A stretch of 63,678 bases of DNA, counting the filler, from Stramenopiles sp. TOSAG23-6 (taxonomy: Eukaryota): NCBI GenBank assembly GCA_900128565.1. It is 11 parts of 11 records of this genome, joined end to end, with 100 filler letters (N's around TTAATTAATTAA, not from the genome) between each part and the next. Parts side by side here need not be neighbours in the genome. Positions count along the whole stretch, not along the records: positions 1 to 6,185 come from LT636757.1; positions 6,286 to 12,466 come from LT636758.1; positions 12,567 to 18,742 come from LT636759.1; positions 18,843 to 25,018 come from LT636760.1; positions 25,119 to 31,287 come from LT636761.1; positions 31,388 to 37,550 come from LT636762.1; positions 37,651 to 43,805 come from LT636763.1; positions 43,906 to 50,060 come from LT636764.1; 3 more parts are not named here. One strand, given 5' to 3'. Below the pieces are notes generated by a model. The model made no database searches, was not told the origin of the DNA, and worked only from the letters and a program-made list of their open reading frames with translations. Position numbers and translations under genes: made by a program. Shown here piece by piece: positions 1 through 63,678 of the stretch (its first letter is position 1; each line of letters starts with the position of its first letter).

Positions 1-958
1 GTACAAAATTTCGTACGAAAACAAATTCGAATTTGAAAAAAAATAAAACATACATTGAAGCTATCACCATATGCGGTAGTCGCTGGGCCTGAATGACCTA
101 GGTTACCATTTGGCTGATAGTAACCCCAGCCAAATTCAGTTTGATTTACATATGTATTAATATTGCAACCTTCAACATGTATTATGAAAAATTATCTTAC
201 ATTCGATTTTTTTGTGAGGTATAAAATGTTTTTACGAAAAAAAAAAAAATTTAGGTAGATAAAAATTTCATAATGAAAAAACATACGCATATACCGATAG
301 TAGTTTTACTCCCCTTTTCTGTACATATTGACCATCGTGTGATGCCTGATTGGACACCATTTCCTATTAGCGTCATACCATTACTCCATCCCTTTTTGGA
401 TTTTATTAGAGCAAGTAATCTTTGACCATTATCCATTTTATTGACTGTTCGAATACAGGGTCCAACTTGGATACATTGTAACAAAGTTACCGAAGCATTT
501 TTTTCATACAAAGAAATTGCACCAACAATGCCAAGATCTTGATCTAATGTATGTACAACGTCTTTAATATTAAATGCTGGGCCAAGGTGTTTACCATTTA
601 CTCTGAATGATAAAATACCATCATCAGCGTTTACAATCACCTCTATCAAATCACCAGGCTTTAAGGCAGTCCCGTATTGTGTTTTTGCTGGACTTGCATG
701 TCCAATATTACCATTTGGTTGATAATAACCCCAACCTTTATCAGTCTGATTAACGTAAGAATTAAGACTTACATCACTCAGACAAATACCAACTGTTATT
801 TTTCGACCACGATTTATCCGATATAACCATCGAGTGCTTCCATTCCGAACAACAGGCTGTAAAAGCACAAGACCATTTTTCCAACCTGTGGATCGCTTGA
901 CCGCAGTGCTCGTAGGAGCATTTACCAAAACTTGAGAAGCAGACGCATAAAGCCGCAT
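1..958 (-). CDS. Tandem SPRY/B30.2-domain protein; spliced and 3'-truncated (introns 177-286 and 1-53)
   Basis: Two SPRY-like repeats, ITVGICLSDVSLNSYVNQTDKGWGYYQPNG and TTIGIC|VEGCNINTYVNQTEFGWGYYQPNG, align without gaps once 177-286 is removed. The start codon is uncertain. Confidence 0.8.
177..286 (-). mobile_element. Repeated intron family copy, GTATG...AATACAT (GT-AT)
   Basis: Removal gives TGC|GTT (GIC-VEG), collinear with the first SPRY repeat. Confidence 0.8.
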
Positions 959-1236
959 TTCAGGTGTGAAGTAAAATGGAAAGATATTTATTTCAGATTT
1001 ATAATTACTCTAATACTCTTTCGAAGAAGATGATGACCAGCAAGAAAAAAAAAGTGATGATGGCCATAGGTTAGATCAATCAATCAATCACACAATGGGC
1101 GCGCGCGAATGCTGTCATTTTGTTCGTGTCAAATTCAATGTCATTGTATTATTTATCGATATAATTACTACTGTGATCTCAGATCAACGTGATATAAATA
1201 ATAAACAAAAGCTATAATCTTGCAACTAGCCTAATA

Positions 1237-1602
1237 ATGATGCACCCATATTTGATTATTGTACTTGCCGCTCTAGTAAATAGCAGTGCTGCAAGTTCAC
1301 CATTCGATTTCGATAATCTAGATAAAGTTTGTGGTACTGGTGTTGGGAATAAAAATCAACGTGTTGAAGGAAAACTCGATTGTGGAAATCCACTTCTTTC
1401 TTGCTGGGAATTTTCGAAGACTTCTCTCTTTGCTGATGAATCTATTACCACAGATACATGCCAAAAGAACTATCTCTTTTATGGTGCCGTATCTTTTATG
1501 GGTACACTTGTTTTAGGTTTAACGATGCTTGCACTAAGGAGATTGTGTTTCAACCAGCCAAGAAATAAGCCAATGACTCGAAGTTTGTTGTCTCACTGTT
1601 GA
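1237..1602 (+). CDS. Small Cys-containing single-pass membrane protein with signal peptide
   Basis: 121-aa ORF with a hydrophobic N-terminus and a C-terminal TM segment followed by RR. Confidence 0.6.
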   Translation: MMHPYLIIVLAALVNSSAASSPFDFDNLDKVCGTGVGNKNQRVEGKLDCGNPLLSCWEFSKTSLFADESITTDTCQKNYLFYGAVSFMGTLVLGLTMLALRRLCFNQPRNKPMTRSLLSHC

Positions 1603-1806
1603 GATAAAAACTCATCAATCGTATTTTACCTGATCGGTTGTTACTTCACAAGGTCAATTTTGTGATTTTTTTTCAGTTGACCAATTAATTGTAGCAAAAT
1701 AAATTTAGATTTGAATTTCAAAAAAGGAAAAACATAATCTTTATTTCTCTTTATTTCTCTTTATTGTCCAAAATATCCTAAAACAATTTACACTATATTC
1801 AACTAT

Positions 1807-3709
1807 CTAAAGTTCTTCAGATTTCAACTTTGTAATTTTCCATGCACTCTCGTCAAGTCCTTGCAATCTTCGTACAAGAGGACTCATGAGCACATACCAA
1901 GAAATTCCACAAGCAACACAGATCACGGATAAAAGATAATATCCATCAGTTCCACGAATCTCACAACTGCCTCCAGCCGTTTCACAGTGCTTAGATCCAA
2001 GTTTACCTGCCCAATATGAACACGGGGCATATGAAATTCCACTAATATCAACAGTAGTAGTATTTACTGTACATTCTTTCTGTGTTGTATAATCCACAAG
2101 TGAAAGTACCAGAGTGATGGGCCATTTTGACCCTAAATTAGCAAATGTATTGAGAAGAGTCATATATGTCCCACCAATACCCGGTTCACTACGCGCAACA
2201 CGACTAAAAAATGACATTTGTGCGACAAACATTGAGACAGAAACAACACCATGGGCAATCATTACAAGTGTTAATACACCATAAAACATTTGTAAATTCC
2301 AAGTAGTCTCGGAATCCTTCAATGCAAAAGGGACAATATATACTAAAATAGCACCAAAGAGAGAAATAGGAAGTCTGTAAATAAATGTATTTTGGAAAAA
2401 TATTTCAAAAAAAAATTCGTTAGGTACAAAATTGCGTACGAAAAAAATTCGAAATTAAAAAAAATAAAATATACATGCTCGTAGGAAAATATTTAAAGGT
2501 CTTGGTCCTGCGGTATACTGTGAAATATATGCAGTCAATGCTATATCTATTGGAGTGATTATAGCCGAAAGAAGAGCAAGATGTTCTTTGGACACACCTG
2601 CTTCCATTAACTTCAATGCAGTAACTCCATATATTGTGAAAAATATTTTTTTTTTTTTGAATTAAATTTTTTTTTTTGAGTTGAAAAAAGATCGTTACAC
2701 ATGAAATTGTATACCAAAAAAAACATAAACGAATACACTTGAAATGAATAATGAAGCTTATGAAAACGATATAAAAAAGTCGCCAAATAGAGGGCAACTT
2801 CATCACACTAACAACCTCCTTATAAGCACCTAATACTTGAGGGATTTCTTCGTCTGTTTTTTCGTGTTTGAAAAAAATAATGTATGTTAGGAAAATATGT
2901 CAGATTTACAATTGGTTAGGTACAGAATTTACTATAGTAACCATTGGATAAAAAAGAAAAAATCGAAATTGAAATTTGAAATGAATGATTCAAACTTACA
3001 TTCCAACAGTAAAAATAAAAATAATTCCCCAGAAAATCATAAAATTACCAAGAGTTAAAAGCTTGTATGAATAGAGACATAAAAAACCAGTATAGGCAAC
3101 AAAATATCCTAGAGTTTGTCCAATTGAATTGCAGGATGATGCATATCCAATATTTCTTTTCTGAAGTAGAGTCAACGCCCAGCCGTCAACAGCAATGTCT
3201 TGAGTTGCCATGAGAAAAAATAGCAAAAAGAAGATGATAGTAAGACCCTTCACGTCAATACCATCACCATTAGACATAATCATGTCATCGACATGGCCTC
3301 CGAGAGAAATCATTAAAATTCCAGTCAAAAGCTGAACAGGTAATAACCAAGTTTTACGCCGGCCAAGGCGGTTATAAAATACTGCATCTACAATTGGAGC
3401 CCATAACACTTTTAAAGAAAAAGGCCAACTTACTAAAGAGAAAAGCGATTGATCGGTGAAAGAAGAACCCTGCTCCTGTAGCAGAAACGGAACACTCCCA
3501 GCTAAACCCATCGGAATACCCTGTAATGTATATAGAAGGAAAAGAAGAGCTACGTTTCCGTAGTCACCACGAAGATCAGCCTCTTCTGTGACTTTGGTAG
3601 GGTGACTCTCTTTTGAAGCATCCAATTCGATCGAGCTTACACCCTGTGAAGAATTGGTGGGTACTTTTGAATATGATACCGTAGACCGTTTCTTAGTGCT
3701 TGACGCCAT
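1807..3709 (-). CDS. SLC33A1: Acetyl-CoA transporter AT-1 (MFS), spliced (introns 2880-2999, about 2629-2760, 2385-2474)
   Basis: Motifs LYTLQGIPMGL, WPFSLKVLWAPIVD, ATQDIAVDGWAL, GGTYMTLLNTFANLG and DGYY. The middle junction does not resolve cleanly. Confidence 0.9.
2385..2474 (-). mobile_element. Repeated intron family copy (GT-AT)
   Basis: Removal gives RA-FIYRL. Using the nearby TTTACAG acceptor frameshifts into a stop. Confidence 0.85.
2880..2999 (-). mobile_element. Repeated intron family copy (GTAAG...CATACAT, GT-AT)
   Basis: Removal gives in-frame TVGI-IFFKHEK. Contains GTACCTAAC. Confidence 0.8.
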
Positions 3710-3991
3710 TTTCTGATCTAATCAAAATCACTGAATGATAATATTAATAATATTTCAGCTAGCTCGTGAGAAAATACCGTAGCAACTTTAGGATAAGGTA
3801 GTATAGAAAAACAACTTTGTCTTCTCGCGTCAAGTCAACTGGACTCTGGAGGAGACAAGTCAAAAAGTCGACGGTATCCTTGGTCATCTTCGGCAAAAAC
3901 AAAACACGAAAAATAAAAAAAGCAAAATTTGATATATTTATATTATTTTCAGAAATTCTACCATCATAAATGAATTATAAATATTTTTATC

Positions 3992-6185
3992 TTAAAAGAA
4001 GTATACTTGAGCATCATTCGGAAATAAAAGAGATAGAAGATTAAAGTTTAATGGACCAGACATTGGGTTATCTTGAAGATTCCTATATTTGTAGTGATAT
4101 GAAAAATATGCTGATATTAAGTCATTGAAATATAATGAATATAAAACATTGTTGATTATACTGAGTAATGCTATGATTATTACATACAAATTACGCAGTT
4201 GAGGAATTGGCAACAGGCCATAAAAGCTTGTAATTTGATTATTAAAGAGATTCCTATATTCGTAGTGATATGAAAAACATTGTAATATTGAGTCATTGAA
4301 AATATAATGAATATAAAATTTTGTTGACTATATTGAGTTATGCTGAAAGTTTTACGTACAAATCCAGCAGATTCGGAAGCTGGGGCAATCCGTTGAAGCT
4401 TCTAATTTGATTTTGTTCGAGATACCTGTATTTGTAGTGATATAAAAAATATCGTCAAATTGAGTCATTGAAAATATTGAATATAACACATTGTTGACTA
4501 TATTGAGTTATACTGAAATTATTACGTACAAACTAATCAAACTCGGAACTACTGGCAGTCCAAAAAAGCTTGTAATTTGATTATTTGAGAGATTCATATG
4601 TTTGTAGTGATATAAAAAACATTGTAGTATTGAGCCATTGAAATATAATGAATAAAAATTTTGTTGATTATATTGAGTAATGCTACAATTATTACGTACA
4701 ATTCTTCCAGTCGAGGAAATTCTCGTAGGCCATCAAAGCTTGTAATTTGATTTTGTTCGAGAAACCTATATTTGTAGTGATATAAAAACATTGTAATATT
4801 GAGTCATTGAAAATATTGAATATAACACATTGTTGACTATATTGAGTTATGCTACAATTATTACATACAAATGTCTGAGTTGAGGAAGTGCTAGTCGTAA
4901 TCCATGAAAAGTTGTAATTTGGTTATGATCGAGATGCCTATATTTGTAGTGATATGAAAAATATGCTGATATTGAGTCATTGAAATATAATGAATATAAC
5001 ATTTTGTTGATTATATTGAATTATGCTGAAATTTTACATACAAATCCTCCAGTTGAGGAAATTCTGGTAGGCCATCAAAGGATGTAATTTGATTATGATC
5101 GAGAAACCTATATTTGCAGTGATATAAAACGTTGTCATATTGAGTCATTGAAAATATTGAATATAACACATTGTTGACTATATTGAGTTATGCTGAAATT
5201 ATTACGTACAAACTCCTCAGATTCGGAAGTACTGGAAATCCATGAAAGGATGCAATTTGATTATGATTCAGAAACCTATATTTGTAGTGATATAATAACA
5301 TTGTCATATTGAGTCATTGAAAATATTGAATATAACACATTGTTGACTATATTGAGTTATGCTTAAATTATTACGTACAAACTCCTCAGATTCGGAATTA
5401 CTGGAAATCCATGAAAGGATGCAATTTGATTATTTGAGAACTTCCTATATTTGTTGTGATAGGAAAAACATTGTAATATTGAGTCATTGAAATATAATAA
5501 ATTTAAAATTTTGTTGATGATATTGAATTATGCTGAAATTTTACATACAACATCTCCAGTAAAGGAAGTTCAGGAAATCCATGAATACTTGTAATTTGAT
5601 TACTGTTGAGATACCTATATTTCTAGTGATATAAAAAACATTGTGATATTGAGTCAGTGAAATATAATAAATATAACACACTATAGACTATATTGAGTTA
5701 TGCTAAAATGTTTACGTACAAATATCTGAGTTCAGGAAGTGCTGGTGGTAATCCATCAAAGCTTGTAATTTGATTTTGTGCGAGATCCCTATATTTGTAG
5801 TGATATAAAAAACATTGTAATATTGAGTTATTGAAAATATTGAATATAACACATTGTTGAGTATATTGAGTGATGCATAAATTATTACGTACAAACTCCT
5901 CAGATTCGGAAGCTCGATTAATCCATGAAAGGATGTAATTTGATTATTTGAGAAATTCCTATATTTGTCGTGATATGAAAAACATTGTAATATTGAGTCA
6001 TTGAAATATATGGCATATAAAATTTTGTTGATGATATTGCGTAATGCTACAACTATTACGTACAATTCCAAAAGTTGAGGAAGTTCAATTAATCCATCAA
6101 AGCTTGTCATTTCATTTTGTTCGAGATGCATATATTTGTTGTGATAGGAAAAACATTGTAATATTGAGTCATTGAAATATAATAA
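3992..6185 (-). CDS. SDS22-like leucine-rich repeat protein, one 22-23 aa LRR per exon, 5'-truncated
   Basis: About 171-bp tandem units, each a 66-69 nt exon (LxLxxNQITSFxGLxxxPxLxxL) plus a roughly 104-nt phase-2 intron. The last exon ends at TAA 3992. Confidence 0.9.
4083..6185 (-). repeat. Tandem exon+intron array, about 12.5 units of about 171 bp
   Basis: Intron sequences are near-identical between units (plus-strand ATATTGAGTCATTGAAA and TTTGTAGTGATAT recur). Confidence 0.95.
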
Positions 6186-6285
6186 NNNNNNNNNNNNNNN
6201 NNNNNNNNNNNNNNNNNNNNNNNNNNNNNTTAATTAATTAANNNNNNNNNNNNNNNNNNNNNNNNNNNNNNNNNNNNNNNNNNNN
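6186..6285. other. Artificial contig spacer N44-TTAATTAATTAA-N44 (also 12467-12566, 18743-18842, 25019-25118, 31288-31387, 37551-37650, 43806-43905, 50061-50160, 56316-56415, 62571-62670)
   Basis: Identical 100-nt spacer with six-frame stop codons. Contig lengths are non-increasing (6185, 6181, 6176, 6176, 6169, 6163, 6155...). Confidence 0.98.
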
Positions 6286-7313
6286 ACAAAATTTCGTACG
6301 AAAAAAAATCGAATTTGAAAAAAAAATAAAACATACATGCTCCATCCATCGTAGACTAACTAAACATTTTTCATTGGGATCTAATGTTTGAGGGATACCA
6401 TTGAAGCATTCATTTGGCTGATAAATTTGCTTTTGATAATCTCCATCAGCAATAGGCAATATTGTGAAAATATATTTCAAAAAAAAATTTAAATTTGTTA
6501 GGTACGAAATTTGGTACGAAAAAAAAATAAATTTGAAATTAATGAAGAAAATGTACAACTTCATCGGAAAGACAGCGATGTAAATAAACACCCTGTAATG
6601 CACCAGGACACCAAAAATCAACTGTTATATTTGCTGCCGGTGATCGACCTGAGTTTGGAAGGCATGCTCTAGCATTATGCCACATAATTCCAGGCCCATC
6701 ATGTATTTTGGGAAAATATTTTTTTTTTCGGTAAAAAAAATTTGTTAGGTACAAAATTTTCTATGAAAAAAAAATTCGAAATTCAATTTTGAAAACGTAC
6801 ATTCTCATCCGGAGCCAGAATTGACCAATCCTCATCTGGCCCACAGTGCTCCGCCTGGTGAAAAGCTGACAGGCATTCACCAGATGGAAGACCATTCATG
6901 CACTCTGATTCTACAAATAAGTGCTGAAAGTAATGCTCGCGTCGGTCTCGTCCATAATAAAATTCTTCAGGATTTACAAATTGTGTTGCTAGCAAAAAAT
7001 CTTCCATGTGATCAGGAAAACCTTCAAAGTGACAGCGATGAAATTGGCCTCGTAATCCAGTGTTATTTACATTGATTCGATCAGGTTGTATTAATCTATT
7101 GAGATGCACACGTGTCTCTCGCATGCGCAATGAATGAGTTAATTTTCTTCTAGAGTGCCCTATTGCTCCCCGTGAAGCGTGTCTTCCTCGTCTTCCTCCA
7201 GGATTAGTTGTAACTAAAATCTGATGCAACGTTCCATGTTGCACAGTTTCCGACCTTGCACTCCATGAAATAATCAAGGCAGTGATTAATATTGTTAGTA
7301 ATCTATAGAACAT
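6286..7313 (-). CDS. Secreted Cys-rich protein of unknown family, spliced and truncated (introns 6701-6800, 6457-6556, 6286-6336)
   Basis: Signal peptide MFYRLLTILITALIISWSARS. An ECxNGxP...CL...EH motif recurs. Exons join in frame across family introns. Confidence 0.65.
6457..6556 (-). mobile_element. Repeated intron family copy ending in TG (GTACA...CAATATTG)
   Basis: The position-equivalent 3' end gives in-frame DEV-PIADGDY. There is no usable AG. Confidence 0.65.
6701..6800 (-). mobile_element. Repeated intron family copy (GT-AT)
   Basis: AAT|GTACG...AAAATACAT|GAT, in frame. Confidence 0.8.
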
Positions 7314-7652
7314 GGGGAGTCTGTCACTAAGACATGTAGCAATTAATAGTTTTTCTAGCTAGATAACAAAACAAAGGATACGAAAACAACACGGAACAAC
7401 TCCTATACAAAAATTTAAAAAAAAAAAAAAATTCTTCACAACAAAGCAGGTTTGTAGGTCATGAATTTTTTAAAAATCGAAATTCTCACGATCTCATCAG
7501 CTCAGATCGCGCAATAAAATCAATGATGTTCCTCGATTCGCATCCGAATCTACTTTAGAATTTATTTAATCTCAATCTAATTCTAAAAATTTCACTCTCT
7601 TATACTCGCTTTTAGCACAGTTTTTTGAGGTTTGACTATATTTCAATTATCG

Positions 7653-10600
7653 ATGCATCGGGTATTCATTTTTAAACTGCATGTGGTATTATTATTAATA
7701 GTGTTTATCCTTTGCCATCTTCAGTATACTAAATCCGATGACACTTCTGCGCCTGCCGACACGGAAACTTCCTCCTCAGTTTCTCCTCTNGAGAATAAAA
7801 AAGCAACTAAGCCTAATTTAATTGAAGATAATACATCTTTGACCAACAAAGATAAAGTGGAAGATTTTTCTCGTGGTCGTGTGGTTGATGTGTACTGGAA
7901 AAAGGGAAAGGTTCTATATGGCGGCTACATTGACTTTATCAATTCAGATGGAACTTTTGATATTCAATATTTCGATGGTGACTATGAACTAAACGTGGAT
8001 GTCACTTTTATCAAGTTGCGTGAACCAGCTGTAGTTTTGGAAGAAATAGTTACTAGTAAAACAAAAAAGAATATTAAAGACTTGTTTTTCAGTTTTAGAG
8101 GAATCACAAATGAAGCTCAAGAATATTGGTTTCATAAAATGTTGTCGTTGTTACCAAAAGCAGCAGCAGAAGAATACAAAAGGTCGTCAAAGAATCCCAA
8201 ATCTCCTGATAATTCACCCTCTTGGAATAGTTCCAAATTATATCAAGAAAGTTTTCCAAAAGAGCTTTCATTTATGCGTCCAAACCAAGAAGAACCTTCA
8301 TGTTCGTTTTCATTATTCATTGCAATAATGTATTATTTTTTTCCTACCAAATTCCGTACCTAACAAATTTCAAACTGTATAAGTAGTTTTTTTACAATAC
8401 ATGGTTATTCAAGGAAACTTTCCGAAAACAAATACATTCTGATCGCTCTAAAAAGTTTCTCGATGAATTTGACCAGGCAGTGAAAAATCTAAATGACCAA
8501 AATGTGAATATTGCAGTGGTATCATTTGAAAGCCTTATTCTTAATATAAATAAATATCTTGGAGATCTTGGAAAAGAAACTCAAAAAGATGATAAGAGAA
8601 ATGAAAAGACAACTCTGCTTCAGATCAAAGCGTCTGTTGAAACAAAACTTGGTCGTATTTTGCTCTTTGGAGATTTGAAGACAGGGATGTGAANTTTTNT
8701 TTTTTTCAAATTCGATTTTTTTTTCGTACGAAATTTTGTACCTAACATTTTTTTTTCTTTGAAATATTTTTCCAAAATACATTGGACAAGACGTAAAAAG
8801 AGGGAGACAATATCTCGAAGCAGCAGCTGCATTTGGCCATCCTGTTGCTCAAAGAACATTAGCTTTATTGCCTAGTGTTGACAAAAGTACTGAAGAGAAT
8901 GAAACTCGATCAATTTTATTGCTAACGTTTGCTTCTATGTACGTTTTATTTTTTTTTCAATTTCGATTTTTTTTTTCGTACGAAGTTTTATACCTAACAA
9001 ATTTTAGTTTTTTTTTTTGAAATATTTTTCCAAAATACATGGCTGGGGATCCACAAGCATCATTAGCAATGGGATATCGACACTACAGAGGACGCGGAGT
9101 TCCTAAAAAATGTGTTACAGCTGCTGCATATTATCGCAATGCAGCTTGGCAAGCTCTTTCAGTTCGTGGATTAACCACTGATAACAATTCTATGTCAATC
9201 GATCGCTCGAAATTATTAAAACGGAGAATCGCTGATTTCAAGACTTTTTCAAAGCTTCTTTCTTTTGACTCATGTTTGTTTTCATCATGAATTTTTTTTT
9301 TCATACGAAATTTTGTACCTAATTGTTTTTTGAGTTTTTTTTTCGATATGTTTTCATCAAAAATTCTACATTTGTTTTTTTTACCACGAAAATATTGTAC
9401 CTAACTAAGTTTCTATCCAATAGAAGATATTTTTCACAGAGCATACGAGTATGCAGCTAATGTTGCGAATGATCCTACGGCAAAGGCAGCCCTTGGTGAA
9501 TTATACTTTAGAGGGGCTCCTGGTGTGTATATAAAAAAAGACGTGAATTTAGCTGAGGATTATCTCCGCGCAGCAACGAAACAAAACCAAAAACAAGCAA
9601 TGTTTACATTAGGTCAATTATTAGCAGAAACAGAGGATACTCCAAAATCTGTCGCAGCTCGNAGTTTATTAGGGAAACNTGTTAAAAAGTCTAAAAACAC
9701 TTCNCCATCATTTTTTACTTTTTTGTTGAAGAAAATAGGCGCAATAGAATTATTGGAAGATGTTCTTTCTTTATTTAATGAAGAAGACAAAGAAAACTAT
9801 GAGGAAATTACGTTACCTCCAGGTCGCTTCAAGTTTCTCGGTGGGTCTTTTTCATATGGTAATGATAGATTAGACGAAGCTTTTGCATGGTTAGAGTATG
9901 CCGCGTCTTCGGGAAATATAGATGCGATGCGTGTTCTGGGTGCAATGCATTTATATAATGTTCTCCCAGTCAATACTTTAGAAACCACATTATCGTTGGC
10001 ATCGGATTATTTAACTGAGGCAGCTAATGGAGGCAGCGGTGCTGCGTATTATGATCTTGGACTGATGTACCTTGCTGGATATGGTAAAAAAGTATCTTTT
10101 GCTAAAGCTTTCAAAATGTTTCAAAAAGGTGCTCAGACGGGTCATTCACAATCGATACTCGCAGAGTTTGAAATGGAGCTTCTTGGGCTTGGAGCTATGG
10201 AAAATGGAAATGATTGGGAAGTAGTTTGTGATAAAAAAATAAAAAAAGTGAAAAAAATTGCCGAAGAAGGTGAGTGGGGTATAAAACAATTACGAGATGC
10301 TCGTTCCCGATATATGAATCATGATGCTACAGGTGCTTTATATCGATATTTGGAGCTCGCTGGTCAAGGGTATGGAGTTGCCCAAGCGAATGCGGCTTAT
10401 TTGATGACACATCGATCCGCTGGTTTTGCTAGTTTGTTTGGAGTTTCTTCATTGTTCGAATCAGCTAAATTATTTGGTTCTTCGATTTCAGTTTTTATTT
10501 CTGAAATTACAAACATTTTGGTCTCCATCGGGAATTATAGAATGACCAAAGGTAATACTAAGCACAATAATGTCAATGTAGGATTTTTTTATGATAATGA

Positions 10601-12067
10601 CGAATCTGGTGATTCTAATAGTGATGGTGTTTGGTGTGGCAAACACCATGCAACTTCATGTAAAGCTTGTCCAGAAGGAAGTAATACTGAACAATCGATC
10701 AAAGGTTTATGTGAAGGGGATTGTAGTTGGTCTGGTAAAGTTTGTATGATGAATAAGGATCTTCTCAAAAAAGTACTTCGTGGATCTCCATTACTATCAT
10801 CGTATAATATTGGAATTCCAAATCCATTTGCTNTAGCGTATGATTTATATACCGAAGCATTATTTCAAGGGTGGCACGAAGCTGATACTCATATGGGTAA
10901 TATGTTATTTCTACAAGCGGATTTTTTACAAATATTTGGCCATTCTTCTGATAAATCAAGTTTAGATATGACTGGTCAATTTAGTAGTAATGTAGGGAAA
11001 AGACATCTTACGGGGAATTCATTTCTCTTGTATCACAAAGCAGCTGAACATTATTCCAAGGCTTTAAAGAAAAGAGACGGCCAGGCTGCGTTTTATATAG
11101 CTTATATGTTTGACACAGGTATTGGTATGCCTCGAAGTGAAAAAAAAGCAATTGGTTTGTACCACAACGCTTTTCAATTTGCAAGAATGAAAGGTGGTAT
11201 TAGTGCTTGGTGGCCTGTACACATCATGCTATTTCGTTTACGTTTGTTTAAGGCTGTATCTCGTATTGCACACGCTGGTAGAACATGTATACATCCTTTC
11301 ATTGTAATGACATCTAGTGATAATACAGAGAATGTATATCGTGATGATGGTGACTTTACACTCCAACCCTCCTATTTAGAGAAAATGAAAACTTTGGCAT
11401 TAAAATTATCTGTATTCCGTAGCTTTTTAATACTAATACCAATAATCAACAATAATTTGCGCTTTTTTGATTCATATCTTGAATCAATGGTCAAGAGATA
11501 TCCAAATGCATCACATAATGTAGAAGATACGAAAATTAAAGTTGACGCAGGTGATGCTTCAGGAATGAGTGTGGACAAGAATGGCACATCGTTAAAGGTT
11601 TATGACCGAGTGAAGGCTCAGTGGTTAAGAGGGAAAACATATTTTAATGGATACATTGATCATGTTAATGATGATGGTACTTTTGACATTCAGTATGATG
11701 ATGGGGATTATGAAGCTAGCCTTCCAGCGAAATATTTGAAAAAAATTGTCAAAAAGACTGAAACTGACAAAAATTCAGACATTTCATTATCTTCCTCTTT
11801 GAAAGCATTAGGTCAATTATTTCACTCTTCAAGTGAAGCGCTAGGTTTTTCGACGTCTCAAATCCATCGTGATGATTTTGATTTGATTCTACTTCTTTTG
11901 TGTATATTTCTTATACTGGTTTTAACCAATTGGTTTCTATGTATGTTTTATTTTTTTTTCAAATTTGAGTTTTTTTTCGTACGAAATTTTGTACCTAACG
12001 ATTTTTTTAGATTTTTTTTGAAATATTTTTCTAAAATACATCTCAACTGCACTTGATATTATTTTAA
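7653..12067 (+). CDS. Sel1-repeat HRD3/SEL1L-like type I membrane protein with two Tudor-like domains; spliced (introns 8302-8402, 8689-8782, 8939-9040, 9274 to about 9430, 11941-12041)
   Basis: Signal peptide, many Sel1 repeats, TFASMAGDPQASLAMGYRH and AGQGYGVAQANAAYL (SEL1L-like), C-terminal TM. The true 3' end is uncertain. Confidence 0.8.
8302..8402 (+). mobile_element. Repeated intron family copy (GTTCG...AATACAT)
   Basis: T|GG joins ORF 7632 to the frame of ORF 8480. Confidence 0.8.
8689..8782 (+). mobile_element. Repeated intron family copy (GTGAA...AATACAT)
   Basis: Removal restores the Sel1 repeat GDLKTGI-GQDVKRGRQYLEAAAAFGHP. Confidence 0.8.
8939..9040 (+). mobile_element. Repeated intron family copy (GT-AT)
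   Basis: Removal restores TFASMAGDPQASLAMGYR with SEL1L-like spacing. Confidence 0.85.
11941..12041 (+). mobile_element. Repeated intron family copy, near consensus
   Basis: GTATGTTTT...CGTACGAAATTTTGTACCTAAC...AAAATACAT. The flanking exon phases disagree (see findings). Confidence 0.8.
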
Positions 12068-12370
12068 GAAGTGCTGCAACACAAACCTGCTGGATTACAA
12101 CTCCAACATTTATCCCTCATGGCTCTCTAAGAAAATCGATTGTAACAGCGGCAAATGTACTTTATTTATTTATTTTTTTTTAGTACGAAATTTCATACCT
12201 AACAAAACAATTTTAAAAAAAATTTAATTTTTTTTTTTCGTTTTTTGGTTTCCGTAAAAAATAATCATACCTAACAAAAGTTTAAAAAACAATTGAAATA
12301 TTTTTCATTACTACAGAATGGTGTTGATATTCGAATTCTTACAACAGGAGACCATGAAAGGATGCGTCCT
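12043..12370 (+). CDS. Phospholipase D/cardiolipin-synthase-like fragment (intron 12157-12316, GT-AG)
   Basis: Translates as ILRSAATQTCWITTPTFIPHGSLRKSIVTAAN|NGVDIRILTTG, resembling the PLD-family I.TPYFIP...AA.RGVDVRIL segment. Confidence 0.55.
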
Positions 12371-12621
12371 GTATGTTTTATTTTTTTTTTATCAAAAAAA
12401 TCCAATTTTTTTTTTTATAGTAAATTTTGTACCTAACAATTTTTTTTAGATTTTTTTTGAAATATTNNNNNNNNNNNNNNNNNNNNNNNNNNNNNNNNNN
12501 NNNNNNNNNNTTAATTAATTAANNNNNNNNNNNNNNNNNNNNNNNNNNNNNNNNNNNNNNNNNNNNGTACGAAATTTTGTACCTAACGAAAAACAATTTG
12601 AAATATTTTTCCAAAATACAT

Positions 12622-15600
12622 TTGCAGCAGTAGAAATTGAAAAAGAGATGGAATCTCTCACTGTAAATCTTCATCGAATTGTACCTGAAGCTTCAGAAAA
12701 ACAAGTACAACATACACTAAATCAGTATTGTGTTGGTTTGAATAGTGATGGGAGTGCTCGAAGTCGTACTGGGTTTCCGAAAGCTATTAAAGCCCTAAAA
12801 AATGAAATTTTACGTGTAAAGATGGAAAGTATAGATGATGACTCTTCTCGTTCGAGTAGCAATGAAAATGATTCCATTCGTTCAAGTAGTGTTGAATACA
12901 GTTCGTCAAGTACAGAAAGTAAATCAAACAATATTGAAGATAAATTTGGAAGAATTTTAGAGGAAAGGAGACAGAAAAAACGTATTCGACTGAAACAAAT
13001 GGAAGATGAACGATTGCGAGTACAACAAATTGAACAAGAAAAAATGATTTCACGAAAAGTTAAAGGATTACTCGTGAAATTAAATTTACCCTCCGAAATG
13101 GTAAACACAATTATAGAAGATAAAGAATTTAAGAATGCCGCACTTGCAAAGTTGCAACTACAGGACCCTGCTGGATTAGCACAGCTTATTCAAGGCAAAA
13201 TTGCCCAGGTAAATAGTATTCGATATGGTGGTAATGGGGGTGGTGCAATCGGTGGTGTTATGAGTGCAATGGGTGCAATAGGTGGAATGCCAATGTCTCC
13301 TATGGGAATGAGCCCACATAATGTACCAAGAAACGTTGATGCACTTTCATTACTCTCCAAAGAAATGCCAAGTTTACCTGGCTTAGCCAATGTGGTAATG
13401 CAACAGCCAGTAGATGTTAAAGAAAAAATATCGTCAGATACAACAGCAAAACAACAGACGGGTAAGTTAGATGTTAAAACATTATCGCCAAAAACATCGT
13501 CAAATAAATCAACTTCAAATACAATAGAGAAGAAAAATACATCAAATAAAATAAGTGAGAGAGATATTGCTCTTCGTAAACGTCTTGCGGAAGAAGCAGC
13601 ATTAAATGGTAACCCCTTCCCCGAAAGTATTACCCAAAACAGTAATTTGAAATTAAACATTACCGTAAATAGTTTGGCAAATTCATCAAAACCATACCCC
13701 GCGCCTGCAATTCCTGAACAATTACTTAAAGAAAAAAACTTACGACAAAAAGAGTTACGCCAGCGAATTGCAGAACGAAGAAAACTCAATAAACTCGTTA
13801 CTGAAAAAGCCACAGCAAATGGAGACGTCAAAGATAAAAGTACTGAAGTATCTAAAACGTTTAATACATGGGGTCAACCTTTAATAGATGTAGAAGCAAA
13901 ACGTAAAGAGGAGTTAAATAAAAATCATCATAGAAATAAACTAAAAGGTACACCGATTACTAGTATGCAAATGGAAGAGCAATTAAGAAGCGAAATAAAG
14001 GATAACACTCGTGAACTACTATCATCTGTACGCGATACTATACCCAAAAGTGTATTTAAACCTGTGCCTGTAAAAACTGTTCGTTTTCAAGACAATATAG
14101 TACAGGAAGCAAGTAATATATTACCATCAAATATATCATCTAGTAGTAGCAGCGCTCTTCTTCATGAAAGAACGCGTATGACAATGCTTCGCCAAGAAGA
14201 AGCAGTCCAACGCCAAAGATCACATTTTGATAGTATGAAAAAAAACAAACGAAAGACTCGTGAACGGTATAGTTTTTGGTGGAGATTGATTGGAGTTGAC
14301 TCAAATTCAAGTGAACAACTTCAACGTGAACAACAGGAGCATTTACGCCCAGAGATTGAAGATCTTCTGGCTAGAGAATGCACCACTTGTCTTATCGATT
14401 CTTGGAATTGTTATGATACTGATGGTGTTGAAGGAATAGCAAATAATGTAATTCCAGATTTGTGTGAGAGTACTTTACACAATATAAAGATGGCAATTGC
14501 AAACAAATATGATTGGGGTGACACGAGTAAGAACATTACAACAGCAAGTGTTGAAAAGATTGTGGAGTCGATTTTTGACGCGCCTGATGATTTGTTGACA
14601 TATATGACTGCATATTTTATATCATCATCTGAAACAAATTGCGGGGTTTTGAGTAAGCAATCTTTCTTACGATACTTTAATGCGCACTTACATTTAAACG
14701 AAACCGAAAAAGTGGATAGTTCAAATAATAATGATAAACAGAGGAAAGATAGCCACGTTAGTACATCATTAAAATCATTGTTTTCTGTTGGAGATAGTGT
14801 TTTGTACACTGATTCTAATGACGCTGTTTTCAATGCCACTATTAAAGAGAAACATCTAGATTCCTGTACTAAAAAAGAAGGAATAGAAGAAGGGGCGTAT
14901 TACACATTGTCTTTGCCAAATGGGCGTGAGAGACAAACTTTAGAAGATCGAATATCCGTCATTAAAAACACGCCAAAAATTTCTCAATTAGTTACAAACA
15001 AACCAAGCAAAAAAATGCGACGGGAAAAGCAAGCATCTGCATTAAGTGCATTGTGGAACGAATTAGATGAATTAGCTGCAATGTCTTCGCCAAGTATGTT
15101 ACAAGCAAATGATGCAGATGACGACAGTAATAATAGGAAGCAATGGAAAAATTGCGTTGATGAATGCATAACTCAAATCAATAATAATATTGATGATGAG
15201 AAATATTCTTCAAATGAGAGTGCTATTCATAATGGTGCAAAAGTAGGAAATTCTGACAGTTCTGATTCAAATCTAAAACAAGATCAATCCGATGGTATTC
15301 GACGAGGTTCAGGATACTCTGCAGCAAAGATATACAGGAATAAGATAAAATTGAAAGGTCAACTTCAAAAAAATAAGAAAACAAAGAAGAAACGAGGCAA
15401 AAGTAGAAAAGTAGAACATCAAAAGCAACATCGAAAACAAGATCAGTATCCAGCAAAGCTATCTGGGAAACTTAGTAAAGCTATATTTAAAAAAGATATA
15501 GAACCGCAGAATATAAATAAACGATATTCTACTACACCACAAGAAAGTATAAATCCTAAGAGTATTACCAAAATGATTCCAGAGAACACTTTGATAAATA

Positions 15601-16286
15601 ATAATATACACTACACAGAAGATAAATCGTTTGAATCATTATTACATTTGGAGAAAAGAAAACTTGACGAATTACAAAAACGTCAACAATCGTATAAAAA
15701 GTTTTGTGAAGTAATAGACAAAGATAATTTAGACTTTCAGTTTAAAAACAGAAACAAAAATGATAATTTTGGAGAAAAACGTTCTCGCATTGATGATCAA
15801 TTATTTCTAGAATCAGTATCTAACAACGACATATCAAACAAAATAATATCAGTAAATAGTAATAATTTAGATTCTGATGGGAGCAACGGAAAAATTGCAT
15901 TAATGAATGCATCTCGTTTAAGGAGGTTCTATGAATTTAGGTGCCCTTCAAAAATCGGTGCTGTCGAAAAAATTCTCAAGAATAATATCGGTAAAGAAAA
16001 AGCTTTATTTTCAAAGGTTTTACGAAAATATGGAAATGTATCAAAAACTAATGAGAGGCTACAAACAGTGCAAGAAGTCATTGAATCATATGTTAGTAAA
16101 TTACCTCATGGTGTTGTGAAAAGAGCTTTAATAGACAGGGGTAATGAAGTGCTAGGTACAGAGACACAAAATCGCTCTACTCTGAAGAATACGTTACAAA
16201 ATCAAATAAATCTAGGAAAAATTGACGAAACACTTTTAGTTGCTATACTAGGTAAAAAACAATTCAAGTTATTTCGTCCATACTAA
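12622..16286 (+). CDS. Large low-complexity/coiled-coil protein of unknown function; terminal exon, 5'-truncated
   Basis: 1212-aa ORF that stays open upstream to a family intron end at 12621. Confidence 0.75.
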
Positions 16287-16414
16287 CATTAAATTAGTAG
16301 TCGTAGACTTACAAAAAGTGAAATATTAAAAAATTTTACAAATAAATGAATTCCAAGAATTTCAAATTTCAAATTTGGTGTTATGACATGAACTAGTCAG
16401 ACATTCATTCGTTC

Positions 16415-17314
16415 ATGACCATTAGGTCAGAGTCCAAATCCATGCGAAGAAGTCTCCCATATATTTTCTCTAGAATGCAATCCACGAATACGTCGACATG
16501 GACTCCTCCATCAAGTCTAGAAACAGTGTCGAATTACTCGTCATTGTTATCACTTGTGTTGTCTGCTCGCCCAATAACACCTGGTGCTGTCGTTGTATGT
16601 CCCCGACGACCTGGAATTTCGCGACTCTTGGATCTCTCTGATGATGAGTTGTTAGATATGTTTTCTACAGCACGGACTATTGTGACTTCAATGAATAACT
16701 CTATAGGTGATGCTTCAGCAGAAGGATTTAATCTCGCACTGAAAGATTCTCATGGTGCATTTTCACAGTTGCACCTTCACGTTGTCCCTCGGCGCAGTAA
16801 TGATTTTCCCGAGAATGACGAAATTTATAACCGTATTGATAAATGGCATCCAGATCTAGGAAAATGCAATATGAATAGTTTACCCCTCGATATTCCTGAA
16901 GATAGTGCTCGAACTGGGCGAACGGAAGAATCAATGGCAGAGGAAGCCATGAAATACCGATGTGCTCAACCAGGGAATACGACATGTGAAGAATTTCCAA
17001 AAGATGGAAAAGTTACTTTTGGACAACTTTCCATAGCATGCACACAAGTATTCTGGAATTCAGAGTTGTCCTTTGCTTTCGTGAATAAGTATCCTCTAGT
17101 AAATGGGCATACTTTAGTATCTCCAAGACGTCCCGTCGCTCGACTCAAAGATCTCACCACAGAAGAAGCAGATGATCTTTGGCGTAGTGTCAAAAAGGTA
17201 CAAAGTTTATTATCAACTATTTATGGCTCTGATAATTTCACGACTGGAATTCAAGATGGTCCAGTTTCTGGTCAAAGTGTATTTCATGTTCATGTCCATA
17301 TCCTGCCAATGTAA
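16415..17314 (+). CDS. Tandem double-HIT, FHIT-like dinucleoside polyphosphate hydrolase
   Basis: Two HIT domains: QLHLHVVPRR.NDF..NDEIY, and AFVNKYPLVNGHTLVSP...IQDGPVSGQSVFHVHVHILP. Confidence 0.85.
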   Translation: MTIRSESKSMRRSLPYIFSRMQSTNTSTWTPPSSLETVSNYSSLLSLVLSARPITPGAVVVCPRRPGISRLLDLSDDELLDMFSTARTIVTSMNNSIGDASAEGFNLALKDSHGAFSQLHLHVVPRRSNDFPENDEIYNRIDKWHPDLGKCNMNSLPLDIPEDSARTGRTEESMAEEAMKYRCAQPGNTTCEEFPKDGKVTFGQLSIACTQVFWNSELSFAFVNKYPLVNGHTLVSPRRPVARLKDLTTEEADDLWRSVKKVQSLLSTIYGSDNFTTGIQDGPVSGQSVFHVHVHILPM

Positions 17315-17486
17315 TTCAAAGTTTTAAATAAAAAATAAATATGTCGTAATAATTTATAAAAAATTTAAATTCGGAAGAAATTAAAAAATATAAAATATAG
17401 AAAAGTGAAAAAAATATTATGATTTACACAAACTATTTTATACTACTATATTCTTTATATACTATAACTATGTACTACTGTGATAT

Positions 17487-18542
17487 CTACATGTTGCTCG
17501 AATGACTAGAACTCATCACTGTTGCTGCTTCTAATCTACTTTCTTCATGACTCTCTGGTATTACTGCTACTCCTTCACCTTTACTACCTGAACGATATTG
17601 TAGATATTCACGAACGGATTGGATAGTTGCAGAAGGAGTATTTGATCCTTCAACTGCTATGTTTGCATCTTTAGTATTATCATTACGTAATGCAATGCAA
17701 ACATCTTCATTTGGATCTGTAAAAAATGCAAGTGATGTTCGAGTTAGAGTAGATGCTTCTTCAAGCTCTTCCTTTGATATTTTTGTTCCTTTTGAATCCG
17801 GACCTGCGACTCTGTGTATTGTTGCCTTCAATTCACCATTGGTCCATTTTGAAAGTAAACTACCTATATTCACTACTAATGCACCTTCACGATGAGGTAC
17901 TGGCACCCAAGTATTATCGTTTGCAAGTGCTTCTAATCCAACTGTTCCATCATGTATTGTGAAAAAAATATTTCAATTTTTTTTGTTAGGTACAAATTTT
18001 GGTACGAAAAAATAAATTTGAAATTCATGATGTAAAAATACAGTAGTCAGTAACGTTATACTTCCATAATCACTATGTTCTTTACACCTATTTCCCCTTG
18101 ATACATGTTCATTTTTATATGGTAAATATTGAATTAGTCTAAGCGTGTTGTTTTTTTCACTATGAAGTTTTACAAAATGCTCCTTATCATCTAGACCTAA
18201 GCCATGAGCTATACATCGTAATAATTGCTCCTTTGTTTTGTCAAGTGCTTTACAATATAGCGACAAAGTTGAAGTTGGATCAGCGTCTAATACAGCTTGT
18301 TCACCAATTAACATTGTATATTGCTTTGGATCGGTTGGGTGATCTTCAATCTTCACACAAGTTGGGGGAACTGCAAACACATTTGATGCAGCATTGACTG
18401 CATCTCTTTGCAACTGAGGAGTGAGAAAAGGAGATTCTAACAACAAAAAACCTGACGTTCGAAGAGCATTGCAACAAGCATCTGCAACAACGTCTATTTC
18501 GCCATCCTCCAAGGGAAGACGTACAATGGGAACAAACGACAT
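17487..18542 (-). CDS. 2-oxoglutarate/Fe(II) dioxygenase (IPNS/DIOX family), intron 17952-18041
   Basis: LRLIQY...EHSDYGSITLLTT|DGTVGLE...VVNIGSLLSKWTNG...ATIHRV...RTSLAFF. Confidence 0.9.
17952..18041 (-). mobile_element. Repeated intron family copy (GTATT...AATACAT)
   Basis: Removal restores the HxDxGxxTLLxxDxxxGL spacing exactly. Confidence 0.85.
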
Positions 18543-18897
18543 TCTATATAGAAATGCAATAAATGACTTTACTATGAAAATAATAATGTGNCCGCGANCC
18601 ATTTCCATTTCGATTTTGAATCGAGGATTTCGTGTGATCGATCGGAGATTTTTGTATTCATTGATTTTTTGAGATGATTTCTTTCGAGAGACTCGTGTCG
18701 TGTNCGTGTTACTCACAGTGTGAACAGAAACACAATTAGGACNNNNNNNNNNNNNNNNNNNNNNNNNNNNNNNNNNNNNNNNNNNNTTAATTAATTAANN
18801 NNNNNNNNNNNNNNNNNNNNNNNNNNNNNNNNNNNNNNNNNNGTACGAAATTTTGTACCTAACGAAAAACAATTTGAAATATTTTTCCAAAATACAT

Positions 18898-21800
18898 TTG
18901 CAGCAGTAGAAATTGAAAAAGAGATGGAATCTCTCACTGTAAATCTTCATCGAATTGTACCTGAAGCTTCAGAAAAACAAGTACAACATACACTAAATCA
19001 GTATTGTGTTGGTTTGAATAGTGATGGGAGTGCTCGAAGTCGTACTGGGTTTCCGAAAGCTATTAAAGCCCTAAAAAATGAAATTTTACGTGTAAAGATG
19101 GAAAGTATAGATGATGACTCTTCTCGTTCGAGTAGCAATGAAAATGATTCCATTCGTTCAAGTAGTGTTGAATACAGTTCGTCAAGTACAGAAAGTAAAT
19201 CAAACAATATTGAAGATAAATTTGGAAGAATTTTAGAGGAAAGGAGACAGAAAAAACGTATTCGACTGAAACAAATGGAAGATGAACGATTGCGAGTACA
19301 ACAAATTGAACAAGAAAAAATGATTTCACGAAAAGTTAAAGGATTACTCGTGAAATTAAATTTACCCTCCGAAATGGTAAACACAATTATAGAAGATAAA
19401 GAATTTAAGAATGCCGCACTTGCAAAGTTGCAACTACAGGACCCTGCTGGATTAGCACAGCTTATTCAAGGCAAAATTGCCCAGGTAAATAGTATTCGAT
19501 ATGGTGGTAATGGGGGTGGTGCAATCGGTGGTGTTATGAGTGCAATGGGTGCAATAGGTGGAATGCCAATGTCTCCTATGGGAATGAGCCCACATAATGT
19601 ACCAAGAAACGTTGATGCACTTTCATTACTCTCCAAAGAAATGCCAAGTTTACCTGGCTTAGCCAATGTGGTAATGCAACAGCCAGTAGATGTTAAAGAA
19701 AAAATATCGTCAGATACAACAGCAAAACAACAGACGGGTAAGTTAGATGTTAAAACATTATCGCCAAAAACATCGTCAAATAAATCAACTTCAAATACAA
19801 TAGAGAAGAAAAATACATCAAATAAAATAAGTGAGAGAGATATTGCTCTTCGTAAACGTCTTGCGGAAGAAGCAGCATTAAATGGTAACCCCTTCCCCGA
19901 AAGTATTACCCAAAACAGTAATTTGAAATTAAACATTACCGTAAATAGTTTGGCAAATTCATCAAAACCATACCCCGCGCCTGCAATTCCTGAACAATTA
20001 CTTAAAGAAAAAAACTTACGACAAAAAGAGTTACGCCAGCGAATTGCAGAACGAAGAAAACTCAATAAACTCGTTACTGAAAAAGCCACAGCAAATGGAG
20101 ACGTCAAAGATAAAAGTACTGAAGTATCTAAAACGTTTAATACATGGGGTCAACCTTTAATAGATGTAGAAGCAAAACGTAAAGAGGAGTTAAATAAAAA
20201 TCATCATAGAAATAAACTAAAAGGTACACCGATTACTAGTATGCAAATGGAAGAGCAATTAAGAAGCGAAATAAAGGATAACACTCGTGAACTACTATCA
20301 TCTGTACGCGATACTATACCCAAAAGTGTATTTAAACCTGTGCCTGTAAAAACTGTTCGTTTTCAAGACAATATAGTACAGGAAGCAAGTAATATATTAC
20401 CATCAAATATATCATCTAGTAGTAGCAGCGCTCTTCTTCATGAAAGAACGCGTATGACAATGCTTCGCCAAGAAGAAGCAGTCCAACGCCAAAGATCACA
20501 TTTTGATAGTATGAAAAAAAACAAACGAAAGACTCGTGAACGGTATAGTTTTTGGTGGAGATTGATTGGAGTTGACTCAAATTCAAGTGAACAACTTCAA
20601 CGTGAACAACAGGAGCATTTACGCCCAGAGATTGAAGATCTTCTGGCTAGAGAATGCACCACTTGTCTTATCGATTCTTGGAATTGTTATGATACTGATG
20701 GTGTTGAAGGAATAGCAAATAATGTAATTCCAGATTTGTGTGAGAGTACTTTACACAATATAAAGATGGCAATTGCAAACAAATATGATTGGGGTGACAC
20801 GAGTAAGAACATTACAACAGCAAGTGTTGAAAAGATTGTGGAGTCGATTTTTGACGCGCCTGATGATTTGTTGACATATATGACTGCATATTTTATATCA
20901 TCATCTGAAACAAATTGCGGGGTTTTGAGTAAGCAATCTTTCTTACGATACTTTAATGCGCACTTACATTTAAACGAAACCGAAAAAGTGGATAGTTCAA
21001 ATAATAATGATAAACAGAGGAAAGATAGCCACGTTAGTACATCATTAAAATCATTGTTTTCTGTTGGAGATAGTGTTTTGTACACTGATTCTAATGACGC
21101 TGTTTTCAATGCCACTATTAAAGAGAAACATCTAGATTCCTGTACTAAAAAAGAAGGAATAGAAGAAGGGGCGTATTACACATTGTCTTTGCCAAATGGG
21201 CGTGAGAGACAAACTTTAGAAGATCGAATATCCGTCATTAAAAACACGCCAAAAATTTCTCAATTAGTTACAAACAAACCAAGCAAAAAAATGCGACGGG
21301 AAAAGCAAGCATCTGCATTAAGTGCATTGTGGAACGAATTAGATGAATTAGCTGCAATGTCTTCGCCAAGTATGTTACAAGCAAATGATGCAGATGACGA
21401 CAGTAATAATAGGAAGCAATGGAAAAATTGCGTTGATGAATGCATAACTCAAATCAATAATAATATTGATGATGAGAAATATTCTTCAAATGAGAGTGCT
21501 ATTCATAATGGTGCAAAAGTAGGAAATTCTGACAGTTCTGATTCAAATCTAAAACAAGATCAATCCGATGGTATTCGACGAGGTTCAGGATACTCTGCAG
21601 CAAAGATATACAGGAATAAGATAAAATTGAAAGGTCAACTTCAAAAAAATAAGAAAACAAAGAAGAAACGAGGCAAAAGTAGAAAAGTAGAACATCAAAA
21701 GCAACATCGAAAACAAGATCAGTATCCAGCAAAGCTATCTGGGAAACTTAGTAAAGCTATATTTAAAAAAGATATAGAACCGCAGAATATAAATAAACGA

Positions 21801-22562
21801 TATTCTACTACACCACAAGAAAGTATAAATCCTAAGAGTATTACCAAAATGATTCCAGAGAACACTTTGATAAATAATAATATACACTACACAGAAGATA
21901 AATCGTTTGAATCATTATTACATTTGGAGAAAAGAAAACTTGACGAATTACAAAAACGTCAACAATCGTATAAAAAGTTTTGTGAAGTAATAGACAAAGA
22001 TAATTTAGACTTTCAGTTTAAAAACAGAAACAAAAATGATAATTTTGGAGAAAAACGTTCTCGCATTGATGATCAATTATTTCTAGAATCAGTATCTAAC
22101 AACGACATATCAAACAAAATAATATCAGTAAATAGTAATAATTTAGATTCTGATGGGAGCAACGGAAAAATTGCATTAATGAATGCATCTCGTTTAAGGA
22201 GGTTCTATGAATTTAGGTGCCCTTCAAAAATCGGTGCTGTCGAAAAAATTCTCAAGAATAATATCGGTAAAGAAAAAGCTTTATTTTCAAAGGTTTTACG
22301 AAAATATGGAAATGTATCAAAAACTAATGAGAGGCTACAAACAGTGCAAGAAGTCATTGAATCATATGTTAGTAAATTACCTCATGGTGTTGTGAAAAGA
22401 GCTTTAATAGACAGGGGTAATGAAGTGCTAGGTACAGAGACACAAAATCGCTCTACTCTGAAGAATACGTTACAAAATCAAATAAATCTAGGAAAAATTG
22501 ACGAAACACTTTTAGTTGCTATACTAGGTAAAAAACAATTCAAGTTATTTCGTCCATACTAA
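18898..22562 (+). CDS. Duplicate of the large unknown protein (12622-16286)
   Basis: Identical 1212-aa ORF. Confidence 0.7.
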
Positions 22563-22690
22563 CATTAAATTAGTAGTCGTAGACTTACAAAAAGTGAAAT
22601 ATTAAAAAATTTTACAAATAAATGAATTCCAAGAATTTCAAATTTCAAATTTGGTGTTATGACATGAACTAGTCAGACATTCATTCGTTC

Positions 22691-23590
22691 ATGACCATTA
22701 GGTCAGAGTCCAAATCCATGCGAAGAAGTCTCCCATATATTTTCTCTAGAATGCAATCCACGAATACGTCGACATGGACTCCTCCATCAAGTCTAGAAAC
22801 AGTGTCGAATTACTCGTCATTGTTATCACTTGTGTTGTCTGCTCGCCCAATAACACCTGGTGCTGTCGTTGTATGTCCCCGACGACCTGGAATTTCGCGA
22901 CTCTTGGATCTCTCTGATGATGAGTTGTTAGATATGTTTTCTACAGCACGGACTATTGTGACTTCAATGAATAACTCTATAGGTGATGCTTCAGCAGAAG
23001 GATTTAATCTCGCACTGAAAGATTCTCATGGTGCATTTTCACAGTTGCACCTTCACGTTGTCCCTCGGCGCAGTAATGATTTTCCCGAGAATGACGAAAT
23101 TTATAACCGTATTGATAAATGGCATCCAGATCTAGGAAAATGCAATATGAATAGTTTACCCCTCGATATTCCTGAAGATAGTGCTCGAACTGGGCGAACG
23201 GAAGAATCAATGGCAGAGGAAGCCATGAAATACCGATGTGCTCAACCAGGGAATACGACATGTGAAGAATTTCCAAAAGATGGAAAAGTTACTTTTGGAC
23301 AACTTTCCATAGCATGCACACAAGTATTCTGGAATTCAGAGTTGTCCTTTGCTTTCGTGAATAAGTATCCTCTAGTAAATGGGCATACTTTAGTATCTCC
23401 AAGACGTCCCGTCGCTCGACTCAAAGATCTCACCACAGAAGAAGCAGATGATCTTTGGCGTAGTGTCAAAAAGGTACAAAGTTTATTATCAACTATTTAT
23501 GGCTCTGATAATTTCACGACTGGAATTCAAGATGGTCCAGTTTCTGGTCAAAGTGTATTTCATGTTCATGTCCATATCCTGCCAATGTAA
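22691..23590 (+). CDS. Duplicate of the double-HIT FHIT-like protein
   Basis: Identical to 16415-17314. Confidence 0.8.
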   Translation: MTIRSESKSMRRSLPYIFSRMQSTNTSTWTPPSSLETVSNYSSLLSLVLSARPITPGAVVVCPRRPGISRLLDLSDDELLDMFSTARTIVTSMNNSIGDASAEGFNLALKDSHGAFSQLHLHVVPRRSNDFPENDEIYNRIDKWHPDLGKCNMNSLPLDIPEDSARTGRTEESMAEEAMKYRCAQPGNTTCEEFPKDGKVTFGQLSIACTQVFWNSELSFAFVNKYPLVNGHTLVSPRRPVARLKDLTTEEADDLWRSVKKVQSLLSTIYGSDNFTTGIQDGPVSGQSVFHVHVHILPM

Positions 23591-23762
23591 TTCAAAGTTT
23601 TAAATAAAAAATAAATATGTCGTAATAATTTATAAAAAATTTAAATTCGGAAGAAATTAAAAAATATAAAATATAGAAAAGTGAAAAAAATATTATGATT
23701 TACACAAACTATTTTATACTACTATATTCTTTATATACTATAACTATGTACTACTGTGATAT

Positions 23763-24818
23763 CTACATGTTGCTCGAATGACTAGAACTCATCACTGTTG
23801 CTGCTTCTAATCTACTTTCTTCATGACTCTCTGGTATTACTGCTACTCCTTCACCTTTACTACCTGAACGATATTGTAGATATTCACGAACGGATTGGAT
23901 AGTTGCAGAAGGAGTATTTGATCCTTCAACTGCTATGTTTGCATCTTTAGTATTATCATTACGTAATGCAATGCAAACATCTTCATTTGGATCTGTAAAA
24001 AATGCAAGTGATGTTCGAGTTAGAGTAGATGCTTCTTCAAGCTCTTCCTTTGATATTTTTGTTCCTTTTGAATCCGGACCTGCGACTCTGTGTATTGTTG
24101 CCTTCAATTCACCATTGGTCCATTTTGAAAGTAAACTACCTATATTCACTACTAATGCACCTTCACGATGAGGTACTGGCACCCAAGTATTATCGTTTGC
24201 AAGTGCTTCTAATCCAACTGTTCCATCATGTATTGTGAAAAAAATATTTCAATTTTTTTTGTTAGGTACAAATTTTGGTACGAAAAAATAAATTTGAAAT
24301 TCATGATGTAAAAATACAGTAGTCAGTAACGTTATACTTCCATAATCACTATGTTCTTTACACCTATTTCCCCTTGATACATGTTCATTTTTATATGGTA
24401 AATATTGAATTAGTCTAAGCGTGTTGTTTTTTTCACTATGAAGTTTTACAAAATGCTCCTTATCATCTAGACCTAAGCCATGAGCTATACATCGTAATAA
24501 TTGCTCCTTTGTTTTGTCAAGTGCTTTACAATATAGCGACAAAGTTGAAGTTGGATCAGCGTCTAATACAGCTTGTTCACCAATTAACATTGTATATTGC
24601 TTTGGATCGGTTGGGTGATCTTCAATCTTCACACAAGTTGGGGGAACTGCAAACACATTTGATGCAGCATTGACTGCATCTCTTTGCAACTGAGGAGTGA
24701 GAAAAGGAGATTCTAACAACAAAAAACCTGACGTTCGAAGAGCATTGCAACAAGCATCTGCAACAACGTCTATTTCGCCATCCTCCAAGGGAAGACGTAC
24801 AATGGGAACAAACGACAT
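23763..24818 (-). CDS. Duplicate of the 2OG-Fe(II) dioxygenase (intron 24228-24317)
   Basis: Identical to 17487-18542. Confidence 0.85.
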
Positions 24819-25187
24819 TCTATATAGAAATGCAATAAATGACTTTACTATGAAAATAATAATGTGNCCGCGANCCATTTCCATTTCGATTTTGAATCGA
24901 GGATTTCGTGTGATCGATCGGAGATTTTTGTATTCATTGATTTTTTGAGATGATTTCTTTCGAGAGACTCGTGTCGTGTNCGTGTTACTCACAGTGTGAA
25001 CAGAAACACAATTAGGACNNNNNNNNNNNNNNNNNNNNNNNNNNNNNNNNNNNNNNNNNNNNTTAATTAATTAANNNNNNNNNNNNNNNNNNNNNNNNNN
25101 NNNNNNNNNNNNNNNNNNTACGAAAATTTGTACCTAACGAATTTTTTTTTTTTCGGTAAAAAAAACAAATATTTTTTCACAATACAT

Positions 25188-25949
25188 ACCTCCTTTTGCA
25201 ACTCATCAAGTTGCTGCTGCAGGTTTAGTATTGAATAATCATGGAGAATTATTGGTTTGTAAAGAATCGAATCATCCGAAAAACAAAGCTAGATGGAAGT
25301 TACCCGGTGGAATGCTTGATTTGGGAGAGGATGTATGTTTTATTTTTTTTCAAATTTGAGTTTTTTTTCGTACGAAAGTTTGTACCTAACGATTTTTTTT
25401 GAAATATTTTTCCAAAATACATATAGGCTCTGGAGCTGTCAGGGAGGTGTTTGAAGAGACTGGTATATCTACTAATTTTCAATCTATCCTCGCTTTTTGG
25501 CAGAGACATGGCCTAGTTCATGGAAAATCCGATATTTATGCTGTGACTAGACTATCTTTGAAAGATGATGTTGGAGATAGTCGCCCAATTATAAATATTT
25601 CAGATGAACTTTCTGATTGTAAGAACGTTTCCATCATGAATTTCAAATTTAGTTTTTTTTTTCATACGAAATTTTGTACCTAACAAAAAACATTTGAAAT
25701 ATTTTTTCACAATACATGTGGATGGAGATCGGCGAATTGGCATCAACGTCCACCCATCCGTTAGTGCTCTCATTGTGTAATATGTATAGTGTCAAAAACA
25801 AATATGACAAACCAATTCCCCCAAAGATTCAAATGTACGCACATGACCTTCCAATGGTTCAAGGTAAAGACACATTTACCACATTCTTTCCTAGTTCTGA
25901 GAATAATGAATATTGGAATAATGTTCAAGAAATACGAAATCTAAAATAA
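25188..25949 (+). CDS. NUDT6-like Nudix hydrolase, 5'-truncated (introns 25333-25422, 25623-25717)
   Basis: PPFATHQVAAAG...WKLPGGMLDLGED|IGSGAVREVFEETGI is an intact GX5EX7REUXEEXGU box after splicing. Confidence 0.9.
25333..25422 (+). mobile_element. Repeated intron family copy (GT-AT) inside the Nudix box
   Basis: Removing exactly 90 nt gives the X7 spacing. The AG four nt downstream would frameshift. Confidence 0.9.
25623..25717 (+). mobile_element. Repeated intron family copy with GA donor (GAACG...AATACAT)
   Basis: AA|G TGG gives ELSDCKWME. GAACGTTTCCATC aligns with the family GTACGTTTTCAT start. Confidence 0.65.
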
Positions 25950-25981
25950 ATAATGACGTTTTGATTTTTGATATTTTAATT

Positions 25982-28900
25982 TTAAATTTGTAAAGCAAAT
26001 CCACATGATAAATTAGAACTTGCCGATGCTAATATATTTGGGGTTTTCATATTTTTTAATCCAAATGCTTCGATCGCTGCTCCATTTACGGAAACTCCAG
26101 CATTACGTAAATCACAATACGTTTCCAATGCATTTATCGCATTCCGACGTGAAAGAGATAAGGAGCAACGATTAAGATTATTGAAGTCTTTTTGAAATGC
26201 AAGGAACAAGTTGCTATTAAGAAAAGCTGAATAGAAATCGTACCACGGAGAAGTTTTCCTTATACGGTTTAGATTTGTCGAAGCCTCTGTAGAAAACAAC
26301 TGTCTCTGACCTTGATATGAAGAAATACTAATCTTCGAAAGTAAAACTTGGTACATTTCAAAAAACGTTGCTCTTATATACGGTATTACATTACAAGAGC
26401 CTCCGTCATCATCATTATTATTTGAGCTAACTTTATCGGTATTCAGCAACCGTGGCATAAATGATATCAAATGTTCTTCACTGACACTCATCAGATGGTC
26501 GGGAAAAGGTTTGAATATGTAGACTGGAGTTGATGTTAATATATTCATCGCCTCTGGTTTATTTTGCCGTTTTTCTTGTGTGATTTCATTGACATAACAA
26601 AATTCTTCAGTTGATGTTGCAAATATCTTCCAAGGACCTCTATATGATCTTACTAAAACATTACTTGATACTTCGTTTGAGTATATATTAATTAAAGGGG
26701 CCGATGGTACTATTAAATTACCTCCTCTTGGTTTCCCATTATTAATTCTATTGTTGGGGCAAATACCAATGATACAGCATTGTAACGGGTAATTCTTCTG
26801 CAGCAACTGATTTATAACTGTATCTTCCGTACTATGGACACCTAAGATGTATTGTGCCCCTCGAGTATTTTCTGTACTCATAAAATGACACAACTGATCA
26901 ATAGATAGAGTTGGGAGGTACTTTGTTGTTTTTCCAGTGATATTGATATCAAATCTCAATTCCGGAGAATACATTGGAACTAATAGAGATATTATCGCTT
27001 CCATTATTGGTAGTAGTTCGTGGCATTTTTCGTTCACAATAATTACAGTTCGTTGTTGTAAAATACCACCAATTATTGTAATGACTTCATTTGGCGTGAA
27101 ATAAGAAAAAAGCAGTTGAATACTAAGAAGATCTAAAGGGAAAATTTGCATATTATCTAAACAGTTTGAGGAAAACTGTGGATTCATTTTAGACAATGAA
27201 TCGTCTCTAGGTAGTCTATAACAAAGCTTTCGTGTTATGTTTTCGATATTTTGTTTAGCGAAATACGCTGAGCGCATTTTTTCCAGAATAAATCTGTGTA
27301 CTGTAAATAATGGAAATCGAGATATCAAGCATAATGTCCGGCGACCCTTGCACATACGTTTCTCTTCCTTTATATCTCCTGCTAGTTCAGTGGTTAATGT
27401 GTTTCTTTCAATTAATGGAACGATGCCGTGTGTATGTATTTTGGAAAAATATTTCAAAAAAAAACCGTTAGGTACAAACTTTCGTACGAAAAAAAATCGA
27501 AATTGAAAAAAAATTAAACATACATTTGCAAATGCTTCGATACTTCTAGCAAATTTGTTGCTTCGAATTTGATTGATGCATTGAATGATATTATTTGTTC
27601 CTATTGTATTGCTATGCTGAGACAACATAATCTCAAATGAAAATACTATTTTTCCATATTTTTCTAATGGCTCGTGAAGTATCACTTGGTTTTTCGCGAA
27701 AGCCCATTCACCTTCAATTACACCTAATCGTACTAAATTTAATGTAAAAGCATCCTGTAATATTGTCGATCCCCGCCAACGCTTCAAACCACCTTGCAAA
27801 CCCCCAATAACAATAGTACCTACAAGTCCTATATAACTGTTGGTTTCAGCATGTAACTTTAATGATCCTAAGCTAGTCGCAGAACAATAATAAACATATG
27901 AATTCGGATCGTTTACGTCACCTTGTTCCGCCGCACGAAATGAATGGAACTGTGGTTGTTTATTTTGATTATTGTTTGCATCATAATCTTCATATCTATC
28001 AAAATATTTTGGGAGTTTGGGTATTAGTCTAGTGATTGAAAAAGTATCAAATGTTAAGTCTTTATGATTATCGGAAGGATATCGCTTTACACCATGTTTA
28101 GCCCATAATTTGATAAATTCGGGTAAACCGATGAACCCTTGTTTATTTACATCAAATTGCGACATTTCTCGCTCTATTTGCGCACGATTCATCAAAGAAC
28201 CCGAAAGATCCTTAATTAATGGTTGCAAATCTGCCTTGCTCATCATACCATGTCCTGAGCTATCATACTGGTGAAAGAGATCTTCCATCGGGCCACCTAA
28301 ACCAACATTATGTATAAGATCATTATTTGGTTCTACCGGTATTTCATTCCGATCTGTATTGGGCGGCAGCCATGTGATTAACAAAGCATAATCAAAGAAC
28401 CTAAATAATGGTGTCTTTTGCATCTCTATTTCAGACTTGAATCCTTGCTTCTCTGCATACCGCAAAGCTACATTACTATTAATACATGGACAGTAAACAG
28501 TTCTTTTAGATCCAACAGCTAAAAGTAATTTAGAACATTCTAGCGAATTCGCACATAACGCAATATCGATAGCATTATTACCCATTTCATTTTTTGCATC
28601 AAGCATTTCTATTTGAGTAACCTTGTTGGCTTCGAGAATAATTTTGCATATTGCAGGATTACCAACTTTACAAGAATCCCAAAGTTCCATAGCAAAGAGG
28701 TCCGGGTTGTTGTTGTGAAATTCGATATTCTTATACAAGAATTGTTCAAAATCTGAAGCCTGGCCTCCATAAATCATTTCTCTCGCTTCCATTACCATTG
28801 TTACAAACGACGCGCTTATTGTTTTGGGTTTTGGAGTCAATTTTGTTTCTTTTCTTTTTTTCTTTTGTTTTGGCCTGGGCTTATATTTTTTTTTCCTTGT

Positions 28901-29845
28901 TTTTTCTTCTACCATTTTATCTGTTTGAGCAGGTTTCGTGAAACAACATAAACAACGACAGAACTTAGCTAAACCTTTTCTCTTTGATTGTTTTTTGGTG
29001 ATCTTTTTCTGCCCTTCATTTATATTTTTTTCCACTGCTTTCGCGCTTTTATCAGTTGAGATTGCTTTTTCACCAGTCGAAGGTTTTCTTTTGACAGCAG
29101 TTGAGGGTTTAGTAGGGAAAATTGCTATTGGTTTAAGATTATAATCACTAGGCAGTTGTTTTTTCTTTGCATCTTTTCTTTTATTTTCATCCAGTAACGC
29201 TGTCTCTTCGTCAGATGAAGTTGTTTTTTCATCTGAGGTTGCTTCTTCCTCGAAAGGTTCTTTATCAGTAGTGGTTAGTACATCAATTTCTTTATTGATA
29301 TATTTTGTTTTTTCATCAATGTTTTCATCCTCAATCGAAGTCTTTCTCTCCTCCTCCTCGATCAATCCTGATTCTTCATCAATTACAGTCGATGAGAATT
29401 CTTCCTCAATTGAAGTTGTTTTTTCATCCTCTTCAATAGAAGACGTTTTTTCATCGTCCCCAATCGAGTTGGTGACTGTAGGACTATCTACCGTGGTTGA
29501 ATCAACCGACAATTTATCACTATCAGTGGATTCCGTATCTGTATCTGTATCAGAAGAGGACGAATCGGTATCTTCAATTGAACTGATTACAGGACGCTTT
29601 CGTTGAAGCTGCCCCCACAGCTTCTCCTTCATTGTTCCGAACTTGCTCGTGGTTTCATGTCTACGTTTGCGGCGTCTCCTTCTTTTTTTCTTTTTCCTCT
29701 TTTTTCTCCTTCTCTTTGAGCTATGTTCTCTCTTTGAGCTATGTTCTCTTTTAGAACGTTCCTCTTTATCTTTCCGATGTCGCCGCGTGTGCTTGTGGTG
29801 GCCGTGGTGGTGGTGCTCCTCCTCAACCATTATTTTTATAGCCAA
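25982..29845 (-). CDS. Multidomain protein: K/R- and acidic-rich N-terminus, ankyrin repeat, EF-hand pair, DENN-like region, WW-like insert; in-frame intron 27434-27523
   Basis: GNNAIDIAL (ANK); DSSGHGMMSKADL and DVNKQGFIGLPEF (EF-hands); LCLISRFPLF...QYILGVH (DENN); WKIFATSTEEFCYVNEITQE (WW-like). Confidence 0.75.
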   Translation of the reverse strand: MAIKIMVEEEHHHHGHHKHTRRHRKDKEERSKREHSSKREHSSKRRRKKRKKKKRRRRRKRRHETTSKFGTMKEKLWGQLQRKRPVISSIEDTDSSSSDTDTDTESTDSDKLSVDSTTVDSPTVTNSIGDDEKTSSIEEDEKTTSIEEEFSSTVIDEESGLIEEEERKTSIEDENIDEKTKYINKEIDVLTTTDKEPFEEEATSDEKTTSSDEETALLDENKRKDAKKKQLPSDYNLKPIAIFPTKPSTAVKRKPSTGEKAISTDKSAKAVEKNINEGQKKITKKQSKRKGLAKFCRCLCCFTKPAQTDKMVEEKTRKKKYKPRPKQKKKRKETKLTPKPKTISASFVTMVMEAREMIYGGQASDFEQFLYKNIEFHNNNPDLFAMELWDSCKVGNPAICKIILEANKVTQIEMLDAKNEMGNNAIDIALCANSLECSKLLLAVGSKRTVYCPCINSNVALRYAEKQGFKSEIEMQKTPLFRFFDYALLITWLPPNTDRNEIPVEPNNDLIHNVGLGGPMEDLFHQYDSSGHGMMSKADLQPLIKDLSGSLMNRAQIEREMSQFDVNKQGFIGLPEFIKLWAKHGVKRYPSDNHKDLTFDTFSITRLIPKLPKYFDRYEDYDANNNQNKQPQFHSFRAAEQGDVNDPNSYVYYCSATSLGSLKLHAETNSYIGLVGTIVIGGLQGGLKRWRGSTILQDAFTLNLVRLGVIEGEWAFAKNQVILHEPLEKYGKIVFSFEIMLSQHSNTIGTNNIIQCINQIRSNKFARSIEAFANVCLIFFQFRFFFVRKFVPNGFFLKYFSKIHTHGIVPLIERNTLTTELAGDIKEEKRMCKGRRTLCLISRFPLFTVHRFILEKMRSAYFAKQNIENITRKLCYRLPRDDSLSKMNPQFSSNCLDNMQIFPLDLLSIQLLFSYFTPNEVITIIGGILQQRTVIIVNEKCHELLPIMEAIISLLVPMYSPELRFDINITGKTTKYLPTLSIDQLCHFMSTENTRGAQYILGVHSTEDTVINQLLQKNYPLQCCIIGICPNNRINNGKPRGGNLIVPSAPLINIYSNEVSSNVLVRSYRGPWKIFATSTEEFCYVNEITQEKRQNKPEAMNILTSTPVYIFKPFPDHLMSVSEEHLISFMPRLLNTDKVSSNNNDDDGGSCNVIPYIRATFFEMYQVLLSKISISSYQGQRQLFSTEASTNLNRIRKTSPWYDFYSAFLNSNLFLAFQKDFNNLNRCSLSLSRRNAINALETYCDLRNAGVSVNGAAIEAFGLKNMKTPNILASASSNLSCGFALQI
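27434..27523 (-). mobile_element. Repeated intron family copy (GT-AT), 90 nt, stop-free
   Basis: Read through in the ORF track as VCLIFFQFRFFFVRKFVPNGFFLKYFSKIH. Confidence 0.85.
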
Positions 29846-30241
29846 AGATAATACGGAAGATAATCAAATTACTTTGATATTCTCAAGATAATACCAAATA
29901 TGCGCAGTACGGCATTATTTCATATTCGGGGTATATTCGGCGTATATCACAATGTAATCCCTTTATATAATTTGAGCTGATAATGGAAATAGTTTTGGGG
30001 AAAGTAGAGCTGTCTTTCTCTAATAGAAGTACGAGTAGTGTACTATATATACTACTACGTAGTAGCCGTATCTTAAAAGATCACTGATCGGTTATTTGAT
30101 TTCTGCCAACACACGAACGAAAACTGTCAAAACCAAAACAAAAATCAGACCTGCCTGGCTGTCCAGAGCAAAACACTATTCCCTTTTTTAGGGTGAGAAT
30201 AGTTTCAACTACTTGAAATAAAGCTCAAATCCTTTTATAAA

Positions 30242-31144
30242 ATGAAGAGGTTCCTTTGTCCAGCCAAAAAATCAGTGTCAAAGAGGACAAAGAGCTGCTT
30301 AACTTCCAAAGGATCCATCGCTAAAGTATTTGATGCTGCTGCAGGACTTTACGTTGGGCCTGAGAAGTGGTCCGTTGAATCAGGTATACAACACTTGCTA
30401 GAAGTAGACGAAACGCGTTGGAAACCAATTATAGAAAAATTTGGAATTCCAAAACAAGTTCATAGGTCATTCTTATCCAAGTCTAACGACATTTCCATTG
30501 ACTCAGATTTTTTATTTGCTAGCTTACTCAAAACAATCATCTATCAACAACTATCTGGAAAGTCTGCGGCGTCTATTTTTAACAAGTTAAATATTTCTCT
30601 TGGAGTAAATTCAACCCAAACTCTTTCTCCGAAGTTAGTAAATAATGCTATATTTACGGAGCAAATTATAGAGGGTAAGAAAAAAGTTCTGGTTAATGGC
30701 TCTATTGTTGGTATCAGTAGACAAAAACGAGACTATATTTTGTCTCTCTCAGAACATTTTAATGATGAAGAAAAATTGAAAAATATTGATGTAACCAAGT
30801 TGTCTCCTGAAATGATAAAATCGAAACTGATCAATATAAAAGGTGTTGGGGAGTGGAGTGTTGAAATGCTTCTGATATTTACATTGTATCGTGGAGATGT
30901 GTTTTCTCCTGGTGACTTGGCATTGAGAAAAGCTACAGCTCTCATCTTGGGAAAACCCATTGATACTTGGTCTAAAAGTTCAAAGTCAAATAGAAATGTA
31001 GTAGCTGATGTCGCAANNNNNNNNNNNNNNNNNNNNNNNNNNNNNNNNNNNNNNNNNNNNNNNNNNNNNNNNNNATTGCTACGAACTTATGGACAGTACA
31101 AAGAAATAAAGAAATTCACTTACTATTTGAAAGATTTGGTTTAG
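30242..31144 (+). CDS. DNA-3-methyladenine glycosylase II (AlkA/Mag1, HhH-GPD)
   Basis: FASLLKTIIYQQLSGKSAASI...GISRQKRDYI...LINIKGVGEWSVEMLLIF...DVFSPGDLALRK. A gap lies near the C-terminus. Confidence 0.9.
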   Translation: MKRFLCPAKKSVSKRTKSCLTSKGSIAKVFDAAAGLYVGPEKWSVESGIQHLLEVDETRWKPIIEKFGIPKQVHRSFLSKSNDISIDSDFLFASLLKTIIYQQLSGKSAASIFNKLNISLGVNSTQTLSPKLVNNAIFTEQIIEGKKKVLVNGSIVGISRQKRDYILSLSEHFNDEEKLKNIDVTKLSPEMIKSKLINIKGVGEWSVEMLLIFTLYRGDVFSPGDLALRKATALILGKPIDTWSKSSKSNRNVVADVAXXXXXXXXXXXXXXXXXXXXLLRTYGQYKEIKKFTYYLKDLV

Positions 31145-31387
31145 TATTCAATTTGTCAACTTTTCAAACGTTTTATTTGTAATCAAAGTTTTTTTTTACA
31201 AGATAATATTATATAATTTTCATTCCTTACATTATGCTATTTCACTACCAGCAACCTTATTGATTTCTGCTTTTAATAATTTACTCGNNNNNNNNNNNNN
31301 NNNNNNNNNNNNNNNNNNNNNNNNNNNNNNNTTAATTAATTAANNNNNNNNNNNNNNNNNNNNNNNNNNNNNNNNNNNNNNNNNNNN

Positions 31388-31720
31388 CACTTGGAAGTAT
31401 TGAAATGGTTAAGAAGTCAAAATCCACCTTGTCCATGGGATGGAGAAGCGTGTCGTGAAGCAGCTGCTAATGGTCACTTAGAAGTATTACAATGGTTGAG
31501 AAATATGGGAGCTCCAGAGGACGAAGGTGGAGAGAATGATTCAGAGGATAATATAGAGGATAATTTAGAGGATGATATAGAGGATAATATAGAGGATACT
31601 TATGATAATTTTAGGGATTATGTAAGAGGATTATTTAGTGGTACCGTTGATGATGTAGAGGATGATGGATATGATTCTTTAGATAGCTTTTTAGCAGATT
31701 CAGACGATGTAGATTACTAA
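31388..31720 (+). CDS. Ankyrin-like repeat protein C-terminus with acidic tail (5'-truncated)
   Basis: HLEVLKWLRSQNPPCPWD...AAANGHLEVLQWLR. Confidence 0.75.
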   Translation, partial: HLEVLKWLRSQNPPCPWDGEACREAAANGHLEVLQWLRNMGAPEDEGGENDSEDNIEDNLEDDIEDNIEDTYDNFRDYVRGLFSGTVDDVEDDGYDSLDSFLADSDDVDY

Positions 31721-32105
31721 TGAAACAAAAGATGGATTTTGTGTATTATAAAAGTAGTAAGCCAAAATAAATTATGATAGTAAATACGTATACGTAACCA
31801 CGGCAAGATGAATATAGGTATTTTATTTTTCAAAATAATAAAACAAATATGAAACATCTTACCTGTGAAACGCATAATAGTACATTTTACAGTACACTTT
31901 AGGTAACTATGCAGTATGCAAATCAATAGAAATAAGTTGCCCGTTGTAAACAATATTGAAGGTTTTCATTGTAAAACATGAAATCCAATTAGGGATAGCG
32001 TTTTATTTTTTTTATTACATACAAAAATAAATTTTAAGGATAGTTCAGCATGTATAAGGATAGTTCAGCATGTACAACCTTAACCTTAGCAGTTACATTT
32101 TTAGA

Positions 32106-32927
32106 TTACTGAAATAAAGCATGAGGATTGTTCAGCTTAAATTCAGTATAATACTGAGAATTGAAATACAGTTCCAACTTTTTTTCTTTACGGATCAAAT
32201 TATGAATTGTTTCAAGTTTTGGATAATTTTTTAGTATAGAATTCTTACTTAAATATGAAAACCATGCCTGATGTTGATCTATCATTTCAAATAAATGAAA
32301 ATCAGCCAGTGTGATATCGTTTGAACATGAAAATAAAGTTCCATTTGACTCGATAAAATCGTTTAACTTTTTGTAATGAACCAAAAGCCCACTATTAACA
32401 TATTCTTCCAAATTGTCAATTTTCCGTCCATAAAAGTAACCAATCGAATCGTTTCGCCAGTCCATTGTTTGAGCAACAATTTGATCAATTCTAGATTTTT
32501 CAATCGTATCTTTACCTGATAAACCAAATTTTCGACCAAGCATGTATAAACATGCATTTGTTTGCACAACCATTCTATTAAGTGTCTTTCCTTGGTACTC
32601 TGCGATATAAGGAAGATTTGCCATGGCGTTATTTTCTTTACATTTTTCTTTGGCTGAAAACCACGAAGCCTTGTAATCCGGTGAAGTGGGATCTCCAGCA
32701 TCATAATTGATATATTCTACATCAACACCTTCTTCAAGACCACTATAGAAACATATCATACGAAGTGGGGCAGCAAGACCACGAATTTTCCAGTAAGCCA
32801 CTTTCAAAACACAATTCCGAGTAGAAGATGTTGAAAGAAGTCGTTGACCTACTAGAGTTCCTGTTATACATCCAGTCACAAATGAAGATATGGCCATGGA
32901 ATAGAGTTTTGTGGGTTGAACCGTCAT
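32106..32927 (-). CDS. Glutathione S-transferase (Mu-like) with N-terminal extension
   Basis: YWKIRGLAAPLRM...NLPYI...QTNACL..LGRKFGL.G...ITLADFHLFEMID. Confidence 0.9.
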   Translation of the reverse strand: MTVQPTKLYSMAISSFVTGCITGTLVGQRLLSTSSTRNCVLKVAYWKIRGLAAPLRMICFYSGLEEGVDVEYINYDAGDPTSPDYKASWFSAKEKCKENNAMANLPYIAEYQGKTLNRMVVQTNACLYMLGRKFGLSGKDTIEKSRIDQIVAQTMDWRNDSIGYFYGRKIDNLEEYVNSGLLVHYKKLNDFIESNGTLFSCSNDITLADFHLFEMIDQHQAWFSYLSKNSILKNYPKLETIHNLIRKEKKLELYFNSQYYTEFKLNNPHALFQ

Positions 32928-33181
32928 TTCTATCCGGTCGTAAAAGTGCTGGTTAGCACTACACACTACCTGATGATATTCGAGAGTGTGATTTGATTCG
33001 AGAGAAGCAAATGAGCTTACTCTAAATTTCCTAATTTGCTACTTTTTTTCAGCAAGTCAAATTCAAACAAATCGAAAAATGAAACTGTCGCGGTCACAAA
33101 ATAATCGCTGAAGTATTTCATTTAAGTATACCTTTGCTCGTAGAATCTGACAGGTACACTTCTAACTATTAATGTCATATA

Positions 33182-35362
33182 TTGAAATGCAATTTTCGTA
33201 AATCTCTGTATGGAATGCAGGACAATTGTTCGACTAGCGAAAAATACGAAGAAATGCAACCTAAAGAAAATAGATTTTCACAAAAGGATGAACCTAACGA
33301 AAATAATTTCTCACAAAAGGAAGACATGCAACCTAACGAAGATAGTTTCTTAGATAAAGTCTTAGATAAACCTAACGAAGATAAAGTCGTAGATACAGGA
33401 GTCGTTGATATCGATGAAGTACAAGGGCATGATACTGATATAGATACTGATACTGATACAGATACTGATATAGATACGGATCCAGAACATCTCGCTCATG
33501 ATATCCAAAGAGATTCAGAAGATGAATTATGGTATTGGGCAAAGCAGCAAGCTGAAGACCAAGCTAAAATAGAAAAGCAACGCTTAGAGCTAGAAGATAA
33601 AAATCAAACACAAGACAGAGAAGTTACAAACGAATCAGAGAAACAGATACGCCTTGTTGAAAATGATAATATAAATATGATACATTCATTCGAAAAACGC
33701 CTTGTTGAAAATGATAGTATAAATATGATACATTCATTCGAAAAACGCCTTGTTGAAAATGATAATATAAATATGATACATTCATTCGAAATAGATGAAC
33801 TGAGCAATGATACACAGCTAAACGATCCACTCAAAGTAGATGCATTGGATCTCGTAGAACGTAAAAAATATACAGAAAATAATACTACAGAGACCATTAT
33901 TAACACAACTGATATACATTCATCTATATATGAAATAGATGACAAGCATACGAATAAAGATGAAATAGATAGGGAGTATAACCCTAACCCTTATAAAGAT
34001 ATGAGTCCTTTCTCTACTTTTGATATAGTAAATAGTAGATGTAGACCAGATAGAGAAATTAAGTTAGGGTTAGGGTTAGAAAATGATGCCAAACGTAGAG
34101 ACTGTTTTGGTTTAGGAATGAGACAAATTGTACGGATGAAAAAAGAAGAAGAACGAATGAACTCAATAGGAGGACGAGGTTTTAGTCAATATATGAATAA
34201 GTATTTGCAAATGAAAAATAATATTGCCCAAAATAATCAAATTCACCAAAATTATCAAAGTAACAAAAGTAACAAAAATAACATTATAATTCAGAGAAAG
34301 CCAAAATATAAAAATGAAATTATGTCCAGGGTTAAGGTTAGTGATGTACAACGTGATGGTGACCTTAACCCTAATGAAATTTCAAATATTCAAAAAAATA
34401 CATTCACTACCACACTGTTGACACGTAACCCTAATGAAATTCCATTACATCAAAAAAAACAAAAAAAACAAAAAATACAAAAAATACAAAAAATACAAAA
34501 ATATCACCAAAATAAAATACTGGAAAGAAAAACAAATACAAAAAGACAAACTCAAAAAAATAAAGAAGAAATTTGGTTAAGAAAACAAGCTCAGCGCATT
34601 GTCCGTCTTAGAATGATGGAAGATGCTCAACAAAGAAGTATGAACAATGTTCTAAAAACACGAAATCAACGGGTTAGTCGTTTAGTCGCTGCGAATAGAA
34701 AAAAAAAAGTTCAAGTTGCAAAAGTTAAACAGAAGAGAGAAGATGAAAATGCGAAAAAATATTTCAATATGCATCAAAGCCTTTATGGGGATTCATCATC
34801 TATTGAAGCTCGTAGAAATTTCATAAAACTACAAAAGTCAAATAAATGTACAAAACAACGCATGTACGTTTTCATGATAAATTTCAAATATTTTTTTTTT
34901 TGGTTTTCGTACGAAATTCCGTACCTAACATTTTTTTTCTACAATATTTTTTCACAATACATGATACGTGAAGAACGAGCGGCCAACGCTAAACGGAATC
35001 GATTAGCACAACATGCGAGACGTCAAGCAGAAGTTTCGCGTCATCTTACAGAAAAAGAAAAGTATCGGAATTTATTGCATGAAATGAAAAATCGCATGGA
35101 AAAAAGACAGGAAAGACAAAATGCAGTCTCTAGAAGAATTAGTAGAGAAATTGGCGAAAGACGAAAAATACTAAGAATTCGTTCGACGCCTGGACCGGGT
35201 ATCGGAAACAATTCACAACGACAATATAGAAAATTACCATCCCGTAGTATTGCAACTACCTGGAAAAGTACCTTAACCTCTGGAAGTTATAGTCATGAAA
35301 CAGCTAAGCGAGATAAAGGTTGGTTGTACACTAATCCAAAATGCCGAAGAAGACTTGCGTAA
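33182..35362 (+). CDS. Low-complexity coiled-coil protein; in-frame intron 34864-34962
   Basis: 726-aa ORF containing a 99-nt family intron read through as YVFMINFK...FSQYM. The start is probably ATG 33215. Confidence 0.65.
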   Translation: MKCNFRKSLYGMQDNCSTSEKYEEMQPKENRFSQKDEPNENNFSQKEDMQPNEDSFLDKVLDKPNEDKVVDTGVVDIDEVQGHDTDIDTDTDTDTDIDTDPEHLAHDIQRDSEDELWYWAKQQAEDQAKIEKQRLELEDKNQTQDREVTNESEKQIRLVENDNINMIHSFEKRLVENDSINMIHSFEKRLVENDNINMIHSFEIDELSNDTQLNDPLKVDALDLVERKKYTENNTTETIINTTDIHSSIYEIDDKHTNKDEIDREYNPNPYKDMSPFSTFDIVNSRCRPDREIKLGLGLENDAKRRDCFGLGMRQIVRMKKEEERMNSIGGRGFSQYMNKYLQMKNNIAQNNQIHQNYQSNKSNKNNIIIQRKPKYKNEIMSRVKVSDVQRDGDLNPNEISNIQKNTFTTTLLTRNPNEIPLHQKKQKKQKIQKIQKIQKYHQNKILERKTNTKRQTQKNKEEIWLRKQAQRIVRLRMMEDAQQRSMNNVLKTRNQRVSRLVAANRKKKVQVAKVKQKREDENAKKYFNMHQSLYGDSSSIEARRNFIKLQKSNKCTKQRMYVFMINFKYFFFWFSYEIPYLTFFFYNIFSQYMIREERAANAKRNRLAQHARRQAEVSRHLTEKEKYRNLLHEMKNRMEKRQERQNAVSRRISREIGERRKILRIRSTPGPGIGNNSQRQYRKLPSRSIATTWKSTLTSGSYSHETAKRDKGWLYTNPKCRRRLA
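33649..33790 (+). repeat. 48-bp coding tandem repeat, 3 copies (RLVENDNINMIHSFEK)
   Basis: Three near-identical CGCCTTGTTGAAAATGATAATATAAATATGATACATTCATTCGAAAAA units. Confidence 0.9.
34864..34962 (+). mobile_element. Repeated intron family copy (GT-AT), 99 nt
   Basis: AT|GTACG...CAATACAT|G. Confidence 0.85.
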
Positions 35363-35475
35363 GAGTTGCTCATTACTAAATAAACTTTATATTTGCTTAA
35401 AAAACATTAATCTATATGGTGTGTTCTTATTTGACTCACTTATATATCGTAGAACCATGTATTATCTTGTGTATC

Positions 35476-35679
35476 CTATCTATGTGAAGTTGTAGGATCT
35501 TCTAGGCTGCCCTCTTTATTCTTCCTCATTTCATATTTTTCCTCTATTTCGATGTCACGTAGTACAGCTTTTCTCATATTTCTTCGATCTTCATTTTGCG
35601 TCTTATGGACTGTGTATACAGTAAACACACAAATACCAGTAGCTACTGCCATTGCTATACGTGGTCCGAGTTGACTCAT
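35476..35679 (-). CDS. PET117: PET117-like cytochrome c oxidase assembly factor
   Basis: 67 aa with a hydrophobic helix followed by VHKTQNEDRRNMRKAVLRDIE (PET117 pattern VH..Q..D...L..GV.RD.E). Confidence 0.7.
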   Translation of the reverse strand: MSQLGPRIAMAVATGICVFTVYTVHKTQNEDRRNMRKAVLRDIEIEEKYEMRKNKEGSLEDPTTSHR

Positions 35680-36041
35680 TGCGTTTAAGGTTTAGCAAAG
35701 TTTTACAATTTCAGACCATTTCTTTTTGTGTACCTGCTTCAACACGCAATTCGAAGTCAGGTCAAAACAGAAATTCTCTGAACCTAAAAATAGTCCTAAA
35801 AATAAAAAAGCCAAAAAAATTTTTAAAAAAGCCGAAAGAAAGGTATAACGAAATTTGTATACTTTTTAGTTTTTTAACACAAAATTTTGGCTAGCTAGTG
35901 GTGGTTGGCTATATCAAACAAATTAATCATAAAGAAAAGATGAAGGAAAGTAATCAATAGAAATTATTTATCCAGCTTCAAAATTTCAAATCATATAAAC
36001 ATTGAATTCTACCATAAGTACTGAATTTTTGCCATAAAAAC

Positions 36042-36503
36042 TCAGACGGTATCTTCGATAATTTCATTTGTTAATAGGTCTAATTGCTCTTTCAACATAT
36101 CCATTTGTATTTTCATATCCTGGTTTTCGTTAAAAACCACTGACAGTTCACCTTTCATTGTATTTACCATATTTTTTAATGTATACAGAGTATTCGTGGT
36201 GCTTTCCTCAAATGTGTGAATTCGATGTTCTAAAGCGACCCTAGAGGCTGCTGCATCTGCACTACATTCAGTCACAACATCAACTGTTGCTGTTTTATGT
36301 GCTGCTAACGACTTGGTTAGTTCATTCATTTTTTGTTCAAGTTTTTGTGTTTCTTCTGCCCAGTGGGAAAGGCTATGTGATATAATCTCGGTTTTGCTAC
36401 GACGATGGAGGTGAAGTTTAGCCCTTGCTCGTAAAGTTGCAATCTTTGCCTCGTGTGCTTCACGGTCAAGTTTGTGTTTATCATTTGAAGGAAAATTTGG
36501 CAT
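36042..36503 (-). CDS. Coiled-coil hypothetical protein
   Basis: 153-aa ATG-initiated ORF with a heptad pattern. Confidence 0.6.
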   Translation of the reverse strand: MPNFPSNDKHKLDREAHEAKIATLRARAKLHLHRRSKTEIISHSLSHWAEETQKLEQKMNELTKSLAAHKTATVDVVTECSADAAASRVALEHRIHTFEESTTNTLYTLKNMVNTMKGELSVVFNENQDMKIQMDMLKEQLDLLTNEIIEDTV

Positions 36504-36841
36504 TTCTATTGGTTGACGATAATTGATAATGATGACTTGATATCTCTTTATTTCTTATTATAAATGCAATAGAAAGAATTCGATGAGTGGTAGTGTAACC
36601 TGGTTCAATGGAAACAACCAAGTGTTGTATGTAATGGAAGTTAAACCCAGGTACTAGTAGGACACCTATACCGATAAAGGCTTAAAAAGTCAGAAAGTGG
36701 ACGACGGTTAAAATTTTAAAATCAAGTTAAAATGTAACCACCAAATTTGACAAAAAGTTCTTTAGCCTACTACATCAGTATAGTTCACGCAGTAGTCATA
36801 CAGTGAAATTTGGTACAGTAGTAAGCGCACCACAGTAAAAT

Positions 36842-37174
36842 ATGTCTGCTTATTCGCCAGCATTTGAGACACAGACTGCTCCAACTGTTCGTGTTCAGCA
36901 GAAAAATGACAGTAAGCAGCAGTCATTTGCGTCGAGTGAATATGTCGGACGTCATTCAAGGCAAAATAATCTTCAAACATTGAAAGAAAAGAAAGAAAAA
37001 AAAGCTTTTGCAACAGCAATTCATGGCGATAAAGAAATAGAGTCTCTTCAGAAAAACAAGAAAGAATTCAAATTAACGGATGTAGGTAAATCAGTATGGC
37101 AACCGCAGGAATCTCTTGTAAAATCTATGCAAGACGGAAAAGAAAAAGCCCGTAAGAAACGTTTACGCCGTTGA
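36842..37174 (+). CDS. Small basic hypothetical protein
   Basis: 110-aa ORF divergent from 36503. Confidence 0.5.
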   Translation: MSAYSPAFETQTAPTVRVQQKNDSKQQSFASSEYVGRHSRQNNLQTLKEKKEKKAFATAIHGDKEIESLQKNKKEFKLTDVGKSVWQPQESLVKSMQDGKEKARKKRLRR

Positions 37175-37505
37175 AAGCGTTGCTGTGAACATAAAAAGGT
37201 ACAAAAAGTAGTCATTTTATTTTTTTTCATTTTCGATAGGAGTCCTCAAATACTCATTGTATACTCCATTCCTGATTTTTGAAGAGTTTCTTTACATTTA
37301 GTATGAAACTTAATTTTCGCAGATGTACAATGAGAAATATCTTTTGAACTGCCACAAAAAGGTGGCATAAACATTAATACCAATTACTACATTCTCAAAT
37401 GTCACGATTGACAAAAATGTAAGATCTGGAAAATATTATGTATCGGATAATGTATACGTGTACTAGATACTATGTGTAAGTCATATACAGTAGAAATTTC
37501 ATATG

Positions 37506-37550
<45 letters not shown>

Positions 37551-37650
37551 NNNNNNNNNNNNNNNNNNNNNNNNNNNNNNNNNNNNNNNNNNNNTTAATT
37601 AATTAANNNNNNNNNNNNNNNNNNNNNNNNNNNNNNNNNNNNNNNNNNNN

Positions 37651-38452
37651 TTTTTTTTTTTTTTTTTTTTTTTTTAGTTAGTTAGGTACAAAATTTACTA
37701 CAAAAAAAAATTTTAAAAAAATTTAAAAAAAATTTTAAAAAACATACTTTGTGTAAATGTAATACGACTAGTAAGAAATCGAATTTTTTGAGTAATTTTG
37801 ACTTTTTTACTATCTAAAAAGTAATGTACTGCTTCTACATGATTCCGTATAATACTTGTTACTAAAGGTGATCGACTTTTTAATAAGAAAAAATATTGTA
37901 CATTCAAAAATTTGATTTTTTTTGTTAGGTACAAATTTTTCTATAAAAAAAAAAATTACATTTGAAATTCATTATTAGGGTTAGGGTTAACACACATCAT
38001 GATCTTTTTGATTCACACTAACACCAGAGTCTAACAGAAGTTTGATTGTGGGGAAGTGTTTTCGTTTCGCAGCACGATGAAGAGAATTTTCACCTGTACA
38101 AGTGGTGACATTAACATTTGCTCCATTTTCAATTAATAGTTTAATGGCTTCAAAATGGTTTGCACATAGAAGAGGTGTAAAACAATTTGTTGATCGTGCG
38201 TTCACAAGGCTTCCTTTAGATATCAAGTATCTCATCATTTCTACTTGTCCGTGTAAAGCTGCGATATGAAGTGCAGTATAATTCTGTGGGTCTCGAAGAT
38301 TCACGTTGACTTTTTTAAAGAGTAGTAGCTCATCAACTGCTTCGATTGAACCAATCTTTGCCGCATCATGAAGCCTTTTTGTCATGTGATACCAAACATA
38401 CGGTTGTCTCTCGTGAGTATGTGTTGCGTGTACAATTGCAATGAACGCAAAA
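37651..38452 (-). CDS. Ankyrin-repeat protein with signal peptide, spliced and 3'-truncated
   Basis: LHDAAKIG, TALHIAALHG, TPLLCA and SLHRAAKR repeats. Family introns at about 37877-37995 and 37651-37747. The start is approximate. Confidence 0.8.
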
Positions 38453-39796
38453 CTTATTATTAGATATAGCATATCAACTACGTGAGTTTGTTTTTCTCTA
38501 AAATTTGTTTACTATATTTCTTTTTTTTTTTTTTTGCTATTTTTTTGTGTTTTGAATATGTTTTTCAGGTTTGTTCCAATAAAAAAAAATGGAATGAATT
38601 CCATCAAGTGCAAATTAATTATTCGTTGTTGTTTGTTGTTTGTTCAACTCTTACGCCTAGCTAGTAGTACTACTACTAAATAATAGTAGAGACTATTAGA
38701 GACTATACGACTGTATACTCGGCCGCATATCAACATTTGCTCCTTGCTATATATATATATATATATTCATTTTAAAGAGTTGCTATTGTTACAAACAGTA
38801 AGTATTTTTGTGTTGAGAAATTGTATAAACAATCACGGTATGTCAAGTGTATCACAAGACCTTGCGAAAACTATCGGGCAGAATAATGATCTTGAAGTTC
38901 TTCAACAACAACAAAAAGAGACGCACAGTCTTGAACAACGGAGAGAAGTTGACAAAGACTTAAAACGTGAAGAAAGAAATGATGAGTCAACGTCTTCAGA
39001 TGATGATGAATTTTGGATGGAAAGTTATATAAAGCAAACAACAGAAAATTGCCGTAAATGACTATAACTCTCTTCTTTTACCGAGTAATATATAAATTAG
39101 AATAGAGAGAAGAGACAAATATTAGCTACAGTAGCCAAGGTGGGTATGTGTTTGCTTACCTGTACTGATCATAAGTGTACTGCTTTTTGCTGGTCACAAC
39201 TGTAATGATGATCATTACTATTCATAAATGGTCATAAATGTACTAATAATACTACGGCGCTACAAGTAACGAATGATCAAATGACATTCATTCATACAAA
39301 AATCAATACAAATAGAGTAACCCTAACCCTACAAGCATTGATGCGACTACAGCATAATAAGAAAAATCTCATTAATCAATGACAGTATAGTAAATAATGA
39401 GAAAACTACATTTCGATTAAATTAAATTGTAAGAGGAAATGAGTGTAGTAGGGTTAGGGTTACAAGTACGTGAATTGTTGTAGAGAGATTCATTTTTTTA
39501 AAGTAGAATGAAAAAAGTATAGAAATCTATTTTGATGGAAAAAAAGGATCAAATATATTATATGTATATTACTTTTTTTCTTGAACCAAAGAATTTCTAA
39601 AAAAGGTTGGACATACAACAAATACTATACCCAAAACATTGACTGACTCTATCAAAAATCATTTAAAAAAAAAAAAATAAAAAAAAATTTTACTTTCAAT
39701 TTTTTTCATCCATAATTTGAAAATTCAAAATATATACATTTATTATTGTACTGATTGTTGTATTTCAGTAGAATACTAAATAAATATTTAGGTATA

Positions 39797-41246
39797 TTAT
39801 TGTATTGAATATGTAGAAAGTTGTACAATTTCCTTTGAAGCACGAAATAATAAAAAAATACCAACAATGGCCCAAATACTTGGAAAAAACACGAAACCTA
39901 ACCAAAATTCAAAAATAATTTTTGGTGTTGTGAAACTTTCACCTGATATAATTTCTTTCATTGTAGGTACATGACCAATACATGGAAATCCTGCAACAAT
40001 TTCACTTAGATAAAAATACCATACACCTAAAATTGATAACATATTAAACATAATTTCTATTGGTATTCTCAAATGTTTAACAAAATGACCAAAATTTTTT
40101 TTTTCATGTTTTTCGTGTTTTTTGTATTTACAATGATATGCAATATATAAAAAAATACCAAATGGACATTGAAATAAAATTTCTTGTAGTGATGTTATAA
40201 ATACTACAGAACCAGCATATGAACATACAATGTAAAAAAATATTTCAGATATTTAAAATTTGTTAGGTATGAAATTTTGTATGAAAAAAAAAAAAATTAA
40301 TTCAAAACAATTTCATTCAAAAAAATTAGGGTTAGGGTTAATAAAACAATACATGAATTATTTGATGGTTTATAGCGTGGATCAAGAGTATTATATTGTG
40401 ACGTCATTAGTGGCCATGTAAAGTGAAACATTTTTTCATTATTTGATATTTATTAGATATTTTAAAGTTTCTTATTGGACATTGAAATAAAGATTGAAAT
40501 TAAATTCGAAATTGAAAAATAAAAATTGAAAATAAATTCGAAATTGAAGACCTACATTGTTGAAATTGTCCTGCAAAGACATCCATCATACTATTAAAAA
40601 AACAACCATTAAATAAATACCATCTTGATATATATATATCAGTTATACTTAATTGAGATTTTTGTGATTTTTGTGTTTTTTGTGTTTTTTGTGTTGTTTG
40701 GTGATAATGATGAGTACAATAAATTGTCAGACAACCAACCAATGACCAAAATAAAAGTGGCCAAGCTGTGATAAAAGAGATGAATTCATGTTTTGTTGCT
40801 AATTGAAAATGATCGTCTCGCCAAATCAGTGGAATAGGAAGAATTGACGCAACGAAAATTGAGGTTGGGTCAATAATGAAACCAAAACAACTAAAAAAAG
40901 GACATTTTTTTTGTTGAATTGCGTTGCTTTCATTAGTATTCACAGTTTTGAAATCGTCCATTGAAGATTTTGAAGATTGTATATTCATATTCTCTTTGTT
41001 TTGTCGTTTACGTAAACGGTAAATAACACTGTTATATTCCGCATCGGATGAGGAATCAAAATCTGAAGAAATTTCCTCATTCATATCATAATCAGCTTCA
41101 GCTTTGCGAAGAGCTTCACGAAGAACAATTGTTTTCTTATTTGCAGGAATTCCTAATGCTTTACATCGCCATTGTAACTGTGCACGAGTCAATTGATCAA
41201 TGTCATCCACTGTGTCAAATTGAGGATTTCTTCTAGAGGATACCAT
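39797..41246 (-). CDS. SAP-like domain plus EBP/EXPERA-like multi-TM protein (introns 40416-40555, 40225-40352)
   Basis: LTRAQLQWRCKALGIPANKKTIVLREAL (SAP-like); WYLFNG...QYNTLDPRY...WAIV (EBP-like). Exons join in frame at AT-ending introns. Confidence 0.65.
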
Positions 41247-41497
41247 GATTTTTATACGCTTATATAATATTATGATGAAGTGTGTGTGATTAGTACTTTA
41301 TAAAATGATAGGGGGATATAGTATTTGCAAAGCAAACACGAAAAATCAAAATAAAAGAGAGACCCGGGTAACAAAAAATCGAGTGGTCAAATGCAAAAAT
41401 GAAAAAAAAACACGGCAAGTCAAAACACAGTCGTCTTTGTCTTTGTGTGTCTACGTCAAATATTGAGAGATAATATAATAGTTGTCATAATTCGATC

Positions 41498-43805
41498 ATG
41501 GCTGCAAAGCATGGTAATGAGGCTGATTTAAGTGAACCATCCACAAATATTGTTGTTTGTGATAATGGAACTGGCTTTGTACGTTTTTATAACCGTGTTT
41601 GTCCCCCCCTTTATGAATTGTAGTACTATTTCGTCTCTTTGTTACATTAGTTTCACTGTTTAGTTTCCATTTGACTTGTCAACAGTGTACTAACATCTTC
41701 TTTCAATATATAATAACACAAACTTTACAGGTTAAATGCGGATACGCTGGTGATAACTTTCCTCGCCATGAATTTGCATCAATGGTAGGTCGTCCAATGC
41801 TTCGCGCTGAAGAAGGAGATATTGGTGATATCAAATTAAAAGATGTCATGGTCGGCGACGAAGCAGAAAAAGCCAGAAAGTATTTAGAAATTCGATATCC
41901 TGTTGATGAAGGTATTGTAAAACATTGGGAAGATATGGAACATTTGTACGACTACACCTTTCATGATAAACTTAACCTTCCAAGCGTTTGTCAAGGCAAT
42001 CGAATTATGCTGACGGAAGCTCCACTCAATCCAAAAAAAAATAAGGAAAAATTTTGTGAGTATATGTTTGAAAAATATGGATTTGCTAGTATGCAAGTAC
42101 AAACTCAAGCAATGCTTACTTTATATGCACAAGGTTTATTAACTGGTGTTGTTTTGGATTCTGGTGATGGTGTTACTCATGTGGTTGCGGTGTATGATGG
42201 TTATGTCCCTCAACAACTTACTCGTATGTTTTTTTTTTTTTGGGGTTTTGGTACGAAATTTCATACCTAACAAATTTTCAAAATTTTTTATTTTTTTTTC
42301 AAAATTTTATTTTTTTTTCAATTTTGTTTTTATTCTCTCTATAATAATATTTTTTTTTGTTTGTACAACTAACAATATTCATTCATTTTGATAGACTATT
42401 CTACACTAAAGGACGTCTTAATTTAGCTGGTCGGCACGTTACCCGGCACCTCATTGAACAATTACAAATGAGAGGATATGTACGTTTTTTTTTTTTTTTT
42501 TGCATAATTTTTTTTTCGTACGTAATTTTGTACCTAACCAAAAAAAAAAAAAATTGTACAAAAAAAATATTTTTTCATAATATATGCTTTTAATAGCACA
42601 GCTGATTTTGAAACGGTTCGTCGAGTAAAGGAAGATATATGTTATGTAGCATATGATGTAAAAAAAGAAAGACAATTGGCTGAAGAGACGACTGCATGTA
42701 TGTTATTATCATTTTATCATTTATATTTTTTTATATTTTTGAAATTTTTGAAAATTTTTTTTTTGAAATTTTTAAAATTTTAAAATTTTTTTGAATTTTT
42801 GGATGAATCAAATTCGTTTTTTTTTCATCTATCCAATTTCAAGGATCCAAAATTTTAAACACCATTCAATACAATCCTCAACAAATATATACTTTAGAGT
42901 TTTTTTATTTTAGATTCAAAAAAAAAACGTAAATGAATATTTTCATGATTCATTTCAAATTAATTTCAATTTTTTTTTTTTTTTTTTTTCATACGAAATT
43001 TCATACCTAACAAAAAAAAATGTCCAAAAAAAAAAAAAATATTTTTTCACAGTATTGTAATGAAAGAGTATAAATTACCAGATGGACGAATCATTACTGC
43101 TGGGCGAGAACGATTTGAAGTAGCTGAATTGATGTTTACACCTGAAAATGGAGGTGTTACTGGAGATGGTGTGTCTGATATGATGTATGTTTTTTTTTTT
43201 GATTTCGTGTTTTTTTTTAAATATTTTTTTCATACGAAATTTTGTACGTAACAAAAAATAATAATATTGTACAATATTTTTCAAAATACATATTTAATAT
43301 GATTCAATCAGCGGAAATTGATTTAAGAATGGATCTGTATAAACATATTGTGTTATCAGGCGGATCTACTATGTACGTTATTATTATTATTATAATTGTT
43401 TTTTTCATATATTTTTTTGTACAAAAAATTTCAAAAAAAAGTTAAATTTTTTTTTTTTTTTAGATTTTTTTTTTTTTTAGAATTTTTTTTTTTTTTTGTA
43501 TACCAAATAATATTTCTAAAAAAATGTAATACTATACATTATTTTTAAACAATACATGTTTCCTGGTTTTCCAACACGTGTTGAAAAAGATATGAAAACG
43601 CGATATTTAAATGAAATTTTGCATGGTGATAAAAGGAAATTGAGTAAATTCAGATTAGGTATCGAAGATCCACCACGAAGGAAAAATATGTACGTTTTTT
43701 TATTTCATGATGAATTTCAAATTTTTTTTTTTTTTTTTGTATGAAATTTTCGTACTAAAAAAAAAAATTTTTTATTTTTTTTTTTTTTTTACCCGAAATT
43801 TTTTT
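41498..43805 (+). CDS. ARP2: Actin-related protein 2, 7 introns, 3'-truncated
   Basis: [70 protein letters not shown]. Introns: 41579-41730 (GT-AG), 42224-42411 (GT-AG), 42480-42585 (GT-AT), 42698-43057 (GT-TG), 43185-43291 (GT-AT), 43373-43557 (GT-AT), and one starting at 43690. Confidence 0.95.
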
Positions 43806-43905
43806 NNNNNNNNNNNNNNNNNNNNNNNNNNNNNNNNNNNNNNNNNNNNTTAATTAATTAANNNNNNNNNNNNNNNNNNNNNNNNNNNNNNNNNNNNNNN
43901 NNNNN

Positions 43906-44641
43906 TTTTGGAAAAATATTTCAAAAAAAATTCGTTAGGTACAAAATTTCGTATGAAAAATAAATTAGAAATTGAAAAAAAAAATAAAACATACATGTGT
44001 TGTACTTACTTCTGAGTCCTTGGATAGTGAAACTCCGCCTCGAGTAAACTTACGTCCCGTTGATGTATTGTGAAAAATATTTTTTTTTCGTAAAAAAAAC
44101 TCGTTAGGTACGAAGTTTGGTACAAAAAAAATAAATTCGAAATTGATAATGAAAACGTACACCTTCCGAGCATGATTGGTTTCCCATCAAGGCGAGGTTT
44201 TAATTTCCAAGTCCTGTCCGTATATGGACCCTCAATGCATTTCAAATGTACATCAAATATACCCCTTGTAATGTTTGCTCTAATACTTGCGTTATTTTTA
44301 GAATCACGCGAGTCAGCTAATACACCCAAAGCAATATCTCGTTGGCGCCCAAATTCGTTCCGGAAAAACTCAATTTGGGCCTCTGTTCGAGCGGTAAGAC
44401 TTCCAATCAAAGATTCTGTATACGCAGCAAGGTATTCCTCAACTGTTGCATTCTTTGGACATTCACGAGTTGCCCTTGCCATAGCATCACGCATAACCAC
44501 ATTAGACGAAGCTCCTGATGAAGAAGTAGAAACACAACACCCAGCCGTTAAGGATGGCACTGTTGTGCTATTAATTATATTGCGCGTATTATTATTTTCA
44601 GATCCCCTTCTCCTTCTACTTTTCACTACTGTATCTTGCAT
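43906..44641 (-). CDS. FHA-domain protein, 3'-truncated (introns 44063-44160, 43906-43994)
   Basis: LKCIEGP...IMLGR|STG...SLSKDSEVSTTH matches the FHA GR...S..H signature. Confidence 0.8.
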
Positions 44642-45067
44642 ATTGTTGAATTAATCTATTTTGTAGCGATCTCGTATAATCTAAATTGCACTGAAGAAAG
44701 AAGAGAAAGATTCACCAAGAAAAAGTGAACAACTTGTCATTCGAAATTTCGAAATTATCGCAAAAAAATTTAATCTCAAAAATTTTCGATTTATAGGTAC
44801 CGGGTACACACGGCACACTTTCATTTTTGCTATTTTTTCATGACATGATGGCCGTAAAGCTGAATCGATTGTTGATGTTCGTGACATGACATGATTGGTC
44901 TGACACTCGGCAAGACGCTGTCCACTTTAGTTTTGGTTAACATTGATTTCTATTTATTTGTTTGCGATATTTTTGGAGAATAGCTTTTCATAGTTGTTAT
45001 TTTGTTGATAGCCCTATACATAAGAGTTACTGTGTCATTCGTATAGACTTCTTTGGCACTTGATACA

Positions 45068-47577
45068 ATGGAAGCTGCAGATCAATCCTTCAAGACGAAA
45101 CCCAACAAAGAAAAGAGCGCAATAAAAGCGGAGTGTTCTTTGACTTCGGGACCATCGGAATTCACTATGCCACCAACATCGAATAGGCATCTTCCGACTG
45201 CAGCGGTAAAAATTTTGAAAGGTACGTAACTTCATTAAATATTCGTTTTCGCCGGGTCAGCTTTGTGTTTTCGTGTGCTTTTGTTTCTTAATTTCGTTTT
45301 TCATTCTGCTTGATATAGATTAGTCGTTCTCATTTTCATTATCTTTCATCATGTATATATTTAAAATCACAGATTGGATGATGTCCGAAGAGCATTTTAT
45401 GCACCCGTATCCTTCAGATGCTGAAAAGCAGGAGTTGGTTGCGAAAACAGGAATCCGCCTGAAACAGCTCAACAATTGGTTCACCAACGCTCGGAAACGT
45501 ATCTGGCGCCCAGTTTTTGATTCACGTTTAGCTGCGCAGTCAAAATCACCACATTCTAATAATCCGTGTATAATATCTCCAATGAACAAAATGCCTGCTG
45601 GTGCCTCGAATAATTCTCCTTTTGGTTGGTCTATGCCAAGACGTCGTAGTGAAGTGGATGCTTTGTATGGGCTTACAGTTTTAGGCAGCGGCGAGACAGG
45701 AAATTCATCAGCATATTCTACAGCATCTGGTTCTACGACACCTTTAAAACAAAACGAAGCGCCCAATGTAATTCCCGGTATATATATGCAGAACATGCGC
45801 CAATGCTTTAAAAATGGTCCCGTAGGAAATATTTTTTTTTTAGTATTTTTTTTTTTCATACGAAATTTTGTACCTAACAATTTTTTTAAGTTTTTTTTTG
45901 AAATATTTTTCCAAAATACATTCCGTGAACTCTGCTACTATTGCTGAGTATGATGCGAAAGGTACAAAAACAATCGATGGTAAAACGAAACCATTGACCT
46001 GTGATACGAATTCCGTACCTAATTATCAAAATACACCCAAGAAAGAAAATATCGGGAGTATTTCGAGCTGTACTAATTTGGTCAAAAATGACAATTCTCA
46101 GTTACCTGTGACGCCAATAAATAATACAACTGTTGCAATGAATAAAGTCGCCATTCCGTTCACACCAACTGTACCCTACAGTAGTCCACTCACTAAGGAG
46201 AGGATTGAAAGTTTTTTTCAAAGTAACATTCAGCATTCTCCTAATGTAAATAATATGGAACATAATGTGTCTAAAGATGGCGATGCAGCTGCAAAGACTT
46301 TTCCGACACCGGCTAATGTTTCTACACAAACTAAAGTCTTGTCTCATCTTAACCAAAATCAGGTTACATCTAAATTTGATAATACATTGAATTCATCTAG
46401 AGATGTTGAATCATCTAGTAATCATTTGAGTAAGACAGTACTTACGTGTAAGACGAGTGAAGAATCTCCAATGGGACATACTGGAAATATTCCTCGAAGT
46501 GTTACTCCACAAACTGCTAACTCTCTTAATGGAAATGTTACCTTTTGTGTTACTCCTCCGATTACGATGACATCATCTTCAAATACAAATATCTCTGAGG
46601 TTTCTTCAACAACATCAGTATCTAAGAAAACTTCACCTCAGCTTCCTCCAGGCAAGAAACGATGCCTCTCGCTATCTGATGGAAGTAACATATATGTATC
46701 TTATGCGGGTGAAAAAAGATCTAAAAAATGTGATAGTAGTAATCCATCAAGTGATAACTGGGATCCTTTTGCAACTTTGATGGCTTCGGCTGTTGTCCAA
46801 CCTATAACCTCAACAGATTCCCAAGAGTTAAAAAACAATGATGAAAATGTGAAAGAAAATACATCATCTAAGAATTCAACTTTAGTATCTACAAAGAAGA
46901 GATTATCGATAGATGTTGAAGCCGCAAAAAGTCGAATTAAACGAAATCGCGTCTCCAGTAGTGAAATTGGCGCTGATATGCTTGTACGTATGTCGTCATT
47001 ATCTGAATCGCCCAATCTTGCTGCTTCAAAAACTGCCACCCATTCAAATGCAAGTGTTCCAATTTTGATAAATCCTTCATTAAATGATAATCTGGGTACA
47101 AAAGATGTCACACAACTTGCTGCTGGGTATTCAAAGCTAAATGAAAGCCAATTATCAGAATTATCAAAATCAATATTAGAGGGGCAATTACCAACAAATA
47201 CGCCCTTTGTAAATATGCCAGTGTTTGATAAAAATGGAAATCCAGTTTTCCATTTTTCAGAATTCCCACCAATGCCTTCTCAATTTAAGACACCAAAACC
47301 GAAGAAAGTGTATGTTTTATATGAATTTCTATTTTTTTTTCATACGAAATTTCGTACCTAACGAATTTTTTTTGAAATATTTTTCAAAATACAACTTTCA
47401 CCACTACCTTTTCGTGCACATTTACAAGCTTTTCTAAATTTAGCTAAACAAAAATCTATTTCTGATGGGCTCTCATCGGCGTTATTAATTATGCGTGATG
47501 AGGATAATAAGAGCAAAGATAAAATTCGGGGAATAGCAAAAANTCGCAANTCAAAAAAAANAAAAANAANGCGCATA
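45068..47577 (+). CDS. TALE-class homeodomain transcription factor (introns 45222-45372 GT-AG, 45822-45921 GT-AT, 47310 to about 47394); 3' end uncertain
   Basis: LPTAAVKILK|DWMMSEEHFMHPYPSDAEKQEL...QLNNWFTNARKRIW, with the PYP loop. Confidence 0.85.
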
Positions 47578-47654
47578 ANAACAAAAATGATTCAACACAA
47601 ATTTTATCAAAATCAGAAGAGCGAAAAAAATTTCATTTATTAGCGATTCAGAAA

Positions 47655-48392
47655 ATGTCGCAATTAGAATTTCGTGCATTTTTTCATACTTGTTCAACTG
47701 CGGTGTGTTTTATTTTTGTTCAATTTCGATTTGTTTTTTTTGACGAAATTTCGTACCTAACAAATTTTACAAAAAAACATATTTTTTCACAATATATGTA
47801 ATGTATATAATACCATTGTTTGTCACATTACTATTTGGACTACTAGTTTATCACTTCAATTTTGCTAGAGAGANTCAATTGTCTATGAAATATGATGATA
47901 TCGTCGCATCGAAAACATCGAATAATAATTCGACTTGTANGTTTTCAAAATATTTTTCAAAATATTTTTACCTATATTTTTTNACTATGAAAATTCCAAA
48001 CCTAAGAAATTATTTTACTACAGAAAATATTTTTTCACCACCCATATTACTCCAACAACTCCAGCCATTCAGAGATATCCCAGAGTATGCTTTCATCAGA
48101 TGNTTTTGTAGATGATTCAATGAAACATCCTTCATTTCATTTTATACTAAAAAAGGTAATGTTCTGGAGCAGTCATTCGAATAAAATGGCAAATTCTCAA
48201 TCCTTCGAAGAAATTACTGAAAATGAAATTTTTGTTATGGAAAGAAATGCAAAGAAATTGATTTCCCTATTGGCTATACCTATGAATATTTATCAATCAA
48301 TATTTGGTTTTGCTCTTTATTGGTGTATTGCAAATTCTGCNATGCTTTCTTTTTTTGGTGTCGTTTTTTATTTGTATTCGAATAAAAATTGA
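47655..48392 (+). CDS. Hypothetical membrane protein, low-quality sequence (intron 47703-47797, GT-AT)
   Basis: MSQLEFRAFFHTCSTA|VMYIIPLF joins in frame across a family copy. Ns and a frame break lie downstream. Confidence 0.4.
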
Positions 48393-48598
48393 GACTTTTT
48401 GAAAAATTTCAGTATATTTTTGAAAATTTATAATTAATACAAAGATATCAGATCAGCTGTTCACCACGCCTTATTTTTTAAAATAATTGAATCACTCTCT
48501 TACAATGCAAATGTTATTCACTCTTTTTGAAATTCGTCTATTTTATAGAGATTGTATCAAATTTGTATATCAAATTTGTATACNAAACAAAAAATATA

Positions 48599-49273
48599 TC
48601 AAACCTGATTCATCGGGTTCTCTGGACTCTTTTGAAATTCCTTGAACACCATTTGCTTGATTTGAGCAAGCCTGAGACCTTTATTTTCTTTGCGCAACTC
48701 AGGAATTCGTCTTTCTTCGAAGGCTTTGAATGCAGCTTTCCTTCTTCTTTCCGGATGAGCATCAGGAACAGCTCCCTGACCTTTAGCTGCAGTTATTGCA
48801 CCCAAAGCACCATCAATACCAGTACCATGAAACTCGCCACGTGCTTCCTCTTCAGCTCTTTGTCGATTTAAATTTTTGTGTATTGGAATTGGTTTATCTT
48901 TTTTCTTCTTTTTCTTTGCCAACTTTCCAAACGTTGACTTTTTCTGTGGTTTATAGTCTGCAAAAAGTGAGGCCGCATTATTTTTCTGAGCCTTACGAGC
49001 CTTACCCTTGGGTTTCTTTGCCTTTGAATTAATCTCATCTTCATCCTCCAGCAATTGCTTCTTCAATCTTCTGCGTTCCATCAGATCAGCATGCCGCTGT
49101 GCTTCAGCTTCTCGCTTTGCGTCGCCAGTTACGTTCGAACCGACTTTCCAACTAGCATCTTCTGCTTTTTGCTTTTTGGCAAGGGCTACAGCATCTTTTT
49201 CTCTTTGCGAAGCTTTCTTTTGCGCNTTCGCCTTCAAACCGCGAGTGTCTGGGCCAGATTGTTTCCTACCCAT
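48599..49273 (-). CDS. CCDC124: Coiled-coil domain-containing protein 124 (Lso2/Oxs1-like)
   Basis: HPERRRKAAFKAFEERRIPELRKENKGLRLAQIKQMVFKEFQKSPENPMNQ. Confidence 0.9.
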   Translation of the reverse strand: MGRKQSGPDTRGLKAXAQKKASQREKDAVALAKKQKAEDASWKVGSNVTGDAKREAEAQRHADLMERRRLKKQLLEDEDEINSKAKKPKGKARKAQKNNAASLFADYKPQKKSTFGKLAKKKKKKDKPIPIHKNLNRQRAEEEARGEFHGTGIDGALGAITAAKGQGAVPDAHPERRRKAAFKAFEERRIPELRKENKGLRLAQIKQMVFKEFQKSPENPMNQV

Positions 49274-49555
49274 CAAGTATATTTCAATCTGTTTGCATTA
49301 CTTCTTATATTTTCATTACTAGTTGATGACACGCGAGACAAAAAACTACAGTAAAGAGTTCGTTAGAAGACGTTCGAGACTCGAGAGAGAGACTATCTAG
49401 TATATCATTCTTGAAAAAAACACGAAATCTCGATAATTTGATTATTTTTTATATTTTAATGAAGCAGAATGTAATNAATTTATTCAAATGTTATGCATTT
49501 ATTTTTTCTCTTATATTTACTTCTTTATATTTTCTCTTATATTACATCTTTATAA

Positions 49556-50060
49556 TTATATTTTTGGAGGGGAAAGATATACAGACACAGAGCACATCGG
49601 ACATTTTGCAGTATGGGGTTTTAAAGTGACTACTTTATTTTGTATTGTACAAGAAGGACAAATCCAAACATGTTCAAAATCATATCCAGATTGAACTGTA
49701 AAGGATATTGTAGTTCTCTCTGATTCCCTCGCATCTGTTACAAGTTTTTGAAAATGCATTGTGCCATTATTGACCTCTTTACCATTAACAGACAGAAAAA
49801 TATCAAGTAATTTAAGCCCGTAATGCTCAGCTAATAAAGGTTTTCCGTATTCATTTTTTTTCAAGTGAGTTATTGTACATTTAGTGGAATTGTTTGTTTT
49901 CACATCAGTGACTACCATACCAAATGGCCCACGGTGTAATGGACAAAAGATTTTTGATGTCTTTGGTCGCGTAATCCAATGAACAGTTTTGTCCGTTGAA
50001 AATTTTTGATTCATACTTGATGATTGTAAAGGTTGTAGAGGTTGTTTAGTTAAAACTGGC
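49556..50060 (-). CDS. C-terminus of a protein with a PDZ-like segment and a RanBP2-type zinc finger
   Basis: GPFGMVV...GLKLLDIFLSVNG and WICPSCTIQN...CPMC. 5'-truncated. Confidence 0.6.
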
Positions 50061-50160
50061 NNNNNNNNNNNNNNNNNNNNNNNNNNNNNNNNNNNNNNNN
50101 NNNNTTAATTAATTAANNNNNNNNNNNNNNNNNNNNNNNNNNNNNNNNNNNNNNNNNNNN

Positions 50161-53100
50161 TTTTGGAAAAATATTTCAAAAAAAATTCGTTAGGTACAAA
50201 ATTTCGTATGAAAAATAAATTAGAAATTGAAAAAAAAAATAAAACATACATGTGTTGTACTTACTTCTGAGTCCTTGGATAGTGAAACTCCGCCTCGAGT
50301 AAACTTACGTCCCGTTGATGTATTGTGAAAAATATTTTTTTTTCGTAAAAAAAACTCGTTAGGTACGAAGTTTGGTACAAAAAAAATAAATTCGAAATTG
50401 ATAATGAAAACGTACACCTTCCGAGCATGATTGGTTTCCCATCAAGGCGAGGTTTTAATTTCCAAGTCCTGTCCGTATATGGACCCTCAATGCATTTCAA
50501 ATGTACATCAAATATACCCCTTGTAATGTTTGCTCTAATACTTGCGTTATTTTTAGAATCACGCGAGTCAGCTAATACACCCAAAGCAATATCTCGTTGG
50601 CGCCCAAATTCGTTCCGGAAAAACTCAATTTGGGCCTCTGTTCGAGCGGTAAGACTTCCAATCAAAGATTCTGTATACGCAGCAAGGTATTCCTCAACTG
50701 TTGCATTCTTTGGACATTCACGAGTTGCCCTTGCCATAGCATCACGCATAACCACATTAGACGAAGCTCCTGATGAAGAAGTAGAAACACAACACCCAGC
50801 CGTTAAGGATGGCACTGTTGTGCTATTAATTATATTGCGCGTATTATTATTTTCAGATCCCCTTCTCCTTCTACTTTTCACTACTGTATCTTGCATATTG
50901 TTGAATTAATCTATTTTGTAGCGATCTCGTATAATCTAAATTGCACTGAAGAAAGAAGAGAAAGATTCACCAAGAAAAAGTGAACAACTTGTCATTCGAA
51001 ATTTCGAAATTATCGCAAAAAAATTTAATCTCAAAAATTTTCGATTTATAGGTACCGGGTACACACGGCACACTTTCATTTTTGCTATTTTTTCATGACA
51101 TGATGGCCGTAAAGCTGAATCGATTGTTGATGTTCGTGACATGACATGATTGGTCTGACACTCGGCAAGACGCTGTCCACTTTAGTTTTGGTTAACATTG
51201 ATTTCTATTTATTTGTTTGCGATATTTTTGGAGAATAGCTTTTCATAGTTGTTATTTTGTTGATAGCCCTATACATAAGAGTTACTGTGTCATTCGTATA
51301 GACTTCTTTGGCACTTGATACAATGGAAGCTGCAGATCAATCCTTCAAGACGAAACCCAACAAAGAAAAGAGCGCAATAAAAGCGGAGTGTTCTTTGACT
51401 TCGGGACCATCGGAATTCACTATGCCACCAACATCGAATAGGCATCTTCCGACTGCAGCGGTAAAAATTTTGAAAGGTACGTAACTTCATTAAATATTCG
51501 TTTTCGCCGGGTCAGCTTTGTGTTTTCGTGTGCTTTTGTTTCTTAATTTCGTTTTTCATTCTGCTTGATATAGATTAGTCGTTCTCATTTTCATTATCTT
51601 TCATCATGTATATATTTAAAATCACAGATTGGATGATGTCCGAAGAGCATTTTATGCACCCGTATCCTTCAGATGCTGAAAAGCAGGAGTTGGTTGCGAA
51701 AACAGGAATCCGCCTGAAACAGCTCAACAATTGGTTCACCAACGCTCGGAAACGTATCTGGCGCCCAGTTTTTGATTCACGTTTAGCTGCGCAGTCAAAA
51801 TCACCACATTCTAATAATCCGTGTATAATATCTCCAATGAACAAAATGCCTGCTGGTGCCTCGAATAATTCTCCTTTTGGTTGGTCTATGCCAAGACGTC
51901 GTAGTGAAGTGGATGCTTTGTATGGGCTTACAGTTTTAGGCAGCGGCGAGACAGGAAATTCATCAGCATATTCTACAGCATCTGGTTCTACGACACCTTT
52001 AAAACAAAACGAAGCGCCCAATGTAATTCCCGGTATATATATGCAGAACATGCGCCAATGCTTTAAAAATGGTCCCGTAGGAAATATTTTTTTTTTAGTA
52101 TTTTTTTTTTTCATACGAAATTTTGTACCTAACAATTTTTTTAAGTTTTTTTTTGAAATATTTTTCCAAAATACATTCCGTGAACTCTGCTACTATTGCT
52201 GAGTATGATGCGAAAGGTACAAAAACAATCGATGGTAAAACGAAACCATTGACCTGTGATACGAATTCCGTACCTAATTATCAAAATACACCCAAGAAAG
52301 AAAATATCGGGAGTATTTCGAGCTGTACTAATTTGGTCAAAAATGACAATTCTCAGTTACCTGTGACGCCAATAAATAATACAACTGTTGCAATGAATAA
52401 AGTCGCCATTCCGTTCACACCAACTGTACCCTACAGTAGTCCACTCACTAAGGAGAGGATTGAAAGTTTTTTTCAAAGTAACATTCAGCATTCTCCTAAT
52501 GTAAATAATATGGAACATAATGTGTCTAAAGATGGCGATGCAGCTGCAAAGACTTTTCCGACACCGGCTAATGTTTCTACACAAACTAAAGTCTTGTCTC
52601 ATCTTAACCAAAATCAGGTTACATCTAAATTTGATAATACATTGAATTCATCTAGAGATGTTGAATCATCTAGTAATCATTTGAGTAAGACAGTACTTAC
52701 GTGTAAGACGAGTGAAGAATCTCCAATGGGACATACTGGAAATATTCCTCGAAGTGTTACTCCACAAACTGCTAACTCTCTTAATGGAAATGTTACCTTT
52801 TGTGTTACTCCTCCGATTACGATGACATCATCTTCAAATACAAATATCTCTGAGGTTTCTTCAACAACATCAGTATCTAAGAAAACTTCACCTCAGCTTC
52901 CTCCAGGCAAGAAACGATGCCTCTCGCTATCTGATGGAAGTAACATATATGTATCTTATGCGGGTGAAAAAAGATCTAAAAAATGTGATAGTAGTAATCC
53001 ATCAAGTGATAACTGGGATCCTTTTGCAACTTTGATGGCTTCGGCTGTTGTCCAACCTATAACCTCAACAGATTCCCAAGAGTTAAAAAACAATGATGAA

Positions 53101-56100
53101 AATGTGAAAGAAAATACATCATCTAAGAATTCAACTTTAGTATCTACAAAGAAGAGATTATCGATAGATGTTGAAGCCGCAAAAAGTCGAATTAAACGAA
53201 ATCGCGTCTCCAGTAGTGAAATTGGCGCTGATATGCTTGTACGTATGTCGTCATTATCTGAATCGCCCAATCTTGCTGCTTCAAAAACTGCCACCCATTC
53301 AAATGCAAGTGTTCCAATTTTGATAAATCCTTCATTAAATGATAATCTGGGTACAAAAGATGTCACACAACTTGCTGCTGGGTATTCAAAGCTAAATGAA
53401 AGCCAATTATCAGAATTATCAAAATCAATATTAGAGGGGCAATTACCAACAAATACGCCCTTTGTAAATATGCCAGTGTTTGATAAAAATGGAAATCCAG
53501 TTTTCCATTTTTCAGAATTCCCACCAATGCCTTCTCAATTTAAGACACCAAAACCGAAGAAAGTGTATGTTTTATATGAATTTCTATTTTTTTTTCATAC
53601 GAAATTTCGTACCTAACGAATTTTTTTTGAAATATTTTTCAAAATACAACTTTCACCACTACCTTTTCGTGCACATTTACAAGCTTTTCTAAATTTAGCT
53701 AAACAAAAATCTATTTCTGATGGGCTCTCATCGGCGTTATTAATTATGCGTGATGAGGATAATAAGAGCAAAGATAAAATTCGGGGAATAGCAAAAANTC
53801 GCAANTCAAAAAAAANAAAAANAANGCGCATAANAACAAAAATGATTCAACACAAATTTTATCAAAATCAGAAGAGCGAAAAAAATTTCATTTATTAGCG
53901 ATTCAGAAAATGTCGCAATTAGAATTTCGTGCATTTTTTCATACTTGTTCAACTGCGGTGTGTTTTATTTTTGTTCAATTTCGATTTGTTTTTTTTGACG
54001 AAATTTCGTACCTAACAAATTTTACAAAAAAACATATTTTTTCACAATATATGTAATGTATATAATACCATTGTTTGTCACATTACTATTTGGACTACTA
54101 GTTTATCACTTCAATTTTGCTAGAGAGANTCAATTGTCTATGAAATATGATGATATCGTCGCATCGAAAACATCGAATAATAATTCGACTTGTANGTTTT
54201 CAAAATATTTTTCAAAATATTTTTACCTATATTTTTTNACTATGAAAATTCCAAACCTAAGAAATTATTTTACTACAGAAAATATTTTTTCACCACCCAT
54301 ATTACTCCAACAACTCCAGCCATTCAGAGATATCCCAGAGTATGCTTTCATCAGATGNTTTTGTAGATGATTCAATGAAACATCCTTCATTTCATTTTAT
54401 ACTAAAAAAGGTAATGTTCTGGAGCAGTCATTCGAATAAAATGGCAAATTCTCAATCCTTCGAAGAAATTACTGAAAATGAAATTTTTGTTATGGAAAGA
54501 AATGCAAAGAAATTGATTTCCCTATTGGCTATACCTATGAATATTTATCAATCAATATTTGGTTTTGCTCTTTATTGGTGTATTGCAAATTCTGCNATGC
54601 TTTCTTTTTTTGGTGTCGTTTTTTATTTGTATTCGAATAAAAATTGAGACTTTTTGAAAAATTTCAGTATATTTTTGAAAATTTATAATTAATACAAAGA
54701 TATCAGATCAGCTGTTCACCACGCCTTATTTTTTAAAATAATTGAATCACTCTCTTACAATGCAAATGTTATTCACTCTTTTTGAAATTCGTCTATTTTA
54801 TAGAGATTGTATCAAATTTGTATATCAAATTTGTATACNAAACAAAAAATATATCAAACCTGATTCATCGGGTTCTCTGGACTCTTTTGAAATTCCTTGA
54901 ACACCATTTGCTTGATTTGAGCAAGCCTGAGACCTTTATTTTCTTTGCGCAACTCAGGAATTCGTCTTTCTTCGAAGGCTTTGAATGCAGCTTTCCTTCT
55001 TCTTTCCGGATGAGCATCAGGAACAGCTCCCTGACCTTTAGCTGCAGTTATTGCACCCAAAGCACCATCAATACCAGTACCATGAAACTCGCCACGTGCT
55101 TCCTCTTCAGCTCTTTGTCGATTTAAATTTTTGTGTATTGGAATTGGTTTATCTTTTTTCTTCTTTTTCTTTGCCAACTTTCCAAACGTTGACTTTTTCT
55201 GTGGTTTATAGTCTGCAAAAAGTGAGGCCGCATTATTTTTCTGAGCCTTACGAGCCTTACCCTTGGGTTTCTTTGCCTTTGAATTAATCTCATCTTCATC
55301 CTCCAGCAATTGCTTCTTCAATCTTCTGCGTTCCATCAGATCAGCATGCCGCTGTGCTTCAGCTTCTCGCTTTGCGTCGCCAGTTACGTTCGAACCGACT
55401 TTCCAACTAGCATCTTCTGCTTTTTGCTTTTTGGCAAGGGCTACAGCATCTTTTTCTCTTTGCGAAGCTTTCTTTTGCGCTTTCGCCTTCAAACCGCGAG
55501 TGTCTGGGCCAGATTGTTTCCTACCCATCAAGTATATTTCAATCTGTTTGCATTACTTCTTATATTTTCATTACTAGTTGATGACACGCGAGACAAAAAA
55601 CTACAGTAAAGAGTTCGTTAGAAGACGTTCGAGACTCGAGAGAGAGACTATCTAGTATATCATTCTTGAAAAAAACACGAAATCTCGATAATTTGATTAT
55701 TTTTTATATTTTAATGAAGCAGAATGTAATNAATTTATTCAAATGTTATGCATTTATTTTTTCTCTTATATTTACTTCTTTATATTTTCTCTTATATTAC
55801 ATCTTTATAATTATATTTTTGGAGGGGAAAGATATACAGACACAGAGCACATCGGACATTTTGCAGTATGGGGTTTTAAAGTGACTACTTTATTTTGTAT
55901 TGTACAAGAAGGACAAATCCAAACATGTTCAAAATCATATCCAGATTGAACTGTAAAGGATATTGTAGTTCTCTCTGATTCCCTCGCATCTGTTACAAGT
56001 TTTTGAAAATGCATTGTGCCATTATTGACCTCTTTACCATTAACAGACAGAAAAATATCAAGTAATTTAAGCCCGTAATGCTCAGCTAATAAAGGTTTTC

Positions 56101-56315
56101 CGTATTCATTTTTTTTCAAGTGAGTTATTGTACATTTAGTGGAATTGTTTGTTTTCACATCAGTGACTACCATACCAAATGGCCCACGGTGTAATGGACA
56201 AAAGATTTTTGATGTCTTTGGTCGCGTAATCCAATGAACAGTTTTGTCCGTTGAAAATTTTTGATTCATACTTGATGATTGTAAAGGTTGTAGAGGTTGT
56301 TTAGTTAAAACTGGC
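50161..56315. repeat. Second copy of contig 43906-50060 (FHA 50161-50896, TALE from 51323, CCDC124 54854-55528, ZnF 55811-56315)
   Basis: Offset +6255; identical ORF track apart from one resolved N. Confidence 0.95.
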
Positions 56316-56415
56316 NNNNNNNNNNNNNNNNNNNNNNNNNNNNNNNNNNNNNNNNNNNNTTAATTAATTAANNNNNNNNNNNNNNNNNNNNNNNNNNNNN
56401 NNNNNNNNNNNNNNN

Positions 56416-59400
56416 TTTTGGAAAAATATTTCAAAAAAAATTCGTTAGGTACAAAATTTCGTATGAAAAATAAATTAGAAATTGAAAAAAAAAATAAAAC
56501 ATACATGTGTTGTACTTACTTCTGAGTCCTTGGATAGTGAAACTCCGCCTCGAGTAAACTTACGTCCCGTTGATGTATTGTGAAAAATATTTTTTTTTCG
56601 TAAAAAAAACTCGTTAGGTACGAAGTTTGGTACAAAAAAAATAAATTCGAAATTGATAATGAAAACGTACACCTTCCGAGCATGATTGGTTTCCCATCAA
56701 GGCGAGGTTTTAATTTCCAAGTCCTGTCCGTATATGGACCCTCAATGCATTTCAAATGTACATCAAATATACCCCTTGTAATGTTTGCTCTAATACTTGC
56801 GTTATTTTTAGAATCACGCGAGTCAGCTAATACACCCAAAGCAATATCTCGTTGGCGCCCAAATTCGTTCCGGAAAAACTCAATTTGGGCCTCTGTTCGA
56901 GCGGTAAGACTTCCAATCAAAGATTCTGTATACGCAGCAAGGTATTCCTCAACTGTTGCATTCTTTGGACATTCACGAGTTGCCCTTGCCATAGCATCAC
57001 GCATAACCACATTAGACGAAGCTCCTGATGAAGAAGTAGAAACACAACACCCAGCCGTTAAGGATGGCACTGTTGTGCTATTAATTATATTGCGCGTATT
57101 ATTATTTTCAGATCCCCTTCTCCTTCTACTTTTCACTACTGTATCTTGCATATTGTTGAATTAATCTATTTTGTAGCGATCTCGTATAATCTAAATTGCA
57201 CTGAAGAAAGAAGAGAAAGATTCACCAAGAAAAAGTGAACAACTTGTCATTCGAAATTTCGAAATTATCGCAAAAAAATTTAATCTCAAAAATTTTCGAT
57301 TTATAGGTACCGGGTACACACGGCACACTTTCATTTTTGCTATTTTTTCATGACATGATGGCCGTAAAGCTGAATCGATTGTTGATGTTCGTGACATGAC
57401 ATGATTGGTCTGACACTCGGCAAGACGCTGTCCACTTTAGTTTTGGTTAACATTGATTTCTATTTATTTGTTTGCGATATTTTTGGAGAATAGCTTTTCA
57501 TAGTTGTTATTTTGTTGATAGCCCTATACATAAGAGTTACTGTGTCATTCGTATAGACTTCTTTGGCACTTGATACAATGGAAGCTGCAGATCAATCCTT
57601 CAAGACGAAACCCAACAAAGAAAAGAGCGCAATAAAAGCGGAGTGTTCTTTGACTTCGGGACCATCGGAATTCACTATGCCACCAACATCGAATAGGCAT
57701 CTTCCGACTGCAGCGGTAAAAATTTTGAAAGGTACGTAACTTCATTAAATATTCGTTTTCGCCGGGTCAGCTTTGTGTTTTCGTGTGCTTTTGTTTCTTA
57801 ATTTCGTTTTTCATTCTGCTTGATATAGATTAGTCGTTCTCATTTTCATTATCTTTCATCATGTATATATTTAAAATCACAGATTGGATGATGTCCGAAG
57901 AGCATTTTATGCACCCGTATCCTTCAGATGCTGAAAAGCAGGAGTTGGTTGCGAAAACAGGAATCCGCCTGAAACAGCTCAACAATTGGTTCACCAACGC
58001 TCGGAAACGTATCTGGCGCCCAGTTTTTGATTCACGTTTAGCTGCGCAGTCAAAATCACCACATTCTAATAATCCGTGTATAATATCTCCAATGAACAAA
58101 ATGCCTGCTGGTGCCTCGAATAATTCTCCTTTTGGTTGGTCTATGCCAAGACGTCGTAGTGAAGTGGATGCTTTGTATGGGCTTACAGTTTTAGGCAGCG
58201 GCGAGACAGGAAATTCATCAGCATATTCTACAGCATCTGGTTCTACGACACCTTTAAAACAAAACGAAGCGCCCAATGTAATTCCCGGTATATATATGCA
58301 GAACATGCGCCAATGCTTTAAAAATGGTCCCGTAGGAAATATTTTTTTTTTAGTATTTTTTTTTTTCATACGAAATTTTGTACCTAACAATTTTTTTAAG
58401 TTTTTTTTTGAAATATTTTTCCAAAATACATTCCGTGAACTCTGCTACTATTGCTGAGTATGATGCGAAAGGTACAAAAACAATCGATGGTAAAACGAAA
58501 CCATTGACCTGTGATACGAATTCCGTACCTAATTATCAAAATACACCCAAGAAAGAAAATATCGGGAGTATTTCGAGCTGTACTAATTTGGTCAAAAATG
58601 ACAATTCTCAGTTACCTGTGACGCCAATAAATAATACAACTGTTGCAATGAATAAAGTCGCCATTCCGTTCACACCAACTGTACCCTACAGTAGTCCACT
58701 CACTAAGGAGAGGATTGAAAGTTTTTTTCAAAGTAACATTCAGCATTCTCCTAATGTAAATAATATGGAACATAATGTGTCTAAAGATGGCGATGCAGCT
58801 GCAAAGACTTTTCCGACACCGGCTAATGTTTCTACACAAACTAAAGTCTTGTCTCATCTTAACCAAAATCAGGTTACATCTAAATTTGATAATACATTGA
58901 ATTCATCTAGAGATGTTGAATCATCTAGTAATCATTTGAGTAAGACAGTACTTACGTGTAAGACGAGTGAAGAATCTCCAATGGGACATACTGGAAATAT
59001 TCCTCGAAGTGTTACTCCACAAACTGCTAACTCTCTTAATGGAAATGTTACCTTTTGTGTTACTCCTCCGATTACGATGACATCATCTTCAAATACAAAT
59101 ATCTCTGAGGTTTCTTCAACAACATCAGTATCTAAGAAAACTTCACCTCAGCTTCCTCCAGGCAAGAAACGATGCCTCTCGCTATCTGATGGAAGTAACA
59201 TATATGTATCTTATGCGGGTGAAAAAAGATCTAAAAAATGTGATAGTAGTAATCCATCAAGTGATAACTGGGATCCTTTTGCAACTTTGATGGCTTCGGC
59301 TGTTGTCCAACCTATAACCTCAACAGATTCCCAAGAGTTAAAAAACAATGATGAAAATGTGAAAGAAAATACATCATCTAAGAATTCAACTTTAGTATCT

Positions 59401-62400
59401 ACAAAGAAGAGATTATCGATAGATGTTGAAGCCGCAAAAAGTCGAATTAAACGAAATCGCGTCTCCAGTAGTGAAATTGGCGCTGATATGCTTGTACGTA
59501 TGTCGTCATTATCTGAATCGCCCAATCTTGCTGCTTCAAAAACTGCCACCCATTCAAATGCAAGTGTTCCAATTTTGATAAATCCTTCATTAAATGATAA
59601 TCTGGGTACAAAAGATGTCACACAACTTGCTGCTGGGTATTCAAAGCTAAATGAAAGCCAATTATCAGAATTATCAAAATCAATATTAGAGGGGCAATTA
59701 CCAACAAATACGCCCTTTGTAAATATGCCAGTGTTTGATAAAAATGGAAATCCAGTTTTCCATTTTTCAGAATTCCCACCAATGCCTTCTCAATTTAAGA
59801 CACCAAAACCGAAGAAAGTGTATGTTTTATATGAATTTCTATTTTTTTTTCATACGAAATTTCGTACCTAACGAATTTTTTTTGAAATATTTTTCAAAAT
59901 ACAACTTTCACCACTACCTTTTCGTGCACATTTACAAGCTTTTCTAAATTTAGCTAAACAAAAATCTATTTCTGATGGGCTCTCATCGGCGTTATTAATT
60001 ATGCGTGATGAGGATAATAAGAGCAAAGATAAAATTCGGGGAATAGCAAAAANTCGCAANTCAAAAAAAANAAAAANAANGCGCATAANAACAAAAATGA
60101 TTCAACACAAATTTTATCAAAATCAGAAGAGCGAAAAAAATTTCATTTATTAGCGATTCAGAAAATGTCGCAATTAGAATTTCGTGCATTTTTTCATACT
60201 TGTTCAACTGCGGTGTGTTTTATTTTTGTTCAATTTCGATTTGTTTTTTTTGACGAAATTTCGTACCTAACAAATTTTACAAAAAAACATATTTTTTCAC
60301 AATATATGTAATGTATATAATACCATTGTTTGTCACATTACTATTTGGACTACTAGTTTATCACTTCAATTTTGCTAGAGAGANTCAATTGTCTATGAAA
60401 TATGATGATATCGTCGCATCGAAAACATCGAATAATAATTCGACTTGTANGTTTTCAAAATATTTTTCAAAATATTTTTACCTATATTTTTTNACTATGA
60501 AAATTCCAAACCTAAGAAATTATTTTACTACAGAAAATATTTTTTCACCACCCATATTACTCCAACAACTCCAGCCATTCAGAGATATCCCAGAGTATGC
60601 TTTCATCAGATGNTTTTGTAGATGATTCAATGAAACATCCTTCATTTCATTTTATACTAAAAAAGGTAATGTTCTGGAGCAGTCATTCGAATAAAATGGC
60701 AAATTCTCAATCCTTCGAAGAAATTACTGAAAATGAAATTTTTGTTATGGAAAGAAATGCAAAGAAATTGATTTCCCTATTGGCTATACCTATGAATATT
60801 TATCAATCAATATTTGGTTTTGCTCTTTATTGGTGTATTGCAAATTCTGCNATGCTTTCTTTTTTTGGTGTCGTTTTTTATTTGTATTCGAATAAAAATT
60901 GAGACTTTTTGAAAAATTTCAGTATATTTTTGAAAATTTATAATTAATACAAAGATATCAGATCAGCTGTTCACCACGCCTTATTTTTTAAAATAATTGA
61001 ATCACTCTCTTACAATGCAAATGTTATTCACTCTTTTTGAAATTCGTCTATTTTATAGAGATTGTATCAAATTTGTATATCAAATTTGTATACNAAACAA
61101 AAAATATATCAAACCTGATTCATCGGGTTCTCTGGACTCTTTTGAAATTCCTTGAACACCATTTGCTTGATTTGAGCAAGCCTGAGACCTTTATTTTCTT
61201 TGCGCAACTCAGGAATTCGTCTTTCTTCGAAGGCTTTGAATGCAGCTTTCCTTCTTCTTTCCGGATGAGCATCAGGAACAGCTCCCTGACCTTTAGCTGC
61301 AGTTATTGCACCCAAAGCACCATCAATACCAGTACCATGAAACTCGCCACGTGCTTCCTCTTCAGCTCTTTGTCGATTTAAATTTTTGTGTATTGGAATT
61401 GGTTTATCTTTTTTCTTCTTTTTCTTTGCCAACTTTCCAAACGTTGACTTTTTCTGTGGTTTATAGTCTGCAAAAAGTGAGGCCGCATTATTTTTCTGAG
61501 CCTTACGAGCCTTACCCTTGGGTTTCTTTGCCTTTGAATTAATCTCATCTTCATCCTCCAGCAATTGCTTCTTCAATCTTCTGCGTTCCATCAGATCAGC
61601 ATGCCGCTGTGCTTCAGCTTCTCGCTTTGCGTCGCCAGTTACGTTCGAACCGACTTTCCAACTAGCATCTTCTGCTTTTTGCTTTTTGGCAAGGGCTACA
61701 GCATCTTTTTCTCTTTGCGAAGCTTTCTTTTGCGCNTTCGCCTTCAAACCGCGAGTGTCTGGGCCAGATTGTTTCCTACCCATCAAGTATATTTCAATCT
61801 GTTTGCATTACTTCTTATATTTTCATTACTAGTTGATGACACGCGAGACAAAAAACTACAGTAAAGAGTTCGTTAGAAGACGTTCGAGACTCGAGAGAGA
61901 GACTATCTAGTATATCATTCTTGAAAAAAACACGAAATCTCGATAATTTGATTATTTTTTATATTTTAATGAAGCAGAATGTAATNAATTTATTCAAATG
62001 TTATGCATTTATTTTTTCTCTTATATTTACTTCTTTATATTTTCTCTTATATTACATCTTTATAATTATATTTTTGGAGGGGAAAGATATACAGACACAG
62101 AGCACATCGGACATTTTGCAGTATGGGGTTTTAAAGTGACTACTTTATTTTGTATTGTACAAGAAGGACAAATCCAAACATGTTCAAAATCATATCCAGA
62201 TTGAACTGTAAAGGATATTGTAGTTCTCTCTGATTCCCTCGCATCTGTTACAAGTTTTTGAAAATGCATTGTGCCATTATTGACCTCTTTACCATTAACA
62301 GACAGAAAAATATCAAGTAATTTAAGCCCGTAATGCTCAGCTAATAAAGGTTTTCCGTATTCATTTTTTTTCAAGTGAGTTATTGTACATTTAGTGGAAT

Positions 62401-62570
62401 TGTTTGTTTTCACATCAGTGACTACCATACCAAATGGCCCACGGTGTAATGGACAAAAGATTTTTGATGTCTTTGGTCGCGTAATCCAATGAACAGTTTT
62501 GTCCGTTGAAAATTTTTGATTCATACTTGATGATTGTAAAGGTTGTAGAGGTTGTTTAGTTAAAACTGGC
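56416..62570. repeat. Third copy of contig 43906-50060 (FHA 56416-57151, TALE from 57578, CCDC124 61109-61783, ZnF 62066-62570)
   Basis: Offset +12510; identical including N positions. Confidence 0.95.
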
Positions 62571-62670
62571 NNNNNNNNNNNNNNNNNNNNNNNNNNNNNN
62601 NNNNNNNNNNNNNNTTAATTAATTAANNNNNNNNNNNNNNNNNNNNNNNNNNNNNNNNNNNNNNNNNNNN

Positions 62671-63631
62671 CTGCTGTCGCAGCCTTAATAAACGATCCAG
62701 CACGTAAAAGGCTCACCAAAATGGTAACCCGAAGCACTGCCGCGACAATAATGTTTCTTGTTGCATATTTGGTATTTTCAATGGGGCATGTATTTGTGGC
62801 TTGTGTTGCTCTTGCTCTTCAGTTTTCTGTGTTCCAAGAGATGCTCGCTGTTCGTTACTGTCTTCGTGAAGAGAAAACAATCCCTTATTTTAGGACTACA
62901 TGCATGCTTTGGTTCTTTGTCGCATGTTTTTATTCATATGGATCAACCTGGCTGAGGGCTCCTCTCGGTGGAGTTGACATTCTCAAAAAAAGTGTACCAT
63001 TTATGGAAGGTTTTATCGCGATTGAACAGTTTCATGAGTTTATTTCATTTTGTTTATATTGTATGATATTTGTTCTCACAGTATTACAATTTCAAGAGGG
63101 TAAATTTGAATATCAAATGACTCAATTAGCTTGGACATTTCTGACTATTGCTGTTGTTATTCTTCAATCAAAAAGTTGCATAGTTAACATCTACAATGGA
63201 ATGTTTTGGGTGGCATTTCCAGGCCTTTTAGTAATAACAAATGACGTCATGGCTTATTTTGTAGGGAAAGCTCTGGGTAAAAAAATGTACAATGGACCTT
63301 TTTTACCACATTTATCACCAAATAAGACGTGGGAAGGGTTTATTGGGGGTGGTATTTTCACCATGATTTTTGGATGGGGGACTTTAACTACCGGATTAAT
63401 GGAACGCGTAGAGCTGTAGACAAGATGCTTTCTCTGGACATGCACGATTTGATTTGTACATATGAGCAGATTAAACTTCATGGAGGCTGTGAACCAAGTA
63501 ATGTGTTTACACCACAAGACCTTCGGGTTTGGCCGTTCTCTCAATTTTTGGATGAGAATAGTGTTCCTATTATTCATGTCATGCCAGTTCAAGTACATGG
63601 TCTATTTCTTGCAGCGTTTGCTTCTATGATT
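62671..63631 (+). CDS. CDS1: Phosphatidate cytidylyltransferase (CDP-DAG synthase), partial, with an internal frame break; family intron starts at 63632
   Basis: LVITNDVMAYFVGK...LSPNKTWEGFIGG, then in another frame CEPS.VF...PVQVHGLFLAAFASMI. Confidence 0.85.
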
Positions 63632-63678
63632 GTATGTTTTCAACATTGAATTTTTTACCAATTTCGAATTTATTTTTT

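Follow-up and report, generated by a model that had tools for sequence, protein, structure and literature searches.

Protein-coding genes in the DNA examined here carry a repeated, sense-oriented element that is removed precisely from the RNA of one gene, and whose junction positions are set by homology in five genes; its 3' end is usually AT in place of the near-universal AG. The best reading, with a probability of about 0.8, is that the elements form a MITE-like introner family and are spliced by a U2-type spliceosome with tolerance for 3' ends other than AG.

The window, the whole stretch of 63,678 nt that was analysed, is a pseudomolecule of AT-rich eukaryote contigs of about 6.2 kb, in falling size from 6185 to 6155 nt with the last one cut, joined by linkers of the form N44-TTAATTAATTAA-N44. 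Some contigs are duplicates: S4 repeats S3 without a difference, and S9 and S10 match S8 at full or 99.98% identity. With these discounted, unique DNA comes to about 44.2 kb, in line with the 45 kb of an earlier note on this sequence. Besides the duplicates, the assembly contains Ns and is fragmentary. Going by database labels, the host, a small marine protist, is probably a MAST-3-type stramenopile.

The element is 90-110 nt long, starts with GTAYGT, has a TACCTAAC core and ends in AATACAT, and there are some 37 copies in the unique DNA. A 24-nt core finds 30 matches with three or fewer mismatches (duplicated contigs counted in) and none in 100 shuffles. An HMM built from 12 copies (nhmmer, E<1, unique DNA only) gives 42 hits in about 44 kb, or 37 once overlapping ones are merged. 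Two dimeric introns account for four of the HMM hits, as halves, and two further copies, at 43373..43557 and from 63632, come from other evidence, so that the earlier estimate of about 38 copies is borne out. At all 37 copies the longer flanking open frames are on the element's strand, or the frames are equal on both strands. About five copies (44064, 2683, 9349, 12172 and 47706) are ambiguous in orientation, and this comparison of flanking frames gives no clear antisense or intergenic case among the 37 copies. The HMM check proposed in the earlier note, run here on the unique DNA, thus agrees with its claim of sense orientation relative to reading frames.

The ends of the element are palindromic or inverted repeats, AT-GTAT(G)TTTT ... 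AAAATAC-AT. The U2-like donors and branch-like motif recognised earlier are indeed kept: the donor is GTATGT or GTACGT in 12 of 24 introns, and of the 21 introns having a CTAAC-type motif, 20 carry TACCTAAC at a distance of 33-49 nt from the 3' end, TACTAAC being the branch motif in ordinary introns of the host. An AT precedes the donor in 16 of 24 introns and at four of seven partial donors. Because AT is its own complement, this AT is indistinguishable from an extension of the inverted repeat, and the 3' AT remains AT where the upstream dinucleotide is different; a target duplication is therefore not demonstrable from the AT before the donor.

Between unrelated genes, identity among copies reaches 97-98% (11941 against 25333); other copies stand at 87-94% and old ones at 56-70%. 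The seven complete unique contigs have 14 ends, and eight of these lie within a copy. Four further gene models bearing the same assembly label contain read-through copies, as do one ENA contig protein and P0248, and one more copy lies in metagenome contig L001. These identity levels, contig ends and copies elsewhere argue for a probably recent spread of the family. The partial copies are as follows.

1..53, - strand: 5' part, donor aat/GTATGT at 53, cut by contig start
6287..6336, - strand: donor cat/GTATGT at 6336, contig start
12371..12466, + strand: donor cct/GTATGT, cut by contig end
12567..12621, + strand: 3' part ending AATACAT, contig start; duplicate at 18843-18897
25119..25187, + strand: 3' part, contig start
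37651..37747, - strand: donor aaa/GTATGT at 37747, contig start
43906..43994, - strand: donor cat/GTATGT at 43994, contig start; repeats at +6255 and +12510 nt (duplicate contigs)
63632..63678, + strand: donor att/GTATGT, cut by window end

The claim that the elements act as introns is supported by RNA and by homology. RNA support comes from the Arp2 gene only, as assembled metatranscriptome contigs (depth 2.2-4.8) and not raw reads; the contigs are near-identical to the window, and the runs with skipped introns are polyA RNA libraries from two studies.

41579..41730: Arp2 intron 1, ordinary, GTACGT..TACTAAC..AG
42224..42411, + strand: Arp2 intron 2, 5' half from the element, 3' half unrelated to it, GT..AG; RNA joint 42223 to 42412 (run X2), homology
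42480..42585, + strand: Arp2 intron 3, GT..AT (RGY/AFN), gap-free against orthologue P0005
42698..43057, + strand: Arp2 intron 4, 360 nt, GT..TG, with the element's 3' half; RNA joint 42697 to 43058
43185..43291, + strand: Arp2 intron 5, GT..AT; RNA joint 43182 to 43290, 2 nt slide (run X3), homology
43373..43557, + strand: Arp2 intron 6, GT..AT, degenerate and missed by the HMM; RNA joint 43370 to 43556, 4 nt slide (X3), homology
43690..43805, + strand: Arp2 intron 7, partial copy, donor tat/GTACGT, cut by the contig end

Four of these introns are skipped in RNA contigs exactly at the predicted positions, with one GT..AG, one GT..TG and two GT..AT joints. The joint of intron 4 has zero ambiguity and was recovered from both studies, in X2 (side 113) and in X3 (side 65). 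Spliced Arp2 has an open frame of 364 residues, 87% identical to P0005 and gap-free at all six junctions.

Besides the RNA-supported introns, six AT junctions are fixed by gap-free homology in Arp2 and the genes below.

177..286, - strand: SPRY-domain gene, GT..AT; upstream exon ends gc, no AT-AC reading; homology and frames
2385..2474, - strand: acetyl-CoA transporter, GT..AT, gap-free against eight homologues
2629..2767, - strand: acetyl-CoA transporter, degenerate copy; with a GT..AT cut, the protein lacks about 12-13 residues relative to its homologues
2880..2999, - strand: acetyl-CoA transporter, GTAAGT..AT, gap-free against homologues, and frames
17952..18041, - strand: 2OG-Fe(II) oxygenase gene, GT..AT; upstream exon ends ct, no AT-AC reading
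25333..25422, + strand: NUDIX box intron, GT..AT; exons abut at Pfam NUDIX profile positions 43/44

The joined SPRY product is gap-free against a paralogous SPRY repeat over 77 residues, and the 2OG oxygenase exons meet at consecutive residues 227/228 of thymine dioxygenase 5c3o_A; the latter intron is repeated 6276 nt further on, in a duplicate contig. In the acetyl-CoA transporter, two of three junctions are gap-free against the eight homologues, and part of the 2629..2767 copy may be read as exon, that is, translated. The nearby AGs cited earlier as unusable are so in all three cases. For 2385, the +10 AG would shift the frame and the one at +42, though in frame, would remove 14 residues kept in homologues; near 25422 the sole in-frame AGs (+24 and +36) would cut into the NUDIX box; and at 43057 the RNA joint gives a TG end. 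Public gene models, restricted to GT-AG splice sites, are wrong at the non-AG introns: P0121 has 14 residues deleted at 2385..2474. Ordinary GT-AG introns are present in the same genes as AT-ending elements, and AG acceptors are also found in the host in Arp2 intron 1 and in the introns of a leucine-rich-repeat array.

The other complete copies were placed largely by reading frames.

6457..6556, - strand: GTACAT..TG, boundary unambiguous; frames only
6701..6800, - strand: GT..AT; frames
8302..8402, + strand: GTTCGT..AT; frames only
8689..8782, + strand: Sel1-repeat gene, GTGAAN..AT; frames only
8939..9040, + strand: Sel1-repeat gene, GT..AT; frames
9274..9444, + strand: dimeric intron, two partial copies in tandem, GTTTGT..GCAT; frames only; an AG at -3 also keeps the downstream frame open (3 nt longer), an AG at -5 is out of frame
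11941..12041, + strand: young copy (97-98% identity with 25333..25422); under GT..AT the best flanking frames are out of step by 1 nt
12157..12316, + strand: dimeric intron with AG where other copies carry AT; frames only, weak
25622..25717, + strand: homologous donor reads GA; frames fit GA..AT at the element's ends, or other cuts
27434..27523, - strand: DENN/EF-hand gene, GT..AT, 90 nt, open in frame; frames 780/483 codons
34864..34962, + strand: GT..AT; frames 563/132 codons
37876..37993, - strand: ankyrin gene, degenerate copy, GT..AG; frames and ankyrin-repeat register
40225..40352, - strand: EXPERA-domain gene, GTATTG..GTAT; frames only
44063..44160, - strand: GT..AT; upstream exon ends gt, no AT-AC reading; frames only
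45822..45921, + strand: homeobox gene, GTAGGA..AT, boundary unambiguous; frames 166/479 codons
47308..47394, + strand: ends ATACAA, GT..AA or GT..CA
47703..47797, + strand: GTGTGT..AT; frames only, short exons

Junctions were set in 24 of 28 complete introns (outside these are 2767..2629, 11941..12041, 25622/25627..25717 and 47308/10..47393/4) and comprise 19 AT, 2 TG and 3 AG. The AT majority and the TG count of the earlier tally (20, 2 and 2) stand, and its AT and AG figures each shift by one. The 19 AT calls include 12 made without independent evidence, with 11 on reading frames alone and several donors picked with the frames in view. Of 11 copies whose ends come from the HMM alone, nine connect the longest frames on either side, and one of the two exceptions was later fixed as GT..AT by homology. 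Since the last dinucleotide is usually AT (YAT) and sometimes TG or AG, the 3' cut tracks position in the element rather than an AG.

On the introner reading, short non-autonomous MITE-like elements in a MAST-3-type stramenopile would have spread across its protein-coding genes and would behave as spliceosomal introns. Each sense copy would bring its own signals: a GTAYGT donor like that of ordinary host introns, TACCTAAC as the branch-point motif, a T-rich stretch, and a 3' boundary fixed 33-49 nt past the branch motif. A cut right after the element's last base would restore the reading frame of the mRNA. Removal is probably by the major (U2-type) spliceosome via a lariat at TACCTAAC, with a relaxed choice of second-step 3' site in this host such that the last base may be U and not only G. 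The element presumably transposes as DNA; the AT before the donor would then reflect either a target duplication of 2 bp or a preferred target. Antisense insertions may be lost because they are not spliceable.

A cut that tracks position and not dinucleotide, in an element whose ends are inverted repeats, could also reflect non-spliceosomal or structure-guided removal, as proposed for euglenid nonconventional introns, in which paired ends bring the cut sites together. Three of six folded copies do have a minimum-energy fold in which GUAU (1-4) pairs with AUAC (-6..-3) and the terminal AU stays unpaired. However, an element-encoded structure placing the 3' site finds no support in these folds, which are no more stable than shuffles (z -1.6 to +0.4), and RNAalifold gives no conserved base pairs. 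Strong U2-type donor and branch motifs are conserved, and a strict sense orientation is more readily explained by splice signals than by a symmetric hairpin, making this explanation improbable.

Less probable again is that these are true AT-AC introns, of the minor-spliceosome U12 type or the rare U2 type, cut two bases to the left (/ATGTAYGT ... AATAC/AT). For 14 of the 19 AT introns the preceding exon has AT as its last two bases, and both readings give the same mRNA; Arp2 introns 5 and 6 can be so read, and their RNA joints, with slides of 2 and 4 nt, are reported as AT..AC. TACCTAAC also loosely resembles the U12 branch consensus, TCCTTAAC. The AT..AC reading is discounted because the GT..TG intron has 'at' upstream, yet its unambiguous RNA joint sits at the GT, and because five of the 19 AT introns, including the homology-fixed 18041..17952 and 286..177, have no upstream AT. 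Nor is the 5' end ATATCCTT, and the GTACGT donor is common to ordinary GT-AG introns of the same genes. U12 introns have their branch point 10-26 nt from the 3' end, against 33-49 nt for the motif here. The AT-AC reading is thus already disfavoured.

It is slightly less credible still that the elements are absent from the transcribed DNA, whether through DNA-level excision like that of ciliate internal eliminated sequences or in element-free strains. Contigs cannot separate RNA splicing from an element-free template, but the same contigs also skip a GT..AG intron, one of them, of 221 nt, skips two introns, and the libraries are of polyA RNA. Orientation bias and splice motifs would be needless for DNA excision, and element sequence is joined to exons in the non-polyA run X1, whose contigs are unspliced across exon-intron borders (records 5 and 6) and may be pre-mRNA or DNA. 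An ordinary MITE inserted in genes that have decayed or been mis-assembled, AT being no splice site, would suit so fragmentary an assembly, but is refuted in Arp2 by the RNA joints and made scarcely tenable elsewhere by conserved proteins left intact after element removal and by exclusive sense orientation.

Among known systems, U12-type and U2-type AT-AC introns invite comparison, as most copies can be drawn as AT..AC, but donor, branch motif and branch-to-3' distance misfit, and unambiguous copies start with GT. No published account of a GT-AT introner family was found. The nonconventional introns of euglenids, as described in PMC11282704, share ends other than AG, inverted repeats close to those ends, direct repeats at the junctions and a suspected origin from MITEs; they are described as without GT and polypyrimidine tract, and depend on a stable end-pairing structure, whereas GT, CTAAC and T-rich tracts are present here and structure is not significant. 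Amoebophrya, in the account of PMC7789003, likewise has repeated introns with inverted and direct repeats, over 60% of them non-GT-AG and RNA-confirmed, on which gene predictors fail. That account describes no dominant dinucleotide signature, prominent hairpins and a U1 snRNA that was not found; in contrast, GT, the branch motif and one preferred 3' dinucleotide are kept here, and the hairpin is weak.

In organisation the family resembles the introners of Micromonas pusilla, Aureococcus anophagefferens and the survey families, as set out in PMC11282704, PMC9860276 and PMC12130899: numerous short introns, nearly identical to one another, in genes that are unrelated, inverted ends of the MITE type, element-borne splice signals, a frame restored by splicing, and an aquatic, unicellular host. 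Those families are described with GT, GC or GA donors and AG (or AC) acceptors, from surveys that begin with annotated introns and take AG and AC as known 3' sites; here the acceptor is AT at 19 of 24 junctions and target-site duplication is not demonstrable. The MITE-derived introns of Fritillaria borealis, as described in PMC11282704, also have inverted repeats; the spliceosome that removes them tolerates non-AG ends, and AT occurs among their 3' ends (AG-AT). In Fritillaria the 5' ends are non-canonical too, with AG-AC and AG-AT commonest and highly diverse termini, whereas the family described here combines a strong canonical GTAYGT donor with a single dominant element, in a stramenopile and not an animal host.

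The 90-110-nt repeat in this DNA (GTAYGT at its start, a TACCTAAC branch-like motif, AATACAT at its end) forms introns, most of which end in AT. Its 24-nt core gives 30 matches with three or fewer mismatches, against none in 100 shuffles, and an element HMM built from 12 copies gives 42 matches in the ~44 kb of unique DNA, or 37 once overlaps are merged, which bears out the earlier note's claim that the repeat is real. Two extra copies were found by routes other than the HMM. The copies sit in at least 12 different, unrelated genes, each copy forming an intron, and two introns are made up of tandem dimers of partial copies. Identity between copies in unrelated genes reaches 97-98% (11941 versus 25333); a young group shares 87-94% identity, whilst old copies share 56-70%. 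There are two subfamilies:

Subfamily one: starts GTATGTTTTATTTTTTTTCAA..., ends CCAAAATACAT
Subfamily two: starts GTACGTTTTCATCATGAATTTCAAA..., ends TCACAATACAT

The unique DNA amounts to ~44.2 kb because contigs 4, 9 and 10 duplicate contigs 3 and 8. The 11 contigs descend in size (6185, 6181, 6176, 6176, 6169 and 6163 nt, four times 6155 nt, and a truncated last piece of 1008 nt), and are laid out as follows:

6186-6285, 12467-12566, 18743-18842, 25019-25118, 31288-31387, 37551-37650, 43806-43905, 50061-50160, 56316-56415 and 62571-62670: linkers of 44 N, TTAATTAATTAA and 44 N
18843-25018: contig 4, an exact repeat of contig 3 (12567-18742)
50161-56315 (one difference) and 56416-62570: recurrences of contig 8 (43906-50060), identical or 99.98% identical

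GC content is 27-36% across the window, and an Rfam scan of it gave no RNA family at the gathering threshold. Its gene content is eukaryotic, with Arp2, an acetyl-CoA transporter, and SPRY, Sel1, HIT, 2OG-Fe(II) oxygenase and DENN/EF-hand domain proteins, together with NUDIX, HhH-GPD, GST, ankyrin, EXPERA, homeobox and CCDC124 domains; among named relatives, the best are oomycetes and other heterotrophic stramenopiles. Two public gene models, P0044 (Arp2, 41498-43805) and P0121 (the transporter, 1810-3721), are database models of these same sequences and carry a EukProt label, MAST-3-like.

Direct evidence for splicing comes from RNA. Six runs of seawater metatranscriptomes, taken from three studies, contain 5-10% of the words sampled from the stretch (Arp2 and the next contig), shares that are not read as a sign of habitat. 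Assembled RNA contigs were aligned to the seventh contig alone, and stretches of it left uncovered carry no meaning. Four joints were found, all within Arp2, so that the RNA evidence is that of one gene:

42223->42412: skips 188 nt, GT..AG, metatranscriptome run X2 (side 35), slide of 1 nt
42697->43058: skips 360 nt, GT..TG, run X2 (side 113) and run X3 (side 65), from two studies, no slide
43182->43290: skips 107 nt, AT..AC, run X3 (side 60), slide of 2 nt, which equally allows GT..AT at 43185..43291
43370->43556: skips 185 nt, AT..AC, run X3 (side 80), slide of 4 nt, which equally allows GT..AT at 43373..43557

The introns at 43185..43291 and 43373..43557 are both skipped by a single 221-nt RNA contig. 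The libraries showing the joints are of polyA RNA, and the RNA pieces are 0-3 letters off the window sequence.

Six further junctions are fixed by homology (intron coordinates running from high to low are on the minus strand). Removal from Arp2 of six introns, the four shown by RNA plus 41579..41730 and 42480..42585, leaves an open frame of 364 residues that is 87% identical to the Arp2 orthologue P0005, of which only the protein, encoded on a contig without introns, is known, with a gap at none of the six junctions. In the 2OG oxygenase gene, the exons around 18041..17952 abut on residues 227 and 228 of the thymine dioxygenase 5c3o_A, and in the NUDIX gene those around 25333..25422 meet at Pfam profile positions 43|44. 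Removal of 286..177 from the SPRY gene gives a product that is gap-free over 77 residues against a paralogous repeat in the same protein, and removal of 2999..2880 and 2474..2385 from the transporter gene gives one that is gap-free against eight homologues. At the third transporter intron, 2767..2629, the proposed cut leaves the protein 12-13 residues shorter than its homologues. The 5' part of this copy (2629-2767, minus strand) is open in frame and hydrophobic, and so may have become coding sequence.

The remaining junctions depend on reading frames. Where both ends were set by the HMM alone (11 copies), GT..AT removal joins the longest flanking frames in nine; of the two exceptions, 2474..2385 is settled for GT..AT by homology and 11941..12041 shows a 1-nt clash. 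When the longest frame on each side is determined independently, the two are compatible for 23 of the 28 complete introns, a count that is not unbiased because the donor or acceptor of 17 was picked with the frames in view. Intron lengths divisible by three are not enriched (9 of 24 resolved introns). Pfam searches with the exons 25719-25946 and 12043-12156 left the two junctions beside them unsettled. Three places in these genes deserve a separate mention:

12043-12156, plus strand: short exon between two element introns, with a weak PLD-like domain match (E 0.033)
25622-25717, plus strand: otherwise well-kept copy with GAACGT at the donor position, where the frames fit GA..AT at the element ends
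27434-27523, minus strand: 90-nt copy open in the host frame, run through by a 1293-codon ORF (25982..29863)

Near the first there may be a separate or fused gene after the Sel1/transmembrane gene, which bears on the 11941..12041 junction. At the second, a GA donor may be in use. Retention of the third would add 30 residues without truncation.

For 24 of the 28 complete introns a junction could be assigned. The end is AT in 19 (two by RNA, six by homology and 11 by frames only), TG in two (one by RNA, one by frames) and AG in three (one by RNA, two by frames). Most copies thus lack the canonical GT/GC..AG of described introner families. The base preceding the last dinucleotide is C or T in all ends inspected (CAT, TAT, TTG), like the usual YAG. 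The earlier note had proposed an intron-forming element whose junctions mostly end in AT, and both parts of that proposal are supported; it had missed that many of the AT ends can be read in another way. Because the exon ends in AT, 14 of the 19 AT introns can be slid two bases to the left and read as AT..AC. U12-type introns begin with the consensus /RTATCCTT and carry their branch site, TCCTTAAC, 10-26 nt before the 3' end. The element instead has GTAYGT at its 5' end (ATGTAYGT if slid) and TACCTAAC 33-49 nt from its 3' end, and in donor and branch motif it matches the ordinary introns of the host. AT likewise stands upstream of the GT..TG intron, whose RNA joint nevertheless falls, without ambiguity, at GT. 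Furthermore, five AT introns (286..177, 18041..17952, 44160..44063, 45822..45921 and 47703..47797) have no upstream AT, and two of these are fixed by homology. On these three grounds GT-AT is chosen over AT-AC, and U12-type introns are rejected.

The GT-AT introns appear to use the signals of the host's own splicing. The canonical first intron of Arp2 (41579..41730) has a GTACGT donor and TACTAAC; each copy of the element carries GTAYGT and the branch motif, followed by a T-rich stretch. These U2-like features are common to the element and the host GT-AG introns, and the same genes hold spliced GT-AG introns beside the AT-ended ones. Of the 21 introns with a CTAAC-type motif, 20 are cut 33-49 nt beyond the branch motif, a range shared by copies ending in AT and copies ending in AG. 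Cutting always takes place where the element's last base, or its homologue, lies, whichever base stands there. The element would therefore be removed by the major spliceosome, which would be less strict about the last nucleotide of the intron. A hairpin that sets the 3' site is not proposed, because predicted structure is weak: single folds are no better than those of shuffles (z-scores -1.6 to +0.4), and RNAalifold finds no conserved pairs. An intron of the euglenid type, in which splicing depends on pairing of the intron ends (in the parts of PMC11282704 that treat it), is dismissed on this lack of structure and on the element's retention of GT and CTAAC.

A second repeated intron type, unrelated to the element, and a telomere-like motif were also seen in the window:

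4187-6063, minus strand: tandem array of at least 12 units of ~170 nt, each a leucine-rich-repeat exon of 66-69 nt and an intron of 104-105 nt with the pattern GTAYGTAA...ACAAATATAG; the intron ends in AG in 11 units, and the unit at 4699 has ...ACATATG at the homologous place
37876-37993 and 40225-40352, minus strand: introns with AACCCTAACCCTAA (two telomere-like CCCTAA units) directly after the donor and before the element core

The orientation of the element is strict. For all 37 HMM copies the flanking open frames on the element strand are at least as long as those on the other strand, about five being ambiguous, and no clear antisense or intergenic copy was seen among them in the window, which agrees with the all-sense orientation claimed previously. 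Such strictness would be expected if antisense insertions could not be spliced and hence were lost. If the upstream AT is counted in, the element has inverted ends, ATGTAT(G)TTT... versus ...AAAATACAT, the form that would be expected of a MITE. The dinucleotide before the donor is AT for 16 of the 24 resolved introns and for four of seven partial donors; it may represent a target duplication of 2 bp or reflect a preferred target. AT being self-complementary, it looks the same as the inverted repeat itself; the 3' AT is kept when the upstream dinucleotide differs, and no empty site was seen. Both flanks are almost always AT, which leaves covariation between them little to say about a target duplication.

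Several observations bear on the spread of the element. The seven complete unique contigs have 14 ends, eight of which fall within a copy, the usual effect of a high-copy repeat on short-read assembly. Read-through peptides of the element occur in four other gene models that share the assembly label of P0044 and P0121, in one ENA contig protein and in the protein P0248. A protein-representative search with such a peptide gave five matches; P0246 and P0247 were rejected as carriers, as they hold unrelated repeats. Scanning of metagenomes added one copy only, on the contig L001, where it again runs in sense with an open frame, and viral contigs gave no match to the core. Prokaryote genome contigs gave at least 120 single matches to a 16-mer, none of which holds the element by the HMM; these we attribute to chance, the pattern being too short. 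In the non-polyA seawater RNA of run X1, pieces of the element (43213-43418 and 42183-42388) reach a summed contig depth of ~4490 and many of their loose ends continue as other copies, so that sample must be very rich in the element, whether as RNA or as DNA.

On the boldest reading, GT-AT would be a regular and abundant third class of major-spliceosome intron in this lineage of stramenopiles, present in thousands of copies made by an active MITE; context and distance from the branch point would set the second-step cut, with U (or G) accepted as the last base and the otherwise almost universal AG no longer needed. To this reading we give a probability of about one half. RNA proof comes from Arp2, and the genome-wide scale, the mobility and the mechanism are proposals.

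Few signals in eukaryotic gene expression are as conserved as the 3' AG. Its known large-scale exceptions are hard to interpret since the 5' consensus is lost as well, whereas here only the last base is altered and the donor end is fully canonical. AG and AT introns side by side in the same genes thus make a clean natural experiment on site recognition in the second step, and the family would add a new route from transposon to harmless intron. There are also consequences for annotation. Both public models compared use GT-AG sites only and are wrong at every non-AG intron examined: conserved residues are therefore deleted, introns read through and introns invented. P0044 has a deletion, insertion or read-through at each non-AG Arp2 intron as well as false introns within exon 2, and P0121 loses 14 residues at 2474..2385. 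The same error is to be expected wherever the element interrupts a gene, and introner surveys built on annotated introns would be expected to miss such families.

The element resembles introners in that many similar introns lie in unrelated genes and are precisely removed from mRNA, as judged by the Arp2 joints and the homology junctions. The introners of Micromonas, Aureococcus and many aquatic protists are, in the relevant parts of the surveys, MITE-like and restore the frame on splicing; the families described there have AG (or AC) acceptors, and the surveys begin from annotated introns (PMC11282704, PMC9860276, PMC12130899). Among the papers examined from full-text searches, none describes a stramenopile introner family that pairs a strong GT donor and a branch motif with AT as its preferred acceptor, although survey supplements, which lie outside such a search, may list families of related stramenopiles; the parts examined of two single-cell genome papers on such protists hold nothing on splice sites or introners. 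According to the sections of the sources that deal with them, Fritillaria has MITE-derived AG-AC and AG-AT introns (PMC11282704), and in Amoebophrya more than 60% of introns are non-canonical, with no dominant dinucleotide and with U1 not found (PMC7789003). In these accounts the 5' end is non-canonical too in Fritillaria, Amoebophrya and the euglenids, whereas here the GT donor is strong. The AT-ended family can thus be classed with a known kind, the transposon-derived introns, and its AT acceptor combined with a canonical donor is a new variation on it.

Follow-up and report, generated by a model that had tools for sequence, protein, structure and literature searches.

In hosts with strict GT-AG splicing, mutation of a 3' AG to AT makes the exon be skipped or shifts the cut to the following AG. 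The closest described systems with other 3' ends are the fritillariid larvaceans, for whose non-canonical introns the original paper is reportedly that of Henriet et al. 2019. Use of a 3' AT by the U2 spliceosome, as a property of the host, is already published for the Fritillariidae. According to PMC13326754, only 5% of introns in Fritillaria borealis are GT/AG, AG/AC and AG/AT dominate in that species, and AT is the commonest 3' end (44% in F. pellucida and 34% in F. borealis). The same source describes a YAY triplet as the last three bases of the Fritillaria non-canonical introns, a regular U-rich tract that precedes the 3' AT in fritillariids, and divergent U2AF paralogues that bind non-canonical 3' ends (also preprint 10.1101/2025.08.15.670264). 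It reports larvaceans to lack the U12 system, and lists 'splice site erosion' among the possible sources of divergent sites, together with weak-site introners. In the review PMC11282704, the non-canonical fritillariid introns are said to derive from MITEs and to remain unspliced in human cells, and introners (in Micromonas and others) to supply one splice site, the other coming from the target-site duplication. A literature search for the phrase 'GT-AT introns' found no paper.

The window analysed here, the whole stretch of 63,678 bases from Stramenopiles sp. TOSAG23-6, consists of eleven separate contigs joined by ten linkers, each N44-TTAATTAATTAA-N44. The first ten contigs decrease in length from 6185 to 6155 bases; the eleventh, of 1008 bases, is truncated where the window ends. 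Several contigs are duplicates: 12567-18742 is identical to 18843-25018, and both 50161-56315 and 56416-62570 match 43906-50060 either fully or at 99.98%. Rfam gave 0 matches within the window, snRNA included, and no spliceosome genes were found in it.

Table 1. Coordinates of the features discussed, counted along the window; a slash marks an exon border.
Feature	Position	Strand	Remark
LRR-gene tandem exon-intron array	4083..6185	-	12 complete 22/23-codon exons, 12 complete introns and one partial
Terminal exon of the array (..NLQDNPMSGPLNFNLLSLLFPNDAQVYFF)	3992..4082	-	stop codon TAA at 3994-3992
AT replacing AG acceptor, intron ...ATATAT/G, before exon E01	6130..6131	-	last intron base 6130
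AT replacing AG acceptor, intron ...ACATAT/G, before exon E10	4596..4597	-	last intron base 4596; polymorphic as far as a depth-2 AG allele indicates
Exon E01 (LHLEQNEMTSFDGLIELPQLLE) behind AT acceptor	6064..6129	-	open; 9/11 consensus positions matched
Exon E10 (LNLSNNQITSFFGLPVVPSLIS) behind AT acceptor	4530..4595	-	open; 11/11 consensus positions matched
Representative canonical array intron (GTATGTAA...ATATAG)	4766..4868	-	no significant RNA fold, z = 0.74
Candidate cryptic acceptor, in frame	4569..4570	-	first AG past the 4596 AT end, 27 nt into E10
Candidate cryptic acceptor, in frame	6103..6104	-	first AG past the 6130 AT end, 27 nt into E01
ARP2 intron 1, non-family GT...AG, TACTAAC branch motif	41579..41730	+	AG and AT ends in one gene
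ARP2 intron 3, introner family, GT...ATATAT/G	42480..42585	+	3' heptamer identical to LRR site 6130
Transporter intron 3, introner family, GT...ACAT/	2385..2474	-	RAFIYRLP against human KAMPYRLL
Introner copies, examples	2385-2474(-), 8695-8783, 11939-12041, 25327-25425, 27434-27525(-), 43185-43291		
Introner copies at contig ends	1-55, 6286-6342, 12370-12458, 12567-12623, 25119-25150, 43906-43997		
Linkers	6186-6285, 12467-12566, 18743-18842 and so on		

The LRR array lies in contig 1 (1-6185), the end of which truncates it upstream. In the TRF output it appears as a tandem repeat of 170 bp spanning 4077-6181 (12.3 copies, 79% matches). Complete exons (n = 12) are 66 nt (10) or 69 nt (2) long and each encodes one 22- or 23-residue LRR. 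As stated in the initial annotation, the exons are symmetric: all are in phase 2-2, with TT closing the upstream exon and G opening the next. Twelve introns are complete, at 102-106 nt, and the thirteenth is truncated at 6185. The donor reads GTAYGTAA in 12 of 12 cases. At the 13 acceptors we find ATATAG/G ten times, ATACAG/G once (4426) and TAT/G twice, all in one alignment column, which confirms the earlier count of eleven AG and two AT acceptors at a homologous position. Both AT ends are thus TAT, a YAY triplet. A T run of 4-6 bases stands about 14-20 nt upstream of the LRR intron 3' end and is followed by ATATCACTACAAATAT. The G-to-T change at 4595-4597 and at 6129-6131 (minus strand) also makes an in-frame ATG across the intron-exon border, which is probably meaningless. 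An exact-pattern scan of metagenome contigs with a 24-base intron motif returned 0 stretches.

Over the 12 exons the repeat consensus is.L..NQITSF.GL...P.L.. and the repeated LxxLxLxxN scaffold of LRR proteins of the 22-residue LxLxxNxIxx.. type is present. The two exons behind AT acceptors had been described as intact LRRs, and both are (Table 1); the remaining ten complete exons score 8-11 of the 11 LRR consensus positions, and E01 and E10 look no worse than their sisters. This comparison has little power, the exons being short, their skipping in frame and the T at 4596 seemingly recent. With symmetric exons in a protein that is itself a repeat array, the loss of one exon by skipping would do no harm, and little can be concluded from the exons' intact state.

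A search of public runs listed 17, of which 14 held some part of the stretch; it is present in runs labelled as one organism, in several metagenomes labelled seawater or marine, and in a single metatranscriptome, the latter being the one RNA run (X8, share 0.07). Four runs were compared with 3780-6185, among them X1, which is possibly the source sample. At 4596 both X1 (depth 6.9) and X3 (depth 5.3), an independent metagenome from seawater, show the window's letter, A on the plus strand, and neither has an alternative letter. The X4 contig over this position, with a depth of only 2, carries a plus-strand C, equivalent to a coding G and an AG acceptor. It shows three differences in 342 nt and keeps a unit-specific C three bases upstream, so that it represents an allele and not another repeat unit. 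A second variant, the plus-strand change C>G at 4724 (codon CGA becomes CCA, replacing R with P at one of the variable positions in E09), is common to X3 and X4, which implies at least three haplotypes, two of them with T at 4596. Position 4596 therefore looks AG/AT polymorphic, the AG allele being that of the depth-2 X4 contig. Given this AG allele the T appears young, and the intact state of E10 is then uninformative.

The initial annotation had raised the possibility that the T's are consensus errors. The assembly is a draft, with single N's in other contigs, and 6130 is covered by one contig of X1 only, yet the T at 4596, found in two independent samples, is real DNA and an error there is excluded. 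At 6130, where the X1 contig has a depth of 12.3 and shows no difference, an error is unlikely. Taken over both sites, assembly or consensus error is a very improbable explanation.

The RNA run contributed three contigs over 3780-6185, of which those at 5233-5383 and 5448-5598 are unspliced and colinear through introns. No splice joints were present over 3780-6185 in any of the four runs, and X8 had no cover at 4530-4595 or 6064-6129. Since X8 may contain DNA and leaves the AT sites uncovered, it speaks neither for nor against splicing.

The setting within the window speaks for use of the AT sites. Junctions were fixed by alignment to solved structures and scripted splicing for the nine complete introns of two conserved genes, encoding ARP2 and an acetyl-CoA transporter. 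Six of the nine need GT...AT to preserve the frame and the spacing seen in homologues, two are GT...AG (ARP2 introns 1 and 2) and one, transporter intron 2, is readable as AT or AG. ARP2 introns 3, 4, 5 and 6 need GT...AT for the ARP2 register, giving RGY/AFN, TTACM/KEY, SDM-I-FN and GGSTM/FPG. ARP2 intron 2 (42224-42411, plus strand) begins with the introner 5' part and continues to an AG end. ARP2 intron 4 (42702-43061, plus strand, 360 nt) looks like a composite of two elements; its donor, GTTATT, is weak, and it ends in AAT, which is not YAY. In the transporter gene, intron 1 offers no in-frame AG option, the basis here being frame alone; exon 2 has no PDB match, and its two flanking junctions therefore rest on the reading frame. 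Ten nucleotides past the AT of transporter intron 3 there is a canonical-looking acceptor, TTTATTTACAG (TTTACAG; 2375-2384, minus strand), that is out of frame, and if the gene works the AT end would be preferred over a good AG.

These two genes strongly imply that the host tolerates AT ends, because with AT introns needed in ARP2 and in the transporter it must cleave after AT, efficiently, in essential genes. The earlier proposal, that AT tolerance is a property of the host spliceosome and not only of the mobile element, is partly supported. The six of nine fixed introns that need AT favour it; against it, every fixed AT intron is an introner-family copy or remnant.

The introner family is about 95 nt long, with about 40 matches listed on unique contigs, some of them overlapping. 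Its consensus is GTATGT..CGTACGAAATTTTGTACCTAAC..T-run..AAATACAT, with a CCTAAC branch-like motif and T8-T10 runs. The aligned copies start with GTATGTTTTA, share the central CGTACGAAATTTTGTACCTAAC and a T run, and end in ...CCAAAATACAT, after which similarity stops. As the window is a set of concatenated contigs, the family sits on other contigs besides contig 1, and contigs that start or stop inside copies indicate that the element breaks the assembly. Most copies have AT just upstream, as if it were a duplicated target, so that the intron can be written GT...AT or AT...AC. One copy (17952-18040, minus strand) lies beside an exon for a 2OG-Fe(II) oxygenase (Pfam PF03171); with CT closing its upstream flank, this copy could independently pin the register to GT...AT. 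An automatic frame test on 23 introner copies was dropped as too permissive, the T-rich element being open in several frames. An introner copy used as BLAST query (word size 7, E<=1e-3) found no match inside 4000-6185, and the array intron is accordingly unrelated to the family, as had been supposed; its T run falls short of the introner's T8-T10 runs.

With regard to the cleavage register, the upstream exon ends in AT in six of seven candidate AT introns (six of the seven being fixed, and the exception being transporter intron 2), and AT...AC would yield the same mRNA for four of the six fixed AT introns. The LRR exons end in TT, which rules out AT...AC at those sites, although this is relevant only if they are spliced. 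The initial argument that TT fixes the register as GT...AT thus holds in so far as AT...AC is concerned, but TG..TA, GT..AT and TA..TG all yield the same mRNA at the LRR sites. The perfect GTAYGT donors independently argue for GT...AT. The LRR AT introns would share termini other than GT-AG with the AT-AC introns (U12-type and, rarely, U2-type), but differ from the U12-type in having GTAYGTAA donors after TT and no ATATCC 5' motif.

An alternative is that the two AT ends are dead acceptors, with the downstream exon skipped or the in-frame AG 27 nt into the exon used instead. The protein would then be one repeat shorter or would carry a 13-residue half repeat, and since all outcomes are in frame they would be tolerated. 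The case resembles classical AG-to-AT mutations: the base change is the same, the downstream exon is symmetric (66 or 69 nt throughout, phase 2-2) and a candidate cryptic AG follows 27 nt on, the last 55 bases of both AT introns having no AG at all. The T at 4596 is polymorphic, hence probably recent, and 11 of the 13 sister introns keep AG. The difference lies in the host, which here needs AT introns in ARP2 and the acetyl-CoA transporter, one of them with the identical ATATAT/G, so that loss of function at the LRR sites is not to be assumed. E01, for which no AG allele is known, nevertheless keeps its score of 9 of 11 consensus positions. The terminal G, moreover, changed twice in 13 introns, where the last 20 columns average 0.9 changes each, and is thus no better conserved than its neighbours; both changes are G-to-T, and the A at -2 is unchanged in all 13. 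On this evidence we consider dead acceptors unlikely, though the main alternative.

The array, or this copy of it, could also be no working gene, being a decaying paralogue or a satellite-like amplification in which the G-to-T changes are neutral hits. The summed word depth of the array intron segments in X1 is 146-333, against about 7 in the flanks, which means that many more copies exist. In one X1 contig, 4813 is followed by 11 other letters and then by 4655, and at 4680, 4765, 4813 and 4961 several contigs diverge into unlike sequence; these joins and branches point to paralogous arrays or to arrays arranged differently elsewhere in the genome. Over the array the RNA library yields unspliced contigs only, and the gene's 5' part is absent from contig 1. 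Against this stand 13 open, in-phase exons with a proper terminal exon and stop codon, 12 donors and 13 A(-2) bases that are all intact, and the substitution pattern of the exons. Pooled over 66 exon pairs, pS between repeats is 0.39 and pN is 0.30, and there are 0 stops or frameshifts in 13 exons despite this divergence. At 11 conserved scaffold positions pN is 0.11, as opposed to 0.50 at 10 variable positions, corresponding to pN/pS of about 0.3 and about 1.2. Such values agree with an LRR protein whose scaffold is constrained while its surface residues change fast, and comparison of the exons shows that the repeats carry past protein-level selection. A non-functional array is, in our estimate, improbable.

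Pfam LRR_4 scored 25.6 bits (E 1.4e-5) and 15.3 bits on single-repeat read-through ORFs, which were the query in place of the spliced protein, with a cut-off of 27; scores below threshold are expected for isolated repeats. For the read-through ORF at 5715-6185 (minus strand; E01 and E02), 33 word-sharing candidates were compared and none reached E<=0.001 among proteins of 86-275 residues. Within the array the introns have a mean pairwise difference of 0.13, compared with an exon synonymous pS of 0.39, and the intron is more alike than the exon in 62 of 66 unit pairs. Possible reasons are that introns are homogenised while exons diversify, or that the intron is itself constrained.

Since the terminal G shows no sign of protection, both G-to-T changes give the YAT end used by the host, and the T allele at 4596 occurs in independent samples, use of the AT ends is the most likely reading. 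We infer that both introns are spliced in this way, and give an even chance to their removal as GT...AT with E01 and E10 kept. The 3' part of the LRR gene would have been built through tandem duplication of an exon-plus-intron unit, after which two conventional GT...AG introns would have undergone G-to-T at the last base, in different contexts (ATATAT and ACATAT). Given a host spliceosome that routinely cleaves after a pyrimidine-A-T triplet, TAT in place of TAG most likely still serves as a 3' splice site. The mutation may then be nearly neutral, which would agree with AG and AT still segregating at 4596, assuming that the depth-2 X4 allele is real. The process would amount to an erosion of splice sites where the rule for 3' ends has been relaxed. 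More tentatively, at somewhat less than an even chance, we propose that a point mutation converted a conventional GT-AG intron to GT-AT and that AG and AT alleles at 4596 segregate in the wild. AT ends could still be recognised in an element-specific way, as the LRR intron has neither the introner CCTAAC motif nor its long T run nor its ..AAATACAT end.

Any link between the window and the Fritillariidae is one of resemblance only. As in fritillariids, the introns in question end in Y-A-T, AG and AT introns occur in one genome, the organism is marine and planktonic, and most AT introns appear to come from an introner or MITE. Unlike those of fritillariids, the LRR AT ends would have originated as point substitutions within conventional introns that do not derive from a transposon. 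Where a MITE or introner would leave terminal repeats and a target duplication, the LRR exons close with TT and these introns with AT. A further difference from F. borealis is GT at every inferred 5' end (12 LRR donors, and nine complete introns and one partial intron of the two other genes). The window's own family, starting with GTATGT, ending in ..ACAT and mostly with AT upstream, is like the introners that take one splice site from a target-site duplication, whereas the LRR intron has no similarity to the family and no matching flanking duplication.

As 3' AT use has been described before, the gain from this locus is a well-controlled example and not a new principle. Should the AT ends be spliced, relaxed 3' recognition would act on an intron without transposon ancestry, a property of the spliceosome would be separated from one of the mobile element, and splice-site erosion would have been caught as a live polymorphism. 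The locus would then also fix the register as GT...AT rather than AT...AC, and the AG and AT alleles at 4596 would permit a within-species, allele-specific measure of AT against AG efficiency. It would also mean that the terminal G of ordinary introns drifts free once a spliceosome reads YAT ends, erosion then being a source of non-canonical introns besides the insertion of transposons.

Follow-up and report, generated by a model that had tools for sequence, protein, structure and literature searches.

Background

Introners, as described in Micromonas, in Aureococcus and in many aquatic eukaryotes, have AG acceptors (Gozashti et al. 2022, PMC9860276; reviewed in PMC11282704); the words 'MAST' and 'stramenopile' are absent from the main text of PMC9860276. 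Fritillaria borealis and F. pellucida have abundant, lineage-specific, non-canonical U2 introns, which are attributed to miniature transposons (PMC13326754; Henriet et al. 2019). According to PMC13326754, these introns vary greatly, AG is the first dinucleotide in most of them, their 3' ends are AT or AC within a YAY triplet, the U-rich tract is retained, and both a duplication of U2AF and a modification of snRNA are described. The introners or non-canonical introns of the marine protist Amoebophrya carry inverted repeats at their ends (8-20 nt, forming hairpins) and short direct repeats across their junctions, with no consistent terminal dinucleotides (PMC7789003). The nonconventional introns known from euglenids and from two groups of diplonemids, hemistasiids and eupelagonemids, have no conserved borders, and their GC-rich ends pair strongly; a transposon origin has been proposed for these euglenid and diplonemid introns (PMC12621601). 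The main texts of three MAST genome papers (PMC5778133, PMC8163842 and PMC12614181) do not mention non-canonical or repeated introns, the word 'intron' being used twice in that of PMC5778133, both times in a methodological sense. We found no description of a GT...AT intron family in the literature searched.

Here we analyze a 90-nt insert in a Nudix gene and the repeat family to which it belongs. The insert is probably a copy of a high-copy, introner-like family that a U2-type spliceosome would cut as GT...YAT, here at positions 25333-25422. Like introners, the family consists of many similar short introns in unrelated genes, in sense orientation, with a higher AT content than the exons and short inverted repeats at the ends; one dinucleotide recurs at both junctions, possibly through duplication of a target site, the coding frame is restored on precise removal (in 19 to 20 of 23 introns and in the product of the Arp2 gene), and a GA donor variant (25623-25717) has its like in some introner families. 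Unlike introners, which are canonical GY-AG, these introns end in AT in 19 of 23 cases and in AG in one, and 15 of the 23 have no in-frame canonical option. By its predicted boundaries the family would be a variant of introners with non-AG acceptors.

The remaining systems each share part of this description. With Fritillaria the family has in common abundant, lineage-specific introns of transposon type, a retained U-rich tract and a counterpart of the YAY triplet (CAT or TAT at all 19 AT ends, with a triplet of like form often found before the donor); it differs in its GT donors (22 of 23, GTAYGT), its conserved branch block and its protist host. As in Amoebophrya, repeated non-canonical introns with inverted repeats at their ends and direct repeats at their junctions are found in a marine protist, whereas this family has conserved donor and branch motifs, and its terminal stem, of only 5-6 bp, is not significant. 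Non-GT-AG boundaries are deduced from gene structure, as they are for the nonconventional introns of euglenids and diplonemids, from which the family is set apart by a conserved GT donor, CTAAC, AT-rich ends and a fold with a z score of -1.0.

The window and its host

The window (the whole stretch of DNA that was analyzed, 63,678 nucleotides) is made up of eleven contigs of 6.1-6.2 kb, in order of length and chained by N-TTAATTAATTAA-N linkers (6186-6285, 12467-12566 and so on). Some pieces are duplicated (12567-18742 is identical to 18843-25018, and 43906-50060 to both 50161-56315 and 56416-62570), so that raw motif counts are inflated. The GC content is about 33%, with the lowest value (0.22) at 42000-44000, because several long T-rich introns crowd the Arp2 gene there. 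The genes are eukaryotic (Nudix, DENN/EF-hand, HhH-GPD, SPRY, acetyl-CoA transporter, HIT, 2OG oxygenase, actin-related protein, TALE homeobox and Ccdc124), and their long open frames translate correctly with the standard code. The nearest labelled proteins are EukProt gene models (GSMAST32.ASY1.ANO1..., P0094 and P0108), the best named relatives of Arp2 are oomycete and Incisomonas proteins, and DNA of the window is present in two small runs of a coded organism and in several seawater metagenomes. This suggests that the host is an AT-rich marine stramenopile, with an assembly of MAST-3 type. A diplonemid or an appendicularian host, which the work on non-canonical introns had brought to mind, was rejected in view of the MAST label and of these Arp2 relatives. 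An Rfam scan of the window gave zero hits.

A 90-nt insert in a Nudix gene

The sequence that the first-pass annotation had quoted for 25321-25470 is present exactly as given there. The features of the gene, including the predicted introns, are as follows.

25119..25187, + strand: 3' part of a family intron whose 5' side is lost at the contig start; it ends in ...CACAATACAT and adjoins the Nudix exon (nhmmer model 41-97, E 4.5e-8)
25188 (25189 in the Pfam match)..25332, + strand: Nudix exon ending in ...GGMLDLGED (Pfam NUDIX positions 2-43, E 3e-7)
25333..25422, + strand: 90-nt family intron in the family register GTATGT...ATACAT (best nhmmer match, E 1.4e-16, model 1-97; frames continuous)
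25380..25390, + strand: conserved core TTGTACCTAAC with the presumed branch site CTAAC; the 3' end of the intron follows 32 nt downstream
25423..25622 (25629 in the Pfam match), + strand: Nudix exon running from IGSGAVREVFEETGI... to ...DELSDCK (Pfam NUDIX 47-79; homologues P0095-P0097)
25623..25717, + strand: 95-nt family intron, the second complete one in this gene, GAACGT...ATACAT (nhmmer match 25640-25717; frame kept)
25718..25949, + strand: last Nudix exon with the stop codon (open reading frame ends at 25949; identical to the C-terminal part of P0094)
25337..25426, + strand: alternative, canonical GT-AG intron, 90 nt, GTTTTA...ATATAG (translation; public gene model P0094; offsets of +4 at the 5' and +4 at the 3' end, net 0)

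Pfam NUDIX positions 2-43 fall in the first exon and residues 4-36 of the second exon align with positions 47-79, which places residue 1 of the second exon at profile position 44; the profile is therefore unbroken only if exactly 90 nt are removed. An excised length of exactly 90 nt had been claimed before, and the Pfam profile, continuous at no other length, bears it out. If the insert at 25333-25422 is retained, an in-frame stop results. A cut in the family register joins ...GED to IGSGAV.... Because AT stands at 25331-25332 and again at 25421-25422, three cuts, namely GT-AT, TG-CA (25332-25421) and AT-AC (25331-25420), yield one mRNA, and it was rightly noted in the first-pass annotation that AT repeated at both junctions leaves this copy alone unable to separate GT-AT from AT-AC.

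A segment of equal length could, however, be removed in a canonical way. The second GT of GTATGTTTT, at 25337, forms with the AG at 25426 a canonical 90-nt intron that leaves the frame and the spacing of the Nudix box intact (GEDVCSGAVREV...). The cut at 25337-25426 gives GEDVCSGAV and the cut at 25333-25422 gives GEDIGSGAV, a difference of two residues (V-C in place of I-G), and it is the V-C register that the public gene model P0094 reads. The Nudix box (GX5EX7REUXEEXGU, PF00293) is satisfied under both 90-nt registers, so that the box alone does not fix the non-AG cut at 25333-25422. The first-pass annotation had held that the box rules out an AG acceptor, which fails on GT25337...AG25426 (90 nt, in frame, box kept); its further point, that the AG at 25425-25426 breaks the frame, holds when this AG is paired with GT25333 (94 nt) and not when it is paired with GT25337 (90 nt). 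The locus had also been presented as the cleanest evidence for removal without AG. It is in fact the sole one of 23 introns in which a canonical cut would leave the net length unchanged, and hence among the least clean for that claim.

We located 113 Nudix boxes in 152 homologues and counted the residues at the two affected positions: at the second variable position of the box I occurs in 30 and V in 10, and at the third G occurs in 37 and C in one, giving odds of about 100 to 1 for I-G over V-C if independence of the positions is naively assumed. The non-AG register is favored indirectly at the Nudix locus by these homologue residues, by the family register with its GTATGT donor and by the apparent bypassing elsewhere of a downstream AG.

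At the neighboring intron (25623-25717) GA stands where the family alignment puts the donor GT. Homologues have two residues before a conserved W-M/L, which fits the ...DCKWME... that results from removal of 25623-25717; the canonical option taken in P0094 deletes W-M-E. A search of metagenomes with the second Nudix exon returned 10 loci (best identities 48-70%, over parts of the exon), none near enough to inform the junction. Among the full relatives found with this exon in the representative library, P0094 aside, identity was at most about 64%, and they were employed for residue statistics only.

Three metatranscriptome runs and one DNA run were compared with 25119-31287. There was no RNA contig over the Nudix exons, the joint 25332>25423 was not found among the 15 joints listed for the four runs, and the RNA contigs over introns of this region were only element-derived, from many loci. 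We infer splicing at the Nudix locus from the DNA, and likewise removal at the RNA level, the spliceosome as its agent, the branch A and the exact cut among the three equivalent ones.

The intron family

A family profile (nhmmer) built from 13 copies gave 34 matches with E < 1e-3 in the roughly 44 kb that remain when duplicated pieces are set aside, and the core TTGTACCTAAC occurs 40 times with at most one mismatch, compared with 0.88 expected (a count that takes in the duplicated contigs). Copies are found in, among others, Nudix, DENN, Arp2, acetyl-CoA transporter, 2OG oxygenase and homeobox genes. The pairwise identity among them has a median of 0.70 and a maximum of 0.93. From 5' to 3' the family consensus consists of GTAYGTTTT, a T-rich stretch, CGTACGAAATTTTGTACCTAAC (with CTAAC), a second T-rich stretch and GAAATATTTTTCCAAAATACAT; the conserved 3' block is ATATTTTTYCAMAATACAT, ending in ACAT, and ATGTAT/ATACAT forms a short terminal inverted repeat. 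A second subfamily has GTAYGTTTTCATCATGAATTTCAAATTT at its 5' end and ...TTTCACAATACAT at its 3' end. The copy most similar to the Nudix intron lies in the DENN/EF-hand gene.

27434..27523, - strand: nearest relative of the Nudix intron, 93% identical, in the DENN/EF-hand gene (open and in frame; no nearby canonical option keeps the exon ends)

Two copies, 27434-27523 (- strand) and 34864-34962 (+ strand), are open and in frame with their host reading frames, and their retention would add 30 or 33 residues and leave the protein unbroken.

Frame restoration and intron ends

For the frame test we took intron ends from the family alignment (several by eye, three with the help of homologues) and took the longest open frames to be coding. 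We excluded the duplicated contigs, any copy truncated by a gap or by the end of a contig, and matches of composite or degenerate structure (9282-9435, 37678-37958, 40232-40292 and 47976-48040), and the final set of 23 introns adds the third intron of the Nudix gene and introns 3 and 5 of Arp2, whose ends were set by eye with homologues. With GT...AT removed, the longest frames on the two sides are joined in 10 of 13, 16 of 20 and 19 of 23 introns in successively larger sets (binomial P for 19 of 23, 1.7e-6 against an expectation of 1/3), and in 20 of 23 with a Pfam-supported frame. Retention would lead to a stop or a frameshift in 21 of the 23. For 15 of 23, a search up to 12 nt from the exon ends, with any internal AG allowed, gave no GT/GC-AG option that is in frame and free of stops. 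Misfits or ambiguous cases are 11941-12041, 47310-47394 (which ends in ACAA) and 12157-12316 (which ends in CAG).

The donor is GT in 22 of the 23 introns. Their 3' ends are AT in 19 (in every case CAT or TAT), TG in two, AG in one and AA in one; CTAAY is present in 20, and the distance from CTAAC to the intron end is about 32-47 nt. Upstream of the donor, AT is found in 15 of 23 (background frequency of AT, 0.10), and the exon ends in T in 19. Cutting as GT-AT is the most uniform reading across copies, with GT at the predicted start in 22, AT at the predicted end in 19 and AT upstream in 15 of the 23. The match of AT flanking 15 donors to AT ending 19 introns is identical across loci, so that a target-site duplication is not separable from an insertion-site or splice-site preference.

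One candidate acceptor was tried and rejected. Use of an AG 10 nt past ACAT at 2385-2474 had rested on the longest frame, and the Pfam match lies in the shorter one (Acatn profile 298-340, E 2.9e-5); the good TTTACAG at this place is thus apparently not used, and with the Pfam frame the intron fits the frame rule. The adjoining 2476-2879 (- strand) is the middle exon of the acetyl-CoA transporter gene, in which the Pfam frame is open for 186 nt only and the long frame has no match. These frames call for a further, unrecognized intron or a frameshift error somewhere from about 2661 to 2879.

Residue-level comparison of the Arp2 gene

The Arp2 gene (41737-43805) has six introns within the contig. 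All junctions within 12 nt were scored against six orthologues, with the following outcome for the first five predicted introns.

42224..42411, + strand: intron 1, canonical GT-AG, 188 nt, with the family 5' half (orthologue scoring; partial nhmmer match 42246-42278)
42480..42585, + strand: intron 2, family, GT...AT or equivalent shifts (...RGY|AFN... gapless against the orthologues)
42698..43057, + strand: intron 3, with a family-type 5' end and 3' block, GT...TG (unique best junction by the sum over six orthologues)
43185..43291, + strand: intron 4, family, GT-AT, TG-CA or AT-AC (...SDM|IFNMI... identical to P0101)
43373..43557, + strand: intron 5, GT...AT (...GGSTM|FPGF... identical to P0101)

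None of the best-scoring junctions of introns 2-5 ends in AG. For intron 5 the closest orthologue gives GT-AT, and the sum over six orthologues prefers a +3/+4 shift, which is also non-AG. The closest orthologue, P0101, is a contiguous open reading frame of 406 amino acids on a 1598-nt contig and is 89% identical, which indicates that it belongs to a relative; two cluster mates are on similarly short contigs, and the other Arp2 proteins found, the public model P0108 aside, are more distant. The Arp2 product obtained under the GT...AT rule has 295 identities with P0101 in 336 columns (88%), with a single one-residue gap away from the junctions, whereas P0108, which forces GT-AG or reads through introns, has 55 gap columns against the same protein. 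In P0108 two conserved stretches are deleted and a T-rich intron is read as protein. The Arp2 gene is the strongest evidence that the family would be removed at non-AG ends. The first-pass claim that the family is excised without AG thus stands on the frames (19 to 20 of 23), on the 15 introns without a canonical option and on the Arp2 junctions, and no longer on the Nudix locus from which it had been argued.

AG acceptors are, on orthologue scoring, also used in this genome, and within the same gene. A GT-AC reading of Arp2 intron 1 was rejected, because the orthologues have a second R, in favor of canonical GT-AG. The acceptor AG of this intron lies 38 nt past the second ACTAAC, and an earlier GATAG is skipped.

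Alternative readings

That the Nudix intron is an ordinary GT-AG intron at 25337-25426, the protein reading GEDVCSGAV and non-AG ends being confined at most to other copies, is unlikely. This cut does remove exactly 90 nt in frame with the box spacing intact, it is the choice of the public gene model P0094, and AG acceptors are predicted elsewhere in the genome (Arp2 intron 1, and the CAG at the family-homologous 3' position of 12157-12316). It requires, however, a weak GTTTTA donor although the family's GTATGT stands four bases upstream, and residues that are rare at the two box positions (V in 10 and C in one of 113, against I in 30 and G in 37). The equivalent +4 shift in Arp2 intron 4 scores lower against the orthologues (396 versus 414), models of the same annotation that were forced to be canonical lose conserved residues elsewhere, and at 2385-2474 the AG 10 nt past ACAT is apparently bypassed.

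It is improbable that the chemical cut giving the identical mRNA is AT-AC (25331-25420) or TG-CA (25332-25421), with the family being one of AT-AC introns, possibly removed by a U12-like system. U12-type introns have the donor RTATCCTT and the branch sequence TCCTTAAC near the acceptor, with a branch-to-acceptor range shorter than the roughly 32-47 nt seen here; the first-pass annotation had taken CCTAAC for a branch site. In AT-AC introns the pairing of a first A with a last C is an established compatible combination, which counts for this reading, as do the AT before GTAYG (15 of 23 against a background of 0.10) and the T with which the exon ends in 19 of 23; 15 of 23 copies can be read as AT-AC, and the three cuts are indistinguishable by product at the Nudix locus and at Arp2 introns 2, 4 and 5. 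The upstream AT is nevertheless missing in eight of 23 introns in which the frame is mostly kept, and GT-TG is the unique best junction of Arp2 intron 3. Against the generally known consensus, the U12 donor RTATCC occurs in none of the 23, nor does CCTTAAY near the 3' end (last 45 nt), and the distance from CTAAC to the intron end is too long for the U12 range.

Removal without a spliceosome, either guided by base pairing of the ends, as proposed for the euglenid and diplonemid introns, or at the DNA level, as in ciliates, is very improbable. The inverted-repeat ends ATGTAT and ATACAT do pair in the minimum-energy fold, and the same register is found in two copies with mutated terminal dinucleotides. 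The fold is, however, no stabler than those of shuffled sequences (z = -1.0; 33 of 200 shuffles as good), and copies with GTAC disrupt the stem with no compensating 3' change, for which reasons we take the inverted repeat to be left over from a transposon and not to guide splicing. The most conserved features of the family are a classical donor and the CTAAC branch motif, and the long open frames, which read correctly in the standard code, count against DNA-based or pairing-based removal alike. The internal eliminated sequences of ciliates are bounded by TA and absent from somatic DNA. Here, by contrast, the junction repeat is AT rather than TA, the family reaches high depth in a DNA metagenome, and an independent contig assembled from metagenomic DNA (X3 record 2, 25677-26524, 0 differences) has the 3' part of the neighboring intron joined to the exon.

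That the element stays in, and that the Nudix gene and others are repeat-disrupted pseudogenes, is scarcely credible: the missing RNA coverage at the Nudix locus and a fragmentary draft assembly with Ns would fit, but all three Nudix exons have open frames with family-typical residues, precise removal restores the frame at 19 to 20 of 23 insertions, and the Arp2 product is 88% identical to its orthologue over five junctions.

Proposed removal and its consequences

The preferred reading, spliceosomal removal as GT...YAT, can be set out as follows. The family would probably have originated as a miniature transposon, each copy of which carries its own putative signals, namely a strong donor GTAYGT, CGTACGAAATTTTGTACCTAAC with CTAAC, a T-rich stretch and ATATTTTTYCAMAATACAT. 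A U2-type spliceosome would excise the element from the pre-mRNA, cutting at the G of GTAYGT and right after the terminal YAT, so that the acceptor would lie about 32-47 nt past the CTAAC branch site; it would apparently be set by its family-homologous position rather than by an AG. The same register fits the two copies that end in TG and the copies with AG in or just past the 3' block. At the Nudix locus 25333-25422 would be taken out, ...GED would be joined to IGSGAV... and the Nudix box would be restored.

We lean slightly towards the wider view that MAST-3-type stramenopiles have thousands of transposon-derived introns with YAT acceptors (occasionally with another dinucleotide), in which a U2-type spliceosome would choose the acceptor by its position in the conserved 3' block beyond CTAAC and nearby AGs would be skipped. 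If this is true, then 3' splice sites independent of AG, which have been documented with RNA so far mainly in Fritillaria, have an independent origin in a protist, which would be a second, unrelated lineage in which a burst of transposons accompanies routine non-AG acceptors, and the choice of 3' splice sites without AG becomes testable in a protist, on a very uniform family of introns. The poor gene prediction in genomes of MAST-3 type would also be explained. Public gene models of this organism are forced onto GT-AG, with the result that conserved residues are deleted or inserted, which probably affects how many genes these uncultured grazers are credited with and which functions are inferred for them.

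Abundance of the element and composite copies

At least eight contig ends lie inside family copies (1, 6286, 12466, 12567, 25119, 37651, 43805 and 43906), so the family seems to interrupt the assembly. The summed contig depth of the element is thousands-fold above that of the flanking single-copy sequence in one DNA run and in three RNA runs; other loci, and perhaps other organisms, contribute to these sums, which therefore yield no copy number. In contigs of the three metatranscriptome runs the element is very abundant relative to the flanking exons at 25325-25736 and 27385-27590; unspliced RNA, the persistence of excised introns or DNA carry-over could account for this.

Some copies depart from the simple arrangement. 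At 12157-12316 (+ strand) parts of the family are mixed with a canonical end, a CAG occupying the family-homologous 3' position. Telomere-like AACCCTAACCCTAA stretches occur near 37934-37990 and 40292-40330 (both - strand), directly upstream of two degenerate family-like copies.

Follow-up and report, generated by a model that had tools for sequence, protein, structure and literature searches.

Introns ending in AT and TG in the ARP2 gene of a marine stramenopile belong to a dense repeat family

Few signals of eukaryotic gene expression are as constant as the AG acceptor. The ARP2 gene of Stramenopiles sp. TOSAG23-6 (41498-43689, plus strand) raises the question of how a gene is spliced when several of its introns appear to end otherwise. 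The host of this gene is an uncultured marine protist. The window, that is, the whole stretch of DNA analyzed (63,678 nucleotides, filler included), is a chain of contigs of about 6.2 kb, with N/TTAATTAATTAA as linkers between them. The initial annotation held that ARP2 mixes GT-AG, GT-AT, and GT-TG introns, that a single pre-mRNA needs both AG and non-AG acceptors, and that the 3' cut appears to depend on its place relative to a sequence motif, not on the terminal dinucleotide.

Exon joining in ARP2

Of the six complete introns of the gene, two are GT-AG, three GT-AT, and one GT-TG. Exon 1 (41498-41578), which runs from ATG to GGCTTT, was placed with the colinear protein model. Its last 14 letters were also found, identical, as a loose end before 41731 in one RNA run (X2), the only RNA trace of intron 1. 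This intron (41579-41730, 152 nt, GT..AG) carries conventional signals, with GTACGT at the 5' end and GTACTAAC followed by 36 nt and a terminal CAG, and lacks the core of the repeat family described below. The initial annotation had called it an ordinary, unrelated GT-AG intron. Exon 2 (41731-42223, spanned by RNA contigs over its whole length), exon 3 (42412-42479, ending in RGY), exon 4 (42586-42697, ending in ETTA), exon 5 (43058-43184), exon 6 (43292-43372), and exon 7 (43558-43689, ending in PPRRKN with AT/GT at the border) were each supported both by RNA contigs and by the colinear model. They are separated by intron 2 (42224-42411, 188 nt, GT..AG), intron 3 (42480-42585, 106 nt, GT..AT), intron 4 (42698-43057, 360 nt, GT..TG), intron 5 (43185-43291, 107 nt, GT..AT, or AT..AC at a shift of -2), and intron 6 (43373-43557, 185 nt, GT..AT). 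The 3' end of the gene is lost at the contig end, which the initial annotation had not mentioned: only the start of intron 7 (43690-43805) is present, the sequence turns into Ns from 43806, and the last 40 or so codons are missing.

The spliced model was colinear with 9/9 homologues, without a gap at any of the six junctions, and it shared 87% identity with P0005, a protein derived from transcripts. The residues said to be rejoined by splicing (RGY/AFN, DMI/FN, STM/FPG, and ETTAL/MKEY) are indeed restored in it; the homologue-colinear junctions read RGY/AFN at intron 3, ETTA/LMKEY at intron 4, DMI/FNMI at intron 5, and STM/FPGF at intron 6.

We then compared the gene with RNA contigs from four poly(A) metatranscriptome runs (X1 to X4), which belong to two studies and at most three samples. 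These contigs are environmental, and their identity to the window was 98 to 100%, not always 100%. Intron 2 was removed as GT..AG in X3 and X4 (joint 42223>42412). For intron 4, the joint 42697>43058 was GT..TG with an ambiguity of 0 in all four runs, with matching sides of 65 to 113 letters. The joint of intron 5 (43182>43290, X1 and X2) had an ambiguity of 2 and can hence be read as AT..AC or GT..AT, and that of intron 6 (43370>43556, X1 and X4) had an ambiguity of 4. Intron 3 has no entry in the joint table; the evidence for it is X4 record 22, a 307-nt contig that spans both intron 3 and intron 4. This record matches 42412-42474 and then 42582-42697 with a single letter between, and its length agrees with the loss of a 106-nt intron, either 42480-42585 or the same stretch shifted by -1 to -4. 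These four registers yield an identical mRNA, and none of them is AT..AC. In all, four non-AG junctions (introns 3 to 6) were verified by RNA. The RNA contigs join the exons exactly where the mixture of intron types had been predicted, and GT..AG, GT..TG, and AT-ending joints all occur among them. The view that one ARP2 pre-mRNA needs AG as well as non-AG acceptors is thus supported. A further joint, 37955>40501, skipped 2,545 nt (TT..AT, X3 only, one side of 25 letters) and was rejected as a repeat artefact, both of its ends lying in family or telomere-like repeats.

A family of short sense-oriented introns

The non-AG introns of ARP2 are members of a dense repeat family with copies of about 90 to 107 nt. 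When the window was searched for the core with up to 3 mismatches, 42 matches were found against 0.01 expected, 30 of them unique after removal of duplicate contigs; a search of the window for the 3' block gave 14 matches against 0.03 expected. Both numbers are far above expectation, and chance is therefore excluded. The density is about 30 unique copies in about 45 kb of unique sequence, or roughly one per 1.5 kb, and the host genes include those for ARP2, a NUDIX protein, a 2OG oxygenase, an acetyl-CoA transporter, Sel1, DENN, and homeobox proteins, and others. A metagenome scan for the core turned up just one relative of the family, located on a different contig (L001), which is too small a number for studying insertion sites. 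No transposase was found in the window.

A copy begins with GTAYGT, followed by a palindromic core (CGTACGAAATTTYGTAC) that terminates in a branch-like box (TACCTAAC), a T-tract, and a 3' block ending in YCAMAATACAT. Among 15 aligned copies, the pairwise identity averaged 65% and reached 93% at most, and the last column of the alignment was common to 15/15. The 3' ends of the 27 copies ending inside the window, whose letters were assigned by eye, were AT in 19, TG in 2, AG in 4, AA or CA in 1, and unclear in 1. AT is the consensus 3' end of the family. In ARP2, intron 3 runs from GTACGT to CATAATATAT, and intron 5 from GTATGT to CAAAATACAT. Intron 4 is composite: it opens with GTATGT, contains the family core at 42992-43011, and finishes with a 3' block ending in TATTTTTTCACAGTATTG. 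Intron 6 (GTACGT to AAACAATACAT) is a degenerate or composite member in which an intact core is absent, and the visible part of intron 7 has GTACGT and the core TGTATGAAATTTTCGTACTAA. Intron 2, although it ends in AG, shares its 5' end and core (42250-42271) with the family; its 3' part has diverged, it ends in ACACTAAAG, and an upstream GATAG is passed over. These family parts of intron 2, the genome-wide, transposon-like character of the family, and its AT consensus were also not covered by the initial annotation.

Family members were found in other genes as well. Four further AT-ending junctions outside ARP2 were confirmed by homology. In the NUDIX gene, the copy at 25333-25422 (plus strand, 90 nt, GTATGT to ATACAT) is flanked by contiguous positions 43 and 44 of the Pfam NUDIX profile, the last residue of the upstream exon being position 43 and residue 4 of the downstream exon being position 47. 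In the 2OG-Fe(II) oxygenase gene, removal of the copy at 24228-24317 (minus strand, 90 nt; duplicate at about 17952-18041) gives HSDYGSITLLTT/DGTVGLEA, gapless against 13/13 homologues; 10 residues are absent at this junction from the public model P0121. A copy in the gene of a secreted Cys-rich repeat protein (6701-6800, minus strand, 100 nt, GTACGT to ATACAT) gives APDEN/DGPGIMWHN, gapless in the 5/5 BLASTP alignments seen. In the acetyl-CoA transporter gene, junction c (copy at 2385-2474, minus strand, 90 nt, GTATAT to ATACAT) gives NIFLRA/FIYRLPI, gapless against 11/11 homologues, at a point where the public model P0199 is 15 residues short. With junction a of the same gene (2880-2999), the alignments to 11/11 homologues contain a gap of one residue, and the degenerate copy b (about 2631-2736) allows several registers, one of them GT-AG with a homologue-like length. 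A second TG-ending copy (6457-6556, minus strand, 100 nt, GTACAT to CACAATATTG) is in frame. Its exact junction is putative, since the homologues have a variable linker at this place and in-frame AG sites lie downstream. At the copy at 11941-12041, the family GT is out of frame with the long upstream open reading frame, and a GTGTAT at 11900 is in frame.

Could the elements remain unspliced, the window genes being defunct alleles or copies full of elements, with the RNA derived from element-free alleles or paralogues in the natural population? An empty allele would yield the same joined sequence as precise splicing, the RNA is environmental and not always a perfect match, and presence/absence polymorphism of introners is known in other algae, according to the available part of PMC9860276. 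Environmental RNA contigs alone cannot tell element-bearing from empty alleles as the source of the RNA. However, the roughly 30 unique copies lie in many genes whose flanking exons are all intact and in frame, and a genome with essentially all of its genes disrupted would not be viable. The copies are also invariably sense-oriented, with splice signals: beside 20 checked copies, open frames were found on 40/40 flanks in the sense direction versus 23/40 in the antisense direction, and the family 5' GT and 3' end were in frame with the flanking reading frames in 16/20 testable copies. Finally, the terminal TG of intron 4 is no copy of an AT flank, and its joint is exact nonetheless. We consider this reading very improbable.

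In another reading, the ambiguous introns are truly AT-AC (register -2, /ATGTAYGT...AATAC/) and are spliced as U2-type AT-AC introns or by the minor, U12-type spliceosome. AT precedes the GT in 18/28 copies (background 0.10, P = 7e-12, binomial) and is absent in 10/28, the consensus end is TAC AT, and the read alignment gives introns 5 and 6 as AT..AC within their ambiguities of 2 and 4. In U12-type introns, the 3' site is set by distance from the branch site. The family works like them in this one respect: its 3' cut, too, seems to depend on how far away an upstream landmark lies and hardly on the terminal dinucleotide. U12-type introns also tolerate varied 3' ends, GT-AT among them, according to the available part of PMC1557818. 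Against this reading, the -2 register of intron 4 would give GC/TGTAATG, unlike the unambiguous RNA joint seen in all four runs; intron 3 has no AT..AC register; and the oxygenase copy at 24228-24317 is flanked by CT, so that GT..AT (or TG..CA) is possible there and AT..AC is not. A U2-type AT-AC intron is thus possible only as one register of introns 5 and 6 and similar copies. As for the U12 type, 15/15 aligned copies begin with GT, position +4 is T or C in 14/15, and ATCC occurs in none; the U12 5' site [AG]TATCCTT is therefore absent from the family. The five unique matches to this motif in the window, about the number estimated by chance, fall outside the family copies and are not followed by a TCCTTAAC-like box. 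The family has no TCCTTAAC box 10 to 15 nt upstream of the cut; its branch-like box lies 32 to 47 nt away, and a long T-tract is present. The family is not a member of the U12-type introns, and we regard the AT-AC reading as a whole as very unlikely.

Position of the cut

The view that position, not the dinucleotide, decides the cut held as far as it could be tested. The cut fell 9 nt past the end of the pyrimidine tract in 19/20 copies, a count that is partly circular for the unverified ones since their ends came from the alignment, and in 7/8 verified copies, the exception being intron 6 at 11 nt. In the two RNA-verified copies with changed terminal letters (ATATAT in intron 3 and TATTG in intron 4), the cut still lay in the last column of the family alignment. 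It passed over a CAG at -5 in the case of intron 4 and a CAT at -7 in that of intron 3. As the initial annotation had noted, using the CAG of intron 4 would lead to a stop: it lies 5 nt upstream and gives GCA TTA TTG TAA. An effect of position cannot be told apart completely from recognition of the heptamer AATACAT, which is conserved at the end of the element.

Two other rules were rejected. A cut at the first YAG or YAT after the branch box is contradicted by CAT at -7, TAT at -2, and further sites upstream in intron 3, and by CAG at -5 in intron 4. A ruler starting from the branch box is ruled out by the spread of 32 to 47 nt between TACCTAAC and the cut. Positioning of the ends by RNA structure found no basis in RNAalifold, which gave -0.38 kcal/mol, 5 pairs, and 0 covarying pairs for 15 copies.

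The last result also bears on whether the elements are removed by something other than the spliceosome, either by programmed DNA elimination, as with the internal eliminated sequences of ciliates, or by a structure-guided endonuclease and ligase. The latter route has been proposed for the non-conventional introns of euglenids and the introners of Amoebophrya, and PMC7789003 suggests another mechanism for non-canonical introns derived from transposable elements elsewhere. The short palindromic ends (ATGTA...TACAT) with a 2-nt repeat recall excision sites, and a cut fixed by position instead of AG would fit. However, the assembled DNA contains the elements, their boundaries are other than TA...TA, and their strict GTAYGT and TACCTAAC boxes are the same as those of the conventional intron 1, whose 5' site (GTACGT) and branch box (GTACTAAC) match the family copies. 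Conserved end-to-end pairing is lacking in the 15 copies, and although position +4 can be C or T, position -6, with which it would have to pair, is always A. Non-spliceosomal removal is therefore, in our judgment, highly improbable.

We think it likely that the non-AG introns are a transposon-like introner family handled by a major-type spliceosome that tolerates non-AG acceptors. Short, AT-rich, transposon-like introns of about 90 to 107 nt would have spread through the genes of a MAST-3-type stramenopile, each copy bringing its own major-spliceosome signals: the yeast-like GTAYGT, the branch-like TACCTAAC, the T-rich tract, and the 3' block YCAMAATACAT. The copies would work like U2-type introns except at the acceptor, since GTAYGT and the branch-like box are present and AG is not. 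The data show directly that the introns are removed exactly from the RNA, where their boundaries lie, that they belong to the family, and that they have ends other than AG. Removal would be by the spliceosome, with TACCTAAC as the putative branch site and an ordinary first step. The exons would then be ligated where the element ends, 9 nt past the pyrimidine tract and 32 to 47 nt past the branch box, and this would be indifferent to the last two letters, AT being the rule, TG a variant, and AG found in a few copies. The conserved 3' block may set the cut, via a factor binding the pyrimidine tract or second-step factors. In Rfam and tRNA scans of the window nothing was found, and there were no snRNA genes.

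The borders also hint at the origin of the family, which may lie in a DNA transposon. With the upstream exon mostly ending in AT, the element reads AT/GTA...TAC AT/, the 5-bp palindrome being all that its terminus has. This arrangement would fit insertion at AT with duplication of the AT, in which case excision of the element plus one AT restores the frame exactly. No locus-specific base beyond AT is duplicated at the copies, and 10/28 copies have no AT flank; target-site duplication and target preference are therefore indistinguishable.

A stronger version, which we find doubtful, is that the lineage gave up AG as the ligation signal in its commonest intron class and that a dedicated ruler, a factor or a small RNA, reads the acceptor. 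Such a ruler would bind UAUUUUUYCAMAAUAC in the 3' block and place the cut 9 nt past the pyrimidine tract. If this were true, GU-AU would be a third natural class of spliceosomal introns, coevolved with a transposon, and not the result of sloppy second-step proofreading.

Known intron systems and public gene models

Several systems resemble the ARP2 family in part. Introner elements are said to have been treated by Huff et al. in 2016. In Micromonas, Aureococcus, and many aquatic protists, they are MITE-like, transposon-derived spliceosomal introns, according to the available parts of PMC9860276 and PMC11282704. As far as these parts go, the likeness is broad: many near-identical short introns in unrelated genes, one or both splice sites supplied by the element, a short repeat across the borders such that removal restores the mRNA, and nested or composite copies. 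The ambiguity between duplication and preference is also shared, with AGgy...xyag there (PMC9860276) and ATgt...acat here. The families described there have GY-AG borders, whereas here the border dinucleotide is AT and the acceptor AT (or TG).

The tunicate Fritillaria borealis has MITE-derived non-canonical introns (Henriet et al. 2019, as summarized in the available part of the review PMC11282704). It shares with our case transposon-derived non-GT-AG introns, a host-adapted U2-type spliceosome, and a minority of old GT-AG introns. It differs in that both ends are non-canonical, AG-AC and AG-AT being commonest, whereas here GTAYGT and the yeast-like branch box are perfect and the acceptor alone departs. 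The introns of Amoebophrya and euglenids, in the portions available of PMC7789003 and PMC11282704, respectively, are likewise repeated, have ends other than AG, carry short direct repeats that span the borders, and likewise defeat gene prediction limited to GT-AG in marine protists. They show no preferred dinucleotides and have inverted repeats of 8 to 20 nt or terminal pairing, whereas the present family has one strong consensus per end and no conserved pairing was found. U1 is apparently missing in Amoebophrya, whereas the 5' site here looks U1/U6 dependent.

The literature searched contained no description of introns ending in AT, or of introners, for MAST lineages. The word "mast" has 0 occurrences in the available text of PMC9860276 and "introns" has 0 in that of PMC8163842, and the available portions of PMC5778133 and of a 2026 bioRxiv preprint on single amplified genomes (SAG) do not report such introns.

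A system with a perfect yeast-like 5' site and branch box, ligation after AT or TG, and a nearby CAG skipped would make it possible to address directly how the second step of splicing finds its site. It would also bring a heterotrophic stramenopile into the association of transposon-born introns with relaxed splice-site rules and offer a simple origin for the odd acceptor, namely, a transposon whose target was AT instead of AG. There is a practical side too. Given roughly one of these introns per 1.5 kb, systematic damage is likely in protein catalogues and reference sets covering this lineage. All three public models examined (P0044, P0121, and P0199) were wrong at every checked AT- or TG-ending family intron, either losing 10 to 15 residues or reading into the introns.

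RNA support for the ARP2 introns

The actin-related gene ARP2 lies on the + strand of the contig at 37651-43805, the end of which truncates it. Its exons, derived from the sequence and a coordinate-built model, are at 41498-41578, 41731-42223, 42412-42479, 42586-42697, 43058-43184, 43292-43372 and 43558-43689. Intron 1 (I1; 152 nt) is a conventional GT..AG intron, as the initial annotation had stated. It is followed by I2 (42224-42411; GT..AG; 188 nt), I3 (42480-42585; GT..AT; 106 nt), I4 (GT..TG; 360 nt), I5 (GT..AT; 107 nt) and I6 (GT..AT; 185 nt), and I7 starts with GTACGT and continues into Ns. The spliced model has 364 residues, no stop and 87% identity to P0005, a transcript-derived relative, and all six junctions were gap-free against 9/9 homologues, in an alignment whose tenth row was the public gene model P0044.

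A search of sequencing runs yielded 18 with small shares of ARP2 words, 16 of them recorded as RNA. The best four (X1 to X4), all polyA metatranscriptomes from two studies and at most three samples, were aligned to the whole contig at 92% likeness; they consist of assembled contigs and not of raw reads. The joint 42697>43058, GT..TG with no other register, was present in all four runs (sides 65-113), and 42223>42412, GT..AG, was present in X3 and X4 (sides 35 and 27). The joints 43182>43290 (ambiguity 2; X1 side 60, X2 side 24) and 43370>43556 (ambiguity 4; X1 side 80, X4 side 33) were printed as AT..AC; a shift of +2 gives GT..AT. I3 was absent from the joint list. Record 22 of X4 (307 nt) consisted of 42412-42474, one letter, 42582-42697 and 43058-43157; its length corresponds to the exact loss of 42480-42585, and its pieces look offset at I3 because the aligner assigned the repeated ATAT to the intron. 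The boundaries and the non-AG ends are shown, as is the family described below. For I1, the RNA contained only a 14-letter loose end matching the end of exon 1.

The RNA pieces differed from the window by 0 to 8 letters per 60 to 437 nt; their source is therefore the same population or one very close to it. Empty alleles are an unlikely rival source of the joined RNA. RNA contigs were also found on the core of the repeat family (43213-43418 and 42284-42318), where depth summed to very high values (202 in X3) and loose ends were numerous. Element-containing RNAs from many loci therefore occur in polyA libraries, possibly as pre-mRNAs, as retained introns or as excised introns that are stable.

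The repeat family and its copies in other genes

The non-AG introns belong to a repeated, transposon-like family. Its palindromic core, TACGAAATTTTGTACCTAAC, had 42 matches in the window at up to 3 mismatches (0.01 expected), or 30 once duplicate contigs were removed, which amounts to roughly one for every 1.5 kb of unique sequence; its 3' block, GAAATATTTTTCCAAAATACAT, had 14 (0.03 expected). Alignment of 15 full-length copies (pairwise identity, 50-93%; mean, 65%) gave the layout GTAYGTT, a T-rich part with CAATTTCGA, a T-run, CGTACGAAATTTYGTACCTAAC, a variable spacer and GAAATATTTTTYCAMAATACAT, and the 3' end fell in one shared column in 15/15. Among the 27 copies with a 3' end inside the window, read by eye (3 others were cut by contig ends), 19 ended in AT and 2 in TG (I4 and 6457-6556). 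Four ended in AG, namely, I2, confirmed by RNA, and 12184, 37924 and 9304, assigned by inference, 12184 and 9304 being composite. One ended in AA or CA (47343), and one had no clear end (40262). Outside this core-based tally, I6 and two other copies lacking an intact core also ended in AT. A related copy, ACAT|GTATGT...CACAATACAT|GG, was present on L001, the sole metagenome contig found.

I2 carries the family 5' part and core despite its AG end, and a by-eye comparison shows similarity between the 3' block and the final 22 nt of I2 (GATAGACTATTCTACACTAAAG). Its AG lies 9 nt past TTCT, and the RNA joint skips a GATAG further upstream. I2 may be an old family copy with its last letter changed to G.

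The family's own GT was in frame with the family 3' end in 16 of the 23 copies tested; 3 were limited by contig ends or a very short exon, and 4 gave no clear result. For the NUDIX gene copy (25333-25422), the last residue of the upstream exon is at profile position 43. Position 47 is occupied by residue 4 of the downstream exon, which places the first residue of that exon at 44. The 2OG-Fe(II) oxygenase copy (24228-24317, minus strand) can only be GT..AT (or TG..CA) because its 5' flank is CT, and the junction HSDYGSITLLTT|DGTVGLEA had no gap against 13/13 homologues. The junctions of copies in a Cys-rich secreted protein (6701-6800; APDEN|DGPGIMWHN) and an acetyl-CoA transporter (2385-2474; NIFLRA|FIYRLPI) were gap-free in 5/5 alignments seen and against 11/11 homologues, respectively. 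Other copies were less clear. TG-ending copy 6457-6556 is in frame, where the homologues' linker is variable and in-frame AG sites lie downstream. Transporter junction a (2880-2999) left a one-residue gap against 11/11 homologues, degenerate copy b allowed several registers, one of them GT-AG, and 11941-12041 has only a candidate 5' site.

The secreted protein (6286-7358, minus strand) has a signal-peptide-like start and repeated Cys modules, HRC..F.G.....ECxNGLP...C......HCG.D.DW. It had no Pfam match; the representative library contained 41 relatives, of which many have 2 to 3 repeats.

Selection of the 3' cut

The cut lay 9 nt past the T/C tract's final pyrimidine in 19/20 copies, a count partly circular for copies without verified ends; among verified copies the spacing held in 7/8, with I6 at 11 nt. 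A ruler starting from the branch-like box was rejected because its distance to the cut ranges from 32 to 47 nt. A sequence rule for the acceptor failed in the RNA-verified variants: the end of I3, ...TTTTTTCATAATATAT|, bypasses a CAT at -7 and upstream TATs, and that of I4, ...TTTTTTCACAGTATTG|, bypasses a CAG at -5; in each, the cut falls in the last column of the family alignment. Use of this CAG would produce a stop two codons later, in agreement with the initial annotation. RNAalifold detected no conserved pairing of the intron ends in the 15 aligned copies (-0.38 kcal/mol, 0 compensatory pairs), and position +4 is C or T opposite a would-be partner that is always A. Given the spacing, the failed sequence rule and the lack of end pairing, the earlier proposal that position rather than the dinucleotide sets the cut stands. 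Recognition of the conserved terminal heptamer is possible in consensus copies.

The family introns are probably major-type spliceosomal introns, with a non-AG acceptor tolerated and the cut directed by the 3' block. The element would bring a yeast-like GUAYGU and UACCUAAC, the putative branch site, signals equal to those of conventional intron 1. The conserved 3' block, through a presumed distance-measuring factor, would guide exon ligation to the element's last nucleotide, and the spliceosome would tolerate U at -1 or at -2. A reading as AT-AC or minor-spliceosome introns is an unlikely rival. The window has 5 unique [AG]TATCCTT hits, about our chance estimate, and none has a U12-like branch box downstream. 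Non-spliceosomal removal of the elements is a further unlikely rival to major-type splicing.

Origin, host lineage and public gene models

Exons ended in AT before the GT in 18/28 copies, with 5' ends assigned by eye (dinucleotide background, 0.10; P = 7e-12), and an element with its terminal AT reads AT|GTA...TAC AT|. This pattern fits insertion at AT with AT duplication, the same logic as for AG-flanked introners. The intron would then be the element plus one AT, and its removal would restore the mRNA exactly. The borders are ambiguous between duplication and target preference, as PMC9860276 describes for introners. The composite copies I4, I6, 12184 and 9304 suggest insertion into older copies. 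Sense-strand open frames flanked all 20 copies tested (40/40 flanks versus 23/40 antisense). The transposon origin is putative, and the ORFs of the window yielded no transposase.

Transposon-derived introns are well known, and PMC11282704 and PMC7789003 describe such introns with non-canonical borders in Fritillaria, Amoebophrya, Polarella and euglenids. In contrast to those, the present family has a donor and branch box that are strictly canonical, with AT as the consensus acceptor. The literature searched, supplements aside, contained no earlier report of such introns in this stramenopile lineage. In the portions seen, neither PMC5778133 nor a 2026 SAG preprint made a statement on splice sites.

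The window (GC, 22-38%) is a chain of contigs of about 6.2 kb joined by N44-TTAATTAATTAA-N44 linkers (6186-6285, 12467-12566, 18743-18842 and onward, every 6.26 kb or so), not a single chromosome stretch, and contigs on either side of a linker do not adjoin in the genome. A trio (43906-50060, 50161-56315 and 56416-62570) is near-identical, single-N positions included, as is a pair (12567-18742 and 18843-25018) with single Ns in a matching pattern. The proteins closest to ARP2 exon 2 were P0005 (89%) and then P0044, evidently a gene model of the same locus, followed by marine sequences and oomycete ARP2. From these relatives and the naming of P0044, we take the host to be a MAST-3-type heterotrophic stramenopile, familiar from single-cell assemblies.

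The public models P0044, P0121 and P0199 (eukprot GSMAST32.ASY1.ANO1.1635.1,.1043.1 and.1463.1) were wrong at all AT- or TG-ending family introns examined at these three loci, with 10 to 15 residues skipped, introns read into or distant AG sites chosen. P0044 deviates at every non-AG ARP2 intron (RGY----VPDFETV, ETTACIIVMKEY and DMI-(13 missing)-MDLYKH) and reads through after STMY and NMY. P0121 is short by 10 residues at the oxygenase junction, and P0199 is short by 15 at transporter copy 2385-2474. The last transporter exon as read here (1810-2384, minus strand) includes 12 residues (GISYAPCSYWAG) removed in P0199, probably an additional conventional, non-family intron.

Exact telomere-like 12-mers occurred 3 times in the window (0 expected). 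On the ARP2 contig, two family-related introns contain two units of TTAGGG/CCCTAA about 10 nt in from their 5' ends (37975-37986 and 40326-40337, + strand; GTGTGTTAACCCTAACCCTAA... and GTATTGTTTTATTAACCCTAACCCTAA...), the gene strand reading CCCTAA. The repeat is also present near the family copy on L001 (around 2250-2330). At 33980-34080 (+ strand), within the long ORF 33173-35362, AACCCTAACCC and GTTAGGGTTAGGGTTAG, about 70 nt apart, form an inverted telomere-like pair that could be another small in-frame inverted-repeat element.
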